Below, piece after piece: positions 1-64,000 of a stretch of DNA of 64,000 nt. Numbering within the stretch: position 1 is the stretch's first letter; the number at the start of each line of letters is the position of its first letter. The notes beneath the pieces were generated by a model, which searched no databases, was not told the DNA's origin, and worked only from the letters and a program-made list of their open reading frames with translations. The position numbers were made by a program, and so were the translations under genes. Source of the DNA: a virus; the IMG/VR virus record IMGVR_UViG_3300034358_000044, positions 96,001-160,000 of that record. One strand, written 5' to 3'.

Positions 1-152
1 TTGTCCTCTGGCGTCATGGTGTCCTTGAGCTGACTCAGCTCTGGGCCGGCGCAGATGATGTCGTGCTGCGCATCCACCAGTCCTCGGCTCTTAGACGTTA
101 CGTACTTCTGGAGGATTTGCAGTCCTCCAATGACGTCGCTGATGTTCGCCAT
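1..152 (-). CDS. hypothetical protein, runs off the left edge
   Basis: ATG at 152, 1 nt after the TGA of 154..639; open to the edge (MANISDVIGGLQILQKY...). Confidence 0.6.
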   Translation of the reverse strand, partial: MANISDVIGGLQILQKYVTSKSRGLVDAQHDIICAGPELSQLKDTMTPED

Positions 153-153
153 G

Positions 154-639
154 TCAGAAGCCGAGTTCGCAGAGCTCGCTGTAGTCGAGCTCGAAGGTCT
201 TCGTCCGGCTGATGTTCTTCATGACCCTCTCGTCAGCGACGATGTTGTCCGCCAGGTAGCTGACCGTGGTACCGAGTCGGCGGAGCTCGTGCAGGTCCTT
301 CTCCAGCGACTCGACGATGTCCTGGGGAATCCCCGAGTAGCCACCAGGACGTACCTCACGGTTGCCCACGGTGTTGACGGAGGCCTTGGTGAGGTAGGCG
401 TTCACCTTGTCGGAGTCGTTCCCGGCCTCGATGACCTCCTTGGGGTCCACGCCCCGGCTCTTGGCGAGCTCCGCGATGCGCGCCTTGCTCTTTTCGATCT
501 TGGTGTGGGTCTCCTTGACGCGCGTCTTGAGGGAGTCAGCGATCTCCTCCCCCGTCTTGTTGAACTTCAGGTTCTCGATTCGAAGGTGGCCGCCAGTTCC
601 GTCGAACATTGCTTCCATCTTGTCGTAGCTCTTGCGCAT
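154..639 (-). CDS. hypothetical protein
   Basis: 161-aa ORF tightly packed in the leftward operon, GC3-rich codons. Confidence 0.7.
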   Translation of the reverse strand: MRKSYDKMEAMFDGTGGHLRIENLKFNKTGEEIADSLKTRVKETHTKIEKSKARIAELAKSRGVDPKEVIEAGNDSDKVNAYLTKASVNTVGNREVRPGGYSGIPQDIVESLEKDLHELRRLGTTVSYLADNIVADERVMKNISRTKTFELDYSELCELGF

Positions 640-640
640 G

Positions 641-826
641 TCAGATGTCCTCGCCCTTCAGTGTGGACCTGCCAGATGCCCTGGCGCGGTTGATGGCCGC
701 CTGGATGATCATGTGAACCTGCTGGTTGACTGCATCGATGAAGTCGTCTCCAGAACGCATCTCTGCGTCCTTCACTGCCTGCTTCACCTTCGAGACCACT
801 ACGAGAACATCCACTTCTTTCGCCAT
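641..826 (-). CDS. histone-fold protein, bacterial Bd0055-like singlet
   Basis: 61 aa, AGGAG RBS; VLVVVSKVKQAVK...AINRARASGRSTLKGEDI has the R-x-T-x-x-x-x-D histone-fold signature and the VLVVxSKVK start recalled for Bdellovibrio Bd0055. Confidence 0.85.
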   Translation of the reverse strand: MAKEVDVLVVVSKVKQAVKDAEMRSGDDFIDAVNQQVHMIIQAAINRARASGRSTLKGEDI

Positions 827-835
827 TGCGTGCTC

Positions 836-1642
836 CTACAAGTCCTTCGAGTCGATGAACCAAGACACCAGGAAGCTGATGCCCTTGATGGTGTGGCCGT
901 TCTTGGTGAAGATGCGGCCGATGACCATCGGGTCGCCCTTCGTGGCAGAACGCTGTGAGGGAGCAGCTCCCAGTACGTCGAAGAACTTCTCCGAGAGTGC
1001 CTTGGCCGTAGCGTTGAGGACTTCCGGCTTGGCCAGCTTGAAGGGGAAGTCGATGTTCTCCTTGAACTCGGAGGCCCAGGCTTCCGTCACGTAGACGGGC
1101 TTCCCCTCCTTGTCCTTGTCCATGTGAACGTCGCTCTCGATGAGAGCCTTCGGGCTGACGAATCGACCCTCACTCAGGGCCGGGTTGTTGCTCTCCTGGT
1201 CGGGGATGAACGGCATGTCCGACCTGTAGGAGTTCTTCCGATCCGCCCACAGCTTCTTGGGGTTCTTCGCCGTGGTGCGAATGGCGAAGATGTCCATGTC
1301 CATGTCGGGGATGATGGTGTAGCCGGCCTTCAGCGCCGCATGGACCTTCTCGTAGAACTGCTTCTGCTTCTTGGCCTTGGTGACGATGGCCTCGAACGGC
1401 TTGCTCGCCCACTTCCTCTTCTTGGCGATGTCGAGGTTGTCCTCTGCGGCCTTGATGTCCACGTCGATCCTCTGGATCTTCGCAGTGGCCCAGTTCTGGA
1501 GCTTCTTCTGCGCCAGGTTCATTTGCTCCAGGGTGCTGGCGGCGACGAAGACGTCATCACCTTCAGAGTCCTCTGTGAGCTTTGCCGTCACGTCCATAGG
1601 AGCTGGAAGCGCCTTCTGGACGACTTCCTTCTCTTCGTTCAT
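836..1642 (-). CDS. hypothetical protein with coiled-coil N-terminal half
   Basis: 268-aa ORF, heptad-like K/E/Q-rich segment. Confidence 0.7.
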   Translation of the reverse strand: MNEEKEVVQKALPAPMDVTAKLTEDSEGDDVFVAASTLEQMNLAQKKLQNWATAKIQRIDVDIKAAEDNLDIAKKRKWASKPFEAIVTKAKKQKQFYEKVHAALKAGYTIIPDMDMDIFAIRTTAKNPKKLWADRKNSYRSDMPFIPDQESNNPALSEGRFVSPKALIESDVHMDKDKEGKPVYVTEAWASEFKENIDFPFKLAKPEVLNATAKALSEKFFDVLGAAPSQRSATKGDPMVIGRIFTKNGHTIKGISFLVSWFIDSKDL

Positions 1643-1797
1643 AGCGAGTCCTTTGCAGTGGATGCTGCGTTGACGATTCGAGTGAGGAGCACCGACCTCT
1701 TTGTGCCTGCTGGGATGGCGATGCCGAGAACTTCATCGGCAAAACGAGCGAGATCGAAGTCGCTCATTCCCAGCAGTTGCTCGCTGCTCACCACCAT
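1639..1797 (-). CDS. small helical protein (Rho-N/HEH-like pattern); not in ORF track
   Basis: 52 aa MVVSSEQLLGMSDFDLARFADEVLGIAIPAGTKRSVLLTRIV...; its TGA overlaps the ATG of 836..1642 (ATGA); no RBS at its own ATG. Confidence 0.55.
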   Translation of the reverse strand: MVVSSEQLLGMSDFDLARFADEVLGIAIPAGTKRSVLLTRIVNAASTAKDSL

Positions 1798-1877
1798 GAA
1801 GTTGTTGGGGACGACCGTGTTGGGACGACGACCAGGAGCCGGTGGAGGTTCCGACTCCTGGAGTTGGGCCGTCGTCC

Positions 1878-2969
1878 CTACTTGGGGGACACAGGGCCGA
1901 TGAAGCCCTGGAGGAACGTCTGGAAGCTGGCCAGGGTCCCGGCGTTGCCCTTGGTGGCGGGCTGGAGCTGGGGGTTGGTGAGGTACATGTGGTGCAGGCT
2001 GGCCAGAATCTGGTAGCCGAGCACCCGCAGCTCATCGACATCACCCTGCAGCTTGGCGACCGCCTTGAGGGCAGCGTCGCTGTTGTGGGCGGAGATCTCC
2101 AGGCCCTTGCCCAGGGAGTCCAGCTTGGACGCCAGTCCGCCGTCCTGGGCGTGAGGCTGTGCCACCTGCTGGGGAACGAACGGAGCCATCTGGGCGACCG
2201 GAGGGACGAACTGCTGCTGGGGTGCCGGAGGCGGCCCGTTGAACTGCATCACCGGGGTAGCCGCCTGCTGAGCAGGAACCGGCTGGGGCTGGAAGCCGGG
2301 AGGGGCCATCGCAGCGGGAGGTGGAGGAGCCACGGCGTTGCCAGCAGCCGTCTTGCGCTTCCTGCCGGACACCTGCACAGCGCCGTCTGCCGGAGGTGCC
2401 TGAGGGGCGGGCTGCATCATCTGCTGCGGCGGCATCTGCATGGGCATCTGCACCTGCTGCGGAGGGATCCACTGGGCAGGAGCCTGGGGAGCCATCGGAG
2501 GAACCCCGACCGGTGCTTGGGTGAACTGCTGCAGCGGCTGCTGCTGGTAGCCGGCAGGAACCGGCATCATCTGCTGAGGCGCAGCCGGGACCTGGGCGAA
2601 CTGCTGCGGGGACATGGGCGCAGGAGCCTGGGGGACGGGTTGGAAGGACATCTGCGGACCCGCTGGGGGCTGAGCCATCTGGGGAACTCCATTCGTTGAG
2701 GGTGGGAGCTGCGGTACACCTGACGCGCCGAGATCGTTCTGGAGGTAGCCAGCAGAGATCTCGTGGTTGATGATGGCCGTCTTCACGAGCTCCCGGTTGT
2801 CGAGAGTCTCCTGGTAGGTCATCAGCGGATTGCCATCCGGCTTCTTGTAGATCATGTACGCCAGGTTTCGAACGGCTACGAACCTTGCTGCGTCCAGCTC
2901 CGTCTTCCTCTGGCTTGCAGTGGTGCCCGGTCGAGGGGCGAGTTCGTAGGTAGTGCCAGTATCAGTCAT
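1878..2969 (-). CDS. Pro/Gln-rich low-complexity protein with C-terminal coiled coil
   Basis: 363 aa, long P/Q/A/M-rich central region. Confidence 0.75.
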   Translation of the reverse strand: MTDTGTTYELAPRPGTTASQRKTELDAARFVAVRNLAYMIYKKPDGNPLMTYQETLDNRELVKTAIINHEISAGYLQNDLGASGVPQLPPSTNGVPQMAQPPAGPQMSFQPVPQAPAPMSPQQFAQVPAAPQQMMPVPAGYQQQPLQQFTQAPVGVPPMAPQAPAQWIPPQQVQMPMQMPPQQMMQPAPQAPPADGAVQVSGRKRKTAAGNAVAPPPPAAMAPPGFQPQPVPAQQAATPVMQFNGPPPAPQQQFVPPVAQMAPFVPQQVAQPHAQDGGLASKLDSLGKGLEISAHNSDAALKAVAKLQGDVDELRVLGYQILASLHHMYLTNPQLQPATKGNAGTLASFQTFLQGFIGPVSPK

Positions 2970-3180
2970 CTTCTTCTCCTGTGTGGACGGGCCGGTTGAG
3001 GAAGGCCCGTATTGCTTGTGCGTCCCCGTACTTCTTCATCATGTCGAGTCTGGCCAGATACTCAGGTTCCAGAATGGCCTCGAAGAGTTGGCAGGTGTAC
3101 CCCTGGTAGATCTTCTCTTCATCGGTAGCCAGGCAGGACCCTATCTTCTTGCAACTGAGGCAATCCCCTCTTTGAATCAC
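2962..3180 (-). CDS. small Cys-rich protein
   Basis: CLSCKKIGSC...TC; overlaps both neighbours. Confidence 0.65.
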   Translation of the reverse strand: MIQRGDCLSCKKIGSCLATDEEKIYQGYTCQLFEAILEPEYLARLDMMKKYGDAQAIRAFLNRPVHTGEEDD

Positions 3181-3491
3181 TGCACTCCCTCAGCATTCGG
3201 AGAGAAGCAAACAGCATGACGACCTTCGGAGCAGCCGTAGGTGGGGCAGTGGCCATTGCAGCCGGGCAACTGACTCCTCGTGACGCTGAAGTGGTCGTAG
3301 ATGTGCTTCTCTAGCAGCTTTCTGGTTTCGATGGTTCCTGAAACGTACTCAGGAGCCATATTCACGGTGCCAGCTACCAGCCCTAGTAGGGTTTCGCGTG
3401 GAATGCCCCTACGAAGGAGTCCCAGACCCTGCTTTCGGGCAATGCCCAGAAGCTCGGTCTCGTTGCAGTGCTGCAGGATGGTGTCATCCAT
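3177..3491 (-). CDS. hypothetical protein with Cys-rich C-terminus
   Basis: start moved to ATG 3491 (GGAGG RBS); CNGHC...C...HAVC. Confidence 0.65.
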   Translation of the reverse strand: MDDTILQHCNETELLGIARKQGLGLLRRGIPRETLLGLVAGTVNMAPEYVSGTIETRKLLEKHIYDHFSVTRSQLPGCNGHCPTYGCSEGRHAVCFSPNAEGVQ

Positions 3492-3951
3492 CTTTGTCCT
3501 CCAGCATCTCCTTGCGGAGGCGATGCCAACGTCCGTACCATCCTGGCGTAGATTTGTCTGCCCCGATGGAGGAAATGTGCTTCCTGGAGGGACAGCTCGG
3601 GCAGAACTCGAACGGAGCCCGTTCACAGGTTGCCACCTCCACTGAGACGTAACCATCAGGGCTTTGTCCCATGAAGCGCCCTGCAGCGTTCTCCCATCGT
3701 GGGCAGGAAACGAGCTCGTACCGCTGTTCCTTGGCGGTATTGAAGATGAGCTCGAAGGAGGAGTGAGGGCAGTAGGGGCAGGCAGCGTAGGGCTGAGCGA
3801 GGCACACCACCCGATTCTGGCTCTGGATGATGTTTCGGTCCTCCAGGTTCGGCCTGCACTCCACGGTCAGGTCGTTCTTGGACTTGCCCAGCGCCACCTC
3901 ATCTTCTTGTTCAACTTTCTGCACCAATGAAACGTAATCGTAGAAGTTCAT
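3484..3951 (-). CDS. Cys-rich protein with two CxxC units
   Basis: CPYCP and CPSCP plus further Cys. Confidence 0.7.
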   Translation of the reverse strand: MNFYDYVSLVQKVEQEDEVALGKSKNDLTVECRPNLEDRNIIQSQNRVVCLAQPYAACPYCPHSSFELIFNTAKEQRYELVSCPRWENAAGRFMGQSPDGYVSVEVATCERAPFEFCPSCPSRKHISSIGADKSTPGWYGRWHRLRKEMLEDKDG

Positions 3952-3952
3952 G

Positions 3953-4411
3953 TCATCTCTCCAGAACCTCCTTTGGAATTCCGAATTGGGAGGGGTCTAC
4001 TTCGTGGATGAAGATCTCAATCCTGGGGTCTCTTGGGTCCATGTGCTTCTCTTGGGCCGCAATGAAGGTCTGCGAGTCGTCGATGGCGATCGCATCCCTG
4101 ATGCAGTCTTCAAGAAGCTTTATGCGATTCGTGAGGTCAAATCTCTTATACCGAGACTTTGCCCGTTTTGAGAGAGGCACTCTGGGGTTGTTGTACGACT
4201 CGTTCACCACCGTCTCAAAGTAGAAGTGGAGGTGAACGGCGTAGAGTGCATCAGGATTGAGCTGGTTGATGGCCGGTAGGTACTCACGGCCAATCACCAT
4301 GGCGAACCGCTCAGCGTACTCCCTCGCCACCTTCGTCAGGATTGTACCTTTGAAGAACAGCTTGTTCGAGCTGGGCGGAATTTCTCGATACACCATCCTG
4401 AGAACATTCAC
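3953..4411 (-). CDS. rusA: RusA-family Holliday junction resolvase
   Basis: PPSSNK, DLTNRIKLLED...DDSQ, PRIEI motifs; GTG start overlaps the upstream TGA. Confidence 0.7.
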   Translation of the reverse strand: MNVLRMVYREIPPSSNKLFFKGTILTKVAREYAERFAMVIGREYLPAINQLNPDALYAVHLHFYFETVVNESYNNPRVPLSKRAKSRYKRFDLTNRIKLLEDCIRDAIAIDDSQTFIAAQEKHMDPRDPRIEIFIHEVDPSQFGIPKEVLER

Positions 4412-5103
4412 TTGAGCTCGATTCGTTCTGGCGGCTCTTCGTTCTCCTTGGCGATGGTGGGGACGTGCTTCGCCATCCACTCCATCGGCAAGTCGATTCC
4501 CTCACAGGCATCCAGGATGGTGAAGTGTTCCTCATCCTTGCTGATGGTCGCCATGCAGTGAAGGAGGACATGGGGGAGAGGGCCGACGAACAGTTCCTCG
4601 AAGTTGAGCTCGATGGCGACGGCCTTGCTGATGTCCCAGATGTGGGCTTCTGCTTCACGCAGGTCCAGAGCCCGGGTCCTGACTTCCGGGGGAGCCAGGT
4701 GGGAGCAGTGGTCAGGTGGAGTGTCCACGAGGTGGTAGCGGCAGCAGGAAGGCCTGTCGTCGTAGACGGAGCAGGTCTTCTCGGCCGTCAGGAGGGCACA
4801 GGGGATGCCCTTCTTGAAGTAGGTCGACCGGTTGACCCCTTCGAACTGGGTTTCCAGGGCCATGGCCCTGAGCTTGGGGAGCAGCTTCTCCCACTCCCCC
4901 GACATGAGGATCCGTTCAGCCAGAACGAGTCCTTCGACCAGGGTGATGGTGGCCAGGAGGTGGCAGCAGTGAGCACACCCCTTGGTGCAGGAGGGCTTGA
5001 ACTGGTCCTTCTTCTGCTCCAACAACTCTTCTACGAAAGAGTCTACTTGCTTGTAGACCTTTCGAATCTCATCCGTAACTGTAGTCTTCTCTTCATCAGC
5101 CAC
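4408..5103 (-). CDS. YkgJ-family (CxxCxxCC) cysteine-cluster protein
   Basis: CTKGCAHCC and CALL...CSVYDDRPSCCRYH. Confidence 0.85.
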   Translation of the reverse strand: MADEEKTTVTDEIRKVYKQVDSFVEELLEQKKDQFKPSCTKGCAHCCHLLATITLVEGLVLAERILMSGEWEKLLPKLRAMALETQFEGVNRSTYFKKGIPCALLTAEKTCSVYDDRPSCCRYHLVDTPPDHCSHLAPPEVRTRALDLREAEAHIWDISKAVAIELNFEELFVGPLPHVLLHCMATISKDEEHFTILDACEGIDLPMEWMAKHVPTIAKENEEPPERIELK

Positions 5104-5111
5104 AATCCCTC

Positions 5112-6092
5112 CTAGAGGATTTCCTTACCGCCCTTGAGAATCTTCTTCTCGAACTCTTCCAGCCTCGTGCCGGAGAGGCCGACCGACTTGCCAGCCTCAT
5201 TGGCGTTGAACTTCGAACTCAGGAGCAGCCGAAGAGCCCCCATCTCCTTCTTGGAGAAGTGGACCCCATAGAGGTCGTACTCCTCGTACAGCACCCATGT
5301 CTTGGGCCACACCGCCGCGATGACGTTGCCGATCATGTTGGCGTACTGCCGAATCTCCCACTGCGCACCTGGGCGCATGCGGAGGTTGCAGAAGGCCAGC
5401 CAGTTCCTCACGTCCGTCTTCGCCCTCATCCTGGAGTAGCGGGAGACTGGGGTGTTGAGGCGGGCGACTTCCTTGGCGATGCCGTTGCTCACCCAGGAGT
5501 CGTACGTCTCATAGACGTCGTCCTGTTGCCGGGCGAGCTCAGACAGAACCTGGGCGCTGACCCCATCACCGACTGCTTCAGCACTTCCCTGCTTGTTGGA
5601 GGTGCTCTGCTTCTGGATTCGACCTCTCTCCGGCAGGTAGTGGAGATTCGGCATCTGGGTGTAGCGCGCCGACATCTCATTGTAGCTCTGGGTCCGGTGG
5701 CGGTGCCACTCACGGAAGACCATGATGGGCGCCTGCACCTCGATGGTGAGCTCGCACATCTCGAAGGGCGTGGCGTGCTTGTTCCTCCACAGGTTGTCGA
5801 GGAGCGCCAGGTCGCCATTGGGGTAGATGGTCATCTTGTGGCTGGGGCCACACTCCAGCCTCCAGGTTTCCTGCTTGCGCTCTTCGTCCATCAACTGGAC
5901 CTTGCCGCAGGAGTCACAGCGCTCGTAGGGCTTCCAGGAGATGAACCCCTTGTTGGTGCTCATCCGGGCAGCTTCGACGAAGGTCTCGTCGCTGCCCATC
6001 ACGTCCACGACCTTGATGTACCCATGGTCGAGAACCTGGAACTGCCAAGTCTTCAGTTCTTCAATGCTCTGGGCGTCCAGTGGCATCTTCAT
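5112..6092 (-). CDS. thyX: FAD-dependent thymidylate synthase
   Basis: HATPFE, REWHRHRTQSYNEMSARY, LRMRPGAQWEIR. Confidence 0.95.
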   Translation of the reverse strand: MKMPLDAQSIEELKTWQFQVLDHGYIKVVDVMGSDETFVEAARMSTNKGFISWKPYERCDSCGKVQLMDEERKQETWRLECGPSHKMTIYPNGDLALLDNLWRNKHATPFEMCELTIEVQAPIMVFREWHRHRTQSYNEMSARYTQMPNLHYLPERGRIQKQSTSNKQGSAEAVGDGVSAQVLSELARQQDDVYETYDSWVSNGIAKEVARLNTPVSRYSRMRAKTDVRNWLAFCNLRMRPGAQWEIRQYANMIGNVIAAVWPKTWVLYEEYDLYGVHFSKKEMGALRLLLSSKFNANEAGKSVGLSGTRLEEFEKKILKGGKEIL

Positions 6093-6099
6093 TGTTTCC

Positions 6100-6759
6100 T
6101 CATGGAGCGAGTCGCAGAATGTTATTGCCGTTGTACCGCTTCATGAACTTGTCGATGTCCTGACGGTAGTAGTCCAGGCCTTCTCGGACCTGAAGAATCC
6201 CGTCAAGCTCCATGTCGGTGATGGTCTTCTGCTCTTCTTCAGAGGAGTGACCGACGATTCCCACATGCCCGTTCCTCCCGTTCCTCTTCAGTCGAACGAC
6301 CTTCGCCGCCATCTTGTGGAGCCCACTGACTTCATTCTTGAAGCGTACGTCTGGGCACACCACTCCATGTGGTTGAGACCCGACAAGCCTTCGGAGAGAA
6401 GAGGTTGGTCGGAGCCCCTTGGTGCGTGAGTAGGAGTAGCTCCCAGACAGGACTGCGTGAGCATGCCGGGAGAAGAGGTCTACCCACGTGTCCGGGTACA
6501 GATTCCTTATCACTTCGGTGCCGATGATTTGGCACGCGACCCGAGGAGTCATAAAGCCCTTCCCGGGGATAGGATACCTGAGGTCGGGCTGCTCCTTCCG
6601 TACACCCCAGAGCTGCTCCTCCGTCATGTCGTAGAGCTCCATCGCCATCCGCTTGATGGGATCTGCGAGTGCGATGCGGACGTAGCCGTACTTCTCGACC
6701 AGGTGGTCCGCGAAGACGTCCTTGCCGGAACCTGCCTGCCCCATGATGCCGAGAATCAT
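6100..6759 (-). CDS. deoxynucleoside monophosphate kinase
   Basis: GQAGSGKD P-loop, ADPIK, QIIGTE, PDVRFKNE. Confidence 0.9.
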   Translation of the reverse strand: MILGIMGQAGSGKDVFADHLVEKYGYVRIALADPIKRMAMELYDMTEEQLWGVRKEQPDLRYPIPGKGFMTPRVACQIIGTEVIRNLYPDTWVDLFSRHAHAVLSGSYSYSRTKGLRPTSSLRRLVGSQPHGVVCPDVRFKNEVSGLHKMAAKVVRLKRNGRNGHVGIVGHSSEEEQKTITDMELDGILQVREGLDYYRQDIDKFMKRYNGNNILRLAP

Positions 6760-6762
6760 TCG

Positions 6763-6993
6763 CTACCTCTTCTTGAGTCTGGAAGGAACCTCGTTGGACA
6801 GCTCTGGAGGAAAGCCAAGTGCTTTCCGCACCATGTTGGCGCCCGAGGCGGCGAAGTTGCAGTCCGCGATGGTACGCCCATAGGAAACGGTATGTGTGGT
6901 GCCCGTTTCCTTTTCCCAGGTCACCATGATGACAACATCCTGCCCATACTTCTCAGCGATGTCTTTCGCTGCTTTGATTGGCATCTTCTTCAT
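6763..6993 (-). CDS. small hypothetical protein
   Basis: start moved to ATG 6993 (GAGG RBS), just after the upstream stop. Confidence 0.65.
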   Translation of the reverse strand: MKKMPIKAAKDIAEKYGQDVVIMVTWEKETGTTHTVSYGRTIADCNFAASGANMVRKALGFPPELSNEVPSRLKKR

Positions 6994-6995
6994 CA

Positions 6996-7604
6996 CTACC
7001 TCTGGGGTCTGTTGAAGTGCCGGGCGCCCTGTGGTGGTCCTTGGATGCCGGCGACGTTGTGGTCCCGCTTCATCCTCTCGATTTCCTGTCCGCGCTGCGT
7101 GATGCGCCGGGAGACAGTTTCCCAATTCCTCTGGGCTTGCTCACGGATGGTGCGGGTGAGGCGGTAGACGCTCTCAGAGTAGATGACCTTTGCTTGGGCA
7201 TCAACAACGCGAGAGTCGGTGATGACGAGGTCTGTCTTGTCCCGGTCAGTGAGCCGCCCCTCACTGAGGGACTTGATGCCGATGCGGACTCGGGCGTAGA
7301 TGAACTCGAACTGCCCCTTGGCCGAGTCCACCAATGCCTGGGCCTTCGCCAGCTCACTCTCGACGTAGCCCGTGTACTGGCTCAGGTTGTTGAGAAGGTC
7401 TCCGAGATCATCATCCCCGAGGCCTGTCAGGTCTTGAGGCATCTCCCCACGATAGCCGCTGTTCGGCAGTGAGGGGGCCATGATGCCCCTCGACTGCACC
7501 TGTGCCAGAGCGTCCTGATAGACGTCCAGCCGTTTTGCTCCTGTGTCCAAGTCCTCTGGAGGACGGAGTTCAATCGCCCCCAGAGTGCCACTTCCTTTGG
7601 CCAT
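6996..7604 (-). CDS. helical protein, possibly a UvsY-like recombination mediator
   Basis: ATG 7604 with AAGGAGG RBS; long amphipathic helices; sits in the recombination cluster; function tentative. Confidence 0.45.
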   Translation of the reverse strand: MAKGSGTLGAIELRPPEDLDTGAKRLDVYQDALAQVQSRGIMAPSLPNSGYRGEMPQDLTGLGDDDLGDLLNNLSQYTGYVESELAKAQALVDSAKGQFEFIYARVRIGIKSLSEGRLTDRDKTDLVITDSRVVDAQAKVIYSESVYRLTRTIREQAQRNWETVSRRITQRGQEIERMKRDHNVAGIQGPPQGARHFNRPQR

Positions 7605-7606
7605 GC

Positions 7607-8473
7607 TTACCTCCTTGCAGCTTGCGCTTGCTTTGCAGCAGGGCACCCGTAGACGTAGGCGCAGTCTCTGCAGTGGAACCCAACTTCACCTGGGGGCGGA
7701 GTGCCCGAGTCGTAGAAGCTCTTGATGAGGGCAGCCTTGGTGTAGAGCTGCTCCCAGAGAGGCGGCTCGAACTCCACTGGGAAGTCCAGCAGGTTCGAGT
7801 CGTTCTTGTTCATGTAGAGGTAGACGATGACGGGGCGATCGAGAGCTGCCCCGTAGAGCATCGCCTGCTGCTTGTGCTCGGGTTTCGGCCTCTTCAGCTT
7901 GTCGAAAATGTTCGAGTTGCAGGTCTTGTACTCGTGGACGAGCCCAATCTCGTAGAGGGGGTGGCCCTCGATGTCGATGGTGAGGACGTTGTCCGCATCG
8001 GCATGCCCCTCCAACATGAGCTGCTCAGCGAGCTGCTGGAACTTCCCGCTGACCTCTACTTCCTTTCGATAAATCGGACCCCAAGCTCCGGCCTCCCCGT
8101 ATGACTGGAACATGTGGTGGACAGCATGGCCCAGGTCGAAGAGGAGGCGCATTCTGGGCTCCACTCTCTGTGCCCCTGGTGCTCCAACCATGTCGTTGTA
8201 GACCTTGAGGAGACAGGGGTGCCCGATTTGAGAAGGGTGAAGTCCGTCGTACCTGGGCTCCAGGAGGACGTATCCAGGGTACTCGCTGTCGCTGCACTTA
8301 CGGCACCGTACCCATTTGGCTTCGAGGAGCTCATTGTCCCTCTTGTTCTGCGCTTCGAGGTGGCGGTACAGCCTGTCCTTCAGCTTGATGTTCTGAAGCA
8401 AGAAGGAGCGCAGCTCCACACTCTGGGCAAGCCACTGTTGAGTGGTGTGGAGCTGCACGATGGGGCGAGTCAT
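7607..8473 (-). CDS. Cas4/AddB-like PD-(D/E)xK exonuclease
   Basis: HPSQIGHPC, GHADAD, HEYKT, QQAMLY, C-terminal CRDCAYVYGC (Fe-S-type Cys pattern). Confidence 0.8.
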   Translation of the reverse strand: MTRPIVQLHTTQQWLAQSVELRSFLLQNIKLKDRLYRHLEAQNKRDNELLEAKWVRCRKCSDSEYPGYVLLEPRYDGLHPSQIGHPCLLKVYNDMVGAPGAQRVEPRMRLLFDLGHAVHHMFQSYGEAGAWGPIYRKEVEVSGKFQQLAEQLMLEGHADADNVLTIDIEGHPLYEIGLVHEYKTCNSNIFDKLKRPKPEHKQQAMLYGAALDRPVIVYLYMNKNDSNLLDFPVEFEPPLWEQLYTKAALIKSFYDSGTPPPGEVGFHCRDCAYVYGCPAAKQAQAARR

Positions 8474-8982
8474 TCCTGCGTCTCCATGTAGGCCTGTCGG
8501 ACTTCGAGGTACGTCTGCCAGAGAATGATGGCGTACATCCTCAGCGGGGAATCGTCCTTGAATGAAACGACGCAGGAGCTTCTGGCTCTGTAGTCGTCCT
8601 TCTTGATGACGAAGGTCTTTCCCGCTGACTTGAGGGCGAAGTCGAATACGGCGTCGTGATGTATATGCATGTCCTGAAACACACCGTAGTCGAGGACGGC
8701 CAGCTTCTTCGACTGACCTCCAGCCCCAACGAACTCGACCTGCATCACCCAGCCCTCGCCCCCACCCTTCAGGGCCTCCAGAGCTATCTTCTCCAGGTCT
8801 GCCTTCTTGAGGGTGTAGGAGTCGCTCTTGGTGAACTTACACTCTCCACGGATGTTACCCATGGAGCGAAAGTCCCCCTTGGCGAAACCGCTGGACCCAC
8901 TCCCGCTCTGCATCTGCCCGCCAACATCACGGGCAGCGCGCTTCTCCTGAAGCCTGCTCCTGCGCTGCGAGTAGCTCTTCAT
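8470..8982 (-). CDS. Hjc-like PD-(D/E)xK nuclease, putative resolvase
   Basis: QEKRAARDVGG...SGSG...KGDFR...GECKFT. Confidence 0.6.
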   Translation of the reverse strand: MKSYSQRRSRLQEKRAARDVGGQMQSGSGSSGFAKGDFRSMGNIRGECKFTKSDSYTLKKADLEKIALEALKGGGEGWVMQVEFVGAGGQSKKLAVLDYGVFQDMHIHHDAVFDFALKSAGKTFVIKKDDYRARSSCVVSFKDDSPLRMYAIILWQTYLEVRQAYMETQE

Positions 8983-8985
8983 CGG

Positions 8986-10293
8986 TCACTTCCAGTTCTT
9001 GTAGTCCATGTCGATTTTCTGCTTCTTGAAGCACTGGTCTCGGATGAAGTCCATGAGGGACTCTTCCTTCTTCTGGGCGGATTCGATGACATCGTCGGCC
9101 AAGGCCTGGCAGAACTTGTCAGCCCCCTGAGCTCTCATCAGGAACTCCTTGGGGTTCTCTGGATCGGGAATGCCGAGCCAGGCACCAGAAGCCTCGATGA
9201 CTCCGTTCTGCACTCCAGCTACAAGAGCATCACGGTAGAAGTCGGCGCTGTTGTTGCTGAACAGGTAGTTGAAGGCTCCTCGTGCTCCTTCGTGGATACC
9301 TGCCTTGCCCTTCTCGATCTTCCAGTTGACTTCCTTGCCGACCGACATGAACTTCTGAGTCGTTCCGCCAGGGCCGTAGACGGGGACGTAGCCCCCGAGC
9401 TGCTTCCCGCTGGAGATGTACAGGTCCACGAACTTGGCGTGCTCCAGTGCGTGGCCACCGGTCGTCCTGTACCCCTTGCCAGTCTTGTCCCCGATGTCGT
9501 CGCGTACCTGGTTGATGACGATGATGCAGGTGTCCCGGGTGCGCCCGTACTGGTCCCTGATGGTGAGGAGCGAGGACAGCTTCCTCATGAACTGGGTGAT
9601 GGGCTTGGCAGCGCCGCCGTACACCTTCTCTGTCATCGACTCCTGCTCGGACTCCTGCTCGGATTCGATGCCTCCGATGCTGTCCAGAACAATGAGGTGG
9701 TAGATGTTCTGCTCGACTGCAGCCAGGATGATGTCGAAGAGGAGCTCGGCACTCTCAGCATGAGTCTCGTGAATCTCCCCGACCTGATGGCGCATCTCCA
9801 TCATCTCTTGGTTAGTGTATGGAGGCCACCCATTGGCTTGACGACCGGCGTTCATTCGCTCGATGTCTTCATCCGCCAGAGCCACCCTCACCCCAGCAAG
9901 ACGTCCCTGGGTCTTGTCGGCGCGCATCTCGTTCATCGCCAGCAGGGTCATCATCTTGTTCCCCAGGATGCTCTGGAGCTGTCGAATGACCTGCCAGTAG
10001 ACGTAGCTCTTGCCTGCGTTCTTCGGTCCTACGAGCTGGGAGACTCCACTGGAGGGGAAGCCACCACGGAGCTCTAGGTCCAGAGTCAGGAGCCCTGTGG
10101 GGAGCCGCTTGGTGATGTACGGCATGGAGAGCTCTGAGGCAGGGCAAATCTCCGCCCTGCCGTGCATCTTCTTGTTGAACTCCTCCATGAGGGACTGCGC
10201 GAGTTCGTTACGGGACGGAGCGTCATCATCAGAGCTGCTCTTGCGTTTGACTTTGGGCGCAGAAGTCTCTGCACCCTTCTTCTTAGATGCCAT
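8986..10293 (-). CDS. recA: RecA/UvsX-like recombinase
   Basis: LPTGLLTLDLELRGG, GPKNAGKS, IVLDSI, INQVRD, TGGHALEH. Confidence 0.92.
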   Translation of the reverse strand: MASKKKGAETSAPKVKRKSSSDDDAPSRNELAQSLMEEFNKKMHGRAEICPASELSMPYITKRLPTGLLTLDLELRGGFPSSGVSQLVGPKNAGKSYVYWQVIRQLQSILGNKMMTLLAMNEMRADKTQGRLAGVRVALADEDIERMNAGRQANGWPPYTNQEMMEMRHQVGEIHETHAESAELLFDIILAAVEQNIYHLIVLDSIGGIESEQESEQESMTEKVYGGAAKPITQFMRKLSSLLTIRDQYGRTRDTCIIVINQVRDDIGDKTGKGYRTTGGHALEHAKFVDLYISSGKQLGGYVPVYGPGGTTQKFMSVGKEVNWKIEKGKAGIHEGARGAFNYLFSNNSADFYRDALVAGVQNGVIEASGAWLGIPDPENPKEFLMRAQGADKFCQALADDVIESAQKKEESLMDFIRDQCFKKQKIDMDYKNWK

Positions 10294-10319
10294 TTCTTCT
10301 CCAGTTGTAGGAAGTCAGT

Positions 10320-10763
10320 TCACTTCTGAAGCGGATCCTTGACGCGCTTCTCCCACGGCTCGACGCCGCAGAACTTGCACTTCTTCGGCTCCTCCAACTT
10401 CGATCCGCACTGAGGGCAGAGCGATCCGACAGCACCTGTCTTGTTCATTCCATCGTCTTCGAGAACAACTCCGAGCTTTTCGATCATGTGCTCCTCCGGT
10501 GCTTCAGACAGCTTCGACCCAGGCACGAACGAGTAGTGCTGGAACCTGAGCGTCGTCCTGGGGGTCAGCTCTTTTCCAAAGGCGACTCCCCCGCGAGTCT
10601 TCCTCTGCGTGAAGCGGCCGAAGCTGGGAATCTTCACCTCGCCGCCACTGACGATGATGTGCGTCTCGATGCGATTGAAGGTGGCGTAGAGAATCTCCTT
10701 CACCACCTTCTTCGGCTGACCGGTCTTCTTTGCGACTGACTCCACCAATTCGATAAACGTCAT
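10320..10763 (-). CDS. HU/IHF-like DNA-binding protein with C-terminal Zn ribbon
   Basis: ATG 10763 with AGGAG RBS; MTFIELVESVAKKTG...VKIPSFGRF; tail CPQCG...CKFCG. Confidence 0.85.
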   Translation of the reverse strand: MTFIELVESVAKKTGQPKKVVKEILYATFNRIETHIIVSGGEVKIPSFGRFTQRKTRGGVAFGKELTPRTTLRFQHYSFVPGSKLSEAPEEHMIEKLGVVLEDDGMNKTGAVGSLCPQCGSKLEEPKKCKFCGVEPWEKRVKDPLQK

Positions 10764-10789
10764 ACCACTCCTGTCAACGTGTGAGTGTA

Positions 10790-10822
10790 CTACTTCGCAG
10801 TGCCCCAAGTATGCCCCGAACC
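10790..10822 (-). repeat. copy 1 of the polA 3' end (GSGHTWGTAK-stop), read as the HNH C-terminus
   Basis: GGT TCG GGG CAT ACT TGG GGC ACT GCG AAG TAG; shares an exact 14 bp CCCCAAGTATGCCC (plus strand) with copy 2. Confidence 0.95.
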
Positions 10823-11539
10823 AAGACCGAGAGTAGCTTTGTAGTCGTTGAAGAGCTTCAAGCGTCTCTTGATGCCTTCTTTAGCCTTTCGGTCGATTCG
10901 CACAAACTTCCCGCTCTGGAAGATTGCCCAGCCCCTATGGATCATCATGTGGTGGGTAGGGCACAGAAGGTGGGTCTTGGACTGCTTGTTAGAGCCCTTC
11001 CTAGTAAACTCCTCGTGGTGTTCATCGAGGATGAGTGTTTCTCCACAGACCTCGCAAGCCCCACGAAGCCCTAGAAGGTTTTTGTAGACCCCCTTCAGTC
11101 TTCGGTGGGAATGCTTGTTTCCGTGCTCTTTGCAGCAGTACCTTTTCCCGCTACCTCCATTACCCCCAAAACCGGGTCTCCTACCTGGGTGAGTCATCCA
11201 AATCTTGTTGTCGCACTCAGGAAGAGCACAAAGAACAAGAGTTGAGATTACCCCCCGCTCCTCACGGGAGAAGTGTAACTTCATATGCTGTCTACAGCAG
11301 AATCGCCCCCTACCCATCGTAGATTGGAAGTCCTTACCGCACTCAGGAAGTTGGCACTTTTTCTGAATATCTACTCGGGTGGGGAATCCTCTACTCTTGA
11401 GCAGGTAGGCGATGTTCTCTGTGGTGGTCCCTCGTTTCTTGGCTAGTTCTTTCAGGGACCACCCTTTCTGGAGCAGCTTCCAAAGCTTCTCTATTTCACT
11501 CGTAGGAAGCTTGCTAGTGGACCACTGTTTGGGTCTCAT
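10790..11539 (-). CDS. free-standing HNH homing endonuclease with HTH and Zn fingers
   Basis: CEVCG...DEHH...HLLCPTHHMMIH; repeated CxLPEC and CCxxH units; more A/T-ending codons than the flanks. Confidence 0.85.
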   Translation of the reverse strand: MRPKQWSTSKLPTSEIEKLWKLLQKGWSLKELAKKRGTTTENIAYLLKSRGFPTRVDIQKKCQLPECGKDFQSTMGRGRFCCRQHMKLHFSREERGVISTLVLCALPECDNKIWMTHPGRRPGFGGNGGSGKRYCCKEHGNKHSHRRLKGVYKNLLGLRGACEVCGETLILDEHHEEFTRKGSNKQSKTHLLCPTHHMMIHRGWAIFQSGKFVRIDRKAKEGIKRRLKLFNDYKATLGLGSGHTWGTAK

Positions 11540-11578
11540 ACTTCGTATTGTACCTCATTTCCCATCGTTGAAGAAGTC

Positions 11579-11611
11579 CTATTTAGCCGTTCCCCAAGTA
11601 TGCCCGCTACC
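11579..11611 (-). repeat. copy 2 of the polA 3' end (GSGHTWGTAK-stop)
   Basis: GGT AGC GGG CAT ACT TGG GGA ACG GCT AAA TAG; synonymous variant of copy 1. Confidence 0.95.
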
Positions 11612-13705
11612 GGCAGATGCCGGCAGAGGAACTCGAAGCTGAAGCTCACCGAACGGGTGCTCCATCAGGTACTTCGCCCTGGCTTTCACCTTGGCGGCAT
11701 TCTCCTCTGGGCACTCGAAGATGAGCTCGTCGTGAATCTGCAGCAGGAGTTCAGCGCCGAGCTGCTTCAACTCTTCATCGTCTTCACACAGGAGCATGGC
11801 CGCTTTGGCGATGTCTGAGGCCGTGCCTTGAATGATGCTGTTCACCGCCTGCCGCTCGGCCTGAGCGGAGTCCTTCTTCTGCATGCCAGTGAGAGAACCG
11901 AAGCGGCGCAGACGACCGACGATGGTCGTCACGATACCAGTCCGCCAGAGCTCCATCTTCGTCGCCTCGATGTACGTCTTCACACCGGGGAAGACGCTGA
12001 ACCACTTCTTGATGAGCTGCATGCCCTCTTCGTCGCTCACGAAGCGCTTCAGTTCCTGGGTGAGGTTGGCCGCGAGGTGAGACCCACCGATGCCGTAGAT
12101 GATGCCGAAGCCTGTCGCCTTTGCAGCCTGCCGGTAGAACAGGAGCTCGATTTCCCTCTCCGTCAGTGGGGCACTTCTCCTTCCCTCGTTGACAGCCTTC
12201 TCAGCCTTCTTGGCCGCCATGACGTCGTCGTAGGGAATACCGTACATCTCCGCCACCGTGAGGCAGTGAAGATCGGTACCATCTCGGATGGCACCAATCA
12301 TCTTCTCGTCGCCAGAGAAGTGCGCCATCAGACGCATCTCCAACTGCTCGTAGTCGGCTACGACGAGGATTTTCCTCGCAGCATGAATGAACGCCTCTCG
12401 AATCTTGAAGGCGTCCTCACTGAGGCGGGGGATGTTCTGCAGGTTGGGGTTCGACGAGCTCAGGCGCATGGTGACCGCGCCCGTCTGATTCAGCCTGGTG
12501 TGGATGCGGTAGAACGGGTCCAGGTGTTCCTGCAGGCCCTCGACGTAGGTGCCGTGAGTCTTCTTGATGGACCTGTACCGCAGCAGTTTCATCGCCCACT
12601 CGTCTCCCTGGCCAGCCCAGAAGTCGAGAGTGTCGAAGTCTGTGGAGGGCTTCTTGATTCCCGACGTCCCTCCCTTGGTCATCTTCACCGGTTCCTTCTT
12701 GAGGTGGTCGAAGAAGAACCAGGAGACGTCGGCAGTGGCGTTGAGGTTGATGACCCTTCCCGTGTACCGGTTGAAGTCCCTCTGAATCTCGTCCATCTCC
12801 TTCCGCATGGGGCCGTCCTGTTCCATCAGGTGGCCCTTGTCCACGGTGATGCCTCGGCGTTCCAGCTTCCAGAGCAGCTTGGTGAAGGGCACCTCCACTC
12901 GATGGAAGTAGTCCCTCAAATTCTTCGCTGAAGAGAAGTTCGAGTAGATGGGTTGCTGGGTCAGCAGCTCATCGAAGTAGAGCCGCAGCATGTGGGAGTT
13001 GTAGGCGTCGAGAGAGGCGTAGTCAGTGGCCGACTCGAACTTGTGAAGAGCTTCCTGGTAGGCGTGAATCAGTGCCTCGTAGTCAAGCTGCTTCTCCCGT
13101 GCGTCCTCTGAGTTGTACCAGTCCGTCGCAGGTGGCGGTGGAGGAGCTGGTACGGTGAACGCCTTCCTCACCATGTCTCCCACGGTGGGGTTGAGGTTTC
13201 TCCCGGTGAGCTTGTCGGTCTTCTTGGGGAGAATCTTGCCGAAGGTGTCCTGAAAGGTTGGAGTCGTTCTTCCGAACCTGTCGCTGACACTCTCTTTCAG
13301 ACCGTGACGCCCTTGGTTGTTCTCGTTGTCGAGGAAGCTCTGGACGATGGTGTCTCGCCAGTCTCCTGCTTTCGACAGGTCGGCTCCCGTGTTGGCGAAC
13401 ATGTGGGCATCGAACTTCGCGTTGGTGAAGTCGAGGTTGATGTCCGGGTTTTCGAGAATCGGCTCCTTGAAGATGGGGATGAACTCTGCCGGAAGACAGA
13501 TGCGTTGTTGTGCATCCGCCAGCGACCAGACGATGACCCGGTCACTCTTCGTGTCGAGTCCCGACGTCTCAGAGTCGATGCCGAGTCCGTTGTTCAGCTC
13601 GTGTGATTGGAGGAAGTACTTCACCCATTCTCGTGCTTCTACTTCTCTCCCCACCCAGCGTCCGGAGGGGATACTCATGTCGAACGTGAAAGCCATGATC
13701 TTCAC
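11579..13705 (-). CDS. polA: family A DNA polymerase with 3'-5' exonuclease, no 5'-3' exonuclease domain
   Basis: DSETSG, NAKFD, YASLDA; DYEQLEMR, RQAAKATGFGIIYG, QIHDEL. Confidence 0.97.
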   Translation of the reverse strand: MKIMAFTFDMSIPSGRWVGREVEAREWVKYFLQSHELNNGLGIDSETSGLDTKSDRVIVWSLADAQQRICLPAEFIPIFKEPILENPDINLDFTNAKFDAHMFANTGADLSKAGDWRDTIVQSFLDNENNQGRHGLKESVSDRFGRTTPTFQDTFGKILPKKTDKLTGRNLNPTVGDMVRKAFTVPAPPPPPATDWYNSEDAREKQLDYEALIHAYQEALHKFESATDYASLDAYNSHMLRLYFDELLTQQPIYSNFSSAKNLRDYFHRVEVPFTKLLWKLERRGITVDKGHLMEQDGPMRKEMDEIQRDFNRYTGRVINLNATADVSWFFFDHLKKEPVKMTKGGTSGIKKPSTDFDTLDFWAGQGDEWAMKLLRYRSIKKTHGTYVEGLQEHLDPFYRIHTRLNQTGAVTMRLSSSNPNLQNIPRLSEDAFKIREAFIHAARKILVVADYEQLEMRLMAHFSGDEKMIGAIRDGTDLHCLTVAEMYGIPYDDVMAAKKAEKAVNEGRRSAPLTEREIELLFYRQAAKATGFGIIYGIGGSHLAANLTQELKRFVSDEEGMQLIKKWFSVFPGVKTYIEATKMELWRTGIVTTIVGRLRRFGSLTGMQKKDSAQAERQAVNSIIQGTASDIAKAAMLLCEDDEELKQLGAELLLQIHDELIFECPEENAAKVKARAKYLMEHPFGELQLRVPLPASAGSGHTWGTAK

Positions 13706-13717
13706 TCACATGGAAAG

Positions 13718-13751
13718 GTGGGGCCTGCCCATTGCTGACCGCAGGCCCCAC
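13718..13751. terminator. 11-bp perfect inverted repeat between the SSB-like gene and polA
   Basis: GTGGGGCCTGC-N12-GCAGGCCCCAC; no strong U-tract. Confidence 0.45.
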
Positions 13752-13767
13752 ATGTTGGACTACTGGA

Positions 13768-15231
13768 CTACTGCGGCTTGCCGTAGTTGGGCGGGACGAG
13801 AGGAACGAAGGGCATCGGACCCGTGGCCTGACCGGGCTGCGGTGCCTGCTGCGCGTACGGCTGGTACGGGGCCGCCATCCCGGGCTGCGGGAGAGGCGCT
13901 CCCATGTTCGGCTGGAACGGCTGGCCCATGTTCGGCTGGGGAGCGAACATCTGGGACGGCTGCTGGGGCATCGTGTAGGGAACAGGCTGGGCGTGGCCAG
14001 GCTGCTGGGGGAACTGCTGGGGGTTGTAGGCGCCCATCTGAGGCCCCATCGGCTGCTGGTAGCCCATCTGGGGGCCTCCGGAGGGAAGCGGCAGCTTCAG
14101 GCGGAAGGCCTGGTCCTGCAGCGTCCGAGGCTTGAGGTTCTCCTCGAAGTCGTAGAGCTTGCCCGTCTCCACGATGAACTCCCGCATGGTCTTGCCGCCG
14201 AGGAACGCAGGGTCCACGGTACGGGCGAAGTCCTCGATGGTCTTGTGGGGCAGACCCTGGGTGATGTGGCTCTTCGTGCCCTCACCCTGGCGCATGCCGT
14301 AGACGACGACGTCGAAGATGGAGAGCTGCAACCCCTTCGCGTTCTGCGCTTCGCAGGTCTCGCAGGAGATGATCTCCTTCAGCAGCACCGGCCTGTTGCA
14401 CCGCATGCAGGGGTACGGACGGATGACGTCCTGAGCGATTTGCTCGTCGCTCCTGGGGTCGTTCGCCATGTCCACGATGAGCGTGTTGCAGATGGGGCAG
14501 GAGAAGCCATCCGTGACGAGCTGGGAGTGGCAGTTGCCGCACTGCGACGAGATGACTTGGTCGAGCCCTTCGATGTCCGAGAGGTGGCCCTTGCCGAGAT
14601 CGAGGTAGCGCCTCTTCCCGAAGATGGTGGTCAGCGACCGGGGGTCGTACCCAGGCCACGGATCCTTGCCCGGAGCCGGGGGCAGAGGCTGCTCTCCCCT
14701 CAACACCCTGCAGAAGTTGCAGGTGCGGCCCTCGCACTCGGAGGTGATCATCACCGGCCCCGAGTTGTCGTTCTTCATGACGATGCCGCCCTTCTCTCGA
14801 TCGAGCAGAGGGTGGCCGTGGTAGTACGCGAGGTGGACGATGGTGAAGCAGAACGCATCTCCCACGCCGATGGACTTGTCTCCCGAGTCCACCGCGAAGC
14901 AGCCCACGCACGGCTGGGGGTTGTGGGGGTCGTTGCCGGCCGAGCAGATCTCGTCAGCGAACCACTCCTTCCCGCCCTGCATCAGCTTGCGCTTGTGGAC
15001 CCGGTACTTGAAGTACGGGTTGATGACGGGCTTGGCCCGGCCCGTGGCGGGATCCATCTCGACCTGCTCGGGAGCAGGATTGGGATCGACGTACTCCCCC
15101 TTCATGAGGATGATGGGCGAGCCGGGCTGAGTGGTCGGCAGCCGGTACTTGTCGTACCAGGCCCCCTTCGACTTCCCACCCTTCTTCTTCGTGTCCGCCG
15201 CAACGCTACGACGGAAGCTAGTCATTACCAT
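13768..15231 (-). CDS. putative ssDNA-binding protein, multi-Zn-finger with P/Q-rich tail
   Basis: lies between primase and polA; many CxxC pairs; MRQGEGTKS resembles the phage SSB RxGxG loop; function inferred. Confidence 0.45.
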   Translation of the reverse strand: MVMTSFRRSVAADTKKKGGKSKGAWYDKYRLPTTQPGSPIILMKGEYVDPNPAPEQVEMDPATGRAKPVINPYFKYRVHKRKLMQGGKEWFADEICSAGNDPHNPQPCVGCFAVDSGDKSIGVGDAFCFTIVHLAYYHGHPLLDREKGGIVMKNDNSGPVMITSECEGRTCNFCRVLRGEQPLPPAPGKDPWPGYDPRSLTTIFGKRRYLDLGKGHLSDIEGLDQVISSQCGNCHSQLVTDGFSCPICNTLIVDMANDPRSDEQIAQDVIRPYPCMRCNRPVLLKEIISCETCEAQNAKGLQLSIFDVVVYGMRQGEGTKSHITQGLPHKTIEDFARTVDPAFLGGKTMREFIVETGKLYDFEENLKPRTLQDQAFRLKLPLPSGGPQMGYQQPMGPQMGAYNPQQFPQQPGHAQPVPYTMPQQPSQMFAPQPNMGQPFQPNMGAPLPQPGMAAPYQPYAQQAPQPGQATGPMPFVPLVPPNYGKPQ

Positions 15232-16294
15232 GTGCTGCTCCTTGATTGATGTACTTCAGGAACGTCATCTTCTTGCTCACGAGTTCTGGTACTGCACTCT
15301 CTTCGTAGTCGTCTGGCTGCGTCTCGAAGTCACCCGCTGGGTACGGAACGACGCTGACCTTCCCGTGCATCGGCTTCCAGAGAAGGTCACCTACCATGCC
15401 TGTTGCCCTGATTCCTGCTGCGTCGTTGTCGAGAAACAAGACCACGTCCCAACCCAAGAGGTGAAGCATCTGCTGCTGCTTGTCGCTGATGTAGCTACCC
15501 ATCAGGGCCACGGTGTTCTCGAACCCGCTCTGCATCATCCAGAGGCAGGCCTTGAATCCCTCGACCAAAAACACCGTACCAGCAGGGTCTGACATTCTTC
15601 GGGCCCAGAGCCGGTGGAAGTTCCACAAGTAGTCGTGGTTCTCGCACCGGTACCCAGCAAAGTCCGCATCCTCGTCGAACCAAGTACCGAAATCGCTTGG
15701 GATAGTCTTCCCGTCCAGGCCTTTGTGCTTCCCCTGGTAGACCCGGTACTTCTGGTGCAGGTGCTGCTGGGTGAACTCCGTGATGCCCCCGGAGAAGCCG
15801 GCCAGGTTCCCGAACATGTCCCTCAGTGGGTACATGATGCGGTGGTTGGTCCGGTCGTACCCCACGTCCATTCTCTTCAGGATGTCCTCTCGGAATCCGT
15901 CTTGGACGAGCTTGGTGGGGCATACCTCATAGACCCCCAGTATGGACTCTGGGAGAATGATGTTCGCCTTGAAGGGTTCCCTGTTGACGAACTTGTGTTT
16001 CTTCTCGACCTGTTGAAGGGCTCTCTGTCGTTCGAGGTACGGCTCCAGGGACTTCGTCTCGGCGTCAATGGTCGAAGCCGGGACACTCAACTTCTGCAGA
16101 AGGGTGCGAATCGAACCCTTCTCATGACAAGTGAAGCAGTGAAACAGCCCCTTCTCCACGTTCACTGAGAAGGACGGCTTTCGTTCCTGCCCGTCCTTGT
16201 GGAAGGGGCAGGTGGTGATGATTTGATTCTCACCAGATGGCTTGAGCGACCCGGGCATGTACTTGCCCAGCATCGCCAACACCTGTTCCCTCAT
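15218..16294 (-). CDS. dnaG: DnaG-type DNA primase
   Basis: CPFH...SFSVN...FHCFTC Zn finger; TOPRIM LVEGFKAC and LFLDNDAAG. Confidence 0.93.
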   Translation of the reverse strand: MREQVLAMLGKYMPGSLKPSGENQIITTCPFHKDGQERKPSFSVNVEKGLFHCFTCHEKGSIRTLLQKLSVPASTIDAETKSLEPYLERQRALQQVEKKHKFVNREPFKANIILPESILGVYEVCPTKLVQDGFREDILKRMDVGYDRTNHRIMYPLRDMFGNLAGFSGGITEFTQQHLHQKYRVYQGKHKGLDGKTIPSDFGTWFDEDADFAGYRCENHDYLWNFHRLWARRMSDPAGTVFLVEGFKACLWMMQSGFENTVALMGSYISDKQQQMLHLLGWDVVLFLDNDAAGIRATGMVGDLLWKPMHGKVSVVPYPAGDFETQPDDYEESAVPELVSKKMTFLKYINQGAAHGND

Positions 16295-16297
16295 TGG

Positions 16298-17692
16298 CTA
16301 CCTCTCGAACCTGCCCCGTGAGGGCAGCGTTGGATCCTCTGCTGGGCGCTGGAACTGCGCCGCCTTCTTCGGTTTCTCCTCATCTTCGAAGTCTGTTGCA
16401 GCAAGCGGCCTCTTGAAGCTGAAGTCGTTTGCTGGCTCTCCGTTGATGACCATTCCTTCGAAGATGCCATCCCTCATGGCGGTGGCGGTCATGATGACCT
16501 CGGTGACCTTCCTCTTGGTGGTCTCGCTGATGTACTCCTTCTTCTTGAGGTGGAAGACCGCGTCAGCATCCTGTCCGATGGCGTCGGCGTAGGCCAAACC
16601 GGACAGCTCCTGGTCCTTGCTCTTCTCGGAGCCACGGTTGGCTTGGGTGATGCCGATGACAGGAATCTTCTCGTTCCTCGCCATACGCTTCAAGTCTTGG
16701 CTGACGTGGGCGACGTTCTTCCAGTCGATGGCCAGGGACTTGGTCCTGTCGTCTGGCATGAGGTACATGCCGTCCACGACAACCAGATCCGGTTTGTCCT
16801 CTCGCACCTTGGCTGCGAGCCAGGAGACACCGCCACCTCCTCCTTCATTAGTGATGACCTTGATGTACGGCTGAGTGCCGGTGTACTGACTGGCGCTCGT
16901 CTCGTCGTCCTTGAGCTCCTGCAGCTTGAGGAAGACCAGCTCCTTCATGTGGGGCTGGAGGGTTCCACGGATGAACTTGTCGTAGTCCACTCCGCAGAAG
17001 AGGCAGGCCATACGTCGAATGACTTGGTCAGGAGTGAGCTCAAGAGAATAGATGAGCACCTTCCTTCGGCAGTTGCGGTAGGCGTGGGTCGCCATGTGGA
17101 GCCCCACCCACGTCTTCATCTGCTTGGGGCGGGCGTAGAGGATGATGAGCTGCCCCTCCTGCATCCCCTGAGTCGCGGCATTCAGCGGCTCCCAGGGGAA
17201 GGGAATGCCGAGGAGTCCGTGCCCGGCCTGCACCATCTCGTAGTTGCTGAGGAGCTGGTTGTAGGCATTCGACAGGGACATGTCTTGGCCGACCTGTGAG
17301 AGGGAGGCGATCTTCGACGTCTCCGCCTTCAGCACGGCCATGGCCGCCATTGGATCACGCTCGGCCAGCTCCGAGACGTTCTGCGAGAGCAACTGGAGCT
17401 CGATGTAGACCTTCTGCTTGCGGAGCTCGGCTGCCAGTACCGGCACCGTGTCGTTGCTGGGGTGCGGGTAGAAGCTGTTGGGGAAGTGCATCTGGATGAG
17501 CTCCAGGCTGGGCACCTCTCCTGCTGTAGCGGGCGAGTGATACGTGAAGCGCATGAAGCGGTAGACTTCCTTGGCCAGCGGAGTGAAGAAGAACTCCTCC
17601 GTTATCTGAGCCTTCTCCAGCGCCTGGAAGTTCCTGTCGTAAATGACCCTCGTCAGCAGGGCCAACTCGATTTGGTTGGTCGTATCGGTCAC
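16298..17692 (-). CDS. dnaB: DnaB-like replicative helicase
   Basis: start moved to GTG 17692; ARPKQMKT Walker-A-like, YSLE, VVVDG, LKRMARNEKIPVIGITQANR, YADAIGQDAD. Confidence 0.88.
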   Translation of the reverse strand: MTDTTNQIELALLTRVIYDRNFQALEKAQITEEFFFTPLAKEVYRFMRFTYHSPATAGEVPSLELIQMHFPNSFYPHPSNDTVPVLAAELRKQKVYIELQLLSQNVSELAERDPMAAMAVLKAETSKIASLSQVGQDMSLSNAYNQLLSNYEMVQAGHGLLGIPFPWEPLNAATQGMQEGQLIILYARPKQMKTWVGLHMATHAYRNCRRKVLIYSLELTPDQVIRRMACLFCGVDYDKFIRGTLQPHMKELVFLKLQELKDDETSASQYTGTQPYIKVITNEGGGGGVSWLAAKVREDKPDLVVVDGMYLMPDDRTKSLAIDWKNVAHVSQDLKRMARNEKIPVIGITQANRGSEKSKDQELSGLAYADAIGQDADAVFHLKKKEYISETTKRKVTEVIMTATAMRDGIFEGMVINGEPANDFSFKRPLAATDFEDEEKPKKAAQFQRPAEDPTLPSRGRFER

Positions 17693-17780
17693 GGGTAACC
17701 CTTCTTGGCGATGAAACGGCAATAGCCGTCCTTGCCCGGAGGCAAAGCGGCTTGGTCTCTTAGAAGTTGTTCCTGCGGGT

Positions 17781-17825
17781 AGTCCCCACTCAGTCACCCG
17801 TTGCAGCGGGCTTCGTGCGGGGACT
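17781..17825. other. nested hairpin in the intergenic region upstream of dnaB
   Basis: AGTCCCC...CCCG-TTGCAG-CGGG...GGGGACT. Confidence 0.4.
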
Positions 17826-17855
17826 CTCGTACAAGGTGCCGCAGGCCAGAGTCAA

Positions 17856-18155
17856 CTAGAGGCCGGGCACACCATCAGGTTGGGAGTCAGAGAATGCCTC
17901 CACGCTACTGGTGGTAGTGCCCTCGCTGAACAACGTGGTGAGGATGTCCTTTTCCACGCTGTCAAGGAAAGCCTTCATCTTCTCCAACGTCTCGGTGCTG
18001 TAGTCTCCGTACTTGGAACCAGCACCGTAGCGTACTCCTGTAGAAGAATTGCAGAAGGCGAACTTGGTCGTGACGACTTCCCCAGCGAGGAGGTTGATGC
18101 TCAACTCCCCGATGGTGACGCTGTCGATGCGGCAGATGCCTTCGGACTTGGTCAT
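17856..18155 (-). CDS. hypothetical protein
   Basis: 99 aa, start overlaps the upstream stop. Confidence 0.7.
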   Translation of the reverse strand: MTKSEGICRIDSVTIGELSINLLAGEVVTTKFAFCNSSTGVRYGAGSKYGDYSTETLEKMKAFLDSVEKDILTTLFSEGTTTSSVEAFSDSQPDGVPGL

Positions 18156-18538
18156 CAGTACCTCTGGCCGCGTGCAGCAGCTTCCTGGCGCTTCTGCTCC
18201 AGGATGGGAGCGAGCTCGTTCTCCGCCCTCTGCCGGTTCTCCATGGCGTAGCCACGGGCGAGCTCGGCAGCCAGCGTCACCGCTCTGTCGATGGTGTTCT
18301 GATCTTGGTTGCAGGTGAGCGTGATGGTCACCATGGCCGAAGCCCCGGTGCCGAAGTCCTTGATGCCCATGTCTGCTGAGACCGAGACACGGGAGAGACC
18401 GTTTCCGACAACCTGTTCGTATGCGTCCATGAGCTCCTTCGGGACTTCCCCGGTGAAGGTGTAGTTGATGTCGGGACTACCCTTGACGGACAAGGTCATC
18501 CCACCAGAAATCTTCGGCTGTTCTCGTTGAATGTCCAC
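18155..18538 (-). CDS. hypothetical protein
   Basis: 127 aa, tightly packed in the operon. Confidence 0.7.
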   Translation of the reverse strand: MDIQREQPKISGGMTLSVKGSPDINYTFTGEVPKELMDAYEQVVGNGLSRVSVSADMGIKDFGTGASAMVTITLTCNQDQNTIDRAVTLAAELARGYAMENRQRAENELAPILEQKRQEAAARGQRY

Positions 18539-18540
18539 AG

Positions 18541-19149
18541 CTAGTCCCTGACCTTCTTATCCCCGAGGAAGTGAACCTCCTTGGGTCCTCGAACCTGAGG
18601 GGTGGACTCCTTCTCATCGTAGGCACCGGTCACCACATCGTCGAGCTTGTTGGCCCTGAGCCAGTTCAGCACGCCGTCGTAGTTGATGTCCCACGCCTGC
18701 TTCACCAACGGGACGCTGACGCCGTCCTTGTTGAGGGCCTTGAGCCCCATGAGGCGATCTTCGAGTCCGTGGTTCCTGACGAGCTTGAAGAGGGAGTCCG
18801 CATCGAACCCTCTCTTGGTCACGGAGGTGACGGTGAAGCCCTTGTACTCGACGCCCGTGGACTTCCCATCCGGTCCTCTCCACTGGGTCGGCGCTAGCAC
18901 CACGGCTTGACGGAGAGCATCAGCCGCGCTCTTCCTCTTGGCGTTGTAGTCCTCTTGCTTGGCGCGCAGGTCGTCCCAGAGGAACTTCCACGAGGCTAGG
19001 GCCTTCTCGTTGTCCCATTGAGCCATCTTGCCCAGCTCGAAGAGGAAGATTCCGCTGGTGATGATCTCCTCTGCATCCTGCCATGCCTTCTCCGCTTCGA
19101 GAAAGGCATCGACTGCGATTTCGTAGTCTTTCTTCTCTGACATGTTCAT
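18541..19149 (-). CDS. hypothetical protein with coiled-coil N-terminus
   Basis: start moved to ATG 19149 (ATGA overlap with the UDG stop). Confidence 0.7.
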   Translation of the reverse strand: MNMSEKKDYEIAVDAFLEAEKAWQDAEEIITSGIFLFELGKMAQWDNEKALASWKFLWDDLRAKQEDYNAKRKSAADALRQAVVLAPTQWRGPDGKSTGVEYKGFTVTSVTKRGFDADSLFKLVRNHGLEDRLMGLKALNKDGVSVPLVKQAWDINYDGVLNWLRANKLDDVVTGAYDEKESTPQVRGPKEVHFLGDKKVRD

Positions 19150-19988
19150 CCTCTCTGCGGCATGGGTGTTCCGAAGTACTGCCTTCGAAGGAAGTCGACC
19201 GCCTTCAGACCGAGCCTCCAGTCCTTCACGGTCTTGGCGTAGTCTCCGTTGGGCTCGTTCCAGTCCGCCTTCCTGAGTAGGTAGGAGGGATGGTAGATGG
19301 GCAGCACCGGGTAGGTGACTGGTCCCAGTCGGCCAGGGAACTCGACGTCGTAGATGCGACCACGTGCAGCGGTGATCTTCACTTGGTTCTTCCTCATGAG
19401 CGCCGACAGGGCAGAGTTGCCACAGGCGACGATGAGGAGTGGATCCACGATGTAGACGATGTTCATGAGTCTCGGCCAGCAGGCCTTGATTTGGTGGGCG
19501 ACCGGAGTCTGGTTCTCTGGGGGCCGGCACCCTATGGCATTCGTGACGAAGAACTCGTTGTACCGCCACTCACGAATGGCGTCGTGGTAGGCCTGCACCT
19601 TCTTCACGTTTCGCACGCCATGGCTGATGGAGGTGTACTCCTCCTGCCATGCCCGGATGACGGGGTCCGCTGAGGTGAAGGCCAGAATCTGATTCAGAAG
19701 CTGGCCGGACTTCCCAACGAATGGAATCCCGGTCTCATCCTCTTCAGCTCCTGGTGCCTCACCGACGATGAGGATGTGCGCGTCCGGGTTGCCATGACCG
19801 AAGACGATGTCCTTCCGACCAGTGCATTCCCGCATCTCTCCCAGGTTGCACTTCGTGCAGCCGTACCACTGGTCATAGAGGGACTGCAGCTTGTCCAGCT
19901 TCGACCCATTGAAGATGGGAAGCTCAGGTGGTGGCTCCTTGACCTTCTTCTTGTACGTCTTCTTCGGCGGTAGAGCTTCAGTGTCCAT
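19146..19988 (-). CDS. family 4 uracil-DNA glycosylase
   Basis: start moved to ATG 19988; CTKC...C, VGEAPG, PFVGKSG, CRPPEN, YHPSYLLR. Confidence 0.93.
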   Translation of the reverse strand: MDTEALPPKKTYKKKVKEPPPELPIFNGSKLDKLQSLYDQWYGCTKCNLGEMRECTGRKDIVFGHGNPDAHILIVGEAPGAEEDETGIPFVGKSGQLLNQILAFTSADPVIRAWQEEYTSISHGVRNVKKVQAYHDAIREWRYNEFFVTNAIGCRPPENQTPVAHQIKACWPRLMNIVYIVDPLLIVACGNSALSALMRKNQVKITAARGRIYDVEFPGRLGPVTYPVLPIYHPSYLLRKADWNEPNGDYAKTVKDWRLGLKAVDFLRRQYFGTPMPQRG

Positions 19989-19990
19989 TC

Positions 19991-22507
19991 TCAGTCCTCG
20001 ACCACTTCTCCTCTCGCGGGGAGAGCAGCGAATGCGATGTTGTAGGCCTCCTCTACGGAGGGTGGAAGAGTGTCTGGTACCCTCATGGGCTTCACGATTT
20101 GGTAGGGGTAGTTCCACTCCTTCAGACTTCTCTTGAGCGAGCCCAGCATCCTCTTGAAGGAGGGGACCATCCAATCGTCGAAGACGATCATGATGGGATC
20201 CTTCTTGCCCGGTCTCTCGCGCTGGATGCGCCCCATCGACTGCTGGAGAGCAATCTTCGAGCGGAAGGGGGTCAGCCAGAAGAGGGTGTCGAGCCGGTCA
20301 TCGTCCACTCCAGTGGACCCGAGCTTGGCGATGGCGAAGCAGATGTTGCTGTCCCGAAGGACGTCCATGCGCGTCGTCCTGTCCGTCTCCCCCACGATGA
20401 GGGCAGACCCAGGGAACATTGCGTGGAAGAGCTTGAGCTGGTCCTTGGAGTGAGAGAGGCACAGGACCTTTCTGCCAGCCTCTACAGCCGCCTTGATGCT
20501 GTGGTAGCGGTAGATGTTGCCCGCCTTGTTCCTACCCAGAGCGGTTCGTAGGAGGGAGATGTTGGTGGTCCCGTTGAGCTCGCTCTCCGCAGAGTTCATC
20601 ACCGTAGGTGTCTGCTGGATGAAGATCTTCGGAATCAAGTCCTGTTGAAGGTCCGTGTAGAACGGCTCCCCCAAGTGGTACCGGTAGATGGGGTCCAGCC
20701 CGTCCTCTCTCCGCACGGTGGCGGTGAGGCCGATGCGGTCTCCGTAGAAGGGGGAGGCGGTGAGGCTAAACTTCGGAGCCCCAATCTGGTGGACCTCGTC
20801 GTAGATGACGAGTCCGAAGTACCTGAACACTTCCTCAGGTACGGAGCCGCTGTCGATCCGCATCCAGAGAGTGGTGACGAGAGCTAAGGTGATGGGCTTG
20901 GCCCAGTTGAAAACTGGTCCCTGAATCAGCCCCATCTCCCCCTCAAAGCTCAGCCCCTTCACGATGCCCTTGTCGGGGTTGCCGTAAATCGACTCCTTCC
21001 ACTGCTCAAGAATGCCACCATCTGGTACAATGACGAGAGTAGGCACTCCCTTCTGGGCAACCTTCTTGAGGGCGAGGCGGGTGTTGTGGGTGGGGATGTA
21101 GTCCTTTGCGAGAAAGAGATGGTCTGGACTATCTACTGAGATGCAGGTGGCAAGGCCTTTTCCTTGGAAGATAACGGACTCTACAGCACGGTACGGTTCT
21201 CTCTGCCTTGAGGGTGGCAGCTTCTCCAGTTTTCGAGAGAGCCTGAAAAGGGGCATCCCCTTCGGCAGCTTTATGAGGAGTCTGAAACTGGGGAACTCTT
21301 TCCCGTTGCAGGTCGTGATTCGGTGCTGCCTAGTGCAGGTACCCCCTAGAGACAAAACCATGTCGGTCATGTCGTCTGCGAGTTGAGTTGACACAGTGGC
21401 ATACTCTGCTGCTCCTGCAGCAGTCGGACTGCCGTCAGTGTCGAGTAACCCTTGAATGACTGCAAGTCTGTCCCAACTACTGGAGTACTTGTACAACGGA
21501 GGAACGAACTTATAGTGTGCCGTGTGCCCCATGAGGCCAAGCTTCTGAAGAAGAACTGGAAGCCTGGACTCTTTCTGCGTCTGAGCATCACTATATGACA
21601 TCGAGATTCGATACGTCGTCGCCCTTCCAGAGTGCCTACCCGTAACCACCATGAAACGGTGAAGTGGTGGTAGTTTCATGAAGGACAACATCTCGCCGTC
21701 CATTGTAGTGAACTCAACGATGTTCGGTCTGGAGAGATGCCCATCTCCCAGAAGTGCTCCCAACGTATATGGGTCTACTTCAAGGTCCCCAGGCTGCCAC
21801 TCTACTGGAGCTATGGTTGGGAGATAGAAGAGGCGTCCTGCTGCTCCTTGGAGCGGCTTCTGAAGAAGGTCCTTCGTAGTGAGTGTTACAGTTGGCTTGC
21901 CACGGGTCCTCCTCAGAACGAAATTCCACTGATGGTCTGCATCGCAATCTAGATGTGTACCATCAGTGAAGGACACTCTGTAGATGTCCCTCTCGCCTTG
22001 AGGAAAGACTCCGACGACCTTGTAGGACCTACCATTGGTCCCTACTACTTGGTCCTCCATCGTCACCTGTTCGATGGGTATGAACCCTCTGGCTGTAAGG
22101 ACGTTCTGTCCGTGAGCCAGTGCTTTGCCTTTCCCGCAGCCCAGGTTGAGGATGCCATTGTCGTTGAGGGCTAAAGCATGCCACGCCTTCTCCTGCTCCT
22201 CATCACGAGGAACGACGTGATCCTCGAAGACGACCTTCTGGAACTCCGGGCGCAAGTCGATGAAGGGGAACTTGTACCTGGGGTAGTGTGAGGCGGGGAT
22301 GAACTCTCGTGGGCATACGAGATGGTGTTGCGTCTCGTGCCACATGCTCATCTTCACCTGTGCGACTTCACCCTGTTGATCTTTGCCATTCACAAGGAAC
22401 TCAAGGGCCCGCTTGACCGGCTCCGTCCGAATCTGTGACTTCGGAAGCCAGAGCCGATCAGCGAGGTACGCCTTTGAGGGATCCTTGGGGACGTAGAGCA
22501 AGTTCAT
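19991..22507 (-). CDS. SF2 helicase (XPB/UvsW-like) interrupted by an intein
   Basis: GCGKGK|intein|T, YDEVHQ, IGLTATVRRED, LGSTGVD, QQSMGRIQR. Confidence 0.9.
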   Translation of the reverse strand: MNLLYVPKDPSKAYLADRLWLPKSQIRTEPVKRALEFLVNGKDQQGEVAQVKMSMWHETQHHLVCPREFIPASHYPRYKFPFIDLRPEFQKVVFEDHVVPRDEEQEKAWHALALNDNGILNLGCGKGKALAHGQNVLTARGFIPIEQVTMEDQVVGTNGRSYKVVGVFPQGERDIYRVSFTDGTHLDCDADHQWNFVLRRTRGKPTVTLTTKDLLQKPLQGAAGRLFYLPTIAPVEWQPGDLEVDPYTLGALLGDGHLSRPNIVEFTTMDGEMLSFMKLPPLHRFMVVTGRHSGRATTYRISMSYSDAQTQKESRLPVLLQKLGLMGHTAHYKFVPPLYKYSSSWDRLAVIQGLLDTDGSPTAAGAAEYATVSTQLADDMTDMVLSLGGTCTRQHRITTCNGKEFPSFRLLIKLPKGMPLFRLSRKLEKLPPSRQREPYRAVESVIFQGKGLATCISVDSPDHLFLAKDYIPTHNTRLALKKVAQKGVPTLVIVPDGGILEQWKESIYGNPDKGIVKGLSFEGEMGLIQGPVFNWAKPITLALVTTLWMRIDSGSVPEEVFRYFGLVIYDEVHQIGAPKFSLTASPFYGDRIGLTATVRREDGLDPIYRYHLGEPFYTDLQQDLIPKIFIQQTPTVMNSAESELNGTTNISLLRTALGRNKAGNIYRYHSIKAAVEAGRKVLCLSHSKDQLKLFHAMFPGSALIVGETDRTTRMDVLRDSNICFAIAKLGSTGVDDDRLDTLFWLTPFRSKIALQQSMGRIQRERPGKKDPIMIVFDDWMVPSFKRMLGSLKRSLKEWNYPYQIVKPMRVPDTLPPSVEEAYNIAFAALPARGEVVED
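21083..22123 (-). mobile_element. class 3 intein with LAGLIDADG endonuclease, 347 aa, in helicase Walker A
   Basis: starts with Ala (ALAHG); block B DADHQW, block F ATCISV, block G IPTHN/T (W-C-T triplet); GALLGDG and QGLLDTDG motifs. Confidence 0.9.
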
Positions 22508-22534
22508 GAGTCTCCAAGTACCACAAGCTGCCAG

Positions 22535-23128
22535 CTACTTGGGCAGCTCGTACTTCGGTTGAGGCTGCACGTCTATGACCTTCGGTTGTGGAGGTTGGGG
22601 TGGGAGCACCATCTGTCTGACTGCGAGGAAGCACTGCCCGAAGAACGACTCCAGCATGGCAAGCCCTGCGTTCTTCACTACTCGCTCCATGAACGATTCT
22701 TCCCCCATCTGCGGTCTCATTGGTGGAGGCGCAGAGTGGATGACTTGCTGCATCGGGTCCTGAATCCACCCGTAGCCATACTGCTCTGGGGGTGGATAGA
22801 CAGAGGGCCTCTGTGGATAGAGGTTCTGTGGCGCTGCTACTGGGACTTGGGGTCGGTACTGCGGGACCTGTTGGACCTGTTGCGGAGCGGGAGCGTACTG
22901 AAGAACTGGTGCAGGTTGCGGAACGGCATACGGCTGGTACACCTGGTACTGAGGCTGCGGGGCTGGAGCCGCCATCTGCCTCATGGAACTCGCCCTGATG
23001 ATTTCTTCTTTGCACGAAGTCTGAAAGCTACAACTTCGGCATTCCCTTGCGTTCTCATCGAAAGACTTCGCCCAGCATCGGGGTCTTTCGGAGAGTTGTG
23101 AAGAAGGAGTTCCGTATTGGTACTGCAT
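22535..23128 (-). CDS. P/Q-rich protein with N-terminal 4-Cys cluster
   Basis: ATG 23128 with AAGGAG RBS; CWAKS...CRSCSFQTSC; first gene of the left arm. Confidence 0.7.
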   Translation of the reverse strand: MQYQYGTPSSQLSERPRCWAKSFDENARECRSCSFQTSCKEEIIRASSMRQMAAPAPQPQYQVYQPYAVPQPAPVLQYAPAPQQVQQVPQYRPQVPVAAPQNLYPQRPSVYPPPEQYGYGWIQDPMQQVIHSAPPPMRPQMGEESFMERVVKNAGLAMLESFFGQCFLAVRQMVLPPQPPQPKVIDVQPQPKYELPK

Positions 23129-23165
23129 TCTTTCTCCTTTCTGGGTTAACAACGGACTTCAAGAG

Positions 23166-23194
23166 CCTTATGCCTAGAACGCATTGGACTTTGC
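23166..23194 (-). promoter_or_regulatory. candidate phage promoter GCAA-N16-GGCATAAGG (site 1)
   Basis: plus strand CCTTATGCC 23166-23174 and TTGC 23191-23194; upstream of the left arm. Confidence 0.65.
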
Positions 23195-23281
23195 TCTGGC
23201 GTTTTCATTGCCAATGTAGGCGAGTAGGACCTACACTCCTCCGGAAGCTGTGACCTCTCTGAATCCGAAGAAGGAGTTCTC

Positions 23282-24988
23282 ATGAAGACCGCTGGCGTCG
23301 TGTTCGACTTCTACGACGATGCATCTGGGACGCTGCTGAAGGCGGCCTTCCCCACTCCCGACGAGCTCCCAGAGATCATCAAGGAGGCCCACATCCTCAA
23401 CTCGAATGAGCGAGACGTTCTTCGAGACGAGGCCTACGCCCTGGTGATGTCCAACAACGGGCACATCCTCCGCAAGTTCGCCTGCGTCGATGCCGGCAAC
23501 ACTCTGCTCTCCTGCCTCTACTTCGAGGAGAACGCCCAGAAGCTGCCGGAGGAGGCGGTGAAGGTGGCCGCCGTCAACCTCGCCTCCTTCTGCGAGGACT
23601 TCGGTTTCGAGCCAACCAACTTCGTCAAGATGGCGGCGGCGACCCAGAGTCGCACCAGGGACTCCATGAGGCAGCCCATCGTGGGAGACGAAGCCGACTG
23701 GGCACAGAGGACCAACCTCGTCTCGGTGCGTGGCGGTGCCGACAGTGGGCGTGTCATCCCCACTGCCAACCAGATGAAGACGGCCCAGGTCAAGACAGCG
23801 ATGTCCAGCTTCGCCAAGCACGTTGGTGGTGGGGCCGCTCTGGGGGGTGCTCTTGGGGTCGCAGGTGGGTCCAAGAAGGACGAAAACGGAAAGACCAACA
23901 AGCTCTATGGAGGTCTGACCGGTGCGGCAAGTGGTGGCTTCTTGGGGGCCTCTATTCACAGCATCCGCAACGTGGGCAACGAGATCGGCAAACAGGTTCG
24001 GCACGGCCACACCGGCAAGCCCCTGACTGACAAGGTCAAGACTCTGGCCGAGACGGACGTACAGAAGGTCCCGAAGAAGCTGAAGGATGTGGAGGAGTAC
24101 CTGCAGGCCTTCCCCCAGAAGGAAGTGAAGGCCTCAGTGCAGAAGCTCGCTGGGGGACAGGTTCTCACGGACGACAAGAAGGACAACGGGCCGGAGAAGA
24201 AGAACCCTGACATGCTGAACAGGGCGACGATGAAGGACAAGAACACCTTCGCTGTGGGAACCGGACAGGGAGACCTGGAGGTCAACTACAAGTCTCTCCC
24301 GAAGATCGCCATGGTGGTGGACGTCTCCAACAAGGAGCCAGTTCACAGGTTCGAGAAGAGGGCCTCGAAGCGTCACGCTCTCGGCACCAGCTACCCCCTG
24401 GATTCCTACCAGGACGTGAAGGCTGCGGCACAGTACTTCGACGACTACTACGGACAGTTCAACCCGGCCGACCGCCACGAGTACGCCGTGAAGACCGCCT
24501 CTCGTGCAGACGAGCTCGGCATTGCCACCAGCGAGCTTCTTCAGCGGTACGGCTCCACCGAGTACGCCCCGGACATCGACGCCCATCTGGCCAGCCGCAA
24601 GGCGGCAGCCCCCATGTTCGGCGCTGTGTATGACGCCATGCGAGAGAAGCGGGCGGAGGTCTCACCCGAGGTCTTCGTCGAGCTCCTGCAGAAGGTTGAT
24701 GAAGAAGCCGGCCTGAACTGGTACTACGGTGGGGACGTGACTGACCCCTACCTGGCGACCTTCGGCGGCAAGGAGAAGGCAGCAGCTTCCGAGTGGGCTT
24801 GGGAAGGCCCCAACGGGCAGGCGCTGACGGCGGAGCACCTCCAGGGCCTGGCGGAGTCCACAGGGTTCAAGAAGTCCTTCGATCAGGAACTCGTCTCTGA
24901 GTTCTGCAAGGATCCGACTACCATCTTCGACTCGCTGCCGAACGACACGAAGAACCTCATGGCCCGTATGGCGCTCTCGGAGGAATGA
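23282..24988 (+). CDS. probable virion head protein with many K-x-A/S motifs and a Gly/Ala-rich insert
   Basis: AAGGAG RBS; KTA, KVA, KMA, KLA, KIA, KRAS, KTAS. Confidence 0.6.
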   Translation: MKTAGVVFDFYDDASGTLLKAAFPTPDELPEIIKEAHILNSNERDVLRDEAYALVMSNNGHILRKFACVDAGNTLLSCLYFEENAQKLPEEAVKVAAVNLASFCEDFGFEPTNFVKMAAATQSRTRDSMRQPIVGDEADWAQRTNLVSVRGGADSGRVIPTANQMKTAQVKTAMSSFAKHVGGGAALGGALGVAGGSKKDENGKTNKLYGGLTGAASGGFLGASIHSIRNVGNEIGKQVRHGHTGKPLTDKVKTLAETDVQKVPKKLKDVEEYLQAFPQKEVKASVQKLAGGQVLTDDKKDNGPEKKNPDMLNRATMKDKNTFAVGTGQGDLEVNYKSLPKIAMVVDVSNKEPVHRFEKRASKRHALGTSYPLDSYQDVKAAAQYFDDYYGQFNPADRHEYAVKTASRADELGIATSELLQRYGSTEYAPDIDAHLASRKAAAPMFGAVYDAMREKRAEVSPEVFVELLQKVDEEAGLNWYYGGDVTDPYLATFGGKEKAAASEWAWEGPNGQALTAEHLQGLAESTGFKKSFDQELVSEFCKDPTTIFDSLPNDTKNLMARMALSEE

Positions 24989-25473
24989 TGCACGCTGCAA
25001 CCTACTCTGCGTTCAAGCAGGAACTCAGCAAGATCTCTTCTGGATGGGAACATGCAGCAGAGCTTGGTGGTCTTGGCCTGTTGGCGGCTCCGAGCGTTGG
25101 CCATCTTCGTGGAAAAGAGTGGAGTGAGAAGAACAAGTCCAAGGCGGAAGTTGCAGGTCTTGGAATCTTGGCAGCCCCGACCGCCTACAAAGTGATGAAG
25201 AGCGGGGTCAACAAGCTTCGAGGGGTCGCCCCATCGATCATGAAACATGCTTCGGTGGGACTGGCCGATGGGGCTCTGGGTCTCTTCAAGAAGGCTGACG
25301 TCTGGAACGCCAACACTGGGGCAATTCAAGGAGCTGCTTCTCTGAATCGCGGGGTTGCGACTGTCGCTGCTGCGAAGCCCAAGTTCGACGCGAAGGCGCT
25401 GGCGAACGCCTACAAGAATTCTGGTATCAAGCCTGGGATTCAGTCCGCAGCCAGGATGGTCTCCAGACGCTAA
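24985..25473 (+). CDS. leader-bearing small basic, Gly/Ala-rich protein
   Basis: (M)MHAATYSAFKQELSKIS leader; hydrophobic GGLGLLAAP and GLGILAAP segments. Confidence 0.7.
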   Translation: MMHAATYSAFKQELSKISSGWEHAAELGGLGLLAAPSVGHLRGKEWSEKNKSKAEVAGLGILAAPTAYKVMKSGVNKLRGVAPSIMKHASVGLADGALGLFKKADVWNANTGAIQGAASLNRGVATVAAAKPKFDAKALANAYKNSGIKPGIQSAARMVSRR

Positions 25474-25482
25474 GGATGGTCG

Positions 25483-26418
25483 ATGGTTTCTCCAGAACAA
25501 GATCTCTTCGACAGGCTCAAGGGCGCCGAGACCGTGAAGCCCACGGCCTCGTTGGAGAACTCTGCCGTGGCGAAAGACTTGGCCGCTGAGAGCAAGGACT
25601 CCACCACTGCAGTCACCCTGCGTAACCTCTTCACCCATCAGGACTCCCACCCAGTTGTCTTGGACTTCGCCCTCCTGAAGGCCTTCGGTCTGGAGTGGTA
25701 CGGGTGGGAGGCGGAGACCATCTGGGCGGAGGTTCGGCGCGTTTTCCAGATGCATATCTCAGAGGTGAACCGGGCGAAGGTTAACACTCTCAAGACGCTG
25801 CACGTCTCCAACACTCCGTGGGATCACTGGCAGGTCTTCGAGAAGATCGTCCAGGGACTGAACAACGTCGTTCCGCATTGGGGTTTCATGCAGGCCCCAA
25901 CCCTGGAGCAGCTCTACTCCGCCATCGACATGCTGGAACACATCAGGACTGTCGAGTTCAGCCATGAAGTGAAGGCGTACATCGCTACGGCGGTTCTTCA
26001 CGAAGAGGTCACCTTCGTTCCTCCTCCACTCAGCTTTGTTCAGCTCGAAGTCTCCAAGCCGTACTACCACTGCAAGGACTGCGGCCACGAGTACTCTGCT
26101 CTCTTCCATGACGGGTTTTGCGACTCCTGCACCCAGAAGATGGACCATGAGCAGGGGCTGTCGATGAAACCGAAGCAGGAACTTCTCAATCAGGGCATCG
26201 GCAAGAACATGGAGACCCGCCTACGGCATGACCCTGAGGCGGTGCAGAAGCGGTGGGATGCAGTAGGTCATCAGCCCTTGGAGAAGATCGAGCTCGAAGA
26301 GACTGAGGTCGACATCCAAGTGGCCAAGCTCTTGGTCGCTCGCGACTACATGAACGTTCGCCGGAGGCAGCTCACGGAGCAGCTCGTGACCCTCAAGGCC
26401 TGGCTGGGAGCCGTATGA
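25483..26418 (+). CDS. hypothetical protein with CxxC...CxxC
   Basis: 311 aa, CKDCG...CDSC. Confidence 0.75.
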   Translation: MVSPEQDLFDRLKGAETVKPTASLENSAVAKDLAAESKDSTTAVTLRNLFTHQDSHPVVLDFALLKAFGLEWYGWEAETIWAEVRRVFQMHISEVNRAKVNTLKTLHVSNTPWDHWQVFEKIVQGLNNVVPHWGFMQAPTLEQLYSAIDMLEHIRTVEFSHEVKAYIATAVLHEEVTFVPPPLSFVQLEVSKPYYHCKDCGHEYSALFHDGFCDSCTQKMDHEQGLSMKPKQELLNQGIGKNMETRLRHDPEAVQKRWDAVGHQPLEKIELEETEVDIQVAKLLVARDYMNVRRRQLTEQLVTLKAWLGAV

Positions 26419-27320
26419 ACGCCATCAGCATGGCCGCCTTCATCACTGAGATGGAGAAGATAGCTGACATTCACATTGGGGACAGCACGCATCCCATCAG
26501 GTCGGCCGGACTGTTCATTGGTACCGAGTCCGACCACGATGCGAAGGCCATGGTTCTCCAAAAGCTGTTGGAGAAGCACAAGTCCCTCAACAAGTCCCGA
26601 GCTGAATACCAGAAGCTCTTCCCCGATGACTATGTCACTGGGGCAATGCACTTCGACAAGACTCACTCCGGCAAACCGACACTTCACTTCCGTGTCGGGC
26701 GGGCTGGTGGTGAAGGACAGAGTGACTTCTACAACGCCGTTTTCTCGGAGGCGATGAAGAGAAAGACCGCAGGCCTCTTGAGAAATCTCGGAGCGCCCAT
26801 TCGCTCCTCAGGAAGGTGGATGGGGAAACAACTGGGGGGTATAGCCAAAGACGTTAAAGGTGTGGGCAAGGACGCCTTGACTCGTCCTCTGGCTGCTTCT
26901 CGTGAGGGGCTCGCAGAAACCGTCAAGCAGGTCACGACCGGCCCCAAGTTCTTTCGAGGTCTCGGAGGACTGGGACTTGCCGCCCAAGGAGCCCAGACAT
27001 TCTCTGACGCCAAGAATCTTGCTCCGAGTGTAGACCCCACTGGGGCAAAGCGTGGTAGAGGTGAGAGAATCGGTCAGCTTGCTGGAACGACCATGGGCGG
27101 CTTTATCGGCATGAAACGTGGAATCACAGGGTCCCTAGTGTCGAGTGAAGCAGGGCGTATTGGGGCAGGATTGATTGGAAGAGGAGTAGACAGGGCCATT
27201 GGTGCAGCACGTGGGATCAAGCCTCCGGCCCCTACCTCTATCCTCAATGACCCATCCATTCTCAACAACCCCAACGCTCTTCATAATGTTGGGATGAGAA
27301 CTTTCGGTTCTCGTGGGTAA
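26415..27320 (+). CDS. leader-bearing protein with Gly-rich hydrophobic C-half
   Basis: MNAISMAAFITEMEKIA leader; internal KTA; GxxxG-rich. Confidence 0.7.
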   Translation: MNAISMAAFITEMEKIADIHIGDSTHPIRSAGLFIGTESDHDAKAMVLQKLLEKHKSLNKSRAEYQKLFPDDYVTGAMHFDKTHSGKPTLHFRVGRAGGEGQSDFYNAVFSEAMKRKTAGLLRNLGAPIRSSGRWMGKQLGGIAKDVKGVGKDALTRPLAASREGLAETVKQVTTGPKFFRGLGGLGLAAQGAQTFSDAKNLAPSVDPTGAKRGRGERIGQLAGTTMGGFIGMKRGITGSLVSSEAGRIGAGLIGRGVDRAIGAARGIKPPAPTSILNDPSILNNPNALHNVGMRTFGSRG

Positions 27321-27329
27321 GGAGCAGCG

Positions 27330-35200: not shown

Positions 35201-38200
35201 AGCCACCACCCCCAGTGCCGTCGTTCGCCTACAACAAGTTCGTGGCCATGCTGCGTGGAGCTGGACTCAACGTCACCAAGGAAGGCACTGGAGTCCGCCT
35301 TGTTCCGATGACGAACAAGGAGATTCTCCACCAGGCAGGGAATGGTCACAACCAGATCAGCGATGCCTCCAAGACGCTGCTCTCGAAGAACTTGAAGCCT
35401 GTGCCAGGGGGGCTCTTCGACCCCTACCTCACTGGTGGTATCGGTGGTGACAAGTGGTCCTACATGAAGCTGTCGGAGCCAGTTCCAAATCCGATGTTCT
35501 GTGGGGAGAATGTGAAGCCGGGTCCAGTGCCTGTGCTTCTCGGACTGAAGATTCAAGAGCTCGATGAGGTGATGCACGGCAAGCGCACCATCGACGGGAA
35601 GACTGGTGGGCATGCTGTCGAGGCCGCCCTCAAGAAGGTGGACGTCGATAAGGAGATCACGAAGCTTCGGACGGACCTTCCTTCCCTCAAGGGTTCGACC
35701 CTGGATCGGAGCAACAAGAAGTTGAAGTACCTCCTTGCCCTCAAGGACCAAGGCCTCAAGCCGCACGAGGCCTACATGATGCACAACATCCCCATCCTCC
35801 CGCCGAAGTTCCGCCCTGCAACGGCGACCCCTTCTGGTGATGTTAGCTACGCCCCCATCAACGGTCTCTACAAGAACATCTCCCTCATCAACGATGAGCT
35901 GAAGAACTTCGACAGCAAGACGTATTCGGAGGAGCACAAGGAGCCGTTGCGGTTGCAGCTCTGGGACTCCGTGAAGGCTCTTCAAGCGGTGGGCAATTAC
36001 AAGCCGGTCTATGACATGGACCAGAAGGGAGCTCGTGCGCTCCCAGGTATTCTCGACATCATCGGCCATGGAGGCATTGAGGGGCAGCCAAAGGAGGGCT
36101 ACTTCCAGAGCAAGCTGGTGAAGCGCAAGCTCGATCTCTCCATGCGCTCGACCATCGTGCCCGAGCCCAACCTCCACATCGACGAGATGGGGGTTCCCAA
36201 GGGAGCGGCGATGGAGTCCTACAAGCCGTTCGTTGTGGCGCAGCTCCATCGATGGGGGCAGACCGCCTTGGCTGCTCAGGACGAAATCAAGAGGGACACT
36301 CCGCTGGCCACCAAGGCACTGGAGAAGGTCTTCGAGGACCGCCCCATCCTCATCAAGAGAGATCCGGCTCTCCACAAGTTCTCGGTCATGGGGTTCAGGC
36401 CTAAGCTGGTAAGTGGCAAGGCCATTCAGATCCACCCTTTGGTGTGCGGTGGGTTCAACGCCGACTTCGATGGTGACACCATGGCCGCTACCATTCCCCT
36501 CTCCAAGGCGGCCGTGGAGGAGGCCAAGAAGATGTTCCCGTCCAAGAACCTCTTCAACCCAGGAAGTGGAAGGGTGATGTACGTCCTGGACCAGGAACAA
36601 ATTCTTGGTCTCCACTATATGACTCAATGGGGGAAGCAGACCGACAAGAAGTTTGGAACGATCGATGAGGTGAAGAAGGCACTCTCGAAGCACGAGATCG
36701 AGCCCACCGACATCATCTCCCTCAAGGATGCCCAGAAGCCGACCACTGCCGGTCGCTTGATGTTCGCAGCGACTCTTCCTTCCGGCTTCTCGGAGAACAA
36801 GGACATCCTGCACAACCCCAAGCTGGACATCACCAAGAAGTTCCTGGCTGACAACATCGCCACCAATCTGGCGAAGAACCACGTCAACCACTACGCCACT
36901 GCCATCGATGGGTTGAAGGATCTGGGTAACGAGTGGTCCTACAAGCTTGGAGTCTCTTTCGGCTTGAAGGACTTCGCCGTTCTTCCTGAGCGGGATGCCA
37001 TCCTCAAGGACGCTACCAAGGATGCGGCACACGCGACCAAGACGTTGAAACCGGGGACGGAGCTCGACAAGAGGCTCATCGAAATCTACTCCAAGGCAAC
37101 GGACAAGATTGACGCTGCAGCCAAGTCCAGCCTTGGTCGAAGTGACAACCGACTTGGACGGATGGTCTTCACCGGAGCTCGTGGAAAGTCGGAACAGCTC
37201 CGCCAGATGATTGCTGCACCGATGTTGGTGCAGGATGGTCTCAATAGGACTCTCACGACTCCAGTGATGAGGTCCTTCTCGGAGGGACTGGACCTGGGTG
37301 AGTACTGGTTGACGCAGAGCGGGGCTCGTAAGGGCACTCTTCAGCGTTCATCGGGTACTAGAGATCCGGGTGCGGCCTCCAAGGAGATTCTCAACTCGAC
37401 GATGTCCACCCTCATCACTTCCAATGACTGCAAGACGACGCAGGGCATCTTGCTGGACGTGAGTCACCCCGACATCCATGACAGGTTCCTAGCAGCCCCC
37501 TACAAGCTGAAGGACGGGGTGACCGTGAGAGAGGGGACACTCCTCACTCCTGAAATCACCGGCAAGCTGCGTGATCAGAAAGTCCTGGTGCGTTCCCCGC
37601 TCAAGTGTCAACACGGAGACGGCATCTGTGCCAAGTGTTTCGGCCTGAACGAGCGTGGGGTTCCACACGATGTTGGAACCAGTATCGGTGTTCTCGCTGG
37701 TCAGTCATTGGGAGAACGTGCGACCCAGCTTTCCATGAACGCCTTCCACACAGGAGGAGTCGCTTCTGGTGCCGGTTCTGAATCAGTGGACATGTTCACA
37801 CGACTCAAGCAAATCCTGGGCATGCCGAAGAAGCTGAAGAACCAAGCTACCATCTCTCAATCCTCTGGGAAAATTACCCAAGTCTCCAAGGATGCCGCAG
37901 GCGGAGTGAACATCACCATCAATGGAATTGGCCACAAGGTAGATACTGCCCTTGTGAACCCGAAGATGGTAGTAGGTACTGAGGTGAGGAAGGGGGAGGC
38001 TCTCTCTGGAGGACACATCAACCCTCTCCATCTTCTCAGCGTCACCAAGGATATTCATGCGGTCCAGAACTACATGACCAACGAACTTGATACCCTCTAC
38101 AACAAGGAAGGTGTCCGCCGACGCAACGTGGAAGTCGTCGTCCGTGCGCTCACCAACCTCACCAAGGTGAAGGACCCAGGCCACAGCGACTTCATTCATG

Positions 38201-38493
38201 GAGATGTTGCTCCCCGCTCGGTGGTTGAAGAGTACAACCGGACGCTCTCCAAGGGGCACAGGCCCATCGAGCACGAGCCCATTCTGAAGGGCATCACGGA
38301 GATACCGTCTCAGTCTTCCAACTGGCTGGGCCGGCTCAACTTCCAGGAGCTCCATTCCACGGTGCAGCAGGCGGCGGCCATGGGATTGAAGTCGGACCTT
38401 CACGGGAGCCACCCCATCCCCGGTATGGCCAGAGGGAGTGAGTTCGGTCTTCCACCTCCTGAGTTGAAGGCCAAGAAGCCCTACGTCTACTAG
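32221..38493 (+). CDS. rpoBC: single-chain fused beta-beta' multisubunit-type RNA polymerase, 2090 aa
   Basis: beta: GYNFEDG, GDKMSGRHGNKG, LNPSGVPTRMNVGQ, GGQGFG; beta': PILPPKFRP, KRDPALH, NADFDGD, RSPLKC...ICAKC, TQLSMNAFHTGG; no stop between the halves. Confidence 0.97.
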   Translation: MADTQTPEHSFEVLKTNTLKAIQSYFPYEGRKQRLVVENLRVDDHLSSDDIGSQSDAKDKEGTWGCPIKADVKLIDVATGKVIDTKKGTTLARLPKLTNRYGYIVGGNEYQVDHLFRLKSGAYTRVQDNGDLETEYNMKKGINGRGFSVKLDRLKKTFDLKLENTHVPLYPVLKSMGVSDDQLQEQWGKEIFEANKPKNDARFHSALKKFWDKTSEEGAAAPTDSAALAQHVINIFDQTAIHPDSTKITLGQSFHKVDGQALALGAMKVLGVSRGTLKPDDRDSLAFKEVASIEDFIPEKIERNAKSIKGRLRSMVENKKTISEILSPDLFNKPIREFFSKGGGVCERSDQTNPLQMLSANRKTTLMAKDFGGIKSDQTLTPEMKVVNASHFGFLDPMHTPESEKTGITLHLAANVRKVGKDLEAPVFNTHTGKEEYLKVADFHSAMAVLPDQVKWVGGKPVPISHDVKVKLPNGEIAVRPYKDAQYVMPSSKGLFNYASNMVPFLPCNNGNRVSMADKQMEQAIGLKHREEPLVQTKTDSLDPEHTFEKLVGHFTTARSPVEGKVISIKDGMIHVQGKDGKTEVHLYNHFPTNDPKGMLHSTPLVQVGDAVKKGQVLADSNYTKNGTLATGTNLRVGYVPYKGYNFEDGIVISESAAKKLTSEHLYKKNVEIDPDSDHISKDKFRAYSPVKASAMTKEQWDSIDDDGVIKPGTRVLPGQIMVAAIGKNVATKLTHSWGALGKRAIKPYKDKSLVWDEDHVGVVTKVVKESGGRGVKVYVKTEESALIGDKMSGRHGNKGIITQILPDHEMPFTTDEKGERQPLQVLLNPSGVPTRMNVGQLLETAAAKIAEKTGKPYIVNNFAGPGHDYRQQVLDDLKKHGLKDEEHVFDPNDPKRSIGSVLVGHQYMLKMVQQVEKKLTARGGGTDVQGKALAYDSDMQPTKGGERGGQGFGQLEMYSLLGHDARHNIREMATYKSDMQDANFWSMVQNGKEPPPPVPSFAYNKFVAMLRGAGLNVTKEGTGVRLVPMTNKEILHQAGNGHNQISDASKTLLSKNLKPVPGGLFDPYLTGGIGGDKWSYMKLSEPVPNPMFCGENVKPGPVPVLLGLKIQELDEVMHGKRTIDGKTGGHAVEAALKKVDVDKEITKLRTDLPSLKGSTLDRSNKKLKYLLALKDQGLKPHEAYMMHNIPILPPKFRPATATPSGDVSYAPINGLYKNISLINDELKNFDSKTYSEEHKEPLRLQLWDSVKALQAVGNYKPVYDMDQKGARALPGILDIIGHGGIEGQPKEGYFQSKLVKRKLDLSMRSTIVPEPNLHIDEMGVPKGAAMESYKPFVVAQLHRWGQTALAAQDEIKRDTPLATKALEKVFEDRPILIKRDPALHKFSVMGFRPKLVSGKAIQIHPLVCGGFNADFDGDTMAATIPLSKAAVEEAKKMFPSKNLFNPGSGRVMYVLDQEQILGLHYMTQWGKQTDKKFGTIDEVKKALSKHEIEPTDIISLKDAQKPTTAGRLMFAATLPSGFSENKDILHNPKLDITKKFLADNIATNLAKNHVNHYATAIDGLKDLGNEWSYKLGVSFGLKDFAVLPERDAILKDATKDAAHATKTLKPGTELDKRLIEIYSKATDKIDAAAKSSLGRSDNRLGRMVFTGARGKSEQLRQMIAAPMLVQDGLNRTLTTPVMRSFSEGLDLGEYWLTQSGARKGTLQRSSGTRDPGAASKEILNSTMSTLITSNDCKTTQGILLDVSHPDIHDRFLAAPYKLKDGVTVREGTLLTPEITGKLRDQKVLVRSPLKCQHGDGICAKCFGLNERGVPHDVGTSIGVLAGQSLGERATQLSMNAFHTGGVASGAGSESVDMFTRLKQILGMPKKLKNQATISQSSGKITQVSKDAAGGVNITINGIGHKVDTALVNPKMVVGTEVRKGEALSGGHINPLHLLSVTKDIHAVQNYMTNELDTLYNKEGVRRRNVEVVVRALTNLTKVKDPGHSDFIHGDVAPRSVVEEYNRTLSKGHRPIEHEPILKGITEIPSQSSNWLGRLNFQELHSTVQQAAAMGLKSDLHGSHPIPGMARGSEFGLPPPELKAKKPYVY

Positions 38494-38505
38494 TTGGAGT
38501 TCTTT

Positions 38506-39585
38506 GTGGCCCCTATCAGCTCCAAGACTCGCGCCGCATATGTCCACCAGGCGAAGATCATCGACGTCAACATCGCTAACTGGACCGTCTCCGTGGCGAC
38601 CCAGTTCGCTGACAAGCCGTTGACTGACATCCCCTTCGCGGTCCCGTACCTTCACCCCAACAACGGAGAGGGCATCTACTTCATGCCCGAGGTTGGGTCG
38701 GTCTGTTGGCTCTGTGAGCCCTCTGATGGGAACAAGCCCTTCGTGTTGGCGTGGGCTCCTCCCTCCGTAGATGGCACTGGGCAGTTCCGAGCTCATCGCC
38801 AGGATTTGAGCCCAGGAGACATCTGGCTGGGGACTCGTGACGAAAACTTCCTGATTCTTCGAAGAGGTGGGGTCGTCCAGATTGGTGGGACAGGTCTCTG
38901 TCAAAGGCTGTTCCTGCCCATCAACAACACCATCAAGGACTTCTGTGAGAACTACTCGCTCAACACCATCGGGGGCGACTTGGAGTGGGTCGTCAAGAGG
39001 GTGGAAACAGACACGACGGGAGACCGTCCTGCTCTTCTGACGTTGAGCGCCAAGGCTTTTGCGAATGACGAGCAGCCCATCGCCACTCTCAAAATCGGTT
39101 CCCACGATGGAGACAAGAAGACTATTCTATCCCTTGCGATTCATGCGTCAGGTGCGCAGGGAGCTGATACCGTCATCAGTCTCAAGATGACCAACGAAGG
39201 AAACGTCATCTGGGAAGTTGAGAAGGACGTGAGCTTGACCATCAAGGGGAAGGTGACCGTTGATGCCAAGGGCGAGGTGAAGTTCACTGCTGGCAACAAG
39301 TTCACTCTCGACGTGAAAGACAAGTTGGCCCTGAAGGCGAAGGGCATTGACGTGGACGCAGGTGGGAAGAACATCGACGTCAAGGCGGACAAGGTGACGG
39401 TCGCAGCCGAGGTCATCGTGAACAGCGGAGTCAAAGGGGTGTGGCTTGCTGATGACGCCTTCATCTCTTGGATCGCCACGCACACTCACACGTCAGCGCC
39501 TACTGGAAGTCCCACTTCTCCTGCGGTTCCTCCGTATTCTGCAGTTCCAGGGACAAGTTACGCCACGATGTTGAAGGCTAAGTGA
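38506..39585 (+). CDS. baseplate central spike (P2 gpV / Mu gp45-like)
   Basis: GTG 38506 with GGAG RBS; OB-fold-like N-terminus (YFMPEVGS), beta-helix-like repeats, terminal HTH (HxH) motif. Confidence 0.75.
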   Translation: MAPISSKTRAAYVHQAKIIDVNIANWTVSVATQFADKPLTDIPFAVPYLHPNNGEGIYFMPEVGSVCWLCEPSDGNKPFVLAWAPPSVDGTGQFRAHRQDLSPGDIWLGTRDENFLILRRGGVVQIGGTGLCQRLFLPINNTIKDFCENYSLNTIGGDLEWVVKRVETDTTGDRPALLTLSAKAFANDEQPIATLKIGSHDGDKKTILSLAIHASGAQGADTVISLKMTNEGNVIWEVEKDVSLTIKGKVTVDAKGEVKFTAGNKFTLDVKDKLALKAKGIDVDAGGKNIDVKADKVTVAAEVIVNSGVKGVWLADDAFISWIATHTHTSAPTGSPTSPAVPPYSAVPGTSYATMLKAK

Positions 39586-39595
39586 GGAGCATCAG

Positions 39596-42184
39596 ATGAA
39601 CCTGTACCTCGACGAACTTCCCGAGCTCGATGATGGATTCCGCAAGATGGCCGGGTTCGCCACCAGGCTCTCTGAGACCCCTGAGAACTGGCCCCAGGAG
39701 CTCACCAGCGAGCTCTACAAGCAGCTCCCCTACCTGTCGGACTACGACGTCAACGTGAACCTGGATCGCGTGGAGCCCAACCGTGGCTTCGCCTTCGGGT
39801 ACGCCGACGTGGCCAACAAGACGGAGCGGCCCGAGGTGGAGCACGAAGAGACCGGTCTGCCCCACATTCGCATCCCCATCGTGGTGATGGAGCGGGCGGC
39901 CAAGCCTTTCTCCATCTTCCTCGACGGTGAGAAGGTGATGCCTCTCACCGAGGAGCGCATCCGGGAGACTCTCTTCAACCCGGCCACCTTCGACCTCTCC
40001 ACCTCCCCTCCCAGGGACCCGAGTCTCGTCGAGGCGACCATGCCCCCTCAGCGTTCCGGTATGGGTATGGGTGGTGAGTACAAGATGGCTTCTGCTGACC
40101 TCGCCCGACTCAGCCCTGAGGAGCGTTTCGTTTACGAAGCGCAGATGGAGAAGAGGGCCTTGATCGGGGCTGATGATCTCGTCGGTGGGGCCATCGGCTA
40201 CCACTACGGAAAGAAACAGAGAAAGCGTGGGGAAGAACACACCTTCGGAGTCCCACAAGTGGCGAGCGCCTTTGTTCCAGGAGGCCTCGGCTACCAGTTT
40301 GGTCGCTACTTGGGGCACAACGACCGCGATACCGTAAAGGGGAGCGACAAGGAGAAGAAGAGTGAAGCCACCCCTGCGGAACTGGCGGCGCATGACAGGG
40401 CCGTCATCCGTCTTGGGAATGAAGATCCAGTTCACAGATTCACGAACCACCCAGCCACCGCTCCGGTGATTGGGGCTCTTGTTGGTGGTGCTGCCGGGTT
40501 TAATGAGTTCGGAAATCCCCGTGCGGCCCTCGGTATGGCCGGTGTTGGTGCAGCAAGCGCCTATGCTGGAAGCAAGCTCGGGAAGTACATCGGTACGGCA
40601 GGGGCGCGTACTGAGACGATGAGGAACCTCGCCAAGAAGCACAACCCCAAGTACGTCAAGTACCTGGCCGAAGAGATGGAGAAGAAAAGCTCTCTTCTTC
40701 TCGCCATCGCACCGACTCTTCGTGAGCGGGACGTCGAAGCCTTCGTGGACAAGGTGGCCAACGACCAGACCCTCATCGCCGGCTTCAAGCGCAGCGGCAT
40801 CTCTCCTGTGCTGGTGGAGGCCTTCGAGAACACCAAGAGGGCTTCGGCTGAGGACAGGCTCGATGCACTGGCGGACTCGGTGGAGCCCACCGTGGTGACC
40901 TTCCAGAAGCTCCCTGGTGGGGACTTCCTGGTGAAGAGCGCCAACGTCCACGCCTTCATCGAGAAGACTGCAGAGGGGGAGGTCGTCCCTGGGCAGGAGG
41001 TGGGGCAGGCCATCGGGCAGGGGCAGGCCCAGGCGATGCAGCCTGGTCAGACGGCCACGGCAGTCTCCGAGCCGGTCCCAGAGGAGGCAGTCGAACCTCA
41101 GGAGAAGTCCAACGTGAAGCCGGTGGAAGAGTTCGGTCAGTACAAGACCTTGGACTCCATGGGCAACAGCGTCATGGGACATGTCTTCCCAACTACCCTC
41201 TCCTGGGACGGCTCCTTCAGCGAGCAGCCCATCGCGCTCTTCACGAATGGTTCCGCCTACGCCATGCAGGACTCCATCCTGGGTGAGCTCGTCGGTAAGG
41301 GGACCAATCTTCCAGATGATGAGCCACGTGGGGACGGGGCCTTCTACAAGGTGGAAGGTGGAGATGCGGTAGCAACTGGACCTGTCACAATCGGATCCAG
41401 TGCAGCGGGGCCGGACGGGCTACCGCATCTCCAGGCGACGGACTCCTTCGGCAATGCTCTGCAAATCATCCAGATGGAGGGCCTCACGGAGCCCCAGCGC
41501 ATCAGCGACATCGAGATGGCCATCCCGAAGAGCTGGAAGTTCATGAGGCTCAACAACCAGACCCAGCTCCAGGGTGGTGGCGGTGAGGAACAGTCTGAGA
41601 CGACTGAGGCTGGAGGGATGAAGGAGGTGCAGGCCTCGGCCACCCTCTTCTTCAATGGCAGCTACAACATCGAGGGGCAGTGCGGACTGGAGAAGATCTC
41701 CGAGTCCCTGCGCTACGACCTCGATCCTGTGTCGGCGGAGTTCATGCTCGGCGTCCTGGGCGTGGACGGTGCCACCGCCAAGATGAAGGTGGCCGAGGCC
41801 CGCAGGTACGGCCATGTGAAGCTGGCCAACCTGAAGACCATCACCACCATGGGAGAGCGCTACACCACCTCGGTGAAGACCGCCTCGGCCCTCCTGCGAC
41901 AGATGCCCGACCTGAGGAGGAACCTCATCAAGGAGGCTGCCGCGCTTCAGGACGAAGGCACGGTTGACAACATCCTCGCGCTCAACTTCATCAACCCGGA
42001 GAACCTCTCCACCTTCATCAGCTACATCCCCAACCTGGAAGAGACTTCCGAGAAGTTGGCGGAGATGCTCCTCTACTCCTACCTCGGTATGAAGGAGATC
42101 GGCGAGGGAGCGGTGGAGCACGCCATGAAGGGACTGGAAGAGGTGCTGGTGGGTCTGAAGTCCCTGGCTCAGACCGAGGGCTGA
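39596..42184 (+). CDS. large probable virion protein with K-x-A/S motifs and a variable insert
   Basis: 862 aa; KMA, KMAS, EKRA, EKKSS, EKTA, KTAS. Confidence 0.6.
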   Translation: MNLYLDELPELDDGFRKMAGFATRLSETPENWPQELTSELYKQLPYLSDYDVNVNLDRVEPNRGFAFGYADVANKTERPEVEHEETGLPHIRIPIVVMERAAKPFSIFLDGEKVMPLTEERIRETLFNPATFDLSTSPPRDPSLVEATMPPQRSGMGMGGEYKMASADLARLSPEERFVYEAQMEKRALIGADDLVGGAIGYHYGKKQRKRGEEHTFGVPQVASAFVPGGLGYQFGRYLGHNDRDTVKGSDKEKKSEATPAELAAHDRAVIRLGNEDPVHRFTNHPATAPVIGALVGGAAGFNEFGNPRAALGMAGVGAASAYAGSKLGKYIGTAGARTETMRNLAKKHNPKYVKYLAEEMEKKSSLLLAIAPTLRERDVEAFVDKVANDQTLIAGFKRSGISPVLVEAFENTKRASAEDRLDALADSVEPTVVTFQKLPGGDFLVKSANVHAFIEKTAEGEVVPGQEVGQAIGQGQAQAMQPGQTATAVSEPVPEEAVEPQEKSNVKPVEEFGQYKTLDSMGNSVMGHVFPTTLSWDGSFSEQPIALFTNGSAYAMQDSILGELVGKGTNLPDDEPRGDGAFYKVEGGDAVATGPVTIGSSAAGPDGLPHLQATDSFGNALQIIQMEGLTEPQRISDIEMAIPKSWKFMRLNNQTQLQGGGGEEQSETTEAGGMKEVQASATLFFNGSYNIEGQCGLEKISESLRYDLDPVSAEFMLGVLGVDGATAKMKVAEARRYGHVKLANLKTITTMGERYTTSVKTASALLRQMPDLRRNLIKEAAALQDEGTVDNILALNFINPENLSTFISYIPNLEETSEKLAEMLLYSYLGMKEIGEGAVEHAMKGLEEVLVGLKSLAQTEG

Positions 42185-42185
42185 C

Positions 42186-43043
42186 ATGCGGCATCCCGCT
42201 GAGTACTACATCCGGTCTCTCATCATTCGGGACCCTACCCTGACGGATGCCCAGATCCTCCGGGAGCTGGAGCAGAGGGGCTTCCTGGAGCCGCAGACGA
42301 CCTACCTGGGCTTCCTGCGCCAGGAACTCGCAGCAACCCCACCACCGCAGGTGTTCGACCCCTTCAACCGGCAGCATCGCCCCTCGATGCAGTACCTGAG
42401 GGACCAGCAGGTGTACGAGATGTTCTTCCCCACTCCTGGAGTGGAGGAGGCACAGAACTACCTGTCAGACCCCAACAAGAGGATGCAGGTCGAACAAGTC
42501 ATCCTCTCTCGGGTCAACATCAAGATGGTGCTTCCTAAGGTGAACAGGAAGCACGACTGGTTCCTCACTGAAGAAGGCATCATCAGCTACCGCCACTTCT
42601 TCTGGAACCTGAAGCTCCTCACCTTCGATCAATGGGGACGGTACCTGTACGAGCGCAGTGCGCTCTACGCCAGGTACATGGCGCTCCTGCAGTCGGACAC
42701 CAAGCTGGCGCTCTTCCATCTCAGGTTGGACCAGCAGATCGACTCCAAGAGGATGATTCAGAGGGCGCAGGAGATTGCCTACTTCTCCCTCGAAGAGGTG
42801 AATCAGATTCCTGGAGTGAGCTCGGACAAGATCAAGGCCATCGGCATCTTGGGCAAGGCCATCACCGACTGTCACAACGCCCTCTCCACTTCCGACATGG
42901 CGCTCTCTGGAGTTCTGAAGGAGTTCGAGAAGTTCCGCATGGAGCACCCGCTCGCCCCTCCTCCCAACATCCACACTCTCTCTCCAGGAAGCAACTACTC
43001 GGGTAGTGGAATCAACTCCGAGGAGAAGGACGGGGTCAACTGA
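42186..43043 (+). CDS. hypothetical protein
   Basis: 285 aa, strong GC3 bias, packed in the operon. Confidence 0.75.
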   Translation: MRHPAEYYIRSLIIRDPTLTDAQILRELEQRGFLEPQTTYLGFLRQELAATPPPQVFDPFNRQHRPSMQYLRDQQVYEMFFPTPGVEEAQNYLSDPNKRMQVEQVILSRVNIKMVLPKVNRKHDWFLTEEGIISYRHFFWNLKLLTFDQWGRYLYERSALYARYMALLQSDTKLALFHLRLDQQIDSKRMIQRAQEIAYFSLEEVNQIPGVSSDKIKAIGILGKAITDCHNALSTSDMALSGVLKEFEKFRMEHPLAPPPNIHTLSPGSNYSGSGINSEEKDGVN

Positions 43044-43044
43044 C

Positions 43045-43728
43045 ATGCATCCTCGGACTCTGTCAGCCTTCCAGAACGAGATGCGGAAGATGGCTTACGT
43101 GTCGTCTTCCGCCAAGCTCCTTGAAGTTGATGGAGTCCCGTTGTTGGAGAAGTACCTGGATCGCCAGGCCATGGAGAAGCTGTCCAAGGCAGAGGACGAC
43201 GATGGTTTCAACTTCTTCGAGCGCCACCCCAAGAAGATTCTTGGTGGTGCAGCACTTGCTGCAGGGACGGGGCTGTACCTCCTGAGCAGACGTAAGACTC
43301 CCAAGGTTCAGCCGAAAACGGTCCTGGAAGAGGCCAAGCAGGCGACGCACCCCGTAGCAGAGTCCCTACCGACGCCTTCAGTCCCCAAGGCCAGGGTTGA
43401 GGCGGTACTTCCCAAGTCCTCTCCCAAGGCCCCAGCGAAGCCTGGGAAGCAGGTAGAGGTGATGCTTCAGGGGAAGCCCGTCAAGCTCACCACGGAACGA
43501 AGTGAGCACGATTGGGTGGCAAGGGGACCGAATGCCGATAAGCCCCGAGTTGAGGGCTATCGACGAGACTCCAAAGCCCCAGTTCCTCGCCACCCCAGGG
43601 GACGGCATTTGAATCTTCAGGATGCATCCAAGATGGAGCGCCCACTCGAAGATGAGCAGGTACTTCTGAAGAAGTTCGGAATGGCCCGGCTTGCTTCTTT
43701 GGGGGCCATGTTCTACGTAGGTTCTTGA
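43045..43728 (+). CDS. leader-bearing protein with one hydrophobic segment
   Basis: MHPRTLSAFQNEMRKMA leader; ILGGAALAAGTGLYLL. Confidence 0.7.
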   Translation: MHPRTLSAFQNEMRKMAYVSSSAKLLEVDGVPLLEKYLDRQAMEKLSKAEDDDGFNFFERHPKKILGGAALAAGTGLYLLSRRKTPKVQPKTVLEEAKQATHPVAESLPTPSVPKARVEAVLPKSSPKAPAKPGKQVEVMLQGKPVKLTTERSEHDWVARGPNADKPRVEGYRRDSKAPVPRHPRGRHLNLQDASKMERPLEDEQVLLKKFGMARLASLGAMFYVGS

Positions 43729-43737
43729 GGTAGCTCT

Positions 43738-44214
43738 ATGCCCTGGATCGAGAAGAACAGCGAGACCAACGAAGTCGCGTCCCCCAACGACATCAGGTCG
43801 AAGACTCTGGACCATGCACGTGAAGAGGGACTGCCGGTCATCACCAAGGAGGTCGAGGCCGGCACCAAGCCCTTCGACCCTATCCAGTTTCAGCCCGTGA
43901 AGAGCCCCGGCATCTACGACGCGGAGTTCGGCGTGAAGGGTGCCGACGTCATCTTCCACTTCTGGCCCTCCGGTTACCACGTCGCTCAGAGACGTGGAGT
44001 GGTGACGCCGAGGTTCAAGCAGGGGTTCGAGCTCGCCCTTCGACGCACCATGGGGGACGTGTTCGACACCAACCGTGTCTTCATCGACGAGGACAAGGAC
44101 ATGGGGGCGCTCTTCGTGAAGGCCAGTGGGTGGGGCGAGGCCCAGTTCCACCGGGACCTCTGCATCAAGGCCTGCGAGAAGCTTCACGCTGCCATGGGTG
44201 GCGAGCCGGGCTGA
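43738..44214 (+). CDS. hypothetical protein
   Basis: 158 aa, GAGG RBS. Confidence 0.75.
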   Translation: MPWIEKNSETNEVASPNDIRSKTLDHAREEGLPVITKEVEAGTKPFDPIQFQPVKSPGIYDAEFGVKGADVIFHFWPSGYHVAQRRGVVTPRFKQGFELALRRTMGDVFDTNRVFIDEDKDMGALFVKASGWGEAQFHRDLCIKACEKLHAAMGGEPG

Positions 44215-44225
44215 GGGCTAAGAAA

Positions 44226-44261
44226 CTGGGGTACGTCCCCAGTCCCCTACTGCTACAGCAG
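44226..44261. terminator. two short hairpins between convergent genes
   Basis: CTGGGG-TACGT-CCCCAG and CTGCTACAGCAG. Confidence 0.4.
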
Positions 44262-44266
44262 GCCGA

Positions 44267-44551
44267 CTACGGAATTGCGAGCTGGTAGAGTCGGTCCAAG
44301 ACGAGCTTCTCCTGCTCCGAGTTGAACTCCACCACAGTGCTGGTCTTGCAGAGCCCAAAGGGACCTACAGCTCCCTTGCCCTGCTCGCCCCAGTCCGAGG
44401 TCTCACGTCCCACCTTCACGCCACCGGCCAGGGACTTGAGAAGCTTGTAGATGAGCCTCCCCAGCTTCCTGTTGTCGATGTCGTTCGGAGTAGAGCTCCA
44501 CATCCGGTAGTTGATGAGGAACTCTGCAATCGGCTTCCTTACTCGTGTCAT
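44267..44551 (-). CDS. small hypothetical protein
   Basis: 94 aa, downstream of promoter site 3. Confidence 0.65.
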   Translation of the reverse strand: MTRVRKPIAEFLINYRMWSSTPNDIDNRKLGRLIYKLLKSLAGGVKVGRETSDWGEQGKGAVGPFGLCKTSTVVEFNSEQEKLVLDRLYQLAIP

Positions 44552-44602
44552 TGTTTGGTCCCTTCAGAGCCGCAACAAATAGAGACGGAATTGTCTCTAC
44601 AA

Positions 44603-44631
44603 CCTTATGCCGAAGCGTGGTGCAGAGTTGC
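44603..44631 (-). promoter_or_regulatory. candidate phage promoter GCAA-N16-GGCATAAGG (site 3)
   Basis: CCTTATGCC 44603-44611 and TTGC 44628-44631; lies between two minus-strand genes, which fixes the orientation. Confidence 0.65.
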
Positions 44632-44912
44632 TACCACGAGTTCCAGAACCGAATGATGGTGACGTCCTTCGGTAGCTTCGCGATGTCTACCTCGAAGCCT
44701 TCCTGGGAGTCGTCGTTGAACGGCCGGACGCAGCCGCGCTTCTCCAAGTCTACCTCGACTCCGGCTTCGTCAGGATCGCAGTGACCGAAGAACTCCCGTA
44801 CCTCTTCGGGCGCCTCGATTGAAGCAGCATCACACGCATCCCAAATCCTCTTCATCGCCTTGAACTTCTCGTCGGGCGGCCTGAAGCCGACGACGTGCGT
44901 ACTCATTCCCAT
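44631..44912 (-). CDS. small hypothetical protein
   Basis: 93 aa. Confidence 0.7.
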   Translation of the reverse strand: MGMSTHVVGFRPPDEKFKAMKRIWDACDAASIEAPEEVREFFGHCDPDEAGVEVDLEKRGCVRPFNDDSQEGFEVDIAKLPKDVTIIRFWNSW

Positions 44913-45176
44913 TTAGCTCTCCTCCAGAAAGTCTTGTTCGAGTTGCTTCTGTGCAGTGAAGAGTCGTTCGATGTTCTTCTTCGCCAGTATCATGTCGTTC
45001 CCCAGTGTGACGACCTGGGACCTCAAGATGAACAGCACCCGTACAACAGCCTCGGGTACGGTGGTCGCGCATCGCTGGCAGAGACAGATGGGCATCTCCA
45101 TCTTTCTCCACTCTACCGTGTCGATGTAGACCTTCTTGTCGCAGCATAGGCACGGCATCTTGCTATCGAGTGGCAT
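44913..45176 (-). CDS. small Zn-finger/coiled-coil protein
   Basis: CLCCDKK...CLCQRC. Confidence 0.65.
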   Translation of the reverse strand: MPLDSKMPCLCCDKKVYIDTVEWRKMEMPICLCQRCATTVPEAVVRVLFILRSQVVTLGNDMILAKKNIERLFTAQKQLEQDFLEES

Positions 45177-45807
45177 GCGCCCTCACGAGTTTCTTGGTGT
45201 AGGCCAGTCGGTGGAGATACCCGCTGTGGCTCGTAGTGGAGTCTTTCCCGTCAACAACGAGTCCAAACTGTTGAATGGCTTCGAGATGGTCGTGAGTCCC
45301 ATAGCCTTTGTTCTGCCTCCAGCCGTAGTCAGGCAACCCTTGGCTGGTTCTCTCCTTGGCGTAGTCGATCATCATCGTGTCCCGAAGGTGCTTCGCGATG
45401 ATGCTGGCGGCGCTGACCTGCTTGTACTTGTCGTCCGCCTTGGGTTCGACGACCTGTTCTCCTGCCCAACTCCGTACGGGGCTGCTGCCGTCCACGTAGA
45501 GGATGTCGGGCTTGGCGATGGTGAGGTCTGCCAGCGCCCTAGTGTAGGAGAGCTGGAGGCCCACTCCTGGGCCGTACTGGTCGAGCTCCCAGGGCCAGGC
45601 GTGCCCGACACCGAAGTCGAGTACTACTTGGCACAGCAGGGGGTACAGCATGCCTCTCTGAGCCTCTGTGGTCTTCTTCGAGTCACGCACCCCAGGGGGC
45701 AGCAGGGGCACGGCAGAGTCTCTCAGGAGGGCTACGACGGTGATGACAGGGCCTGCGAGGGCACCCCATCCGACTTCATCAACAGAGCCCCCCGCGAATG
45801 ACATCAC
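45163..45807 (-). CDS. rnhB: ribonuclease HII
   Basis: VDEVGWGALAGP, RDSKK, YVDG, KADDKYKQVSAASIIAK, NKGYGT. Confidence 0.92.
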   Translation of the reverse strand: MMSFAGGSVDEVGWGALAGPVITVVALLRDSAVPLLPPGVRDSKKTTEAQRGMLYPLLCQVVLDFGVGHAWPWELDQYGPGVGLQLSYTRALADLTIAKPDILYVDGSSPVRSWAGEQVVEPKADDKYKQVSAASIIAKHLRDTMMIDYAKERTSQGLPDYGWRQNKGYGTHDHLEAIQQFGLVVDGKDSTTSHSGYLHRLAYTKKLVRAHATR

Positions 45808-45847
45808 GGGGGGCTACCTCCTTCTTAGTGCGGGGCATCCGTTCCTT

Positions 45848-46159
45848 TCACGGTGATTCGTTCTGCTCGTTTCCCATCTTGCGTTTCACGATGACTTGTA
45901 CGACGAGGGAGGTAGGTTTGATGGAGACCGCATTTCCCGGTACACAGTTGTTCTTGGTGAGCCACTTCTGGAAGATGTTCCATATCTCAAGAGCCACTTT
46001 CCCGTTGACTTTCTCTGGCCAGTAGAGCTTCAGCCCGTAAACGAGTGGGTTGACAGTGCCCACGACTTCATAGACCATCTCTTGGTCCAGGGCGCCTCCT
46101 GTTGACTCGCAGAATGCAGGAACCCACGCCAGAGGCGGTGGCACTCTTGAGGGCTTCAT
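45848..46159 (-). CDS. hypothetical protein
   Basis: start moved to ATG 46159 (GGAG RBS); shares CATG with the terminase start. Confidence 0.55.
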   Translation of the reverse strand: MKPSRVPPPLAWVPAFCESTGGALDQEMVYEVVGTVNPLVYGLKLYWPEKVNGKVALEIWNIFQKWLTKNNCVPGNAVSIKPTSLVVQVIVKRKMGNEQNESP

Positions 46160-47951
46160 GACAGTAGTCTCCAGTGAAGAGTACAAGAGACTCGACAACG
46201 ACGTCGTCATCTCTGAGAGCGGGCAGCCAGAGCCGAAGGAAGAATGGGACTACGAGCCAGTAGTTGAGGTGGACCCGGATGAGCTGGAACTGCAGAAAGG
46301 CAGCGAGCTCGTCTACATCTCTCCCTCCCGCTTTGTCGAGTTCGCCATCACGGTTCCCGACAAGGTGCTGCAGAAGCGAGTGCCCTTCTCCTTCGAGAAC
46401 CGCCGCTACCTCCGTCATCCCTACGACACCGCCTCCAAGCGCGTCCTCCTGAAGTGTGGTCGGCAGGTCGAGAAGAGCACGATGTTGGGGAACAAGTGCC
46501 TCTCGTACTGCGCCATCTACTCTGCCTTCAACGTCCTCTACGTTTCCCCCACCAACCTTCAGACGAAGACCTTCAGTCAGGACCGCTTGAAGGAGCCGGT
46601 GGAGACATCAGAACGATTGAAGGCTTGGACGACGTCGAAGCTGAGCGACAACGTCTTCTCCAAGAAGTTCGTCAACCGGAGCCAGATAACGCTCCGCTAC
46701 GCCTACCACAACGCCGACCGGGTTCGTGGCATCCCTGCTGACATGGTCCTCATTGATGAGGTCCAGGACATCATCACGGACAACCTTCCGGTCATCGAGG
46801 AGTGCGCCTCCCACTCCGAGTTCAAGCTCTTCCTGTACTCAGGGACGCCCAAGTCTCTGGACAACCCTCTGGAGAAGTACTGGACGGAGCAGTCGACCCA
46901 GAACGAGTGGGTGGTGCCCTGTGAGCACCACGGCCTCCCCAAGGATCCCAGCACCTGGTTCTGGAACATCCTCAGCGAAGAGAACATGGGCAAGGAAGGT
47001 CTCATCTGTTCTCGCTGTGGGAAGCCCATCTACTCGATGCACCCACACTCCCAGTGGGTGTCGATGAACCCGAACGTCTACACCCGACTGAAGCAGCCCT
47101 TTGAGGGCTACCGGGTACCGCAGCTCATGGTGCCTTGGCTTGACTGGCACGAGCTCCTCGACAAGCGTACCAAGCAGTCCCAGACGGTCTTCTTCAACGA
47201 GGTGTTGGGGCTCTCCTACGACTCCGGTACTCGCCCCCTCACTCGGCAGGACGTCGTCGATAACTGCCAGCCTGGGCTCTTGATGACGGAGTCCAACCTC
47301 ACCGACATCAAGCGACACATGGGTACGGCTTCTCCCATCTTCGCCGGCATCGACTGGGGTACTGGTGAGAATACGTACACCGTCCTCACCCTGGGCGGCT
47401 ACATCAACGAGTACTTCACCATCTTCTACATTCACCGTTTCGAGGGGCCTGAGATGGAGCCAGAGGTGCAGCTCGACCTCATCGAGACCATCATCAAGAA
47501 CTGGAACGTCAAGGTGGTGGGGACAGACTACGGCGGCGGCTTTGATCGCAACGATCGTCTCCAGCGGAAGTTCGGAAGGGACCGAATCTGGAAGTACCAG
47601 TACTCGACCCCTTCCCAGAAGGTGAAGTGGGAGGACAAGTTCCACCGTTTCATCGTCCACCGCACCGAGGTGATGTCGGACATCTTCAACGCCATCAAGC
47701 GGAGGAACGTCTTCCGCTTCCCTGACTGGCAGCAATTCGAGGACCCCTTCTCCAAGGACCTCCTCAACATCTTCTCGGAGTACAACGAGCAGGCCCGGCA
47801 GATTCAGTACAAGAAGTCGCCTGACGTGACGGACGACTCCTTCCACTCCATCCTGCTCTGCTTCCTTGTCTCGATGCTGCGCCACCCCAGGCACGATGTT
47901 CTGAACCCTCAGGCGCGCACGTCTGCTGGTGCAATGGACATTGAGGACTAA
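46158..47951 (+). CDS. terL: terminase large subunit (lambda GpA-like)
   Basis: KCGRQVEKST, LYVSPT, LIDEVQD, SGTPKS, WVVPC...CSRCG, GIDWG nuclease motif. Confidence 0.85.
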   Translation: MTVVSSEEYKRLDNDVVISESGQPEPKEEWDYEPVVEVDPDELELQKGSELVYISPSRFVEFAITVPDKVLQKRVPFSFENRRYLRHPYDTASKRVLLKCGRQVEKSTMLGNKCLSYCAIYSAFNVLYVSPTNLQTKTFSQDRLKEPVETSERLKAWTTSKLSDNVFSKKFVNRSQITLRYAYHNADRVRGIPADMVLIDEVQDIITDNLPVIEECASHSEFKLFLYSGTPKSLDNPLEKYWTEQSTQNEWVVPCEHHGLPKDPSTWFWNILSEENMGKEGLICSRCGKPIYSMHPHSQWVSMNPNVYTRLKQPFEGYRVPQLMVPWLDWHELLDKRTKQSQTVFFNEVLGLSYDSGTRPLTRQDVVDNCQPGLLMTESNLTDIKRHMGTASPIFAGIDWGTGENTYTVLTLGGYINEYFTIFYIHRFEGPEMEPEVQLDLIETIIKNWNVKVVGTDYGGGFDRNDRLQRKFGRDRIWKYQYSTPSQKVKWEDKFHRFIVHRTEVMSDIFNAIKRRNVFRFPDWQQFEDPFSKDLLNIFSEYNEQARQIQYKKSPDVTDDSFHSILLCFLVSMLRHPRHDVLNPQARTSAGAMDIED

Positions 47952-47987
47952 GAAGAAACGGCTCGTGCAAGCCCGTCCCCTCTTCGA

Positions 47988-48434
47988 CTACGGCAGCTTC
48001 TTGACGAGCTGAGGAGCCATCCCCGCCACGGGGGGCAGGTTCTCCAGCGGGTCGTTGTTCCCGAACAGGCCCAACCTGGGCCAGTCGAACTTGTGCGCCA
48101 CCTTCTCGTAGGTGACGACCACGCCGACGCCGACCACCACTGCGATCGTGATGTTCTTCAGGTTGGGAGTGATGCCACCCAGCCGGGAGACCTTGTCCAT
48201 CACGCGCTGCTCCAGCGGCTTGCCCTCCATCATGGCAGCCTCCTCGAACTGCCCGTTGCGGCGGAAGTTCTTCGCCATCGCCGCCCTCAGCTCGGGGGGG
48301 AGCTGCTCGATGGTGATGTTCTGCGCCTTCTGAGGCACCTGCTGCGCTTGCGGGGGGACAGCCACCGCCTCATTGGCGGTCTGTGGCTTGCCACCGATGT
48401 CGATGACGATGCCCTTTTCGTTCTCGTTGCTCAT
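47988..48434 (-). CDS. membrane protein with one predicted TM helix
   Basis: start moved to ATG 48434 (GGAG RBS); ITIAVVVGVGVVVTY. Confidence 0.65.
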   Translation of the reverse strand: MSNENEKGIVIDIGGKPQTANEAVAVPPQAQQVPQKAQNITIEQLPPELRAAMAKNFRRNGQFEEAAMMEGKPLEQRVMDKVSRLGGITPNLKNITIAVVVGVGVVVTYEKVAHKFDWPRLGLFGNNDPLENLPPVAGMAPQLVKKLP

Positions 48435-48484
48435 GGGGGTTGGTTCTCCAGTGAAGACCAAGAGTTGATCTCTTGGGTTCACAG

Positions 48485-48513
48485 CCTTATCCCAATCCCT
48501 AGTCTCTTTTTGC
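48485..48513 (-). promoter_or_regulatory. candidate phage promoter GCAA-N16-GGGATAAGG (site 4)
   Basis: CCTTATCCC 48485-48493 and TTGC 48510-48513. Confidence 0.55.
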
Positions 48514-49197
48514 CAAGCGCCTGAAGAGGGCTTCCTTGTTGGTTTCCAGCCCTTCCAGGAACTGAGGTGAAACAGTTCCACGACCCAGCTCCAGCCAGGT
48601 CACCACTACTGCTCGAAGCTGCTTCCTGGCCGCACTGAGTCTTTCACCTAGAGACTGCCAGGCGAGGGAGGGGCTCTTCTTGTCCTCTGCCCAACAGTGG
48701 TCCACAAGCTGGGAACAGAAGTCGAAGAAGGGAGCCCAGGCCTTTGGGTTGTTCGTAGCCTTGGAGAGCGCAGAGAGAGTTTCCTCATCCATTCGCTCGA
48801 AGATCTCCACCCACTTGTTGGTAAGGTCCTGTGTCCAGTTTCCAGCTTTCTCGATTCCGAGGTATGCTTGTGCGGCCGAATACAGCCCCAGACAGGTATT
48901 GGTGTCTGGACGGAGAGGCTGCGGGTCTCTCAGTTCCATGAGGTGTTTCACCAGTCTCATCTCATCTTCGAGCTTCTGGAGACGGCTCGCCATGTTGATG
49001 AACGACCTTCTATTCATCGACGGCAGGTCTACCTCCAGGTCGACTGCAAGGAGATCCACATCTCCACGATCCAATACAGAGCGTCCCGCTTCTACTCTCT
49101 TCTTGATGAATCCCCTCTTCACGTAGTCGTGGAGAGAACGCTGCGACCGTCCAAGCCGTTGACCTGCTTCCTGGAACGTATAGAAGGGACTTCCCAC
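48499..49197 (-). CDS. HTH (AlpA/MerR-like) DNA-binding protein
   Basis: YTFQEAGQRLGRSQRSLHDYVKRG; GGAGG RBS. Confidence 0.75.
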   Translation of the reverse strand: MGSPFYTFQEAGQRLGRSQRSLHDYVKRGFIKKRVEAGRSVLDRGDVDLLAVDLEVDLPSMNRRSFINMASRLQKLEDEMRLVKHLMELRDPQPLRPDTNTCLGLYSAAQAYLGIEKAGNWTQDLTNKWVEIFERMDEETLSALSKATNNPKAWAPFFDFCSQLVDHCWAEDKKSPSLAWQSLGERLSAARKQLRAVVVTWLELGRGTVSPQFLEGLETNKEALFRRLAKRD

Positions 49198-49227
49198 GTG
49201 ACCTCCTGCAAGCCTACTCTGGTTGTG

Positions 49228-49258
49228 CTACATCTTTCGTCTACATCAGGGAGCTACA
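49228..49258 (+). repeat. three CTACA direct repeats at a 13-bp period in a divergent intergenic region
   Basis: CTACA at 49228, 49241 and 49254; CTACT at 49214. Confidence 0.5.
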
Positions 49259-49262
49259 GCCC

Positions 49263-50306
49263 ATGAACAACGAGTCATCCATTGCCCTGCTAAGCAAGGG
49301 CAAGAGCGCAAACATCTCCCCCGAGAAGCTGGAGATGATGGGCAAGGAGGCTGCCAACATCTTCATCGAGAAGCACATCTCCCTCAACGAGAGCATCTCG
49401 AAGCTGGCTGCGGCACACGATGACATCAGCCAGGAACAAATCAAGAGGGTCTGCGAATTCGCCAACACCGCCGTGTACCTGGCGAAGCACGACATGGCCA
49501 AGACCGCCGGCTCCTCTTCGAGCTATCCCGAGTTCGACCTGGCCGATCCGAACCGTGTCATCCAGGACCTCTCGGATGGAACCAAGTCCACTGTCACCAC
49601 CAAGGTGGATGCTGACTACAGCCGCCTGCCTCAGAAGGTGAAGACCTCTTCCGCAGAGAAGAAGGTCGTTCGAATTGACCGGATGAAGGGGGCCAATGGG
49701 AAGCCGAACTACTGCGTCCATCACTACAGTGATGGAACCAGTTCCGGCCCGACCACTACAAAGACGGCCTCTCCAGCCGAGATGGCCCTTGAGGAACTCT
49801 TCACTTCGAAGACTGCAGAAGACCTCGACTACTCCAAGGACACTGCCGTCAATGAGGTGATGGCCGCCAAGGAGCAGCTCATCGGCCTCAGGGACCATCT
49901 TCGTTCCGCCGGAGAGCAGTTCGACCTGCTGCGCAAGGAGTCTGCTTCCGAGCTCTACGAGCTCTCCAAGCGCTTCATGATGGACGGGGGCAGCTTTGCC
50001 GACATCGGCAAGGTGGCCTACGCTGTCAGCCAGAGTCAGGACGAGATGGCGAATCTCCTCGACCCCATCATCAAGGGGCTGCTGAAGGAGAAGGTCTCCA
50101 GTGCCTCTGAGCTCAAGCTGGGCATCCGTGGGATGGAGAAGGTGGCTCACCGTACCGTCAATCCCGAGCACCCCATGATGAAGGTGGCAGCCGCCGTCCT
50201 CGTGGCCGACAGAGAGATGGAGAAGGTGGCCCAGGGGCTCAAGGAGGTCACTGCCGGACTCAACGAGGTGAACTCCTTCATCAAGGAGCAGCTCCGTGCT
50301 GGGTAG
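49263..50306 (+). CDS. probable head/core protein with many K-x-A motifs
   Basis: KTAG, KTSS, KTAS, KTAE, EKVA, KVAA. Confidence 0.6.
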   Translation: MNNESSIALLSKGKSANISPEKLEMMGKEAANIFIEKHISLNESISKLAAAHDDISQEQIKRVCEFANTAVYLAKHDMAKTAGSSSSYPEFDLADPNRVIQDLSDGTKSTVTTKVDADYSRLPQKVKTSSAEKKVVRIDRMKGANGKPNYCVHHYSDGTSSGPTTTKTASPAEMALEELFTSKTAEDLDYSKDTAVNEVMAAKEQLIGLRDHLRSAGEQFDLLRKESASELYELSKRFMMDGGSFADIGKVAYAVSQSQDEMANLLDPIIKGLLKEKVSSASELKLGIRGMEKVAHRTVNPEHPMMKVAAAVLVADREMEKVAQGLKEVTAGLNEVNSFIKEQLRAG

Positions 50307-50529
50307 ACTCACCAAGCTGGCCCAAAGGTCGGCACAGCTTCGTCGGGCTGCTCTTCGTAAGGAGGCAGGCATCCTCGGTGCTGTCAGCAAACAGGTAGGT
50401 GGTGCCGCCATCGGCGGAGCGTTGGCTGCCCCTACCGCCATTGCAAAGACGAAAGAGTACAAGCAGGGATTCGATCCGGCCTACCAACAGTCCATGCATG
50501 GTCCGGCACCAAAGCCTCCAGGAGTTTGA
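50296..50529 (+). CDS. small basic Gly/Ala-rich protein
   Basis: KLA, KEA; VGGAAIGGALAAP. Confidence 0.55.
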   Translation: MLGRLTKLAQRSAQLRRAALRKEAGILGAVSKQVGGAAIGGALAAPTAIAKTKEYKQGFDPAYQQSMHGPAPKPPGV

Positions 50530-50530
50530 C

Positions 50531-51151
50531 ATGACCGCCGAAGAGATTCTCGCAGCTGCCAACGAGGCGAACCCTGAGTACGTCGAGAAGACGGCGAACG
50601 CTCTGTTCGTTCTGCAGCATGGAGAGCCAGAGTTCGTTGACGAGATGATGAAGGACATCAACATCATCACCGCAGTCACGATGGAGAAATCTGCAGGAGT
50701 GAAAGACGTTTTGAGGCGTGGTTGGGGCAGTACTGGGGGGAAGCTCCCTGACGCAGCTCAGGGTGTGCTGATTGCCGGTGCAGCTTCAGTCGCTCTCGGA
50801 CTGGGGGCAGCAGTGGCAGGAGACCTCTACGATGCTGCCAAGAGAGGCCTCACCAGGAAGAGGAACTACGATGCCATCGTCAAGGCGAACCCGGACCTTC
50901 AGCGCCACGACAAGAAGGAGCTCATCAACTCCTTCTCCACTCTTCACCGCTTCGCTCCTGAGTTCACTGCAGATCCTCGCCTGGGTGGTGAGCTCCTGGG
51001 GGCCATGGCCTCTTTGGGAGGCGGTGCTGAAGGGGGGCAGCGTGCCCTGGTTGAGGAGCTCCTCAACTCCAGGAAGACGTTGGTTGACGCCCGGAAGAAC
51101 CAGTTCTCTCTCGGCAGGCCCGATGCCAGCATGATGGGATTCAAGAAGTGA
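50531..51151 (+). CDS. probable head protein with a hydrophobic segment
   Basis: start moved to ATG 50531 (GGAG RBS); EKTA, EKSA; VLIAGAASVALGLGAAVAG. Confidence 0.65.
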   Translation: MTAEEILAAANEANPEYVEKTANALFVLQHGEPEFVDEMMKDINIITAVTMEKSAGVKDVLRRGWGSTGGKLPDAAQGVLIAGAASVALGLGAAVAGDLYDAAKRGLTRKRNYDAIVKANPDLQRHDKKELINSFSTLHRFAPEFTADPRLGGELLGAMASLGGGAEGGQRALVEELLNSRKTLVDARKNQFSLGRPDASMMGFKK

Positions 51152-52758
51152 TCAAGCAGCTTTCCTATCTCGGTCGAACCGAGCAAGGCATCTTCGCTCA
51201 AGCGCTCTTCGGGAGTGCTGGGGCCTTCGAGAAGACTGCCGGCGCTCCTCCGTTTGCCAACTTGGAGACCGGTGACGAGCTGAGGAAGGCTGTCTCCAGC
51301 ATCACCAAGAAGGACAGAGAAGCGTTCTGCTACGTCCTGGTGAACGCCTTGGGAGCTGGAGAGTTCTTTGGCTCCAACATCAACGCGGACTGGTTCCCGT
51401 GGAATGCTCTCTCCCACCAAGGGGATGACTACGGGTACAAGACGTTCTTGAGGGCGCACGCCTTCTCTCACCACAAGAACAAGGATCCTCAGCGCGCCTT
51501 CGGTGTACCCATCTCCTCCCTACTGAACCCGCGCATGAAGCGGGTCGAGCTCATCATCAAGCTCGACAGGGAGAAGGCGAAGCTGGAGCAGGCGGACGGC
51601 ATCATCAGCCGCATCGACGCCGGAGAGTTCCCTGACGTCTCGATGGGCTGCAAGGTTCCATTCGACGTCTGCTCCATCTGCGGTAACCACAGCAAGACGA
51701 AGGACGACTACTGCAAGCACATGAGGCCCGACCCGGAAGACCGGGACAAGTGGGGGCCGAACAAGATTCTCCCAGATGGACGGCGCATCTGCGTCATCAA
51801 CACGCTTCCTAGGTTCTTCGACATCTCCTTCGTCTTCATTGGAGCGGATAAGACCGCCAAGGTGATGATGAAGTTGGCCTCAAGAAACATCGTCACTGGC
51901 CCAATCATTCTGTCGGCCGATGCAGGTGCTCAGTTCTACGAGGGTATTGGTAAGCAGAAGACCGCCTCCGTTCGACAGGAGCTCCCCAAGATGGCCTCCC
52001 AGAAGAAGGTCTCAGAGATTCTGAAGGACATTCCTGCTGGCACCTTCTCCATGAAGAGGCTGTCCTCTCTGGAGAGGGCCGAGCCCACCATCGGTAAAAA
52101 GGCGCTCAAGAAGCTTTCCCAGCATCCCCTGTCTGCTGCCCTCGGGGCCACTGCTGCGATGGGCATCGTCCTCAAACCGGAGGAGTTCCAGTATCTGGTG
52201 TTGGAGAAGATGGGTGAAGCAGAGCTGGCAGACATCCTCTCCAATGAGACTCTGGTCTTCCACAAGACCGCATCCTTCCACCATACGGACATCGAGTTTA
52301 TCAAGGAGGCGGTCGATTCCTCCATTTCTCTTCTTCGAGACGTGGTGAAAGAGCGGACAGTCTTTGGGGAGCCGTTCGTGCTTCGAACGGCTGCTCCTTC
52401 AGAAGCCCCCAAAAACCCTCTTCCCACACCTTCTCCGGTCGAGCATTCTCTTCTGGACAAGATCAGCGCGGCATACAATGGTTACCGTTGGTCGCTGATG
52501 ATGAAGCTGTCGGAAGCGTCGGAGATGGTGGAGAGCGACTCAAGGTTGCGAGAGGCTGTACTGGGAGACGGACTGGTGAACATGTTTTCAAAGACGGCCA
52601 GTCGTTCCCCACTCATCACTCGCGACTCGGTAGCATACATGATGGGCGCTCATTTCTCTGACCGTAGTGTGTTGTCGAATGCTGCAGTCGTCGATGCGAT
52701 TGCAGAGAGCAACAAGGACTTCCTCAATGGTGAGGGGTTCTCGGCCCAGGGGTTCTGA
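51148..52758 (+). CDS. putative prohead maturation serine protease with Zn finger
   Basis: HAFSHHKN (His), DVSMGC (Ser), CSICG...CKH; upstream of scaffold and capsid genes; several KTAS/KxAS in the C-half. Confidence 0.7.
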   Translation: MIKQLSYLGRTEQGIFAQALFGSAGAFEKTAGAPPFANLETGDELRKAVSSITKKDREAFCYVLVNALGAGEFFGSNINADWFPWNALSHQGDDYGYKTFLRAHAFSHHKNKDPQRAFGVPISSLLNPRMKRVELIIKLDREKAKLEQADGIISRIDAGEFPDVSMGCKVPFDVCSICGNHSKTKDDYCKHMRPDPEDRDKWGPNKILPDGRRICVINTLPRFFDISFVFIGADKTAKVMMKLASRNIVTGPIILSADAGAQFYEGIGKQKTASVRQELPKMASQKKVSEILKDIPAGTFSMKRLSSLERAEPTIGKKALKKLSQHPLSAALGATAAMGIVLKPEEFQYLVLEKMGEAELADILSNETLVFHKTASFHHTDIEFIKEAVDSSISLLRDVVKERTVFGEPFVLRTAAPSEAPKNPLPTPSPVEHSLLDKISAAYNGYRWSLMMKLSEASEMVESDSRLREAVLGDGLVNMFSKTASRSPLITRDSVAYMMGAHFSDRSVLSNAAVVDAIAESNKDFLNGEGFSAQGF

Positions 52759-52814
52759 CCTCGAAGACGGCCACCGACCAGAAGACTCGCAGTTCAAACC
52801 CCAGGAGCAAATAC

Positions 52815-53594
52815 ATGGATCCCCAGCTTGCAGCAATCTACGGAACGGCGAATGTCGATGAGGCAGACCTGGAGAAGCTCGCCGCAGCCGAGCTCGCAGA
52901 AGGCCTCGCCAACGAAGAAGAGGGCACGGAAGACCTGACCGAGGAGGACCTGGAGGCGATCGCTCAGGACGTCCTCAACGGTTCCGACGAGGGCGACGAG
53001 GGTCAGGAGAAGACCTCTGAGGCGCAGGAGAAGCTGGCCGAGGCCGACTACCTCGGCCGCGTGATGGCGCACTCGTACGTCAACGAGCTCCGCAGCATCG
53101 AGAAGACGGCCGAAGATGCAGCGCCCGCCAAGGCCAAGGAGCCGGGACGTGTGCGCCAGGCAGCAGGCAAGGCCTGGGGTGCGGTCAAGGGTGGTGGCAA
53201 GCGCTACGGCGAGCTGATGCGTGGTGGCAAGGCGGGCGAGGCAGGTGAGATGGCAGGACGTCGTGCCGGCAACTCGCTCAAGGGTTTCAAGCAGATGCGT
53301 GGTGAGGCGCTGAAGTCTCTCGGCGCTCGTGGTGGTACTGCCATCGGTGCCGCTGGTGCCGCCTACGGCGCCAAGAAGCTGTATGACAAGGTCAAGAAGT
53401 CGTCGGCCGTCGACACGCTCGTCGAGCAGCGCGCGCTGGAGATCCTCGAAGCCAACGGCATCGATCCGAACCAGCTCTCCCCGGTCGAGGGGCAGACCAA
53501 GATGTCGGATCCCCGTGAGGCGCTGGCCAACGAGGTCGAGCAGAGGGCCTGGAACCTGCTCGGCCAGTACGGAGTGGTTCCCGACGAGGAGTGA
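52815..53594 (+). CDS. scaffold/core-like acidic protein with a basic Gly/Ala insert
   Basis: AGGAG RBS; EKLA x2, EKTA, KKSS. Confidence 0.6.
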   Translation: MDPQLAAIYGTANVDEADLEKLAAAELAEGLANEEEGTEDLTEEDLEAIAQDVLNGSDEGDEGQEKTSEAQEKLAEADYLGRVMAHSYVNELRSIEKTAEDAAPAKAKEPGRVRQAAGKAWGAVKGGGKRYGELMRGGKAGEAGEMAGRRAGNSLKGFKQMRGEALKSLGARGGTAIGAAGAAYGAKKLYDKVKKSSAVDTLVEQRALEILEANGIDPNQLSPVEGQTKMSDPREALANEVEQRAWNLLGQYGVVPDEE

Positions 53595-53609
53595 CCTGAA
53601 GGGGTAGCG

Positions 53610-54062
53610 ATGCCGGAATGGATTCACCAGAGAGCAGACCACATACGGGCCAAGAACCCAGGCATGTCTGAATCTCAATCCTTCGCCATCGCTACCCAGC
53701 AGGCTCATGCATCAGGCAAGGCCCCTCGGGGGTTCGGTACTCCCGAGGGGAAGAGGGAAGCGAAGAAGAAGTACGATGAGCCGAAGTCCGCCTACAAGAA
53801 GACAGCGGACCCCGGCCACATCGCCAAGACTTCCTCGGTCATGGTGATGTGGGCTGGGTTCTCTGATGAACTCCAGAAGATCGCATTCGCAGGTGCTTCA
53901 ACGGTTTCCAATGTCACCAAGCCAATACCTACTCCAGGTATGAAACTGCCGAAGTTGACAGCAAAGCCGGTGGTAACGGAGCCGGAATCACCGGCCTCAA
54001 AGTTGGACCTCTTGGGAAGTTCTCGAACGCCACAACCGCCGCCTGTGACTTCAGGTGGGTAA
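53610..54062 (+). CDS. basic protein with an internal leader-like motif
   Basis: WAGFSDELQKIA; KKTA, KTSS. Confidence 0.6.
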   Translation: MPEWIHQRADHIRAKNPGMSESQSFAIATQQAHASGKAPRGFGTPEGKREAKKKYDEPKSAYKKTADPGHIAKTSSVMVMWAGFSDELQKIAFAGASTVSNVTKPIPTPGMKLPKLTAKPVVTEPESPASKLDLLGSSRTPQPPPVTSGG

Positions 54063-54075
54063 CAAGGAGCAACAG

Positions 54076-55440
54076 ATGCACTCCAAGCTTGCTGGCCACC
54101 TGCCTCTTCAGGACATGATTGCAGCAACTCTGGAGTCTGCCCGCTCCAAGATCGCTGCGGCGGAAGAGAAGGACAAGGAGAAGTCGGACAAGGTGAAGAA
54201 GCTCGTCGACTACGAGAAGAAGGAGCACGGAGGGAAGATCCCATCCGTCAAGGAAGAGGAGGACGAGCACAAGGAGAAGAAGTCCTCCGCCGTCCTCGAC
54301 TTCGACGACCCGGACTCGATGGAGAAGCTCGCTGAGGCTCTGGACGAGCTGGGCGAGGAGCTCCTCAAGCAGGCCGACTCCGTCGAGAACGGCAAGGAGT
54401 CCAAGCAGGGTGGAGAGCAGCTCGCCACCCAGTCGCCCACTGGCGGCAAGCAGGTCTACACGGGCGCCAAGGCGACCGCCAAGCACCAGGTCACCGCTGG
54501 TGGGGTGAAGGCCACCAAGGACAACCCTGGTGCAGCCACTGCCAACGAGACGGATGAGAACCGTGCCCCTGGCGGCAATGGGGCCAAGTACCCCGACAAG
54601 GGCGTCCTGAAGACCGGGGCCGCTGCTCTTCAGGCTGTCGTGGCGGAGATCGCCCAAGAGAAGAGGGCTGGTGCCGGAGAGACGGTGATGAAGGGTCTCG
54701 GCAAGGCTGTCGGGACTACCGCTCGTGTGGCGGGCAATCACCCCCATCTCGCAGCCACTGCAGGGGGTGCTGCTGTGGGTGGAGTTACCGGTGCGATTGC
54801 CGGTGGACCCGGCAACCGGCTCTCTGGAGCCGGCAAGGGGGCTCTCACTGGGGCTGTCATTGGAGGTGGTGGGTCTCAGTTGAGGGAGCGTGCTGCAGAG
54901 GCTCTCGCCAAGAACCCACACTTCCTGAGTGCCGCCGGGGAGGCTCTGTCCAAGAAGGGTTCGGCTGAGAACTCTGCGGTCGGCTTCATCCTCAACAAGC
55001 TGGCCGAGTTCCAGGGCGGTGGAGAGGTTCTGAACACCGGCTCCGTGGCGATCCCCAGCAACGAGGGCCGGCAGCTCATCGCCAACAACTCTGCCCCCGT
55101 CTCGGCGACCAAGCGTGAGGCGAAGAGCCCTGGGCGGAAGCAGCTCTCCGAAGTTCTCACCGAGCCGGCTCAGACGGCCAGCACGGACAACACGGTTCAA
55201 CAGAATCTGCGGAATGCCTCAAAGGGAGGCGTGAAGATCGCAGCGGTGAAGTCCTACCTCAGGAAGGTGTCTGAGGCAGGATGCGTGTGCAATGGCCAGG
55301 GTGAGTGCGACTACTGCCGCATGAAGTCTTCTGTCGAGAAGAAGCGTGCGGAGAAGAAGGTCAAGCAGAGCCTCGGCATGCCTCCGATGGGTCCAGCCCC
55401 TGCGGCTGGAGGTCCCATGGGTGGCCCCAAGATGATGTGA
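54076..55440 (+). CDS. scaffold/core-like protein with a Gly/Ala insert
   Basis: start moved to ATG 54076 (AAGGAG RBS); KLA, KIA, KKSS, EKRA; CVC...CDYC near the C-terminus. Confidence 0.6.
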   Translation: MHSKLAGHLPLQDMIAATLESARSKIAAAEEKDKEKSDKVKKLVDYEKKEHGGKIPSVKEEEDEHKEKKSSAVLDFDDPDSMEKLAEALDELGEELLKQADSVENGKESKQGGEQLATQSPTGGKQVYTGAKATAKHQVTAGGVKATKDNPGAATANETDENRAPGGNGAKYPDKGVLKTGAAALQAVVAEIAQEKRAGAGETVMKGLGKAVGTTARVAGNHPHLAATAGGAAVGGVTGAIAGGPGNRLSGAGKGALTGAVIGGGGSQLRERAAEALAKNPHFLSAAGEALSKKGSAENSAVGFILNKLAEFQGGGEVLNTGSVAIPSNEGRQLIANNSAPVSATKREAKSPGRKQLSEVLTEPAQTASTDNTVQQNLRNASKGGVKIAAVKSYLRKVSEAGCVCNGQGECDYCRMKSSVEKKRAEKKVKQSLGMPPMGPAPAAGGPMGGPKMM

Positions 55441-55475
55441 GAGACCCGATTCAGAAGACCAACCAGGAGTTACAC

Positions 55476-55847
55476 ATGAGCAAGATCAACAGCACCCAGG
55501 CTGGCCTGATGATGAAGGTGGCAGCCGAGAACGTTCGGGCTCTCTCACAGGAGAACCAGGAACTCAAGACGAAGGTGTCGCACTACGAGAAGCGTGCGCG
55601 TGCGGAGCAGATCGCATCCAAGATGGAGGAGAAGGGCCTTGAGCCCGAGCTCTCCATCCAGGAGAAGATCGCAGGACTCCTCAAGCGGGACGACCTCTCT
55701 GTGGTGGAAGAGGCAGTGAGCATGTCCGCCCCCCAGATGAAGCTCGCTTCTGTCGCAGAAGACGGAGAGCGAGTTGCTGTGGAGGGGGACGACACCGGCT
55801 CCTCGGCTTCTGACGCCTTCGCTGCCAACCTGGCCTCCCTGGACTGA
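55476..55847 (+). CDS. scaffold-like coiled-coil protein
   Basis: start moved to ATG 55476 (AGGAG RBS); KVAA, EKRA, KLAS. Confidence 0.6.
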   Translation: MSKINSTQAGLMMKVAAENVRALSQENQELKTKVSHYEKRARAEQIASKMEEKGLEPELSIQEKIAGLLKRDDLSVVEEAVSMSAPQMKLASVAEDGERVAVEGDDTGSSASDAFAANLASLD

Positions 55848-55923
55848 AAGAAGAGATTCTTCTTCCCAAAGTCTCAACAGAAGTGATGCGATCTTCACAA
55901 CCCTTTGACGGAGAACCACACCG

Positions 55924-56406
55924 ATGCCAGTTCCCAACTTCGAGCTCATCACTGAGCTTCAGACCCTGACCCGCCGCGACTTCCCAGTCGAAGACGTGAC
56001 GATCCTCAAGCCCATCTCTTCTCTTCCTCTGGTTGAGGGGGAGTGGTTGGAGCTGAACGCCAACTATCACCTCCAGCGCGGAACCGGTGCTTCGCCGGCT
56101 TCGTTCATCGTCCACACCGAGCGCGGTCGGTACGACACGCAGGCCATCGGCAAGACGAACGTCCTCTTCGCCGGTCAGTACGAGGGCGAGACGACCATGT
56201 TCGAGGGGGTCATCGGCTCCTTCGTTCCGGGACACATGGTGGTCCTGGCCCCCATCACTGCAGGTCCCAACACCGGCCGCGTCGGCATCAAGGACGCTGG
56301 TGCAGGTGGGGCGGCTGCAGGTTCCGTGGTGGTCGGTGTCGTCACCAAGGTGAACGGTTCGTCCGGCAAGGTCCGCTTCCTCCACATGAGCACCGGCAAG
56401 GTCTAA
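55924..56406 (+). CDS. probable capsid decoration / minor capsid protein
   Basis: 160 aa, beta-rich, directly upstream of the MCP. Confidence 0.55.
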   Translation: MPVPNFELITELQTLTRRDFPVEDVTILKPISSLPLVEGEWLELNANYHLQRGTGASPASFIVHTERGRYDTQAIGKTNVLFAGQYEGETTMFEGVIGSFVPGHMVVLAPITAGPNTGRVGIKDAGAGGAAAGSVVVGVVTKVNGSSGKVRFLHMSTGKV

Positions 56407-56443
56407 GCGGCGCTCTCCCACACTCAACCAAGGACAAAAGACA

Positions 56444-57565
56444 ATGAGCACCGTTCCCGCAAAGGTTCTGAACGATCTCTTCTTCGAAAAGATCGGATCT
56501 GCAGAGGGCAAGGACAAGATCGCCGAGTTCGGCGGTACGTACATCCGTGACCGTCTGCGTGAAGTCTCGTTCGCCAGGAAGATCATCCCGCCCACCCCGG
56601 TGCAGCGCAGCGAGCTGCAGCGTTCGGTGAACCACGACACCCTGGTGAAGATCGTCGACATCGAGCCCGACTCGAAGGCGATGAGCCTCACCTTCCGTGG
56701 CCAGCCCACGGCCCGGTTCATTCGTGCGCCGCGCTTCGAGATCCCCTTCTTCACCATCTCCTCGGAGAAGTTCGAGAAGACGGAGCAGGAGCTCCTGGCG
56801 TACGAGATGCCCATCACCAAGATCATCGAGGAGAACTCGGTCAAGGACATCCAGGCGATCGAGGACCGGCAGTTCCTCATCTACGTCGAGGCCTGCATCC
56901 AGGCGTACCAGCTCGACAGCAACAACGGAGTCGCGACCTCCTTCAACAGGACCCGCGTCCTGGCCGGTACGGTCGTCAGCTCCTCCGTGGTCAAGAGCGA
57001 GGGTGCTCTGGCTGCGTCGGCCGACAACTTCATCGTCCACCCCCTGCTGAAGCCCGACTTCATCAAGCTCAAGCAGGTCATGCACCGTCGCTTCCTGCGT
57101 GCTGAGCGCATCCTCATCACCGAGCCCGACTACGACAACCTCTCGGCCTGGACCATCCAGGACGTGTGGAGCATCGCTGCCGAGACGGCGACCGAGGGCT
57201 GGAAGGCCAACACGGTGGTCGGCCTCAAGATCATCCGCACCATCAAGACGAACATCCTCCGCGAGGGCAACATCTACTGCTTCGCGGCTCCCGAGTTCTT
57301 CGGCCGGTTCTACATCCTGAACCAGACGAAGTTCTACATCGACAAGATCGCCAACCTCATCACCTGGCAGTCGTGGGAGGACATCGGGATGGGCTTCGGC
57401 AACATCGCCGCCGTGGTCAAGCTGGAGCTCTACTCCGGCTCGGTCACCCCGGGTGCCACCGACACCGGCTTCTGGGCCGAGCTGCCCAAGGACGAGGACG
57501 ACCTGTCGCCCATCAACAACAGGGCCGACAAGGGCCTGACCACTCCGGAAGTCGACCAGTTCTGA
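56444..57565 (+). CDS. major capsid protein (HK97-fold, inferred)
   Basis: 373 aa, extreme GC3 bias, follows protease/scaffold/decoration genes, strong terminator downstream. Confidence 0.75.
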   Translation: MSTVPAKVLNDLFFEKIGSAEGKDKIAEFGGTYIRDRLREVSFARKIIPPTPVQRSELQRSVNHDTLVKIVDIEPDSKAMSLTFRGQPTARFIRAPRFEIPFFTISSEKFEKTEQELLAYEMPITKIIEENSVKDIQAIEDRQFLIYVEACIQAYQLDSNNGVATSFNRTRVLAGTVVSSSVVKSEGALAASADNFIVHPLLKPDFIKLKQVMHRRFLRAERILITEPDYDNLSAWTIQDVWSIAAETATEGWKANTVVGLKIIRTIKTNILREGNIYCFAAPEFFGRFYILNQTKFYIDKIANLITWQSWEDIGMGFGNIAAVVKLELYSGSVTPGATDTGFWAELPKDEDDLSPINNRADKGLTTPEVDQF

Positions 57566-57587
57566 GCTGACTCCAGTTCGGATGGGC

Positions 57588-57624
57588 AAGGGGGAGGGAG
57601 GAAACTCCCTCCCCTTTGTTCTTT
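57588..57624 (+). terminator. rho-independent terminator after the MCP
   Basis: AAGGGGGAGGGAG-GAAA-CTCCCTCCCCTTT then GTTCTTT. Confidence 0.9.
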
Positions 57625-57643
57625 GAGTAGTAGAAAGGGAACC

Positions 57644-58315
57644 ATGCACTACGAGATCACCGCGTCCCAACAGGCCATTCGTAAGAACCTCTCCACCACC
57701 CAGAGGATGTCGTCCCTCTACTCCGATTCCCCTCGCATCGGGACGGTGACCCTGCGCCGAGGTCAGGTGCTGCGGCTCTCCGTAGCCGAACACAAGTACC
57801 ACCAGGCCCACCTCGACCGCCTCATCGCGGCAGGAGCCATCACCGTCGTGGCCGTGAACGACGACACGGACACCCAGGTCGTCCGCGAAGCCCCTCCAGT
57901 GGCCCGCCCTTCGGCCCCTGTCATCGTCCTGCCCCCACCCCCACCTACGACCGTCGAACTCCCCACAGGGCTCACCCAGGTGGCTCCTGCGCCCTCTCCA
58001 GACCCAGTCCCAATCATCGAGCCTCCTCCTGTGGTGAGTGTCGCCCACGAGGAAGAAGACAAGGGATCGATCGCCGCCAGGAACGCGGCCAACGACAGGA
58101 TGGTGCCCGAGCCTACGAGTGCGGCTGTGAGAGCCGTCCAAGAGGCCGAAGACAAGAAGGCGATGGACGCCATGAATGTGCCCATCGTCGAGCCGGTGCC
58201 TGCTCCTGTGCCGGCCCCCGTGCCTGAGCCAGTTCCTGAGGTCATCCAGCCGGAGCCTCCTCCAGAGCACCCCCACACGGTCGAGACCGCAAGTCGCAAG
58301 AAGGGCAAGAGGTAG
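57644..58315 (+). CDS. protein with a Pro-rich tail
   Basis: ATG 57644; PAPV repeats. Confidence 0.7.
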   Translation: MHYEITASQQAIRKNLSTTQRMSSLYSDSPRIGTVTLRRGQVLRLSVAEHKYHQAHLDRLIAAGAITVVAVNDDTDTQVVREAPPVARPSAPVIVLPPPPPTTVELPTGLTQVAPAPSPDPVPIIEPPPVVSVAHEEEDKGSIAARNAANDRMVPEPTSAAVRAVQEAEDKKAMDAMNVPIVEPVPAPVPAPVPEPVPEVIQPEPPPEHPHTVETASRKKGKR

Positions 58316-58318
58316 CTC

Positions 58319-58666
58319 GTGCTGGTCTACAACCTGACGCCCACGGAGGTGACCTACAAGGGTCGCCGCATTCCTCCCAACGGTGGCTCACTGGAGTACC
58401 AGGACCTCACCTTCATCCCCACCAGGGACCTGGAGCTGGAGAAGTCCAAGGTGCTCGCCTTCGGCTCCGTCCCTCACTGGTGGATTGTTCAGAAGGCCGT
58501 CTTTCAGGCACCGAGCAACCCCATCATGGCCACTGTGCAGGTGGCAGGTGCCGTGGACAAGACGGGAAGCATCCCAGGGCAGACCATGGCGGTCATCGCG
58601 GAGTCTCCTGTCTCTGTCACGGATGTCGCTGCAGTCTCGATGAGCTCTTCCACGAAGAAGAAGTGA
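58319..58666 (+). CDS. hypothetical protein
   Basis: 115 aa, GAGG RBS. Confidence 0.7.
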   Translation: MLVYNLTPTEVTYKGRRIPPNGGSLEYQDLTFIPTRDLELEKSKVLAFGSVPHWWIVQKAVFQAPSNPIMATVQVAGAVDKTGSIPGQTMAVIAESPVSVTDVAAVSMSSSTKKK

Positions 58667-58674
58667 GGTGACTC

Positions 58675-59208
58675 GTGTCGGACCAGGAAGCAATGTACGA
58701 TCCGCCACGGCCACCACCTGCACCGTTGGACTCTCCTTCTGTCCCCAGAGCCCACATCGAGCTCAACAACTTCGTGAATCAGGTTCGGTCCTTCATGAGG
58801 GACTACCCTGAGCTCAACCGCCTGGTCGCTGGGGTGGAGAGCTCCAACCGGCAAATCGTTTGGGCCATCTTCGACACTCTGGACGACTTCAACTCCAGCC
58901 CGCCCTTCACGATGCACAACGTGGAGTCCTTCCCCTCCAAGAGCCTTCTCATCCGGGGCACGGTCTGCTCTCTCTTGGAGTCCATCGGTCTCCTTCAGAC
59001 GCGCAACCACCTCCAGTTCTCGGACGGCGGCATCACCGTAGGGGTGAGCGACAAGACCCCCTTCATCCAGTCCTGGCTGCAGCTCTTCCGCAACTCCTAC
59101 GAGGCGAAGAAGGAGAAGCTGAAGGTGGCCTACAACATCGAGACGGCCTGGGGTGGTGGAGTCTTCTCGGAGTACCGATTCGTGAACAACTTCTACGGGG
59201 AGTGGTGA
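58675..59208 (+). CDS. possible head-tail adaptor
   Basis: 177 aa, helical, downstream of the MCP; function inferred from position. Confidence 0.4.
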   Translation: MSDQEAMYDPPRPPPAPLDSPSVPRAHIELNNFVNQVRSFMRDYPELNRLVAGVESSNRQIVWAIFDTLDDFNSSPPFTMHNVESFPSKSLLIRGTVCSLLESIGLLQTRNHLQFSDGGITVGVSDKTPFIQSWLQLFRNSYEAKKEKLKVAYNIETAWGGGVFSEYRFVNNFYGEW

Positions 59209-59699
59209 TGCATCCCTACATGTTCAAGGGTTTCGAAGATGAGCTTCAGAAGATCGCCATCTCAGAAGAGTGGGCGAGAGAGCACTCTCGAAGAGGGATG
59301 GCAAACCGCTTGAGGCTGGAGGAAGCGACTCTCACTGGAACTGGGGCTCGTAGAAGTCGTGCTGTAAAGGGAGGCCATGAACTGACGAGTAAGGGAAACG
59401 ACAGGGCCCTCGATCTCCAAGGACGGCTCGCGAGCCGAAAAGATTCCATTTCCTCCAGAACCCAGAAGAACCTGGATGCTTCGTGGGCAGGAGTGACGGA
59501 TGCTTTCAAGGACACGAAAGACTTGAAGAAGTCTATTTCAAAGTCTCGCGCCGAGAAGGTCAAGAGCATTCGAAACCTCAACACCGTCAAGAAGGTGGGC
59601 AAGGGTGTTGCCGGTGTCGGAGTTCTTGCTGCTGGTGCCTACGGAGCCAAGAAGATGTACGACCGGCAGAGGACCAAGATCCCTGCTAAAAGCGAGTGA
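59208..59699 (+). CDS. leader-bearing basic protein with a C-terminal hydrophobic segment
   Basis: MHPYMFKGFEDELQKIA; GVAGVGVLAAGAYGAKKMYD. Confidence 0.7.
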   Translation: MHPYMFKGFEDELQKIAISEEWAREHSRRGMANRLRLEEATLTGTGARRSRAVKGGHELTSKGNDRALDLQGRLASRKDSISSRTQKNLDASWAGVTDAFKDTKDLKKSISKSRAEKVKSIRNLNTVKKVGKGVAGVGVLAAGAYGAKKMYDRQRTKIPAKSE

Positions 59700-59703
59700 G
59701 CCA

Positions 59704-61950
59704 ATGCACGTCGCCACGCTCACTGCCTTCGAGGACGAGCTTGAGAAAGAGGCAGATGTCATCACGCCCCTCAAGGCGCATCAGCAGAGGGTCGTCGATC
59801 GCATTCAGCAGGAGGACCAGCCCGGTCTTGTGGTGGCCCACGGACTGGGTTCTGGCAAGACGCTGACGTCCATTGCCGCCCAAGACGCATTGGGGATGCA
59901 TGCGGACGTCGTTGTTCCTGCCGCCCTACAGGCGAACTACAAGAAGGAAATCAAGCAGCACACCAAGGGCAAGGTTCCCAAGGCGGCCATTCAGTCGATG
60001 CAGAACGTGGCCACCAAGAAGACGCAGTTGAAGCGCCCGATGATGGTAGTGGACGAGGCCCACCGCATGAGGGATCCGTCCTCCAACACCTTCCAGACGC
60101 TGAAGGGGACGGAAGCCAAGAAGCGACTACTCCTCACTGGGAGCCCATTCTACAATCACCCTTCGGACATCGCCCCACTCATCGACCTGGCCGCCAATGC
60201 CAAGGTGCTACCATTCGACAAGGATGAGTTCACTCGGGCCTATATTGCCGAGAAGACCATCAACCCCAGTTTCGGGCAGAGTCTGGCCAACATCTTTCGT
60301 TCTGATGAGAATAAGGTGAGGCCCGGTTTCGTGCCCATTCTCTACGAGAAGAAGGCTCCTGAACTACGAGCCGCCTTCAAGAAGTGGGTCGACTACCATC
60401 CAGGCAGCAAGGATGCAGAGGGCTTCCCGGATGTCGAGAAGAGGGACGTCCCCATCGAGATGACGAAGGAACAGCTTCGCGTCTACGATACCCTCATGGA
60501 CAGGGCGCCCGCTTGGGTCGCCGCCAAGGTGAAGCGCGGATTGCCTCCCAGCAAGCAAGAGGCCTCGCAGCTCAACGCCTTCCTCACGGCTTCTCGGCAG
60601 GCCACCAACACCACCGCCCCCTTCCAGCAGGACCAGAAGAACATCCAGGACCCGAAGATTCAAGCCGCCTTCTCCAGCCTCAAGAAGACCCTGGAGGGCA
60701 ACCCGCGAGCTCGGGCAGTGGTGTATTCCAACTTCCTGGATGCAGGCATCAATCCCTACAAAGCCAAGCTGGACGAAGCCAAGATTCCCTACGGGGAGTT
60801 CACTGGGGCCATGTCCAAGAAGAAGAGGGAGGAGATAGTCCAGCAGTACAACGCAGGTAAGCTGCGAACGCTTCTCCTCTCCAGTGCAGGTGGGGAAGGT
60901 TTGGACTTGAAGGGCACCAGACTGATGCAGATTCTGGAACCTCACTGGAACGAAGAGAAGCTGAAGCAGGTCCATGGGCGTGGGGCTCGCTACATGAGCC
61001 ACTCCGATCTACCTCCTGAAGAGCGAAAGCTCCTCATCGAGAACTACATCGCCAAGCGCCCCCAGGGACTGCCGACGTCGGTCTACAACAAGATCACGGG
61101 TCGAGCCCCGGACAAGTCAGTGGATGAGTACTTGACCCAGATGTCCGGCGACAAGGAGAAGCTCATCGAACAGTTCCGTGCGCTCCTCCCGAATGGGAAA
61201 GAGAAGAAGTCTGCTGCCGAGAAGAAGAAGGAACTCTTCGTCACCGACGAGAACACTCAGCGAGGCAAGACCACTGAGGTATCCAGAGAGCTTGCCAAGT
61301 CCCTGAAGCCGAGGGCGGCAGCCTTTGCTACCTTCACTGCCCCATTGGCTCTCACCGGGTTTCGTCTCGCTCGGGGGCTAGGGCCGAACATGAGTACGAA
61401 GTCACAGGCCCTTGCTGGAGGTGTTGGGGCGGCTCTCGGTGGTGCTCTGGGACACTTCATTGCCCATAATCAGACCGCCAACATCATCAACGACAGCAAG
61501 GCCATTGCCCGTCAAGCTCTTCGAACCGCCTCCAAAGAGAACAGCCTTCGAGAGGAAGCTGGGAAGATGAACTGGGGTGATGTTGCGCGTTCCTCCAGGA
61601 ATCGCGTCATCAGTGATGTGGCCACCTCCGCTCCAGTACTCACTCGACTAGCGACCCAGCACATCCAGGGAAAGGGGCTTAAATTCCCCACGACGGACCT
61701 GGGGCTCATGGCGGCTGGAAACATCCTAGGCTCCATCGGATCCGGCTACCTAGAGAAGTACAAGAAGATGATTGCCGTGAATGAGCTCGACAACGTCAAA
61801 GCTCGTATGGCGGAGCAGGACGCTACGCGCCTCAAGAGACTTCGTAACCAGGTAGCCCAGCTGGAGACTCGGGTCGAGGGGGACGGATGGAACGCCCCCA
61901 AGAAGGACGACGCTCCAGTTGAGAAGAAGAAGGGCAAGCTGGACTGGTAG
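59704..61950 (+). CDS. leader-bearing SF2 (SNF2-like) helicase/translocase with a Gly/Ala-rich C-terminal domain
   Basis: MHVATLTAFEDELEKEA; HGLGSGKT, DEAH, LLTGSP, GGEGLDL, QVHGRGAR. Confidence 0.85.
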   Translation: MHVATLTAFEDELEKEADVITPLKAHQQRVVDRIQQEDQPGLVVAHGLGSGKTLTSIAAQDALGMHADVVVPAALQANYKKEIKQHTKGKVPKAAIQSMQNVATKKTQLKRPMMVVDEAHRMRDPSSNTFQTLKGTEAKKRLLLTGSPFYNHPSDIAPLIDLAANAKVLPFDKDEFTRAYIAEKTINPSFGQSLANIFRSDENKVRPGFVPILYEKKAPELRAAFKKWVDYHPGSKDAEGFPDVEKRDVPIEMTKEQLRVYDTLMDRAPAWVAAKVKRGLPPSKQEASQLNAFLTASRQATNTTAPFQQDQKNIQDPKIQAAFSSLKKTLEGNPRARAVVYSNFLDAGINPYKAKLDEAKIPYGEFTGAMSKKKREEIVQQYNAGKLRTLLLSSAGGEGLDLKGTRLMQILEPHWNEEKLKQVHGRGARYMSHSDLPPEERKLLIENYIAKRPQGLPTSVYNKITGRAPDKSVDEYLTQMSGDKEKLIEQFRALLPNGKEKKSAAEKKKELFVTDENTQRGKTTEVSRELAKSLKPRAAAFATFTAPLALTGFRLARGLGPNMSTKSQALAGGVGAALGGALGHFIAHNQTANIINDSKAIARQALRTASKENSLREEAGKMNWGDVARSSRNRVISDVATSAPVLTRLATQHIQGKGLKFPTTDLGLMAAGNILGSIGSGYLEKYKKMIAVNELDNVKARMAEQDATRLKRLRNQVAQLETRVEGDGWNAPKKDDAPVEKKKGKLDW

Positions 61951-61988
61951 CTGTTCTCACTCCTCCTGAATGAATGTAGGTTAGGAAC

Positions 61989-62828
61989 ATGCATCTCCGC
62001 ACCCTTACGGCTTTCGATGACGAGCTCGTGAAGATCGCCGTCTCGGAGAGGGAGAACTCTCAGACCCTTCGTGACCAGAAACGCTTGGATCTTTTTCATA
62101 AGACACTGGCGGTAGGTGGCTCAGCATATGGGGCTCATGCTCTTGGTGTCGGGGCCAACCGTGCTCTGGTTGGCTCGTTGATTAGAGGGGAGCAAGGTCT
62201 CTCTACGTCCCCACAGCATATTCTCGACCTTCACCATCAGATTCACCCAGAGGGTATGGTTGTTCCTGTGGAAGGGGGTCTTGATTTCGCCAAACACATC
62301 TACCACGGGACTCCGACTGCTGGGATACCTCGGGGAGCTGTAGAAGAGATAAACGGGCCCGGCGGAGTGCATCTTCCGAAGACGACGAGAGGGGTGAGTA
62401 TAGCTCCTACTCAGGTAGGGCCTCACATAACTGCACATGAACTCGGACACGGAAGGTTTTCACAGGGAAAGCTGGGAAGGGCTGCCATAGGGGCTAAGAG
62501 ATTTCTTGGCACGCATCAAACAGCTGTAGGGCGTGCAAGCGCAATAGGTTCGTATGGAATGGCTCTTCAAGACCCTGACAGCGCGGCTTCAAAGTTGGCT
62601 CCGGTAGTCGGCGGCCTTCGACACCTCCCAACTCTTGTTGACGAGGCTGGCGCCACATTCCATGGACTACGAGGAATGAAGGCTCTCGGGATGAAGGGTG
62701 GGAAGGCTTCCCTAGCCAAGGCATTCGGTACGTACGCGGCGGCGGCTGCCCCTTCCGTACTGGGTCCCGCTGGTGTTCGTCAGTTCATGAAGTACAAGAA
62801 GAACAAGGCCAAGGAGAGCGCTCCGTGA
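61989..62828 (+). CDS. leader-bearing zincin-like metallopeptidase
   Basis: MHLRTLTAFDDELVKIA; AHELGHG (HExxH) and downstream DEAGA. Confidence 0.65.
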   Translation: MHLRTLTAFDDELVKIAVSERENSQTLRDQKRLDLFHKTLAVGGSAYGAHALGVGANRALVGSLIRGEQGLSTSPQHILDLHHQIHPEGMVVPVEGGLDFAKHIYHGTPTAGIPRGAVEEINGPGGVHLPKTTRGVSIAPTQVGPHITAHELGHGRFSQGKLGRAAIGAKRFLGTHQTAVGRASAIGSYGMALQDPDSAASKLAPVVGGLRHLPTLVDEAGATFHGLRGMKALGMKGGKASLAKAFGTYAAAAAPSVLGPAGVRQFMKYKKNKAKESAP

Positions 62829-63412
62829 GTCCTGTCAGTCTCGCAGCTTTTCAAGATGAGCTGATGAAGATCGCCTCTGTCAGTGAGACTCTCAAGGGTC
62901 TCGCCAAGAACCCCGCTGTGGGTGGGGCTGTATTGGGTGGTGGTCTCGGGGCCGGAACCAACATCCGAAAAGAGATGGCGACCCGGCACGGGGAGGACTA
63001 CCACCCTGACCAGGAGCTGGTGGCGAAGAACCGAAAGAAGCGCATCGGTCGCATGGCTGCCAGCACTGCGGCCTCTGCCGGCACCGGAGCCCTTCTAGGG
63101 CACTTCGGAGGGAAAGGTGTTCGGGCTCTCAAGAACACCGCCAAGAATGCCATCAAGAATGTTGGCGATGAGGTCAAGGGAGTGGTCTCTCACACTGGGG
63201 GAGAGATCAAGGGTACTACCTCCCATATCGCTGATGACGTGAAGACCACGTCTTCACACCTGACTGACAGGGCCAAGGACGTAGGGGACGTCATCAAGGA
63301 CGTCAACACCGGAGTGGGTCGCAGACTCCTGGCGCGTCCCAAGGAGAAGGGTCCCTCCGTCTTTGAGCGAATCAAGAGTGTCTGGAACGGAAAGAAGAAG
63401 GAAACCACATGA
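62825..63412 (+). CDS. leader-bearing Gly/Ala-rich basic protein
   Basis: MSPVSLAAFQDELMKIA; VGGAVLGGGLGAG. Confidence 0.7.
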   Translation: MSPVSLAAFQDELMKIASVSETLKGLAKNPAVGGAVLGGGLGAGTNIRKEMATRHGEDYHPDQELVAKNRKKRIGRMAASTAASAGTGALLGHFGGKGVRALKNTAKNAIKNVGDEVKGVVSHTGGEIKGTTSHIADDVKTTSSHLTDRAKDVGDVIKDVNTGVGRRLLARPKEKGPSVFERIKSVWNGKKKETT

Positions 63413-63540
63413 TCGTCAAGACCTTCAAGTCTCCCTCAGAGCTGCAGACCTACCTGGTGGCAGCCAACATCACACCGGCTCAGGTCGTCGCGCTCTATTT
63501 CGATGGCGCCAGCGGTCAGCACGTTCTTGTACACGGATAG
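63409..63540 (+). CDS. 43-aa hypothetical protein; not in ORF track
   Basis: MIVKTFKSPSELQTYLVAANITPAQVVALYFDGASGQHVLVHG; ATGA overlap. Confidence 0.55.
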   Translation: MIVKTFKSPSELQTYLVAANITPAQVVALYFDGASGQHVLVHG

Positions 63541-63577
63541 TTCCCACACCTCTTTGAGTGCCCTACCTTGAGGATCT

Positions 63578-64000: not shown

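Follow-up and report, generated by a model that had tools for sequence, protein, structure and literature searches.

The question raised by this locus is whether a short open reading frame (ORF) near the left end of the window encodes a histone and, if so, what kind of histone it would be and what use a phage might make of it. The window, i.e., the whole 64,000-nucleotide stretch of DNA analyzed here, corresponds to positions 96,001–160,000 of the source virus record (195,735 bp; complete per CheckV). The sequence-only reading had placed a 61-aa ORF with a good ribosome-binding site at 641–826, and it was present exactly there, on the minus strand, with an AGGAG. The gene and its neighbors are arranged as follows (window coordinates):

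154..639, minus strand: downstream gene of 161 aa, no assigned function, with its ATG one base past the histone TGA
641..826, minus strand: histone gene, a 61-aa ORF of the alpha3-truncated histone fold, stop codon included
833..837, minus strand: Shine-Dalgarno sequence AGGAG of the histone gene, six bases before the ATG (826–824), located by sequence inspection
836..1642, minus strand: upstream, co-oriented gene of 268 aa, no assigned function, with its TAG stop at 836–838

This AGGAG shares bases with the TAG stop of the 268-aa gene upstream. Given the one-base spacing between the histone TGA and the ATG of the 161-aa gene, these two genes are probably co-transcribed and translationally coupled, and, to judge from the layout, the 268-aa, histone and 161-aa genes very probably form one transcript. 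No sigma-70-like promoter and no convincing terminator were found near the histone gene, where the promoter/terminator scan gave nothing above shuffles. Across five histone orthologues that are 52–71% identical in protein [the query, P0002 (L002), P0003 (L004), P0011 (L006) and the G003 histone (L019)], dN/dS was 0.18–0.46, with dS near saturation, and judged by these ratios the gene is under purifying selection. The overlapping ORFs in other frames, at 632–958 (+) and 567–863 (−), were without comparable support. Upstream of the histone, at a distance of two genes, lies a gene for a 363-aa protein (window 1878–2969, −) whose core is a long low-complexity stretch rich in Gln and Pro; no family match was found for it.

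A phmmer search against PDB sequences returned four histone entries (E 1.5e-7 to 3.8e-5), histones being the only significant matches, and their alignments to the query ran nearly end to end. The matches were HTkC, the archaeal face-to-face (FtF) histone of Thermococcus kodakarensis (9F2C, E 1.5e-7; PMC11390915), HLp, the FtF alpha3 histone of Leptospira perolatii (9QT0/9QT1/9QT2, E 3.4e-6; PMC12701072), and Bd0055/HBb, the “bacterial dimer” alpha3 histone of Bdellovibrio bacteriovorus (8CMP/8FVX, E ∼3e-5; also solved as 9EZZ and 9F0E). When an exhaustive phmmer search was run over 1.84 billion representatives, 198 proteins matched the query at E ≤ 1e-3; a word-indexed homologue search returned only two close relatives.

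From an input alignment of 71 singlet relatives, AlphaFold2 gave a model with a mean pLDDT of 93.6, in which alpha1 spans residues 11–20, alpha2 residues 27–50 (24 residues) and alpha3 residues 58–60 (three residues), and the three-helix pattern claimed from the letters was thereby borne out. Two strings quoted in the same reading were also located, VLVVVSKVK at residues 7–15 and GRSTLKGED at residues 52–60. The latter contains the RxTxxxxD “RD clamp” (R53, T55 and D60), whose counterparts in the HLp alignment are R55, T57 and D62. A Foldseek comparison with Bd0055 and HMf, which had been proposed as a check, revealed a prokaryotic histone fold: the model matched 9qt0, 9f2c, 9f0e and 8fvx at TM 0.85–0.95 and rmsd 0.7–1.2 Å, the top nine matches were all alpha3 histones, and the nucleosomal archaeal histone HMfB, far behind them, reached only TM ∼0.6. 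The hallmarks of the alpha3 family are three helices, an alpha3 of 3–4 residues, a shorter alpha2 and the RxTxxxxD motif (PMC11390915). Three helices, a short alpha3 and the RD clamp, by which alpha3-truncated histones are recognized (Schwab et al. 2024), were all present in the query. By its sequence and its modeled structure, the protein is a member of the alpha3-truncated histone family, together with HTkC, HLp and Bd0055/HBb.

The query gave no Pfam match even at E ≤ 1 and no PHROG match, and neither DUF1931 (PF09123) nor CBFD_NFYB_HMF (PF00808) was reached; a FATC match at E 0.22 was dismissed as chance. Of its 71 relatives, 11 matched DUF1931 and 13 matched CBFD_NFYB_HMF at E ≤ 0.01. Pfam thus covers the alpha3 branch poorly, which explains why such genes stay unannotated.

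The assignment to a Bd0055-type histone held for the fold, which is the prokaryotic histone fold related to Bd0055, but not for the type, as Bd0055/HBb is not the closest solved relative. Single-sequence phmmer scores were 34.5 bits for HTkC and 30.3 for HLp versus 27.3 for HBb. When a profile of the clade around the query was used, the FtF proteins scored 53.8 and 50.3 bits and HBb 38.7 (E 1.4e-13 for HLp, 1.8e-12 for HTkC and 7.6e-9 for HBb). The FtF signature “R...N-G-R” was seen in the strongest database matches and, overall, in 131 of 187 domains.

The clade itself (P0001, P0002, P0003, the G003 histone, P0011 and P0146; SH-aLRT 99) was obtained with IQ-TREE on 115 singlet domains over ∼60 columns, the only run to give a supported clade, as the FastTree tree of the 187 domains was largely without resolution. 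Five of its six proteins lie on contigs related to this phage, and in the phylogeny that had been suggested as a check the query therefore stands apart, in a clade composed largely of phage proteins. In neither tree was the query grouped with REF_HBb, P0137, P0110 or the HBb/ZZ group, the HBb-type category itself being one defined by CLANS clustering. By hhalign, the clade scored 117 against a mixed set of non-R..N proteins, HBb's neighbors among them, and 108 against the HLp-like group, values that do not separate the two deep placements.

At the FtF interface positions 47/51, the residues are R..S in the query, Q..Q and E..Q in the two proteins nearest to it, and R..N, the retained motif, in the G003 histone and P0011, which are older members of the clade. 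Of the FtF residues R48 and N52 in the HMM logo (R49 and N53 of HLp), the Arg is thus present (R47) and the Asn absent (S51). Compared with the HBb type, for which R48 and N52 are both absent, the motif is RKTxxxD and alpha1 carries lysines, the query is without N52 but with R47, its motif is RSTLKGED, and the alpha1 lysines K13, K15 and K19 are present. Because HTkC carries a Glu at “N52” and is a tetramer regardless, the R..N motif is not decisive. The simplest reading of these sequences would be a phage lineage derived from FtF-type histones with a drifting tetramer interface. The safest label is an alpha3-truncated histone with no subfamily assigned, one that by sequence is nearer to HTkC and HLp, the solved FtF histones, than to HBb.

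Homologues of the 268-aa and 161-aa genes were found by tblastn beside the histone on the related contigs L002, L004 and L006 (35–62% identity); those of the 268-aa gene were 56–62% identical on all three contigs, and those of the 161-aa gene adjoin the histone on L004 and L006. A complete related phage, G003 (IMGVR_UViG_3300017774_005745; 196.8 kb with direct terminal repeats), has a terminase 70% identical and a histone 52% identical to those of the source phage. In G003 the histone has other neighbors, and no 268-aa homologue was found. As the histone is kept there without its 268-aa and 161-aa neighbors, it appears to be retained more widely than its operon partners, and a functional link between the histone and these two genes was rejected for the same reason. 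The 268-aa gene had no Pfam, PHROG or Protein Atlas match and no relatives in the viral-contig scan, and the 161-aa gene had no informative Pfam/PHROG family match and no usable Protein Atlas lead. A tblastn search with the histone against 50,697 GenBank phages gave no match. A pattern scan built on a four-sequence histone alignment found no relative in viral contigs; it missed even G003, which shows that such scans are insensitive for this histone. Judged by RNA polymerase and terminase, the closest cultured phages are Vibrio phage D69 and Salmonella phage Arash (∼29–33% identity), and a profile search found no histone in either.

Self-association was analyzed by modeling four copies. The model reached an ipSAE of 0.85, versus 0.01 for the best of three controls, and, since like complexes have already been solved, this score shows likeness to them, not binding. 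Between the three runs, at least 94% of contacts were shared, and the partner pLDDT was 87 or higher. When the modeling tool was calibrated, 20 of 30 solved homo-pairs and 1 of 23 single chains passed the mark, counts that are only a rough guide here because the query was modeled with its own 71-row alignment and in four copies. In the model, the scored copy touches its dimer mate along residues 6–61, as an antiparallel histone handshake, and a third copy at residues 43, 46–47, 50–51, 53, 57 and 59–60 (expected error <8 Å). The surface facing the third copy is that of the HLp tetramer, where R49/S52/N53/R55/T61/F63 correspond to R47/A50/S51/R53/E59/I61 of the query. The modeled tetramer may reflect memory of HLp (9QT0) and HTkC (9F2C) together with an alignment dominated by R..N rows. 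On sequence and model, the protein very probably pairs up and binds DNA; between a dimer and a tetramer, the modeling leaves the odds roughly even.

For the DNA contacts, the contact residues of HLp (PMC12701072) were mapped onto the query through the ungapped phmmer alignment. The five largest energetic contributors in HLp are R59, K21, K15, S14 and K17 (PMC12701072). S14, K15, K17 and K21 are identical in the query (S12, K13, K15 and K19), and R59 is conservatively replaced by K57; T56 and T57 correspond to S54 and T55. Two changes are unfavorable, G29 to D27 and K54 to G52. The whole clade has a net charge of 0 or −1 (pI 5.8–6.6), whereas HBb, HLp and HTkC have +2 to +3 (pI ∼9); among 110 singlet homologues, the median is +3 (pI 9.4), with ∼11% at or below 0. 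As the residues that face DNA have been retained and the additional acidic ones are placed away from them, DNA binding by the query is still likely, as judged from its residues, and bulk polycation coating of the phage DNA seems less likely, given the net-neutral charge.

Comparison with the solved proteins places these features in context. HLp is both the best structural match (TM 0.88/0.95, rmsd 0.7 Å) and the best match of the clade profile; its length, helix boundaries, truncated alpha3 and RD clamp are common to the query, and its R49 corresponds to R47. The two differ at N53 (S51 in the query, Q in the nearest relatives), S52 (A50), T61 (E59) and F63 (I61). HLp also has a net charge of +2 against 0, and the query is phage-encoded, with a tetramer that is modeled only. 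HTkC is the best single-sequence match, with 41–43% identity over the structural alignment and TM 0.86–0.90. Like the query, it has no Asn at “N52” (Glu in HTkC, Ser in the query), and it crystallizes as a tetramer regardless. Unlike the query, it is archaeal, thermophilic and basic (pI ∼9), and its L1 loop has a two-residue insertion relative to the query. HBb shares the fold (TM ∼0.85, rmsd 0.9–1.0 Å), the VLVV(T/V)SKVK start and the GR(K/S)T...D motif with the query, and both are without Asn at the FtF position; by analogy, an HBb-like dimer that bends DNA is plausible for the query too. HBb is, however, the weakest of the solved matches (E 3e-5), and it carries a Ser at the position of R47.

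Phage-borne proteins of this kind have been described before. In hLife 2025, IMG/VR was mined for histone-fold proteins, and face-to-face (VFFHFP) and Bd0055-like (BBVHFP) types were reported in Caudoviricetes, as predictions only (PMC13681535; preprint 10.1101/2024.12.06.627149). The query comes from the same database, virus class and protein family. The VFFHFPs differ from it by a lysine-rich N-terminal tail of 5–40 aa, whereas the ten N-terminal residues of the query hold one Lys, and the BBVHFPs by an extra C-terminal helix, whereas the query ends at alpha3. Schwab et al. (2024), who defined the alpha3 family, also set apart a “phage histone” type, e.g., A0A2E7QIQ9 (PMC11390915). These proteins are phage-borne and have an alpha3-type fold, as the query has, but they carry a C-terminal tetramerization helix and no RxTxxxD, while the query, at 61 aa, has no extra helix and keeps R53-T55-D60. 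Phage alpha3 histones as a category have thus already been published, and the query adds a good example, not a new category. What is new is modest: a phage clade that is both supported and charge-neutral, and in which the FtF interface motif is drifting.

The histone gene belongs to a leftward block in which genes are closely packed, ∼22 kb from where the block begins. ThyX, a RusA-like resolvase, a DnaB-like helicase, a family-A DNA polymerase (PolA) and an HU-like protein are encoded in this block as well; the opposite strand carries the terminase, the structural genes and the fused RNA polymerase. Two of these had been named from the letters alone, and both were recovered. The HU-like protein (window 10320–10808, −) matched PF00216 at E 7e-8. 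It is 162 aa long, and its residues 16–72 match the first 56 of 90 HU positions, with a further weak HU-HIG match; by these matches, it is HU-like with a divergent C-terminal part. The phage's own RNA polymerase is a fused beta-beta' ORF of the multisubunit type (2090 aa; window 32221–38493, +), in which Rpb2/beta domains 3 and 6 come ahead of Rpb1/beta' domains 2–5; among isolates, it comes closest to the polymerases of Vibrio phages D69, D181 and D148 and of Salmonella phage Arash (∼29–33% identity). Also on the plus strand is an SNF2-family helicase (window 59605–61950; SNF2-rel_dom and Helicase_C); in viral genomes that bear histones, no chromatin-related protein is more frequent than SNF2 proteins (PMC13681535). 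An 838-aa ORF (window 19991–22507, −) with weak Hint and LAGLIDADG matches suggests an intein inside a phage gene. As shown by aragorn, an array of 41 tRNA genes (G000:C1:86648–95307, minus strand) lies just before the start of the window, immediately downstream of the histone operon and on the same strand, and an extra tRNA-Tyr lies at 125373–125448.

We consider it probable that the protein is a DNA-binding histone dimer or tetramer that acts in the infected cell. Because the gene stands within the replication/recombination block, an intracellular role is the most likely one, and a role as a capsid packaging protein is less likely. In a histone-fold dimer, two chains would be locked together in antiparallel orientation by the long alpha2 and by an N-terminal strand (residues 6–10). 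This dimer would present the “paired ends of helices” (S12, K13, K15 and K19) to the DNA backbone, which would also be faced by the L1/L2 “beta-bridge” (S25, S54, T55 and K57, with R53 clamped by D60), and it would bind DNA without sequence specificity and bend it. If two dimers were to join face-to-face at the alpha2 C-terminus, L2 and alpha3 (R47, A50, S51, R53, E59 and D60), ∼60 bp would be wrapped, as in HLp. Made in the infected cell, the histone would act as a phage nucleoid-associated protein organizing replicating or transcribed phage DNA. The gene, its fold, its family and its conservation within a phage lineage are established here, and the dimer and tetramer contacts come from modeling; we infer its DNA binding, its timing and its target DNA, the timing from the gene neighbors only.

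It is unlikely that the protein is a host-directed or otherwise specialized factor rather than a general DNA organizer. Such a factor could shut down or remodel the host nucleoid, shield phage DNA from nucleases or silencers, or poison host chromatin through mixed dimers with an alpha3 histone of the host. The neutral to acidic charge of the clade is atypical for bulk DNA binders, the drift of the tetramer-interface residues, taken together with that charge, would fit a changed partnership, and phage proteins directed at host nucleoid proteins are known (e.g., PMC8501957 and PMC4635203). However, the main DNA-backbone contact residues are conserved, which would be unexpected for a pure protein-binding decoy, and no host histone can be named, as neither the cellular scan nor the ThyX relatives gave a host.

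A bolder variant, for which the chances appear slim, takes the clade as a charge-neutral offshoot of the FtF histones with a loosened tetramer interface, no longer a bulk compactor but a specialized partner of the phage machinery or a dominant-negative subunit. If this were true, the histone could partner the fused beta-beta' RNA polymerase, the SNF2 ATPase and the HU-like protein, and a minimal phage “chromatin” could mark phage DNA; alternatively, a dominant-negative subunit could mix with an alpha3 histone of the host.

It is very unlikely that the histone is a virion or packaging protein, one that enters the capsid together with the genome or condenses DNA for packaging, and is injected with the DNA. 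Some giant viruses use histones to package their DNA (PMC11390915), and Marseillevirus histones and adenovirus protein VII are analogues. Large phages do package internal proteins, and several proteins of this genome are reported to share a leader that is possibly capsid-targeting. The query histone is without this putative leader: its sequence has neither KIA nor the ...E-L-x-K-I-A leader of the putative capsid-targeted proteins. Moreover, its gene lies in the replication block on the strand opposite to the terminase and the structural block, and a net-neutral protein would be a poor charge neutralizer. The density of DNA in tailed-phage capsids leaves little room for a stoichiometric protein, which likewise counts against packaging. 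Finally, that the ORF is no functional gene at all, but a chance ORF or a decaying remnant, might be argued from its shortness and its lack of matches in Pfam, PHROG and the 50,697 GenBank phage records, but this is effectively refuted by the strong ribosome-binding site and the tight coupling to the flanking genes, the dN/dS of 0.18–0.46 over five orthologues, the confident fold (pLDDT 93.6), the Foldseek result and the significant matches to solved histones.

The histone had also been taken as a hint of a Bdellovibrionota/Myxococcota-like host, and this was not upheld. A pattern scan of GTDB species representatives, itself insensitive, gave no close homologue of cellular origin, and the query is not nested within Bdellovibrio-type sequences; alpha3 histones occur in many phyla (PMC11390915), which also counts against the hint. 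ThyX was tried as a host signal. Its relatives were scattered matches in MAGs at 32–47% identity (Parcubacteria, Altimarinota, Neisseria, Actinomycetes and Cellvibrionaceae), and it was rejected, as such matches point to no particular host.

The locus has some value as an experimental subject. Bacterial and archaeal alpha3 histones were structurally characterized only in 2023–2025, and two complete genomes, the 196-kb genome analyzed here and its 197-kb relative, both keep the histone, which makes it a clean candidate for study. Set beside HLp and HBb, a histone with a neutral charge and a drifting tetramer interface lends itself to asking what decides between the bending and the wrapping of DNA.

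Several observations concern the wider set of relatives. Many of the strongest matches to the histone are tandem-doublet alpha3 histones of 118–150 aa (P0004, P0012, P0016, P0036, P0047 and P0141). Some relatives start with a hydrophobic, signal-peptide-like segment (P0046, P0052, P0059, P0101 and P0115) or with an extra N-terminal domain (P0005–P0010), which would be odd for a DNA-binding histone. A further alpha3 histone, P0014 (59 aa; L011 9688–9867), is found on contigs of 10–29 kb that carry many family-less small ORFs. It adjoins a 1520-aa ORF, and these contigs probably represent a different phage or a mobile element.

Follow-up and report, generated by a model that had tools for sequence, protein, structure and literature searches.

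Seven genes in the window, by which we mean the whole 64,000-nucleotide stretch analyzed here, begin with a 17-residue leader of consensus M-[HN]-x-x-T-L-x-A-F-x-D-E-L-x-K-I-A, and an eighth carries the core of this leader internally (Table 1). All eight of these sites had been called from the letters in the sequence-only reading, and all eight, seven N-terminal and one internal, lie where it placed them and translate as written. A six-frame scan of the window with a loose regular expression returned the same eight copies, all on the plus strand, and only two extra matches, both unrelated (57467 on the plus strand and 19047 on the minus strand). The source phage is uncultivated and has a genome of 195,735 bp, all of which was covered by our leader survey. 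A PSSM and an HMM made from the copies and run against every stop-to-stop ORF of this genome gave 13 copies scoring 24-35 bits, with the next match at 7.8 bits, such that the earlier count of seven N-terminal leaders stands for the window but not as a total for the genome. All but one of the 13 copies are N-terminal. Those outside the window lie at genome coordinates 12986 (-), 13366 (-), ~30716 (+), 55500 (+) and ~164610 (+), and the tagged genes group near head genes. A purine-rich sequence resembling a ribosome-binding site precedes several of the copies, and the copy at 24985 has an additional ATG one codon upstream. The conserved leader residues are written with codons that vary by copy (GCT, GCC, GCG or GCA; CTG, CTT, CTC or TTG; ATC, ATA or ATT), and because synonymous codons differ among copies in this way, we consider selection to act on the leader peptide.

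Table 1. Leader-tagged genes and head-module genes in the window (window coordinates)
Feature	Position	Strand	Basis or detail
568-aa protein, 5' of the first tagged gene	23282..24988	+	K-x-A count
Leader-tagged protein, 161 aa, basic Gly/Ala-rich body	24988..25473	+	leader at 24988-25038
Leader-tagged protein, 301 aa, stops just short of a portal-like gene	26415..27320	+	profile match
Conserved head-region protein, 862 aa	39596..42184	+	K-x-A sites conserved in relatives
Leader-tagged protein, 227 aa, variant ...NEMRKMA	43045..43728	+	profile match
Head-module protein, 347 aa, K-x-A-rich	49263..50306	+	site counts, relatives' alignment
Predicted prohead maturation protease, 536 aa	51148..52758	+	phrog_18299; AF2 model; conserved sites
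Scaffold-like acidic protein, between protease and capsid genes	52815..53594	+	relatives' alignment
Head-module gene, 150 aa, internal leader core	53610..54062	+	residues 81-92, nt 53850-53885
Major capsid protein	56444..57565	+	phrog_2522; 31% identity to Arash major capsid protein
Leader-tagged protein, 163 aa, first of four successive tagged genes past the capsid module	59208..59699	+	
Leader-tagged SNF2-type helicase, 748 aa	59704..61950	+	Pfam SNF2-rel_dom, Helicase_C; phrog_62
Leader-tagged HExxH (HELGH) protein, 279 aa	61989..62828	+	motif; Atlas structural lead
Leader-tagged protein, 195 aa, GTG start, Gly-zipper-like body	62825..63412	+	profile match

Behind the leader, the bodies are as unrelated as they had first appeared: no significant pairwise similarity was found among them (best E 0.033 in a 13-sequence database), and distinct known domains occur among the cargo. 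Across the genome, the tagged set comprises a SNF2 helicase, a MazG-kinase, an HExxH protein and small basic Gly/Ala-rich proteins. The helicase named in the sequence-only reading is confirmed by its two Pfam domains. The protein called a metallopeptidase does contain HELGH, but that class comes solely from the motif and from a low level of structural similarity to Zn_peptidase_2 (TM 0.5-0.6). Similarly, the proteins described as Gly-rich and membrane-like have the Gly-rich segments but not classical membrane helices, and their hydrophobicity is weak. Gly/Ala-rich, weakly hydrophobic segments are found in many cargo proteins, and 12 of the 13 carry a net basic charge. For the 301-aa protein, the only PHROG match is weak and tape-measure-like. 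Cargo varies among related phages. Orthologues of most tagged proteins are not detectable in the relatives G001, G002 and G005, and a few tagged proteins have orthologues in G015 and G016, where the leader is retained (in both genomes for the 161-aa protein, and in G015 for the 163-aa protein). The internal motif of the 150-aa protein, which sits between an N-terminal part of ~80 aa and a 58-aa tail, is retained in the G001 orthologue.

The leader is predicted to form an N-terminal amphipathic helix. In an AF2 model of the helicase, the leader (residues 1-17) is a separate helix spanning residues 3-16, followed by a coil linker and then the core, which starts at about residue 25. An amphipathic helix ending in K-x-A is what the sequence-only reading had described, and both this prediction and the recurrence of K-x-A in head-module proteins agree with it. 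At the N-terminus of helicase orthologues is a variable peptide whose last residues are [LF]-x-K-x-A, 6-8 residues ahead of the helicase core; in L006, L010 and L011, other domains precede the helicase in a fused protein, and K-E-A-A marks the junction. We looked for the leader on the virion-type RNA polymerase as well; it is absent from this protein, in which K-x-A occurs at expectation.

A short distance upstream of the capsid gene, the phage is predicted to encode a protease with a fold like that of T4 gp21 and herpesvirus assemblin. The PHROG match to a head maturation protease (phrog_18299) is weak, and a sequence search against the PDB returned no matches. When an AF2 model of modest confidence (pLDDT 62) was aligned with VIA-align against 48,161 PDB chains, the best structural match was T4 gp21 (5jbl_A; Z 8.8, rmsd 3.3 over 133 aa), and herpesvirus proteases also scored (VZV Z 7.6, HCMV Z 5.3, KSHV Z 4.6). 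A clear top match came only from this full structural scan; Foldseek gave nothing significant, with gp21 and herpesvirus proteases recurring among its weak rows. The catalytic domain covers approximately residues 50-235 and is flanked by conserved K-x-A sites at residues 29-31 (EKTA), 242-244 (MMKLA) and 281-283 (PKMA). This protease family is present in 36 of 40 leader-bearing contigs, including 16/16 of those that are at least 90% complete, a co-occurrence that descent of a single clade from a common ancestor may be enough to explain.

K-x-A is short, and plain K-x-A sites occur at any position in proteins, whereas the extended motif nearly always lies at the N-terminus. In head-module alignments, K-x-A is the top conserved a-x-b tripeptide, with 18 sites compared to 9 for the runner-up. 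Core-like proteins show a 2-3 fold enrichment of K-x-A, which the RNA polymerase, TerL and the helicase body do not share. The major capsid protein has a conserved K-I-A near its N-terminus (residues 25-27, within nt 56507-56524), most of 28 relatives have K-[IVLEAT]-A where this site aligns, and we regard this site as a candidate for the end of an N-terminal propeptide. The 862-aa protein contains K-x-A at 2.5 times expectation, and has both a short N-terminal peptide ending in FRKMA (residues 12-19) and a conserved LIKEAA near its C-terminus (residues 776-782). There are 11 K-x-A sites in the 347-aa protein where 3.6 are expected, one of them (MEKVA) conserved across relatives. The 568-aa protein has 16 where 5.6 are expected, together with a Gly-zipper-like stretch, and by these sequence features is a candidate for a multiply processed head-internal protein. 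The scaffold-like protein contains a degenerate leader-like block at residues 87-99 (nt 53073-53111), and its counterpart in relatives holds an exact A-F-x-D-E-L-x-K-I-A internally at the same position, suggesting that the tag copies a segment of the scaffold.

A profile search of the genome and its relatives had been proposed as a check on the sequence-only reading, and in addition to the 13 genome copies we find the core A-F-x-D-E-L-x-K-I-A in at least 118 IMG/VR phage stretches ranging from 30 to 68% GC. In 104 of 117 unique cases the core is preceded by a start codon at a distance of 3-14 codons, the commonest position of the Met being exactly 7 residues before A-F, the same as in the window, and phages of widely differing GC keep the 10-12 residues ahead of K-x-A conserved at a constant spacing from Met1. 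With the order of the pattern reversed, IMG/VR gave 47 matches in 11 unique contexts, none of them N-terminal, and a control on bacterial genomes was N-terminal-like in 16 of 123 matches, mostly cellular enzymes. Judged against the reversed-order control, our rough chance estimate of ~3 for the IMG/VR pattern is too low, and the matches to the real pattern include a transketolase (L100) that is there by chance. We also searched 18 near-complete genomes (at least 91% complete: the window's own, 16 leader-bearing relatives and G005) with a looser pattern; 17 carry 1-11 copies, and the backward control of this pattern gave 0 copies in all 18. G005, a complete relative, encodes a member of the protease family yet shows no recognizable extended leader, which means that the head machinery can do without the long tag. 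In relatives further removed, the long helix is missing and the N-terminal peptides, short and variable, finish in K-x-A. We found no published description of the leader motif in a literature search.

The source phage is not T4-like, having a gpA-type terminase and a fused beta-beta' RNA polymerase. Megablast found no close cultured relatives, and the terminase, capsid protein and RNA polymerase reach only Arash and the Vibrio phages D69/D148/D181, at ~30% identity. The extended leader is absent from the 40-kb head regions examined in Arash and Vibrio D69, and the Arash helicase orthologue has no leader. Mass spectrometry of Arash virions detected this orthologue, Gp217, and RNA polymerase subunits, but because 116 proteins are listed in the virion proteome, it may include contaminants (PMC10585845). 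The diverse internal proteins of T4 have only a capsid-targeting sequence (CTS) of 10-20 residues in common, which is removed by gp21 (PMC5694885). As with the CTS of IPI, IPII, IPIII and Alt, the leader described here is a short N-terminal peptide that is the sole common part of diverse proteins and ends in the putative cleavage motif, which is also present in capsid and scaffold/core proteins; the cargo is likewise basic and variable among relatives, and the phage protease is predicted to have the fold of gp21. On the other hand, the leader has no sequence similarity to the MKTYQEFIAE-type leaders of T4, has 17 residues where T4 propeptides have 10-20, and ends in K-x-A rather than L/I-x-E. 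Because both the sequence and the cleavage motif differ, we do not consider the leader a homologue of the T4 CTS. In phiKZ, 201phi2-1 and SPN3US, propeptides of head and ejection proteins are cut at S/A/G-x-E by a gp21-like protease, and a role for these propeptides in loading has been inferred (PMC5694885). They too are N-terminal on many head and ejection proteins, but most are longer than 100 residues, there is no single shared short tag, and the last residue of their motif is Glu where the leader has Ala. Herpesvirus assemblin, whose main substrate is the scaffold, has maturation and release sites that are cut between Ala and Ser; it belongs to the same predicted protease fold family, with a small Ala at the likely P1, but its motif is V/L/I-x-A in place of K-x-A, and we know of no multi-cargo leader system in herpesviruses.

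One could also imagine that the helix addresses a different machine altogether, such as an AAA+ unfoldase, or serves as an N-terminal degradation signal or a membrane-targeting or export leader. The double-glycine leaders of class II bacteriocins, which are cut by C39 peptidase domains, are short N-terminal amphipathic helices with an E-L-x-x-I pattern and a dedicated protease, and the phage leader resembles them in these respects (its removal being predicted); the Gly/Ala-rich, weakly hydrophobic segments of many cargo proteins also fit such a role. But the leader is set in a phage head-module context, its cargo includes large cytoplasmic-type enzymes such as the 748-aa helicase, the same motif recurs within the scaffold-like protein and is linked with the K-x-A sites of the capsid protein and protease, and the tagged genes cluster near head genes. 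Bacteriocin-type processing was rejected, as PF03412 (C39) is absent from the complete genome while control genomes were positive, and so was membership of the double-glycine class, since the residues after K-I-A are varied and there is no Gly-Gly end. The cysteine protease Prp processes L27-like N-terminal extensions, including those of the capsid and scaffold proteins of phage 80alpha. The leader motif is unlike the L27 extension, and the absence of PF04327 from the phage genome speaks against processing by a phage-encoded Prp, although a Prp supplied by the host may act instead. Taken together, a different machine seems to us improbable.

A somewhat stronger competitor, though still an unlikely one, is that the leader is merely a pro-sequence processed by the protease, its bearers being plain protease substrates or proteins kept inactive before cleavage that reach the head by other means, or a tag without any role in loading. 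K-x-A alone is the most widely conserved element, the peptides of distant relatives keep it without the long helix, and the helicase orthologue of Arash, which lacks a leader, was nonetheless seen in virions. However, 10-12 conserved residues upstream of K-x-A exceed what protease subsites usually need, the N-terminal placement of the extended motif in the great majority of unique cases is not shared by plain K-x-A, and a substrate of a prohead protease must be inside the prohead anyway. We give very little credence to conservation at the nucleic-acid level, as a translation-initiation or regulatory element, or to an artefact of chance or paralogy, even though the copies are located at gene starts and several tagged genes adjoin. 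A nucleic-acid signal was rejected because synonymous positions vary freely and the peptide is retained in phages of 30 to 68% GC, and a paralogous family because the bodies lack similarity and include distinct known domains and folds; the controls, moreover, yield almost no N-terminal matches.

The reading we favor, with a probability of roughly 0.6, is that the leader is a capsid-loading propeptide that works like the T4 CTS, by analogy and not by homology, and is removed at K-x-A. The capsid-targeting idea of the sequence-only reading is partly supported in silico, by the predicted helix, the shared K-x-A, the predicted protease fold and the varying cargo. Judging by gene position, tagged proteins would be made late in infection along with the head proteins. 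The amphipathic helix could then dock through its hydrophobic stripe (L6-F9-L13-I16) on the scaffold/protease core, the tag itself having probably been copied from the scaffold segment in which the same motif is internal. Once the shell has closed, the protease would cut at K-x-A in the capsid N-terminus, in itself, in scaffold-like and core proteins and at the leader ends, with the cut placed after Ala on the model of herpesvirus assemblins. After processing, the cargo, most of it basic, may stay with the DNA and enter the host alongside it. Such loading might accept arbitrary cargo in the "plug-and-play" fashion suggested earlier. More tentatively, and at slightly less than even odds, the leader may be a portable capsid-loading label of an uncultivated clade of 170-210-kb phages, copied from their own scaffold and independent of the T4 CTS.

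Proteins injected by phages are early weapons against host defences, and outside a few model phages they are unrecognizable from sequence. If the tag does mark head cargo, it would directly flag this set in a large clade of phages from soil, fresh water and the sea, and one short profile would be enough to read, from sequence, the full injected-protein repertoire of hundreds of environmental phages, among it helicases, MazG-kinases, amidases, acetyltransferases and pore-like Gly-zipper proteins. K-x-A gives a defined specificity that we propose for a gp21-like enzyme, and a motif common to the tag and a scaffold-like protein suggests how such tags arise. The leader would, moreover, join the T4 CTS as a second, unrelated means of bringing foreign proteins into phage heads, and in laboratory strains a tag this short and unlike the T4 CTS could help to package proteins into phage particles.

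Translation at the eight sites where the sequence-only reading had placed the 17-residue leader M-[HN]-x-x-T-L-x-A-F-x-D-E-L-x-K-I-A reproduces exactly the peptides it listed. All eight copies lie on the + strand, and a loose regular expression run over the six frames of the window returned two further matches, both unrelated. The seven leader-bearing proteins of that reading are thus real, but they undercount the source genome, a single viral contig of 195,735 bp (58.6% GC, CheckV 100% complete). A PSSM and then an HMM, both made from the leader copies, were scanned against every stop-to-stop ORF of this genome; 13 copies scored 24-35 bits, clear of background, with the next-best match at 7.8 bits. 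Twelve of the 13 are N-terminal, and ORF 53610-54062 carries its copy internally, at residues 81-92. In the 150-aa ORF (window 53610-53840, +), the ~80 residues ahead of the internal motif are kept in the related genome G001 and missing from the G015 counterpart; no family could be given to this part. We found no published description of the leader motif in the literature.

Leader positions 6, 9, 13 and 16 are hydrophobic and line up on a single face (hydrophobic moment 0.36-0.65). When the first 520 residues of the tagged helicase were modelled with AlphaFold, residues 3-16 formed a helix of their own, followed by coil to residue 24 and then the helicase fold; the leader segment is of low confidence (pLDDT about 50-60). 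Behind the tag, the 13 bodies show no significant mutual similarity, as had been proposed for the first seven, and 12 of 13 cargo proteins have a net basic charge. The earlier description of the bodies as helicase, metallopeptidase and Gly-rich membrane-like proteins holds for the SNF2 helicase, but the tagged HELGH protein resembles Zn_peptidase_2 only weakly in structure, and the Gly/Ala-rich stretches of the small tagged proteins are only weakly hydrophobic. Outside the window, a tagged protein is MazG- plus P-loop-kinase-like by Pfam (genome 30716-32095; L019:716-2095), and its Cys/His-rich C-terminus, read by eye, is possibly SWIM-like. In G015 (156365-157150; L164:16365-17150) this C-terminal domain follows a similar leader and a different N-terminal domain. 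The swapped domain contains L-Y-H-G-T; no family of the ADP-ribosyltransferase or Tpt1 type was among those listed by a Pfam batch scan covering this ORF.

For most tagged proteins, no orthologue could be detected in the related genomes G001, G002 and G005. The orthologues that do exist, in G015 and G016, retain the leader as their best-conserved part. Among the tagged proteins of relatives are SNF2 helicases, C92 amidases, a GNAT acetyltransferase and a glyoxalase-family protein; a match in a transketolase is due to chance. A small domain, seen in L061, L115, L139 and L006 and marked by the signature E-H-T-x-x-P-x-x-A-x-x-I-A-x-D-H-L-x-E-x-P-x-Y-Y, lies ahead of the leader core in several relatives; the domain is also present within the L006 helicase fusion. 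In two IMG/VR loci (L043, L046) the core lies ~490-570 residues into long ORFs, with 175-221 residues following; the stretch before it resembles, by eye, the end of an ATP-dependent DNA ligase, and this may be another fused enzyme-cargo arrangement.

No close relative was found among GenBank phages; the terminase, capsid protein and RNA polymerase reached only Salmonella phage Arash and Vibrio phages D69, D148 and D181, at ~30% identity. A degenerate DNA pattern encoding the leader core A-F-x-D-E-L-x-K-I-A occurs in at least 118 IMG/VR stretches, on contigs of up to 210 kb and 30-68% GC. The matches listed number 134, in 117 unique contexts, and 104 of these have a start codon 3-14 codons upstream of the core; the modal Met lies exactly seven residues ahead of A-F, a fixed length identical to that of the window copies. 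With the codon order reversed, the pattern gave 47 matches in 11 contexts, all internal. Searched against 596 Gb of genomes from bacteria and archaea, the true pattern gave at least 120 matches, 16 of the 123 listed looking N-terminal, and most sit within cellular enzymes (transketolase, PhoU, HemN-like proteins). A looser leader pattern, run on 18 genomes (the window's own, 16 near-complete leader-bearing relatives and G005), found 1-11 copies in 17, and its backward control none in any. These three controls and the IMG/VR counts indicate that the extended tag is a hallmark of a single phage clade with genomes of 170-210 kb; terminal repeats are present in several of its members. Tagged genes can be tandem, as in a 168-kb IMG/VR contig (L087) with four inside 1.2 kb. 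Four tandem tagged genes closely like these also occur on CAZEQC010000003.1 (L284; 115,798 bp, assigned by binning to an Anaerolineales MAG); either a phage contig ended up in a Chloroflexota MAG through binning, or the placement hints at the host.

The window contains the region that encodes head assembly in a large tailed phage, and the tagged genes adjoin its head genes: two lie directly 5' of the portal-like gene, one behind that of an 862-aa head-region protein, one within the protease-capsid block and four consecutively behind the capsid module. The RNA polymerase ORF is one frame, with Rpb2 domains 3, 6 and 7 (beta-like) followed by Rpb1 domains 1-5 (beta'-like); it carries neither the leader nor an excess of K-x-A. 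The homologous region is split or interrupted in Arash and D69, and homing endonucleases interrupt it in D181 and D148.

Head-region genes in the window and leader copies elsewhere in the genome
Feature	Coordinates	Strand	Remark
Portal-like protein	window 27330-29372
Fused beta-beta' multisubunit-type RNA polymerase	window 32221-38493	+	2,090 aa
gpA-type large terminase	window 46158-47951
536-aa protein	window 51148-52758		weak head-maturation-protease match
Acidic scaffold-like protein	window 52815-53594
Major capsid protein	window 56444-57565
Extra leader copy outside window	genome 12986	-	profile scan
Extra leader copy outside window	genome 13366	-	profile scan
Extra leader copy outside window	genome about 30716	+	profile scan
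Extra leader copy outside window	genome 55500	+	profile scan
Extra leader copy outside window	genome about 164610	+	profile scan

The family of the 536-aa protein is encoded by 36 of 40 leader-bearing contigs and by every one of the 16 with a completeness of 90% or more. We modelled its N-terminal 270 residues with AlphaFold from a seven-sequence alignment (pLDDT 62). Foldseek gave no significant match to this model, with gp21 and herpesvirus proteases recurring among the weak rows; in a full structural scan of 48,161 PDB chains, the top match was the T4 capsid assembly protease gp21 (Z 8.8, rmsd 3.3, 133 residues) and the next the varicella-zoster virus protease (Z 7.6), with the HCMV and KSHV proteases lower down. 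His108-His109 and Ser165 are invariant and lie inside the gp21-like domain.

The tripeptide that ends the leader, K-x-A, recurs in the head module. When head-module proteins were aligned with homologues from G001, G002, G005, L002 and Arash, K-x-A ranked first among conserved a-x-b tripeptides, with 18 sites against 9 for the runner-up. It is conserved near the N-terminus of the capsid protein (about residue 27; most of 28 homologues have K-[IVLEAT]-A at the aligned position), in the protease ~30 residues in, directly behind the catalytic domain and ~40 residues further, in the 862-aa protein at the N-terminus and close to the C-terminus, and at conserved positions in the 347-aa, 461-aa and scaffold-like proteins. 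Its frequency is 2-3 times the expected one in the protease and the 568-aa, 862-aa and 347-aa proteins, and does not exceed the expected one in the RNA polymerase, terminase and helicase body. The 568-aa protein (window 23282-24988, +), which has 16 K-x-A tripeptides against 5.6 expected and a weak Gly-zipper match, probably resides inside the head and undergoes heavy processing. The N-terminal peptides of helicase orthologues vary, but nearly all end in [LF]-x-K-x-A, 6-8 residues ahead of the conserved core. In the fusions of L006, L010 and L011, other domains precede the helicase, and K-E-A-A marks the junction. Several relatives (G009, G044, G023, G042, G021 and G031) have the protease domain in open frames of 1,100-1,680 aa; these long ORFs and the helicase fusions look like polyproteins cut at K-x-A.

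In T4 and phiKZ-like phages a single protease, acting at one motif, processes the capsid protein, its own chain, core proteins and cargo propeptides (PMC5694885). The putative K-x-A processing resembles this pattern, with a different motif, and we favor, at a probability of roughly 0.6, the reading that the leader is a capsid-loading propeptide removed at K-x-A by the gp21-like prohead protease. The proposed T4-like capsid targeting survives as the best explanation of function, but the leader lies outside the T4 CTS family because both its sequence and its putative cleavage motif differ. That it is a pro-sequence which is only processed, with no part in loading, seems unlikely to us. Somewhat less likely again is a tag addressing another machine; the C39 and Prp peptidases are both absent from the phage genome. 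Codon choice at the conserved residues varies freely from copy to copy, so the constraint acts on the peptide and not on DNA or RNA, and we give almost no credence to a nucleic-acid-level or paralogy artefact.

A cultured relative lends indirect experimental support. In mass spectrometry of Arash virions, RNA polymerase subunits ranked with the most abundant proteins, the beta subunit Gp206 being the most detected, and the helicase Gp217 was detected too (PMC10585845); Gp217 is a leaderless orthologue of the tagged helicase. Carry-over is possible within this list, since it runs to 116 'virion' proteins (PMC10585845). The 40-kb head regions of Arash and D69 hold K-x-A sites only; the extended leader was not found there.

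A link to the scaffold comes from a recurrent family among the IMG/VR matches, in which the exact leader core is internal (G-R-x-x-A-R-A-F-x-D-E-L-x-K-I-A), preceded by a ~70-residue acidic stretch and followed by ~110 residues. Its gene sits between the protease and capsid genes, and its product can be aligned to the scaffold-like protein of the window, where residues 87-99 form a degenerate version of the leader block. The exact core within this family argues that the cargo tag and the scaffold block are the same element. We speculate either that the scaffold-like protein and the tag dock on one common partner, or that cargo joins the scaffold core during assembly by way of the tag. Such a shared element would supply the loading hypothesis with a concrete mechanism.
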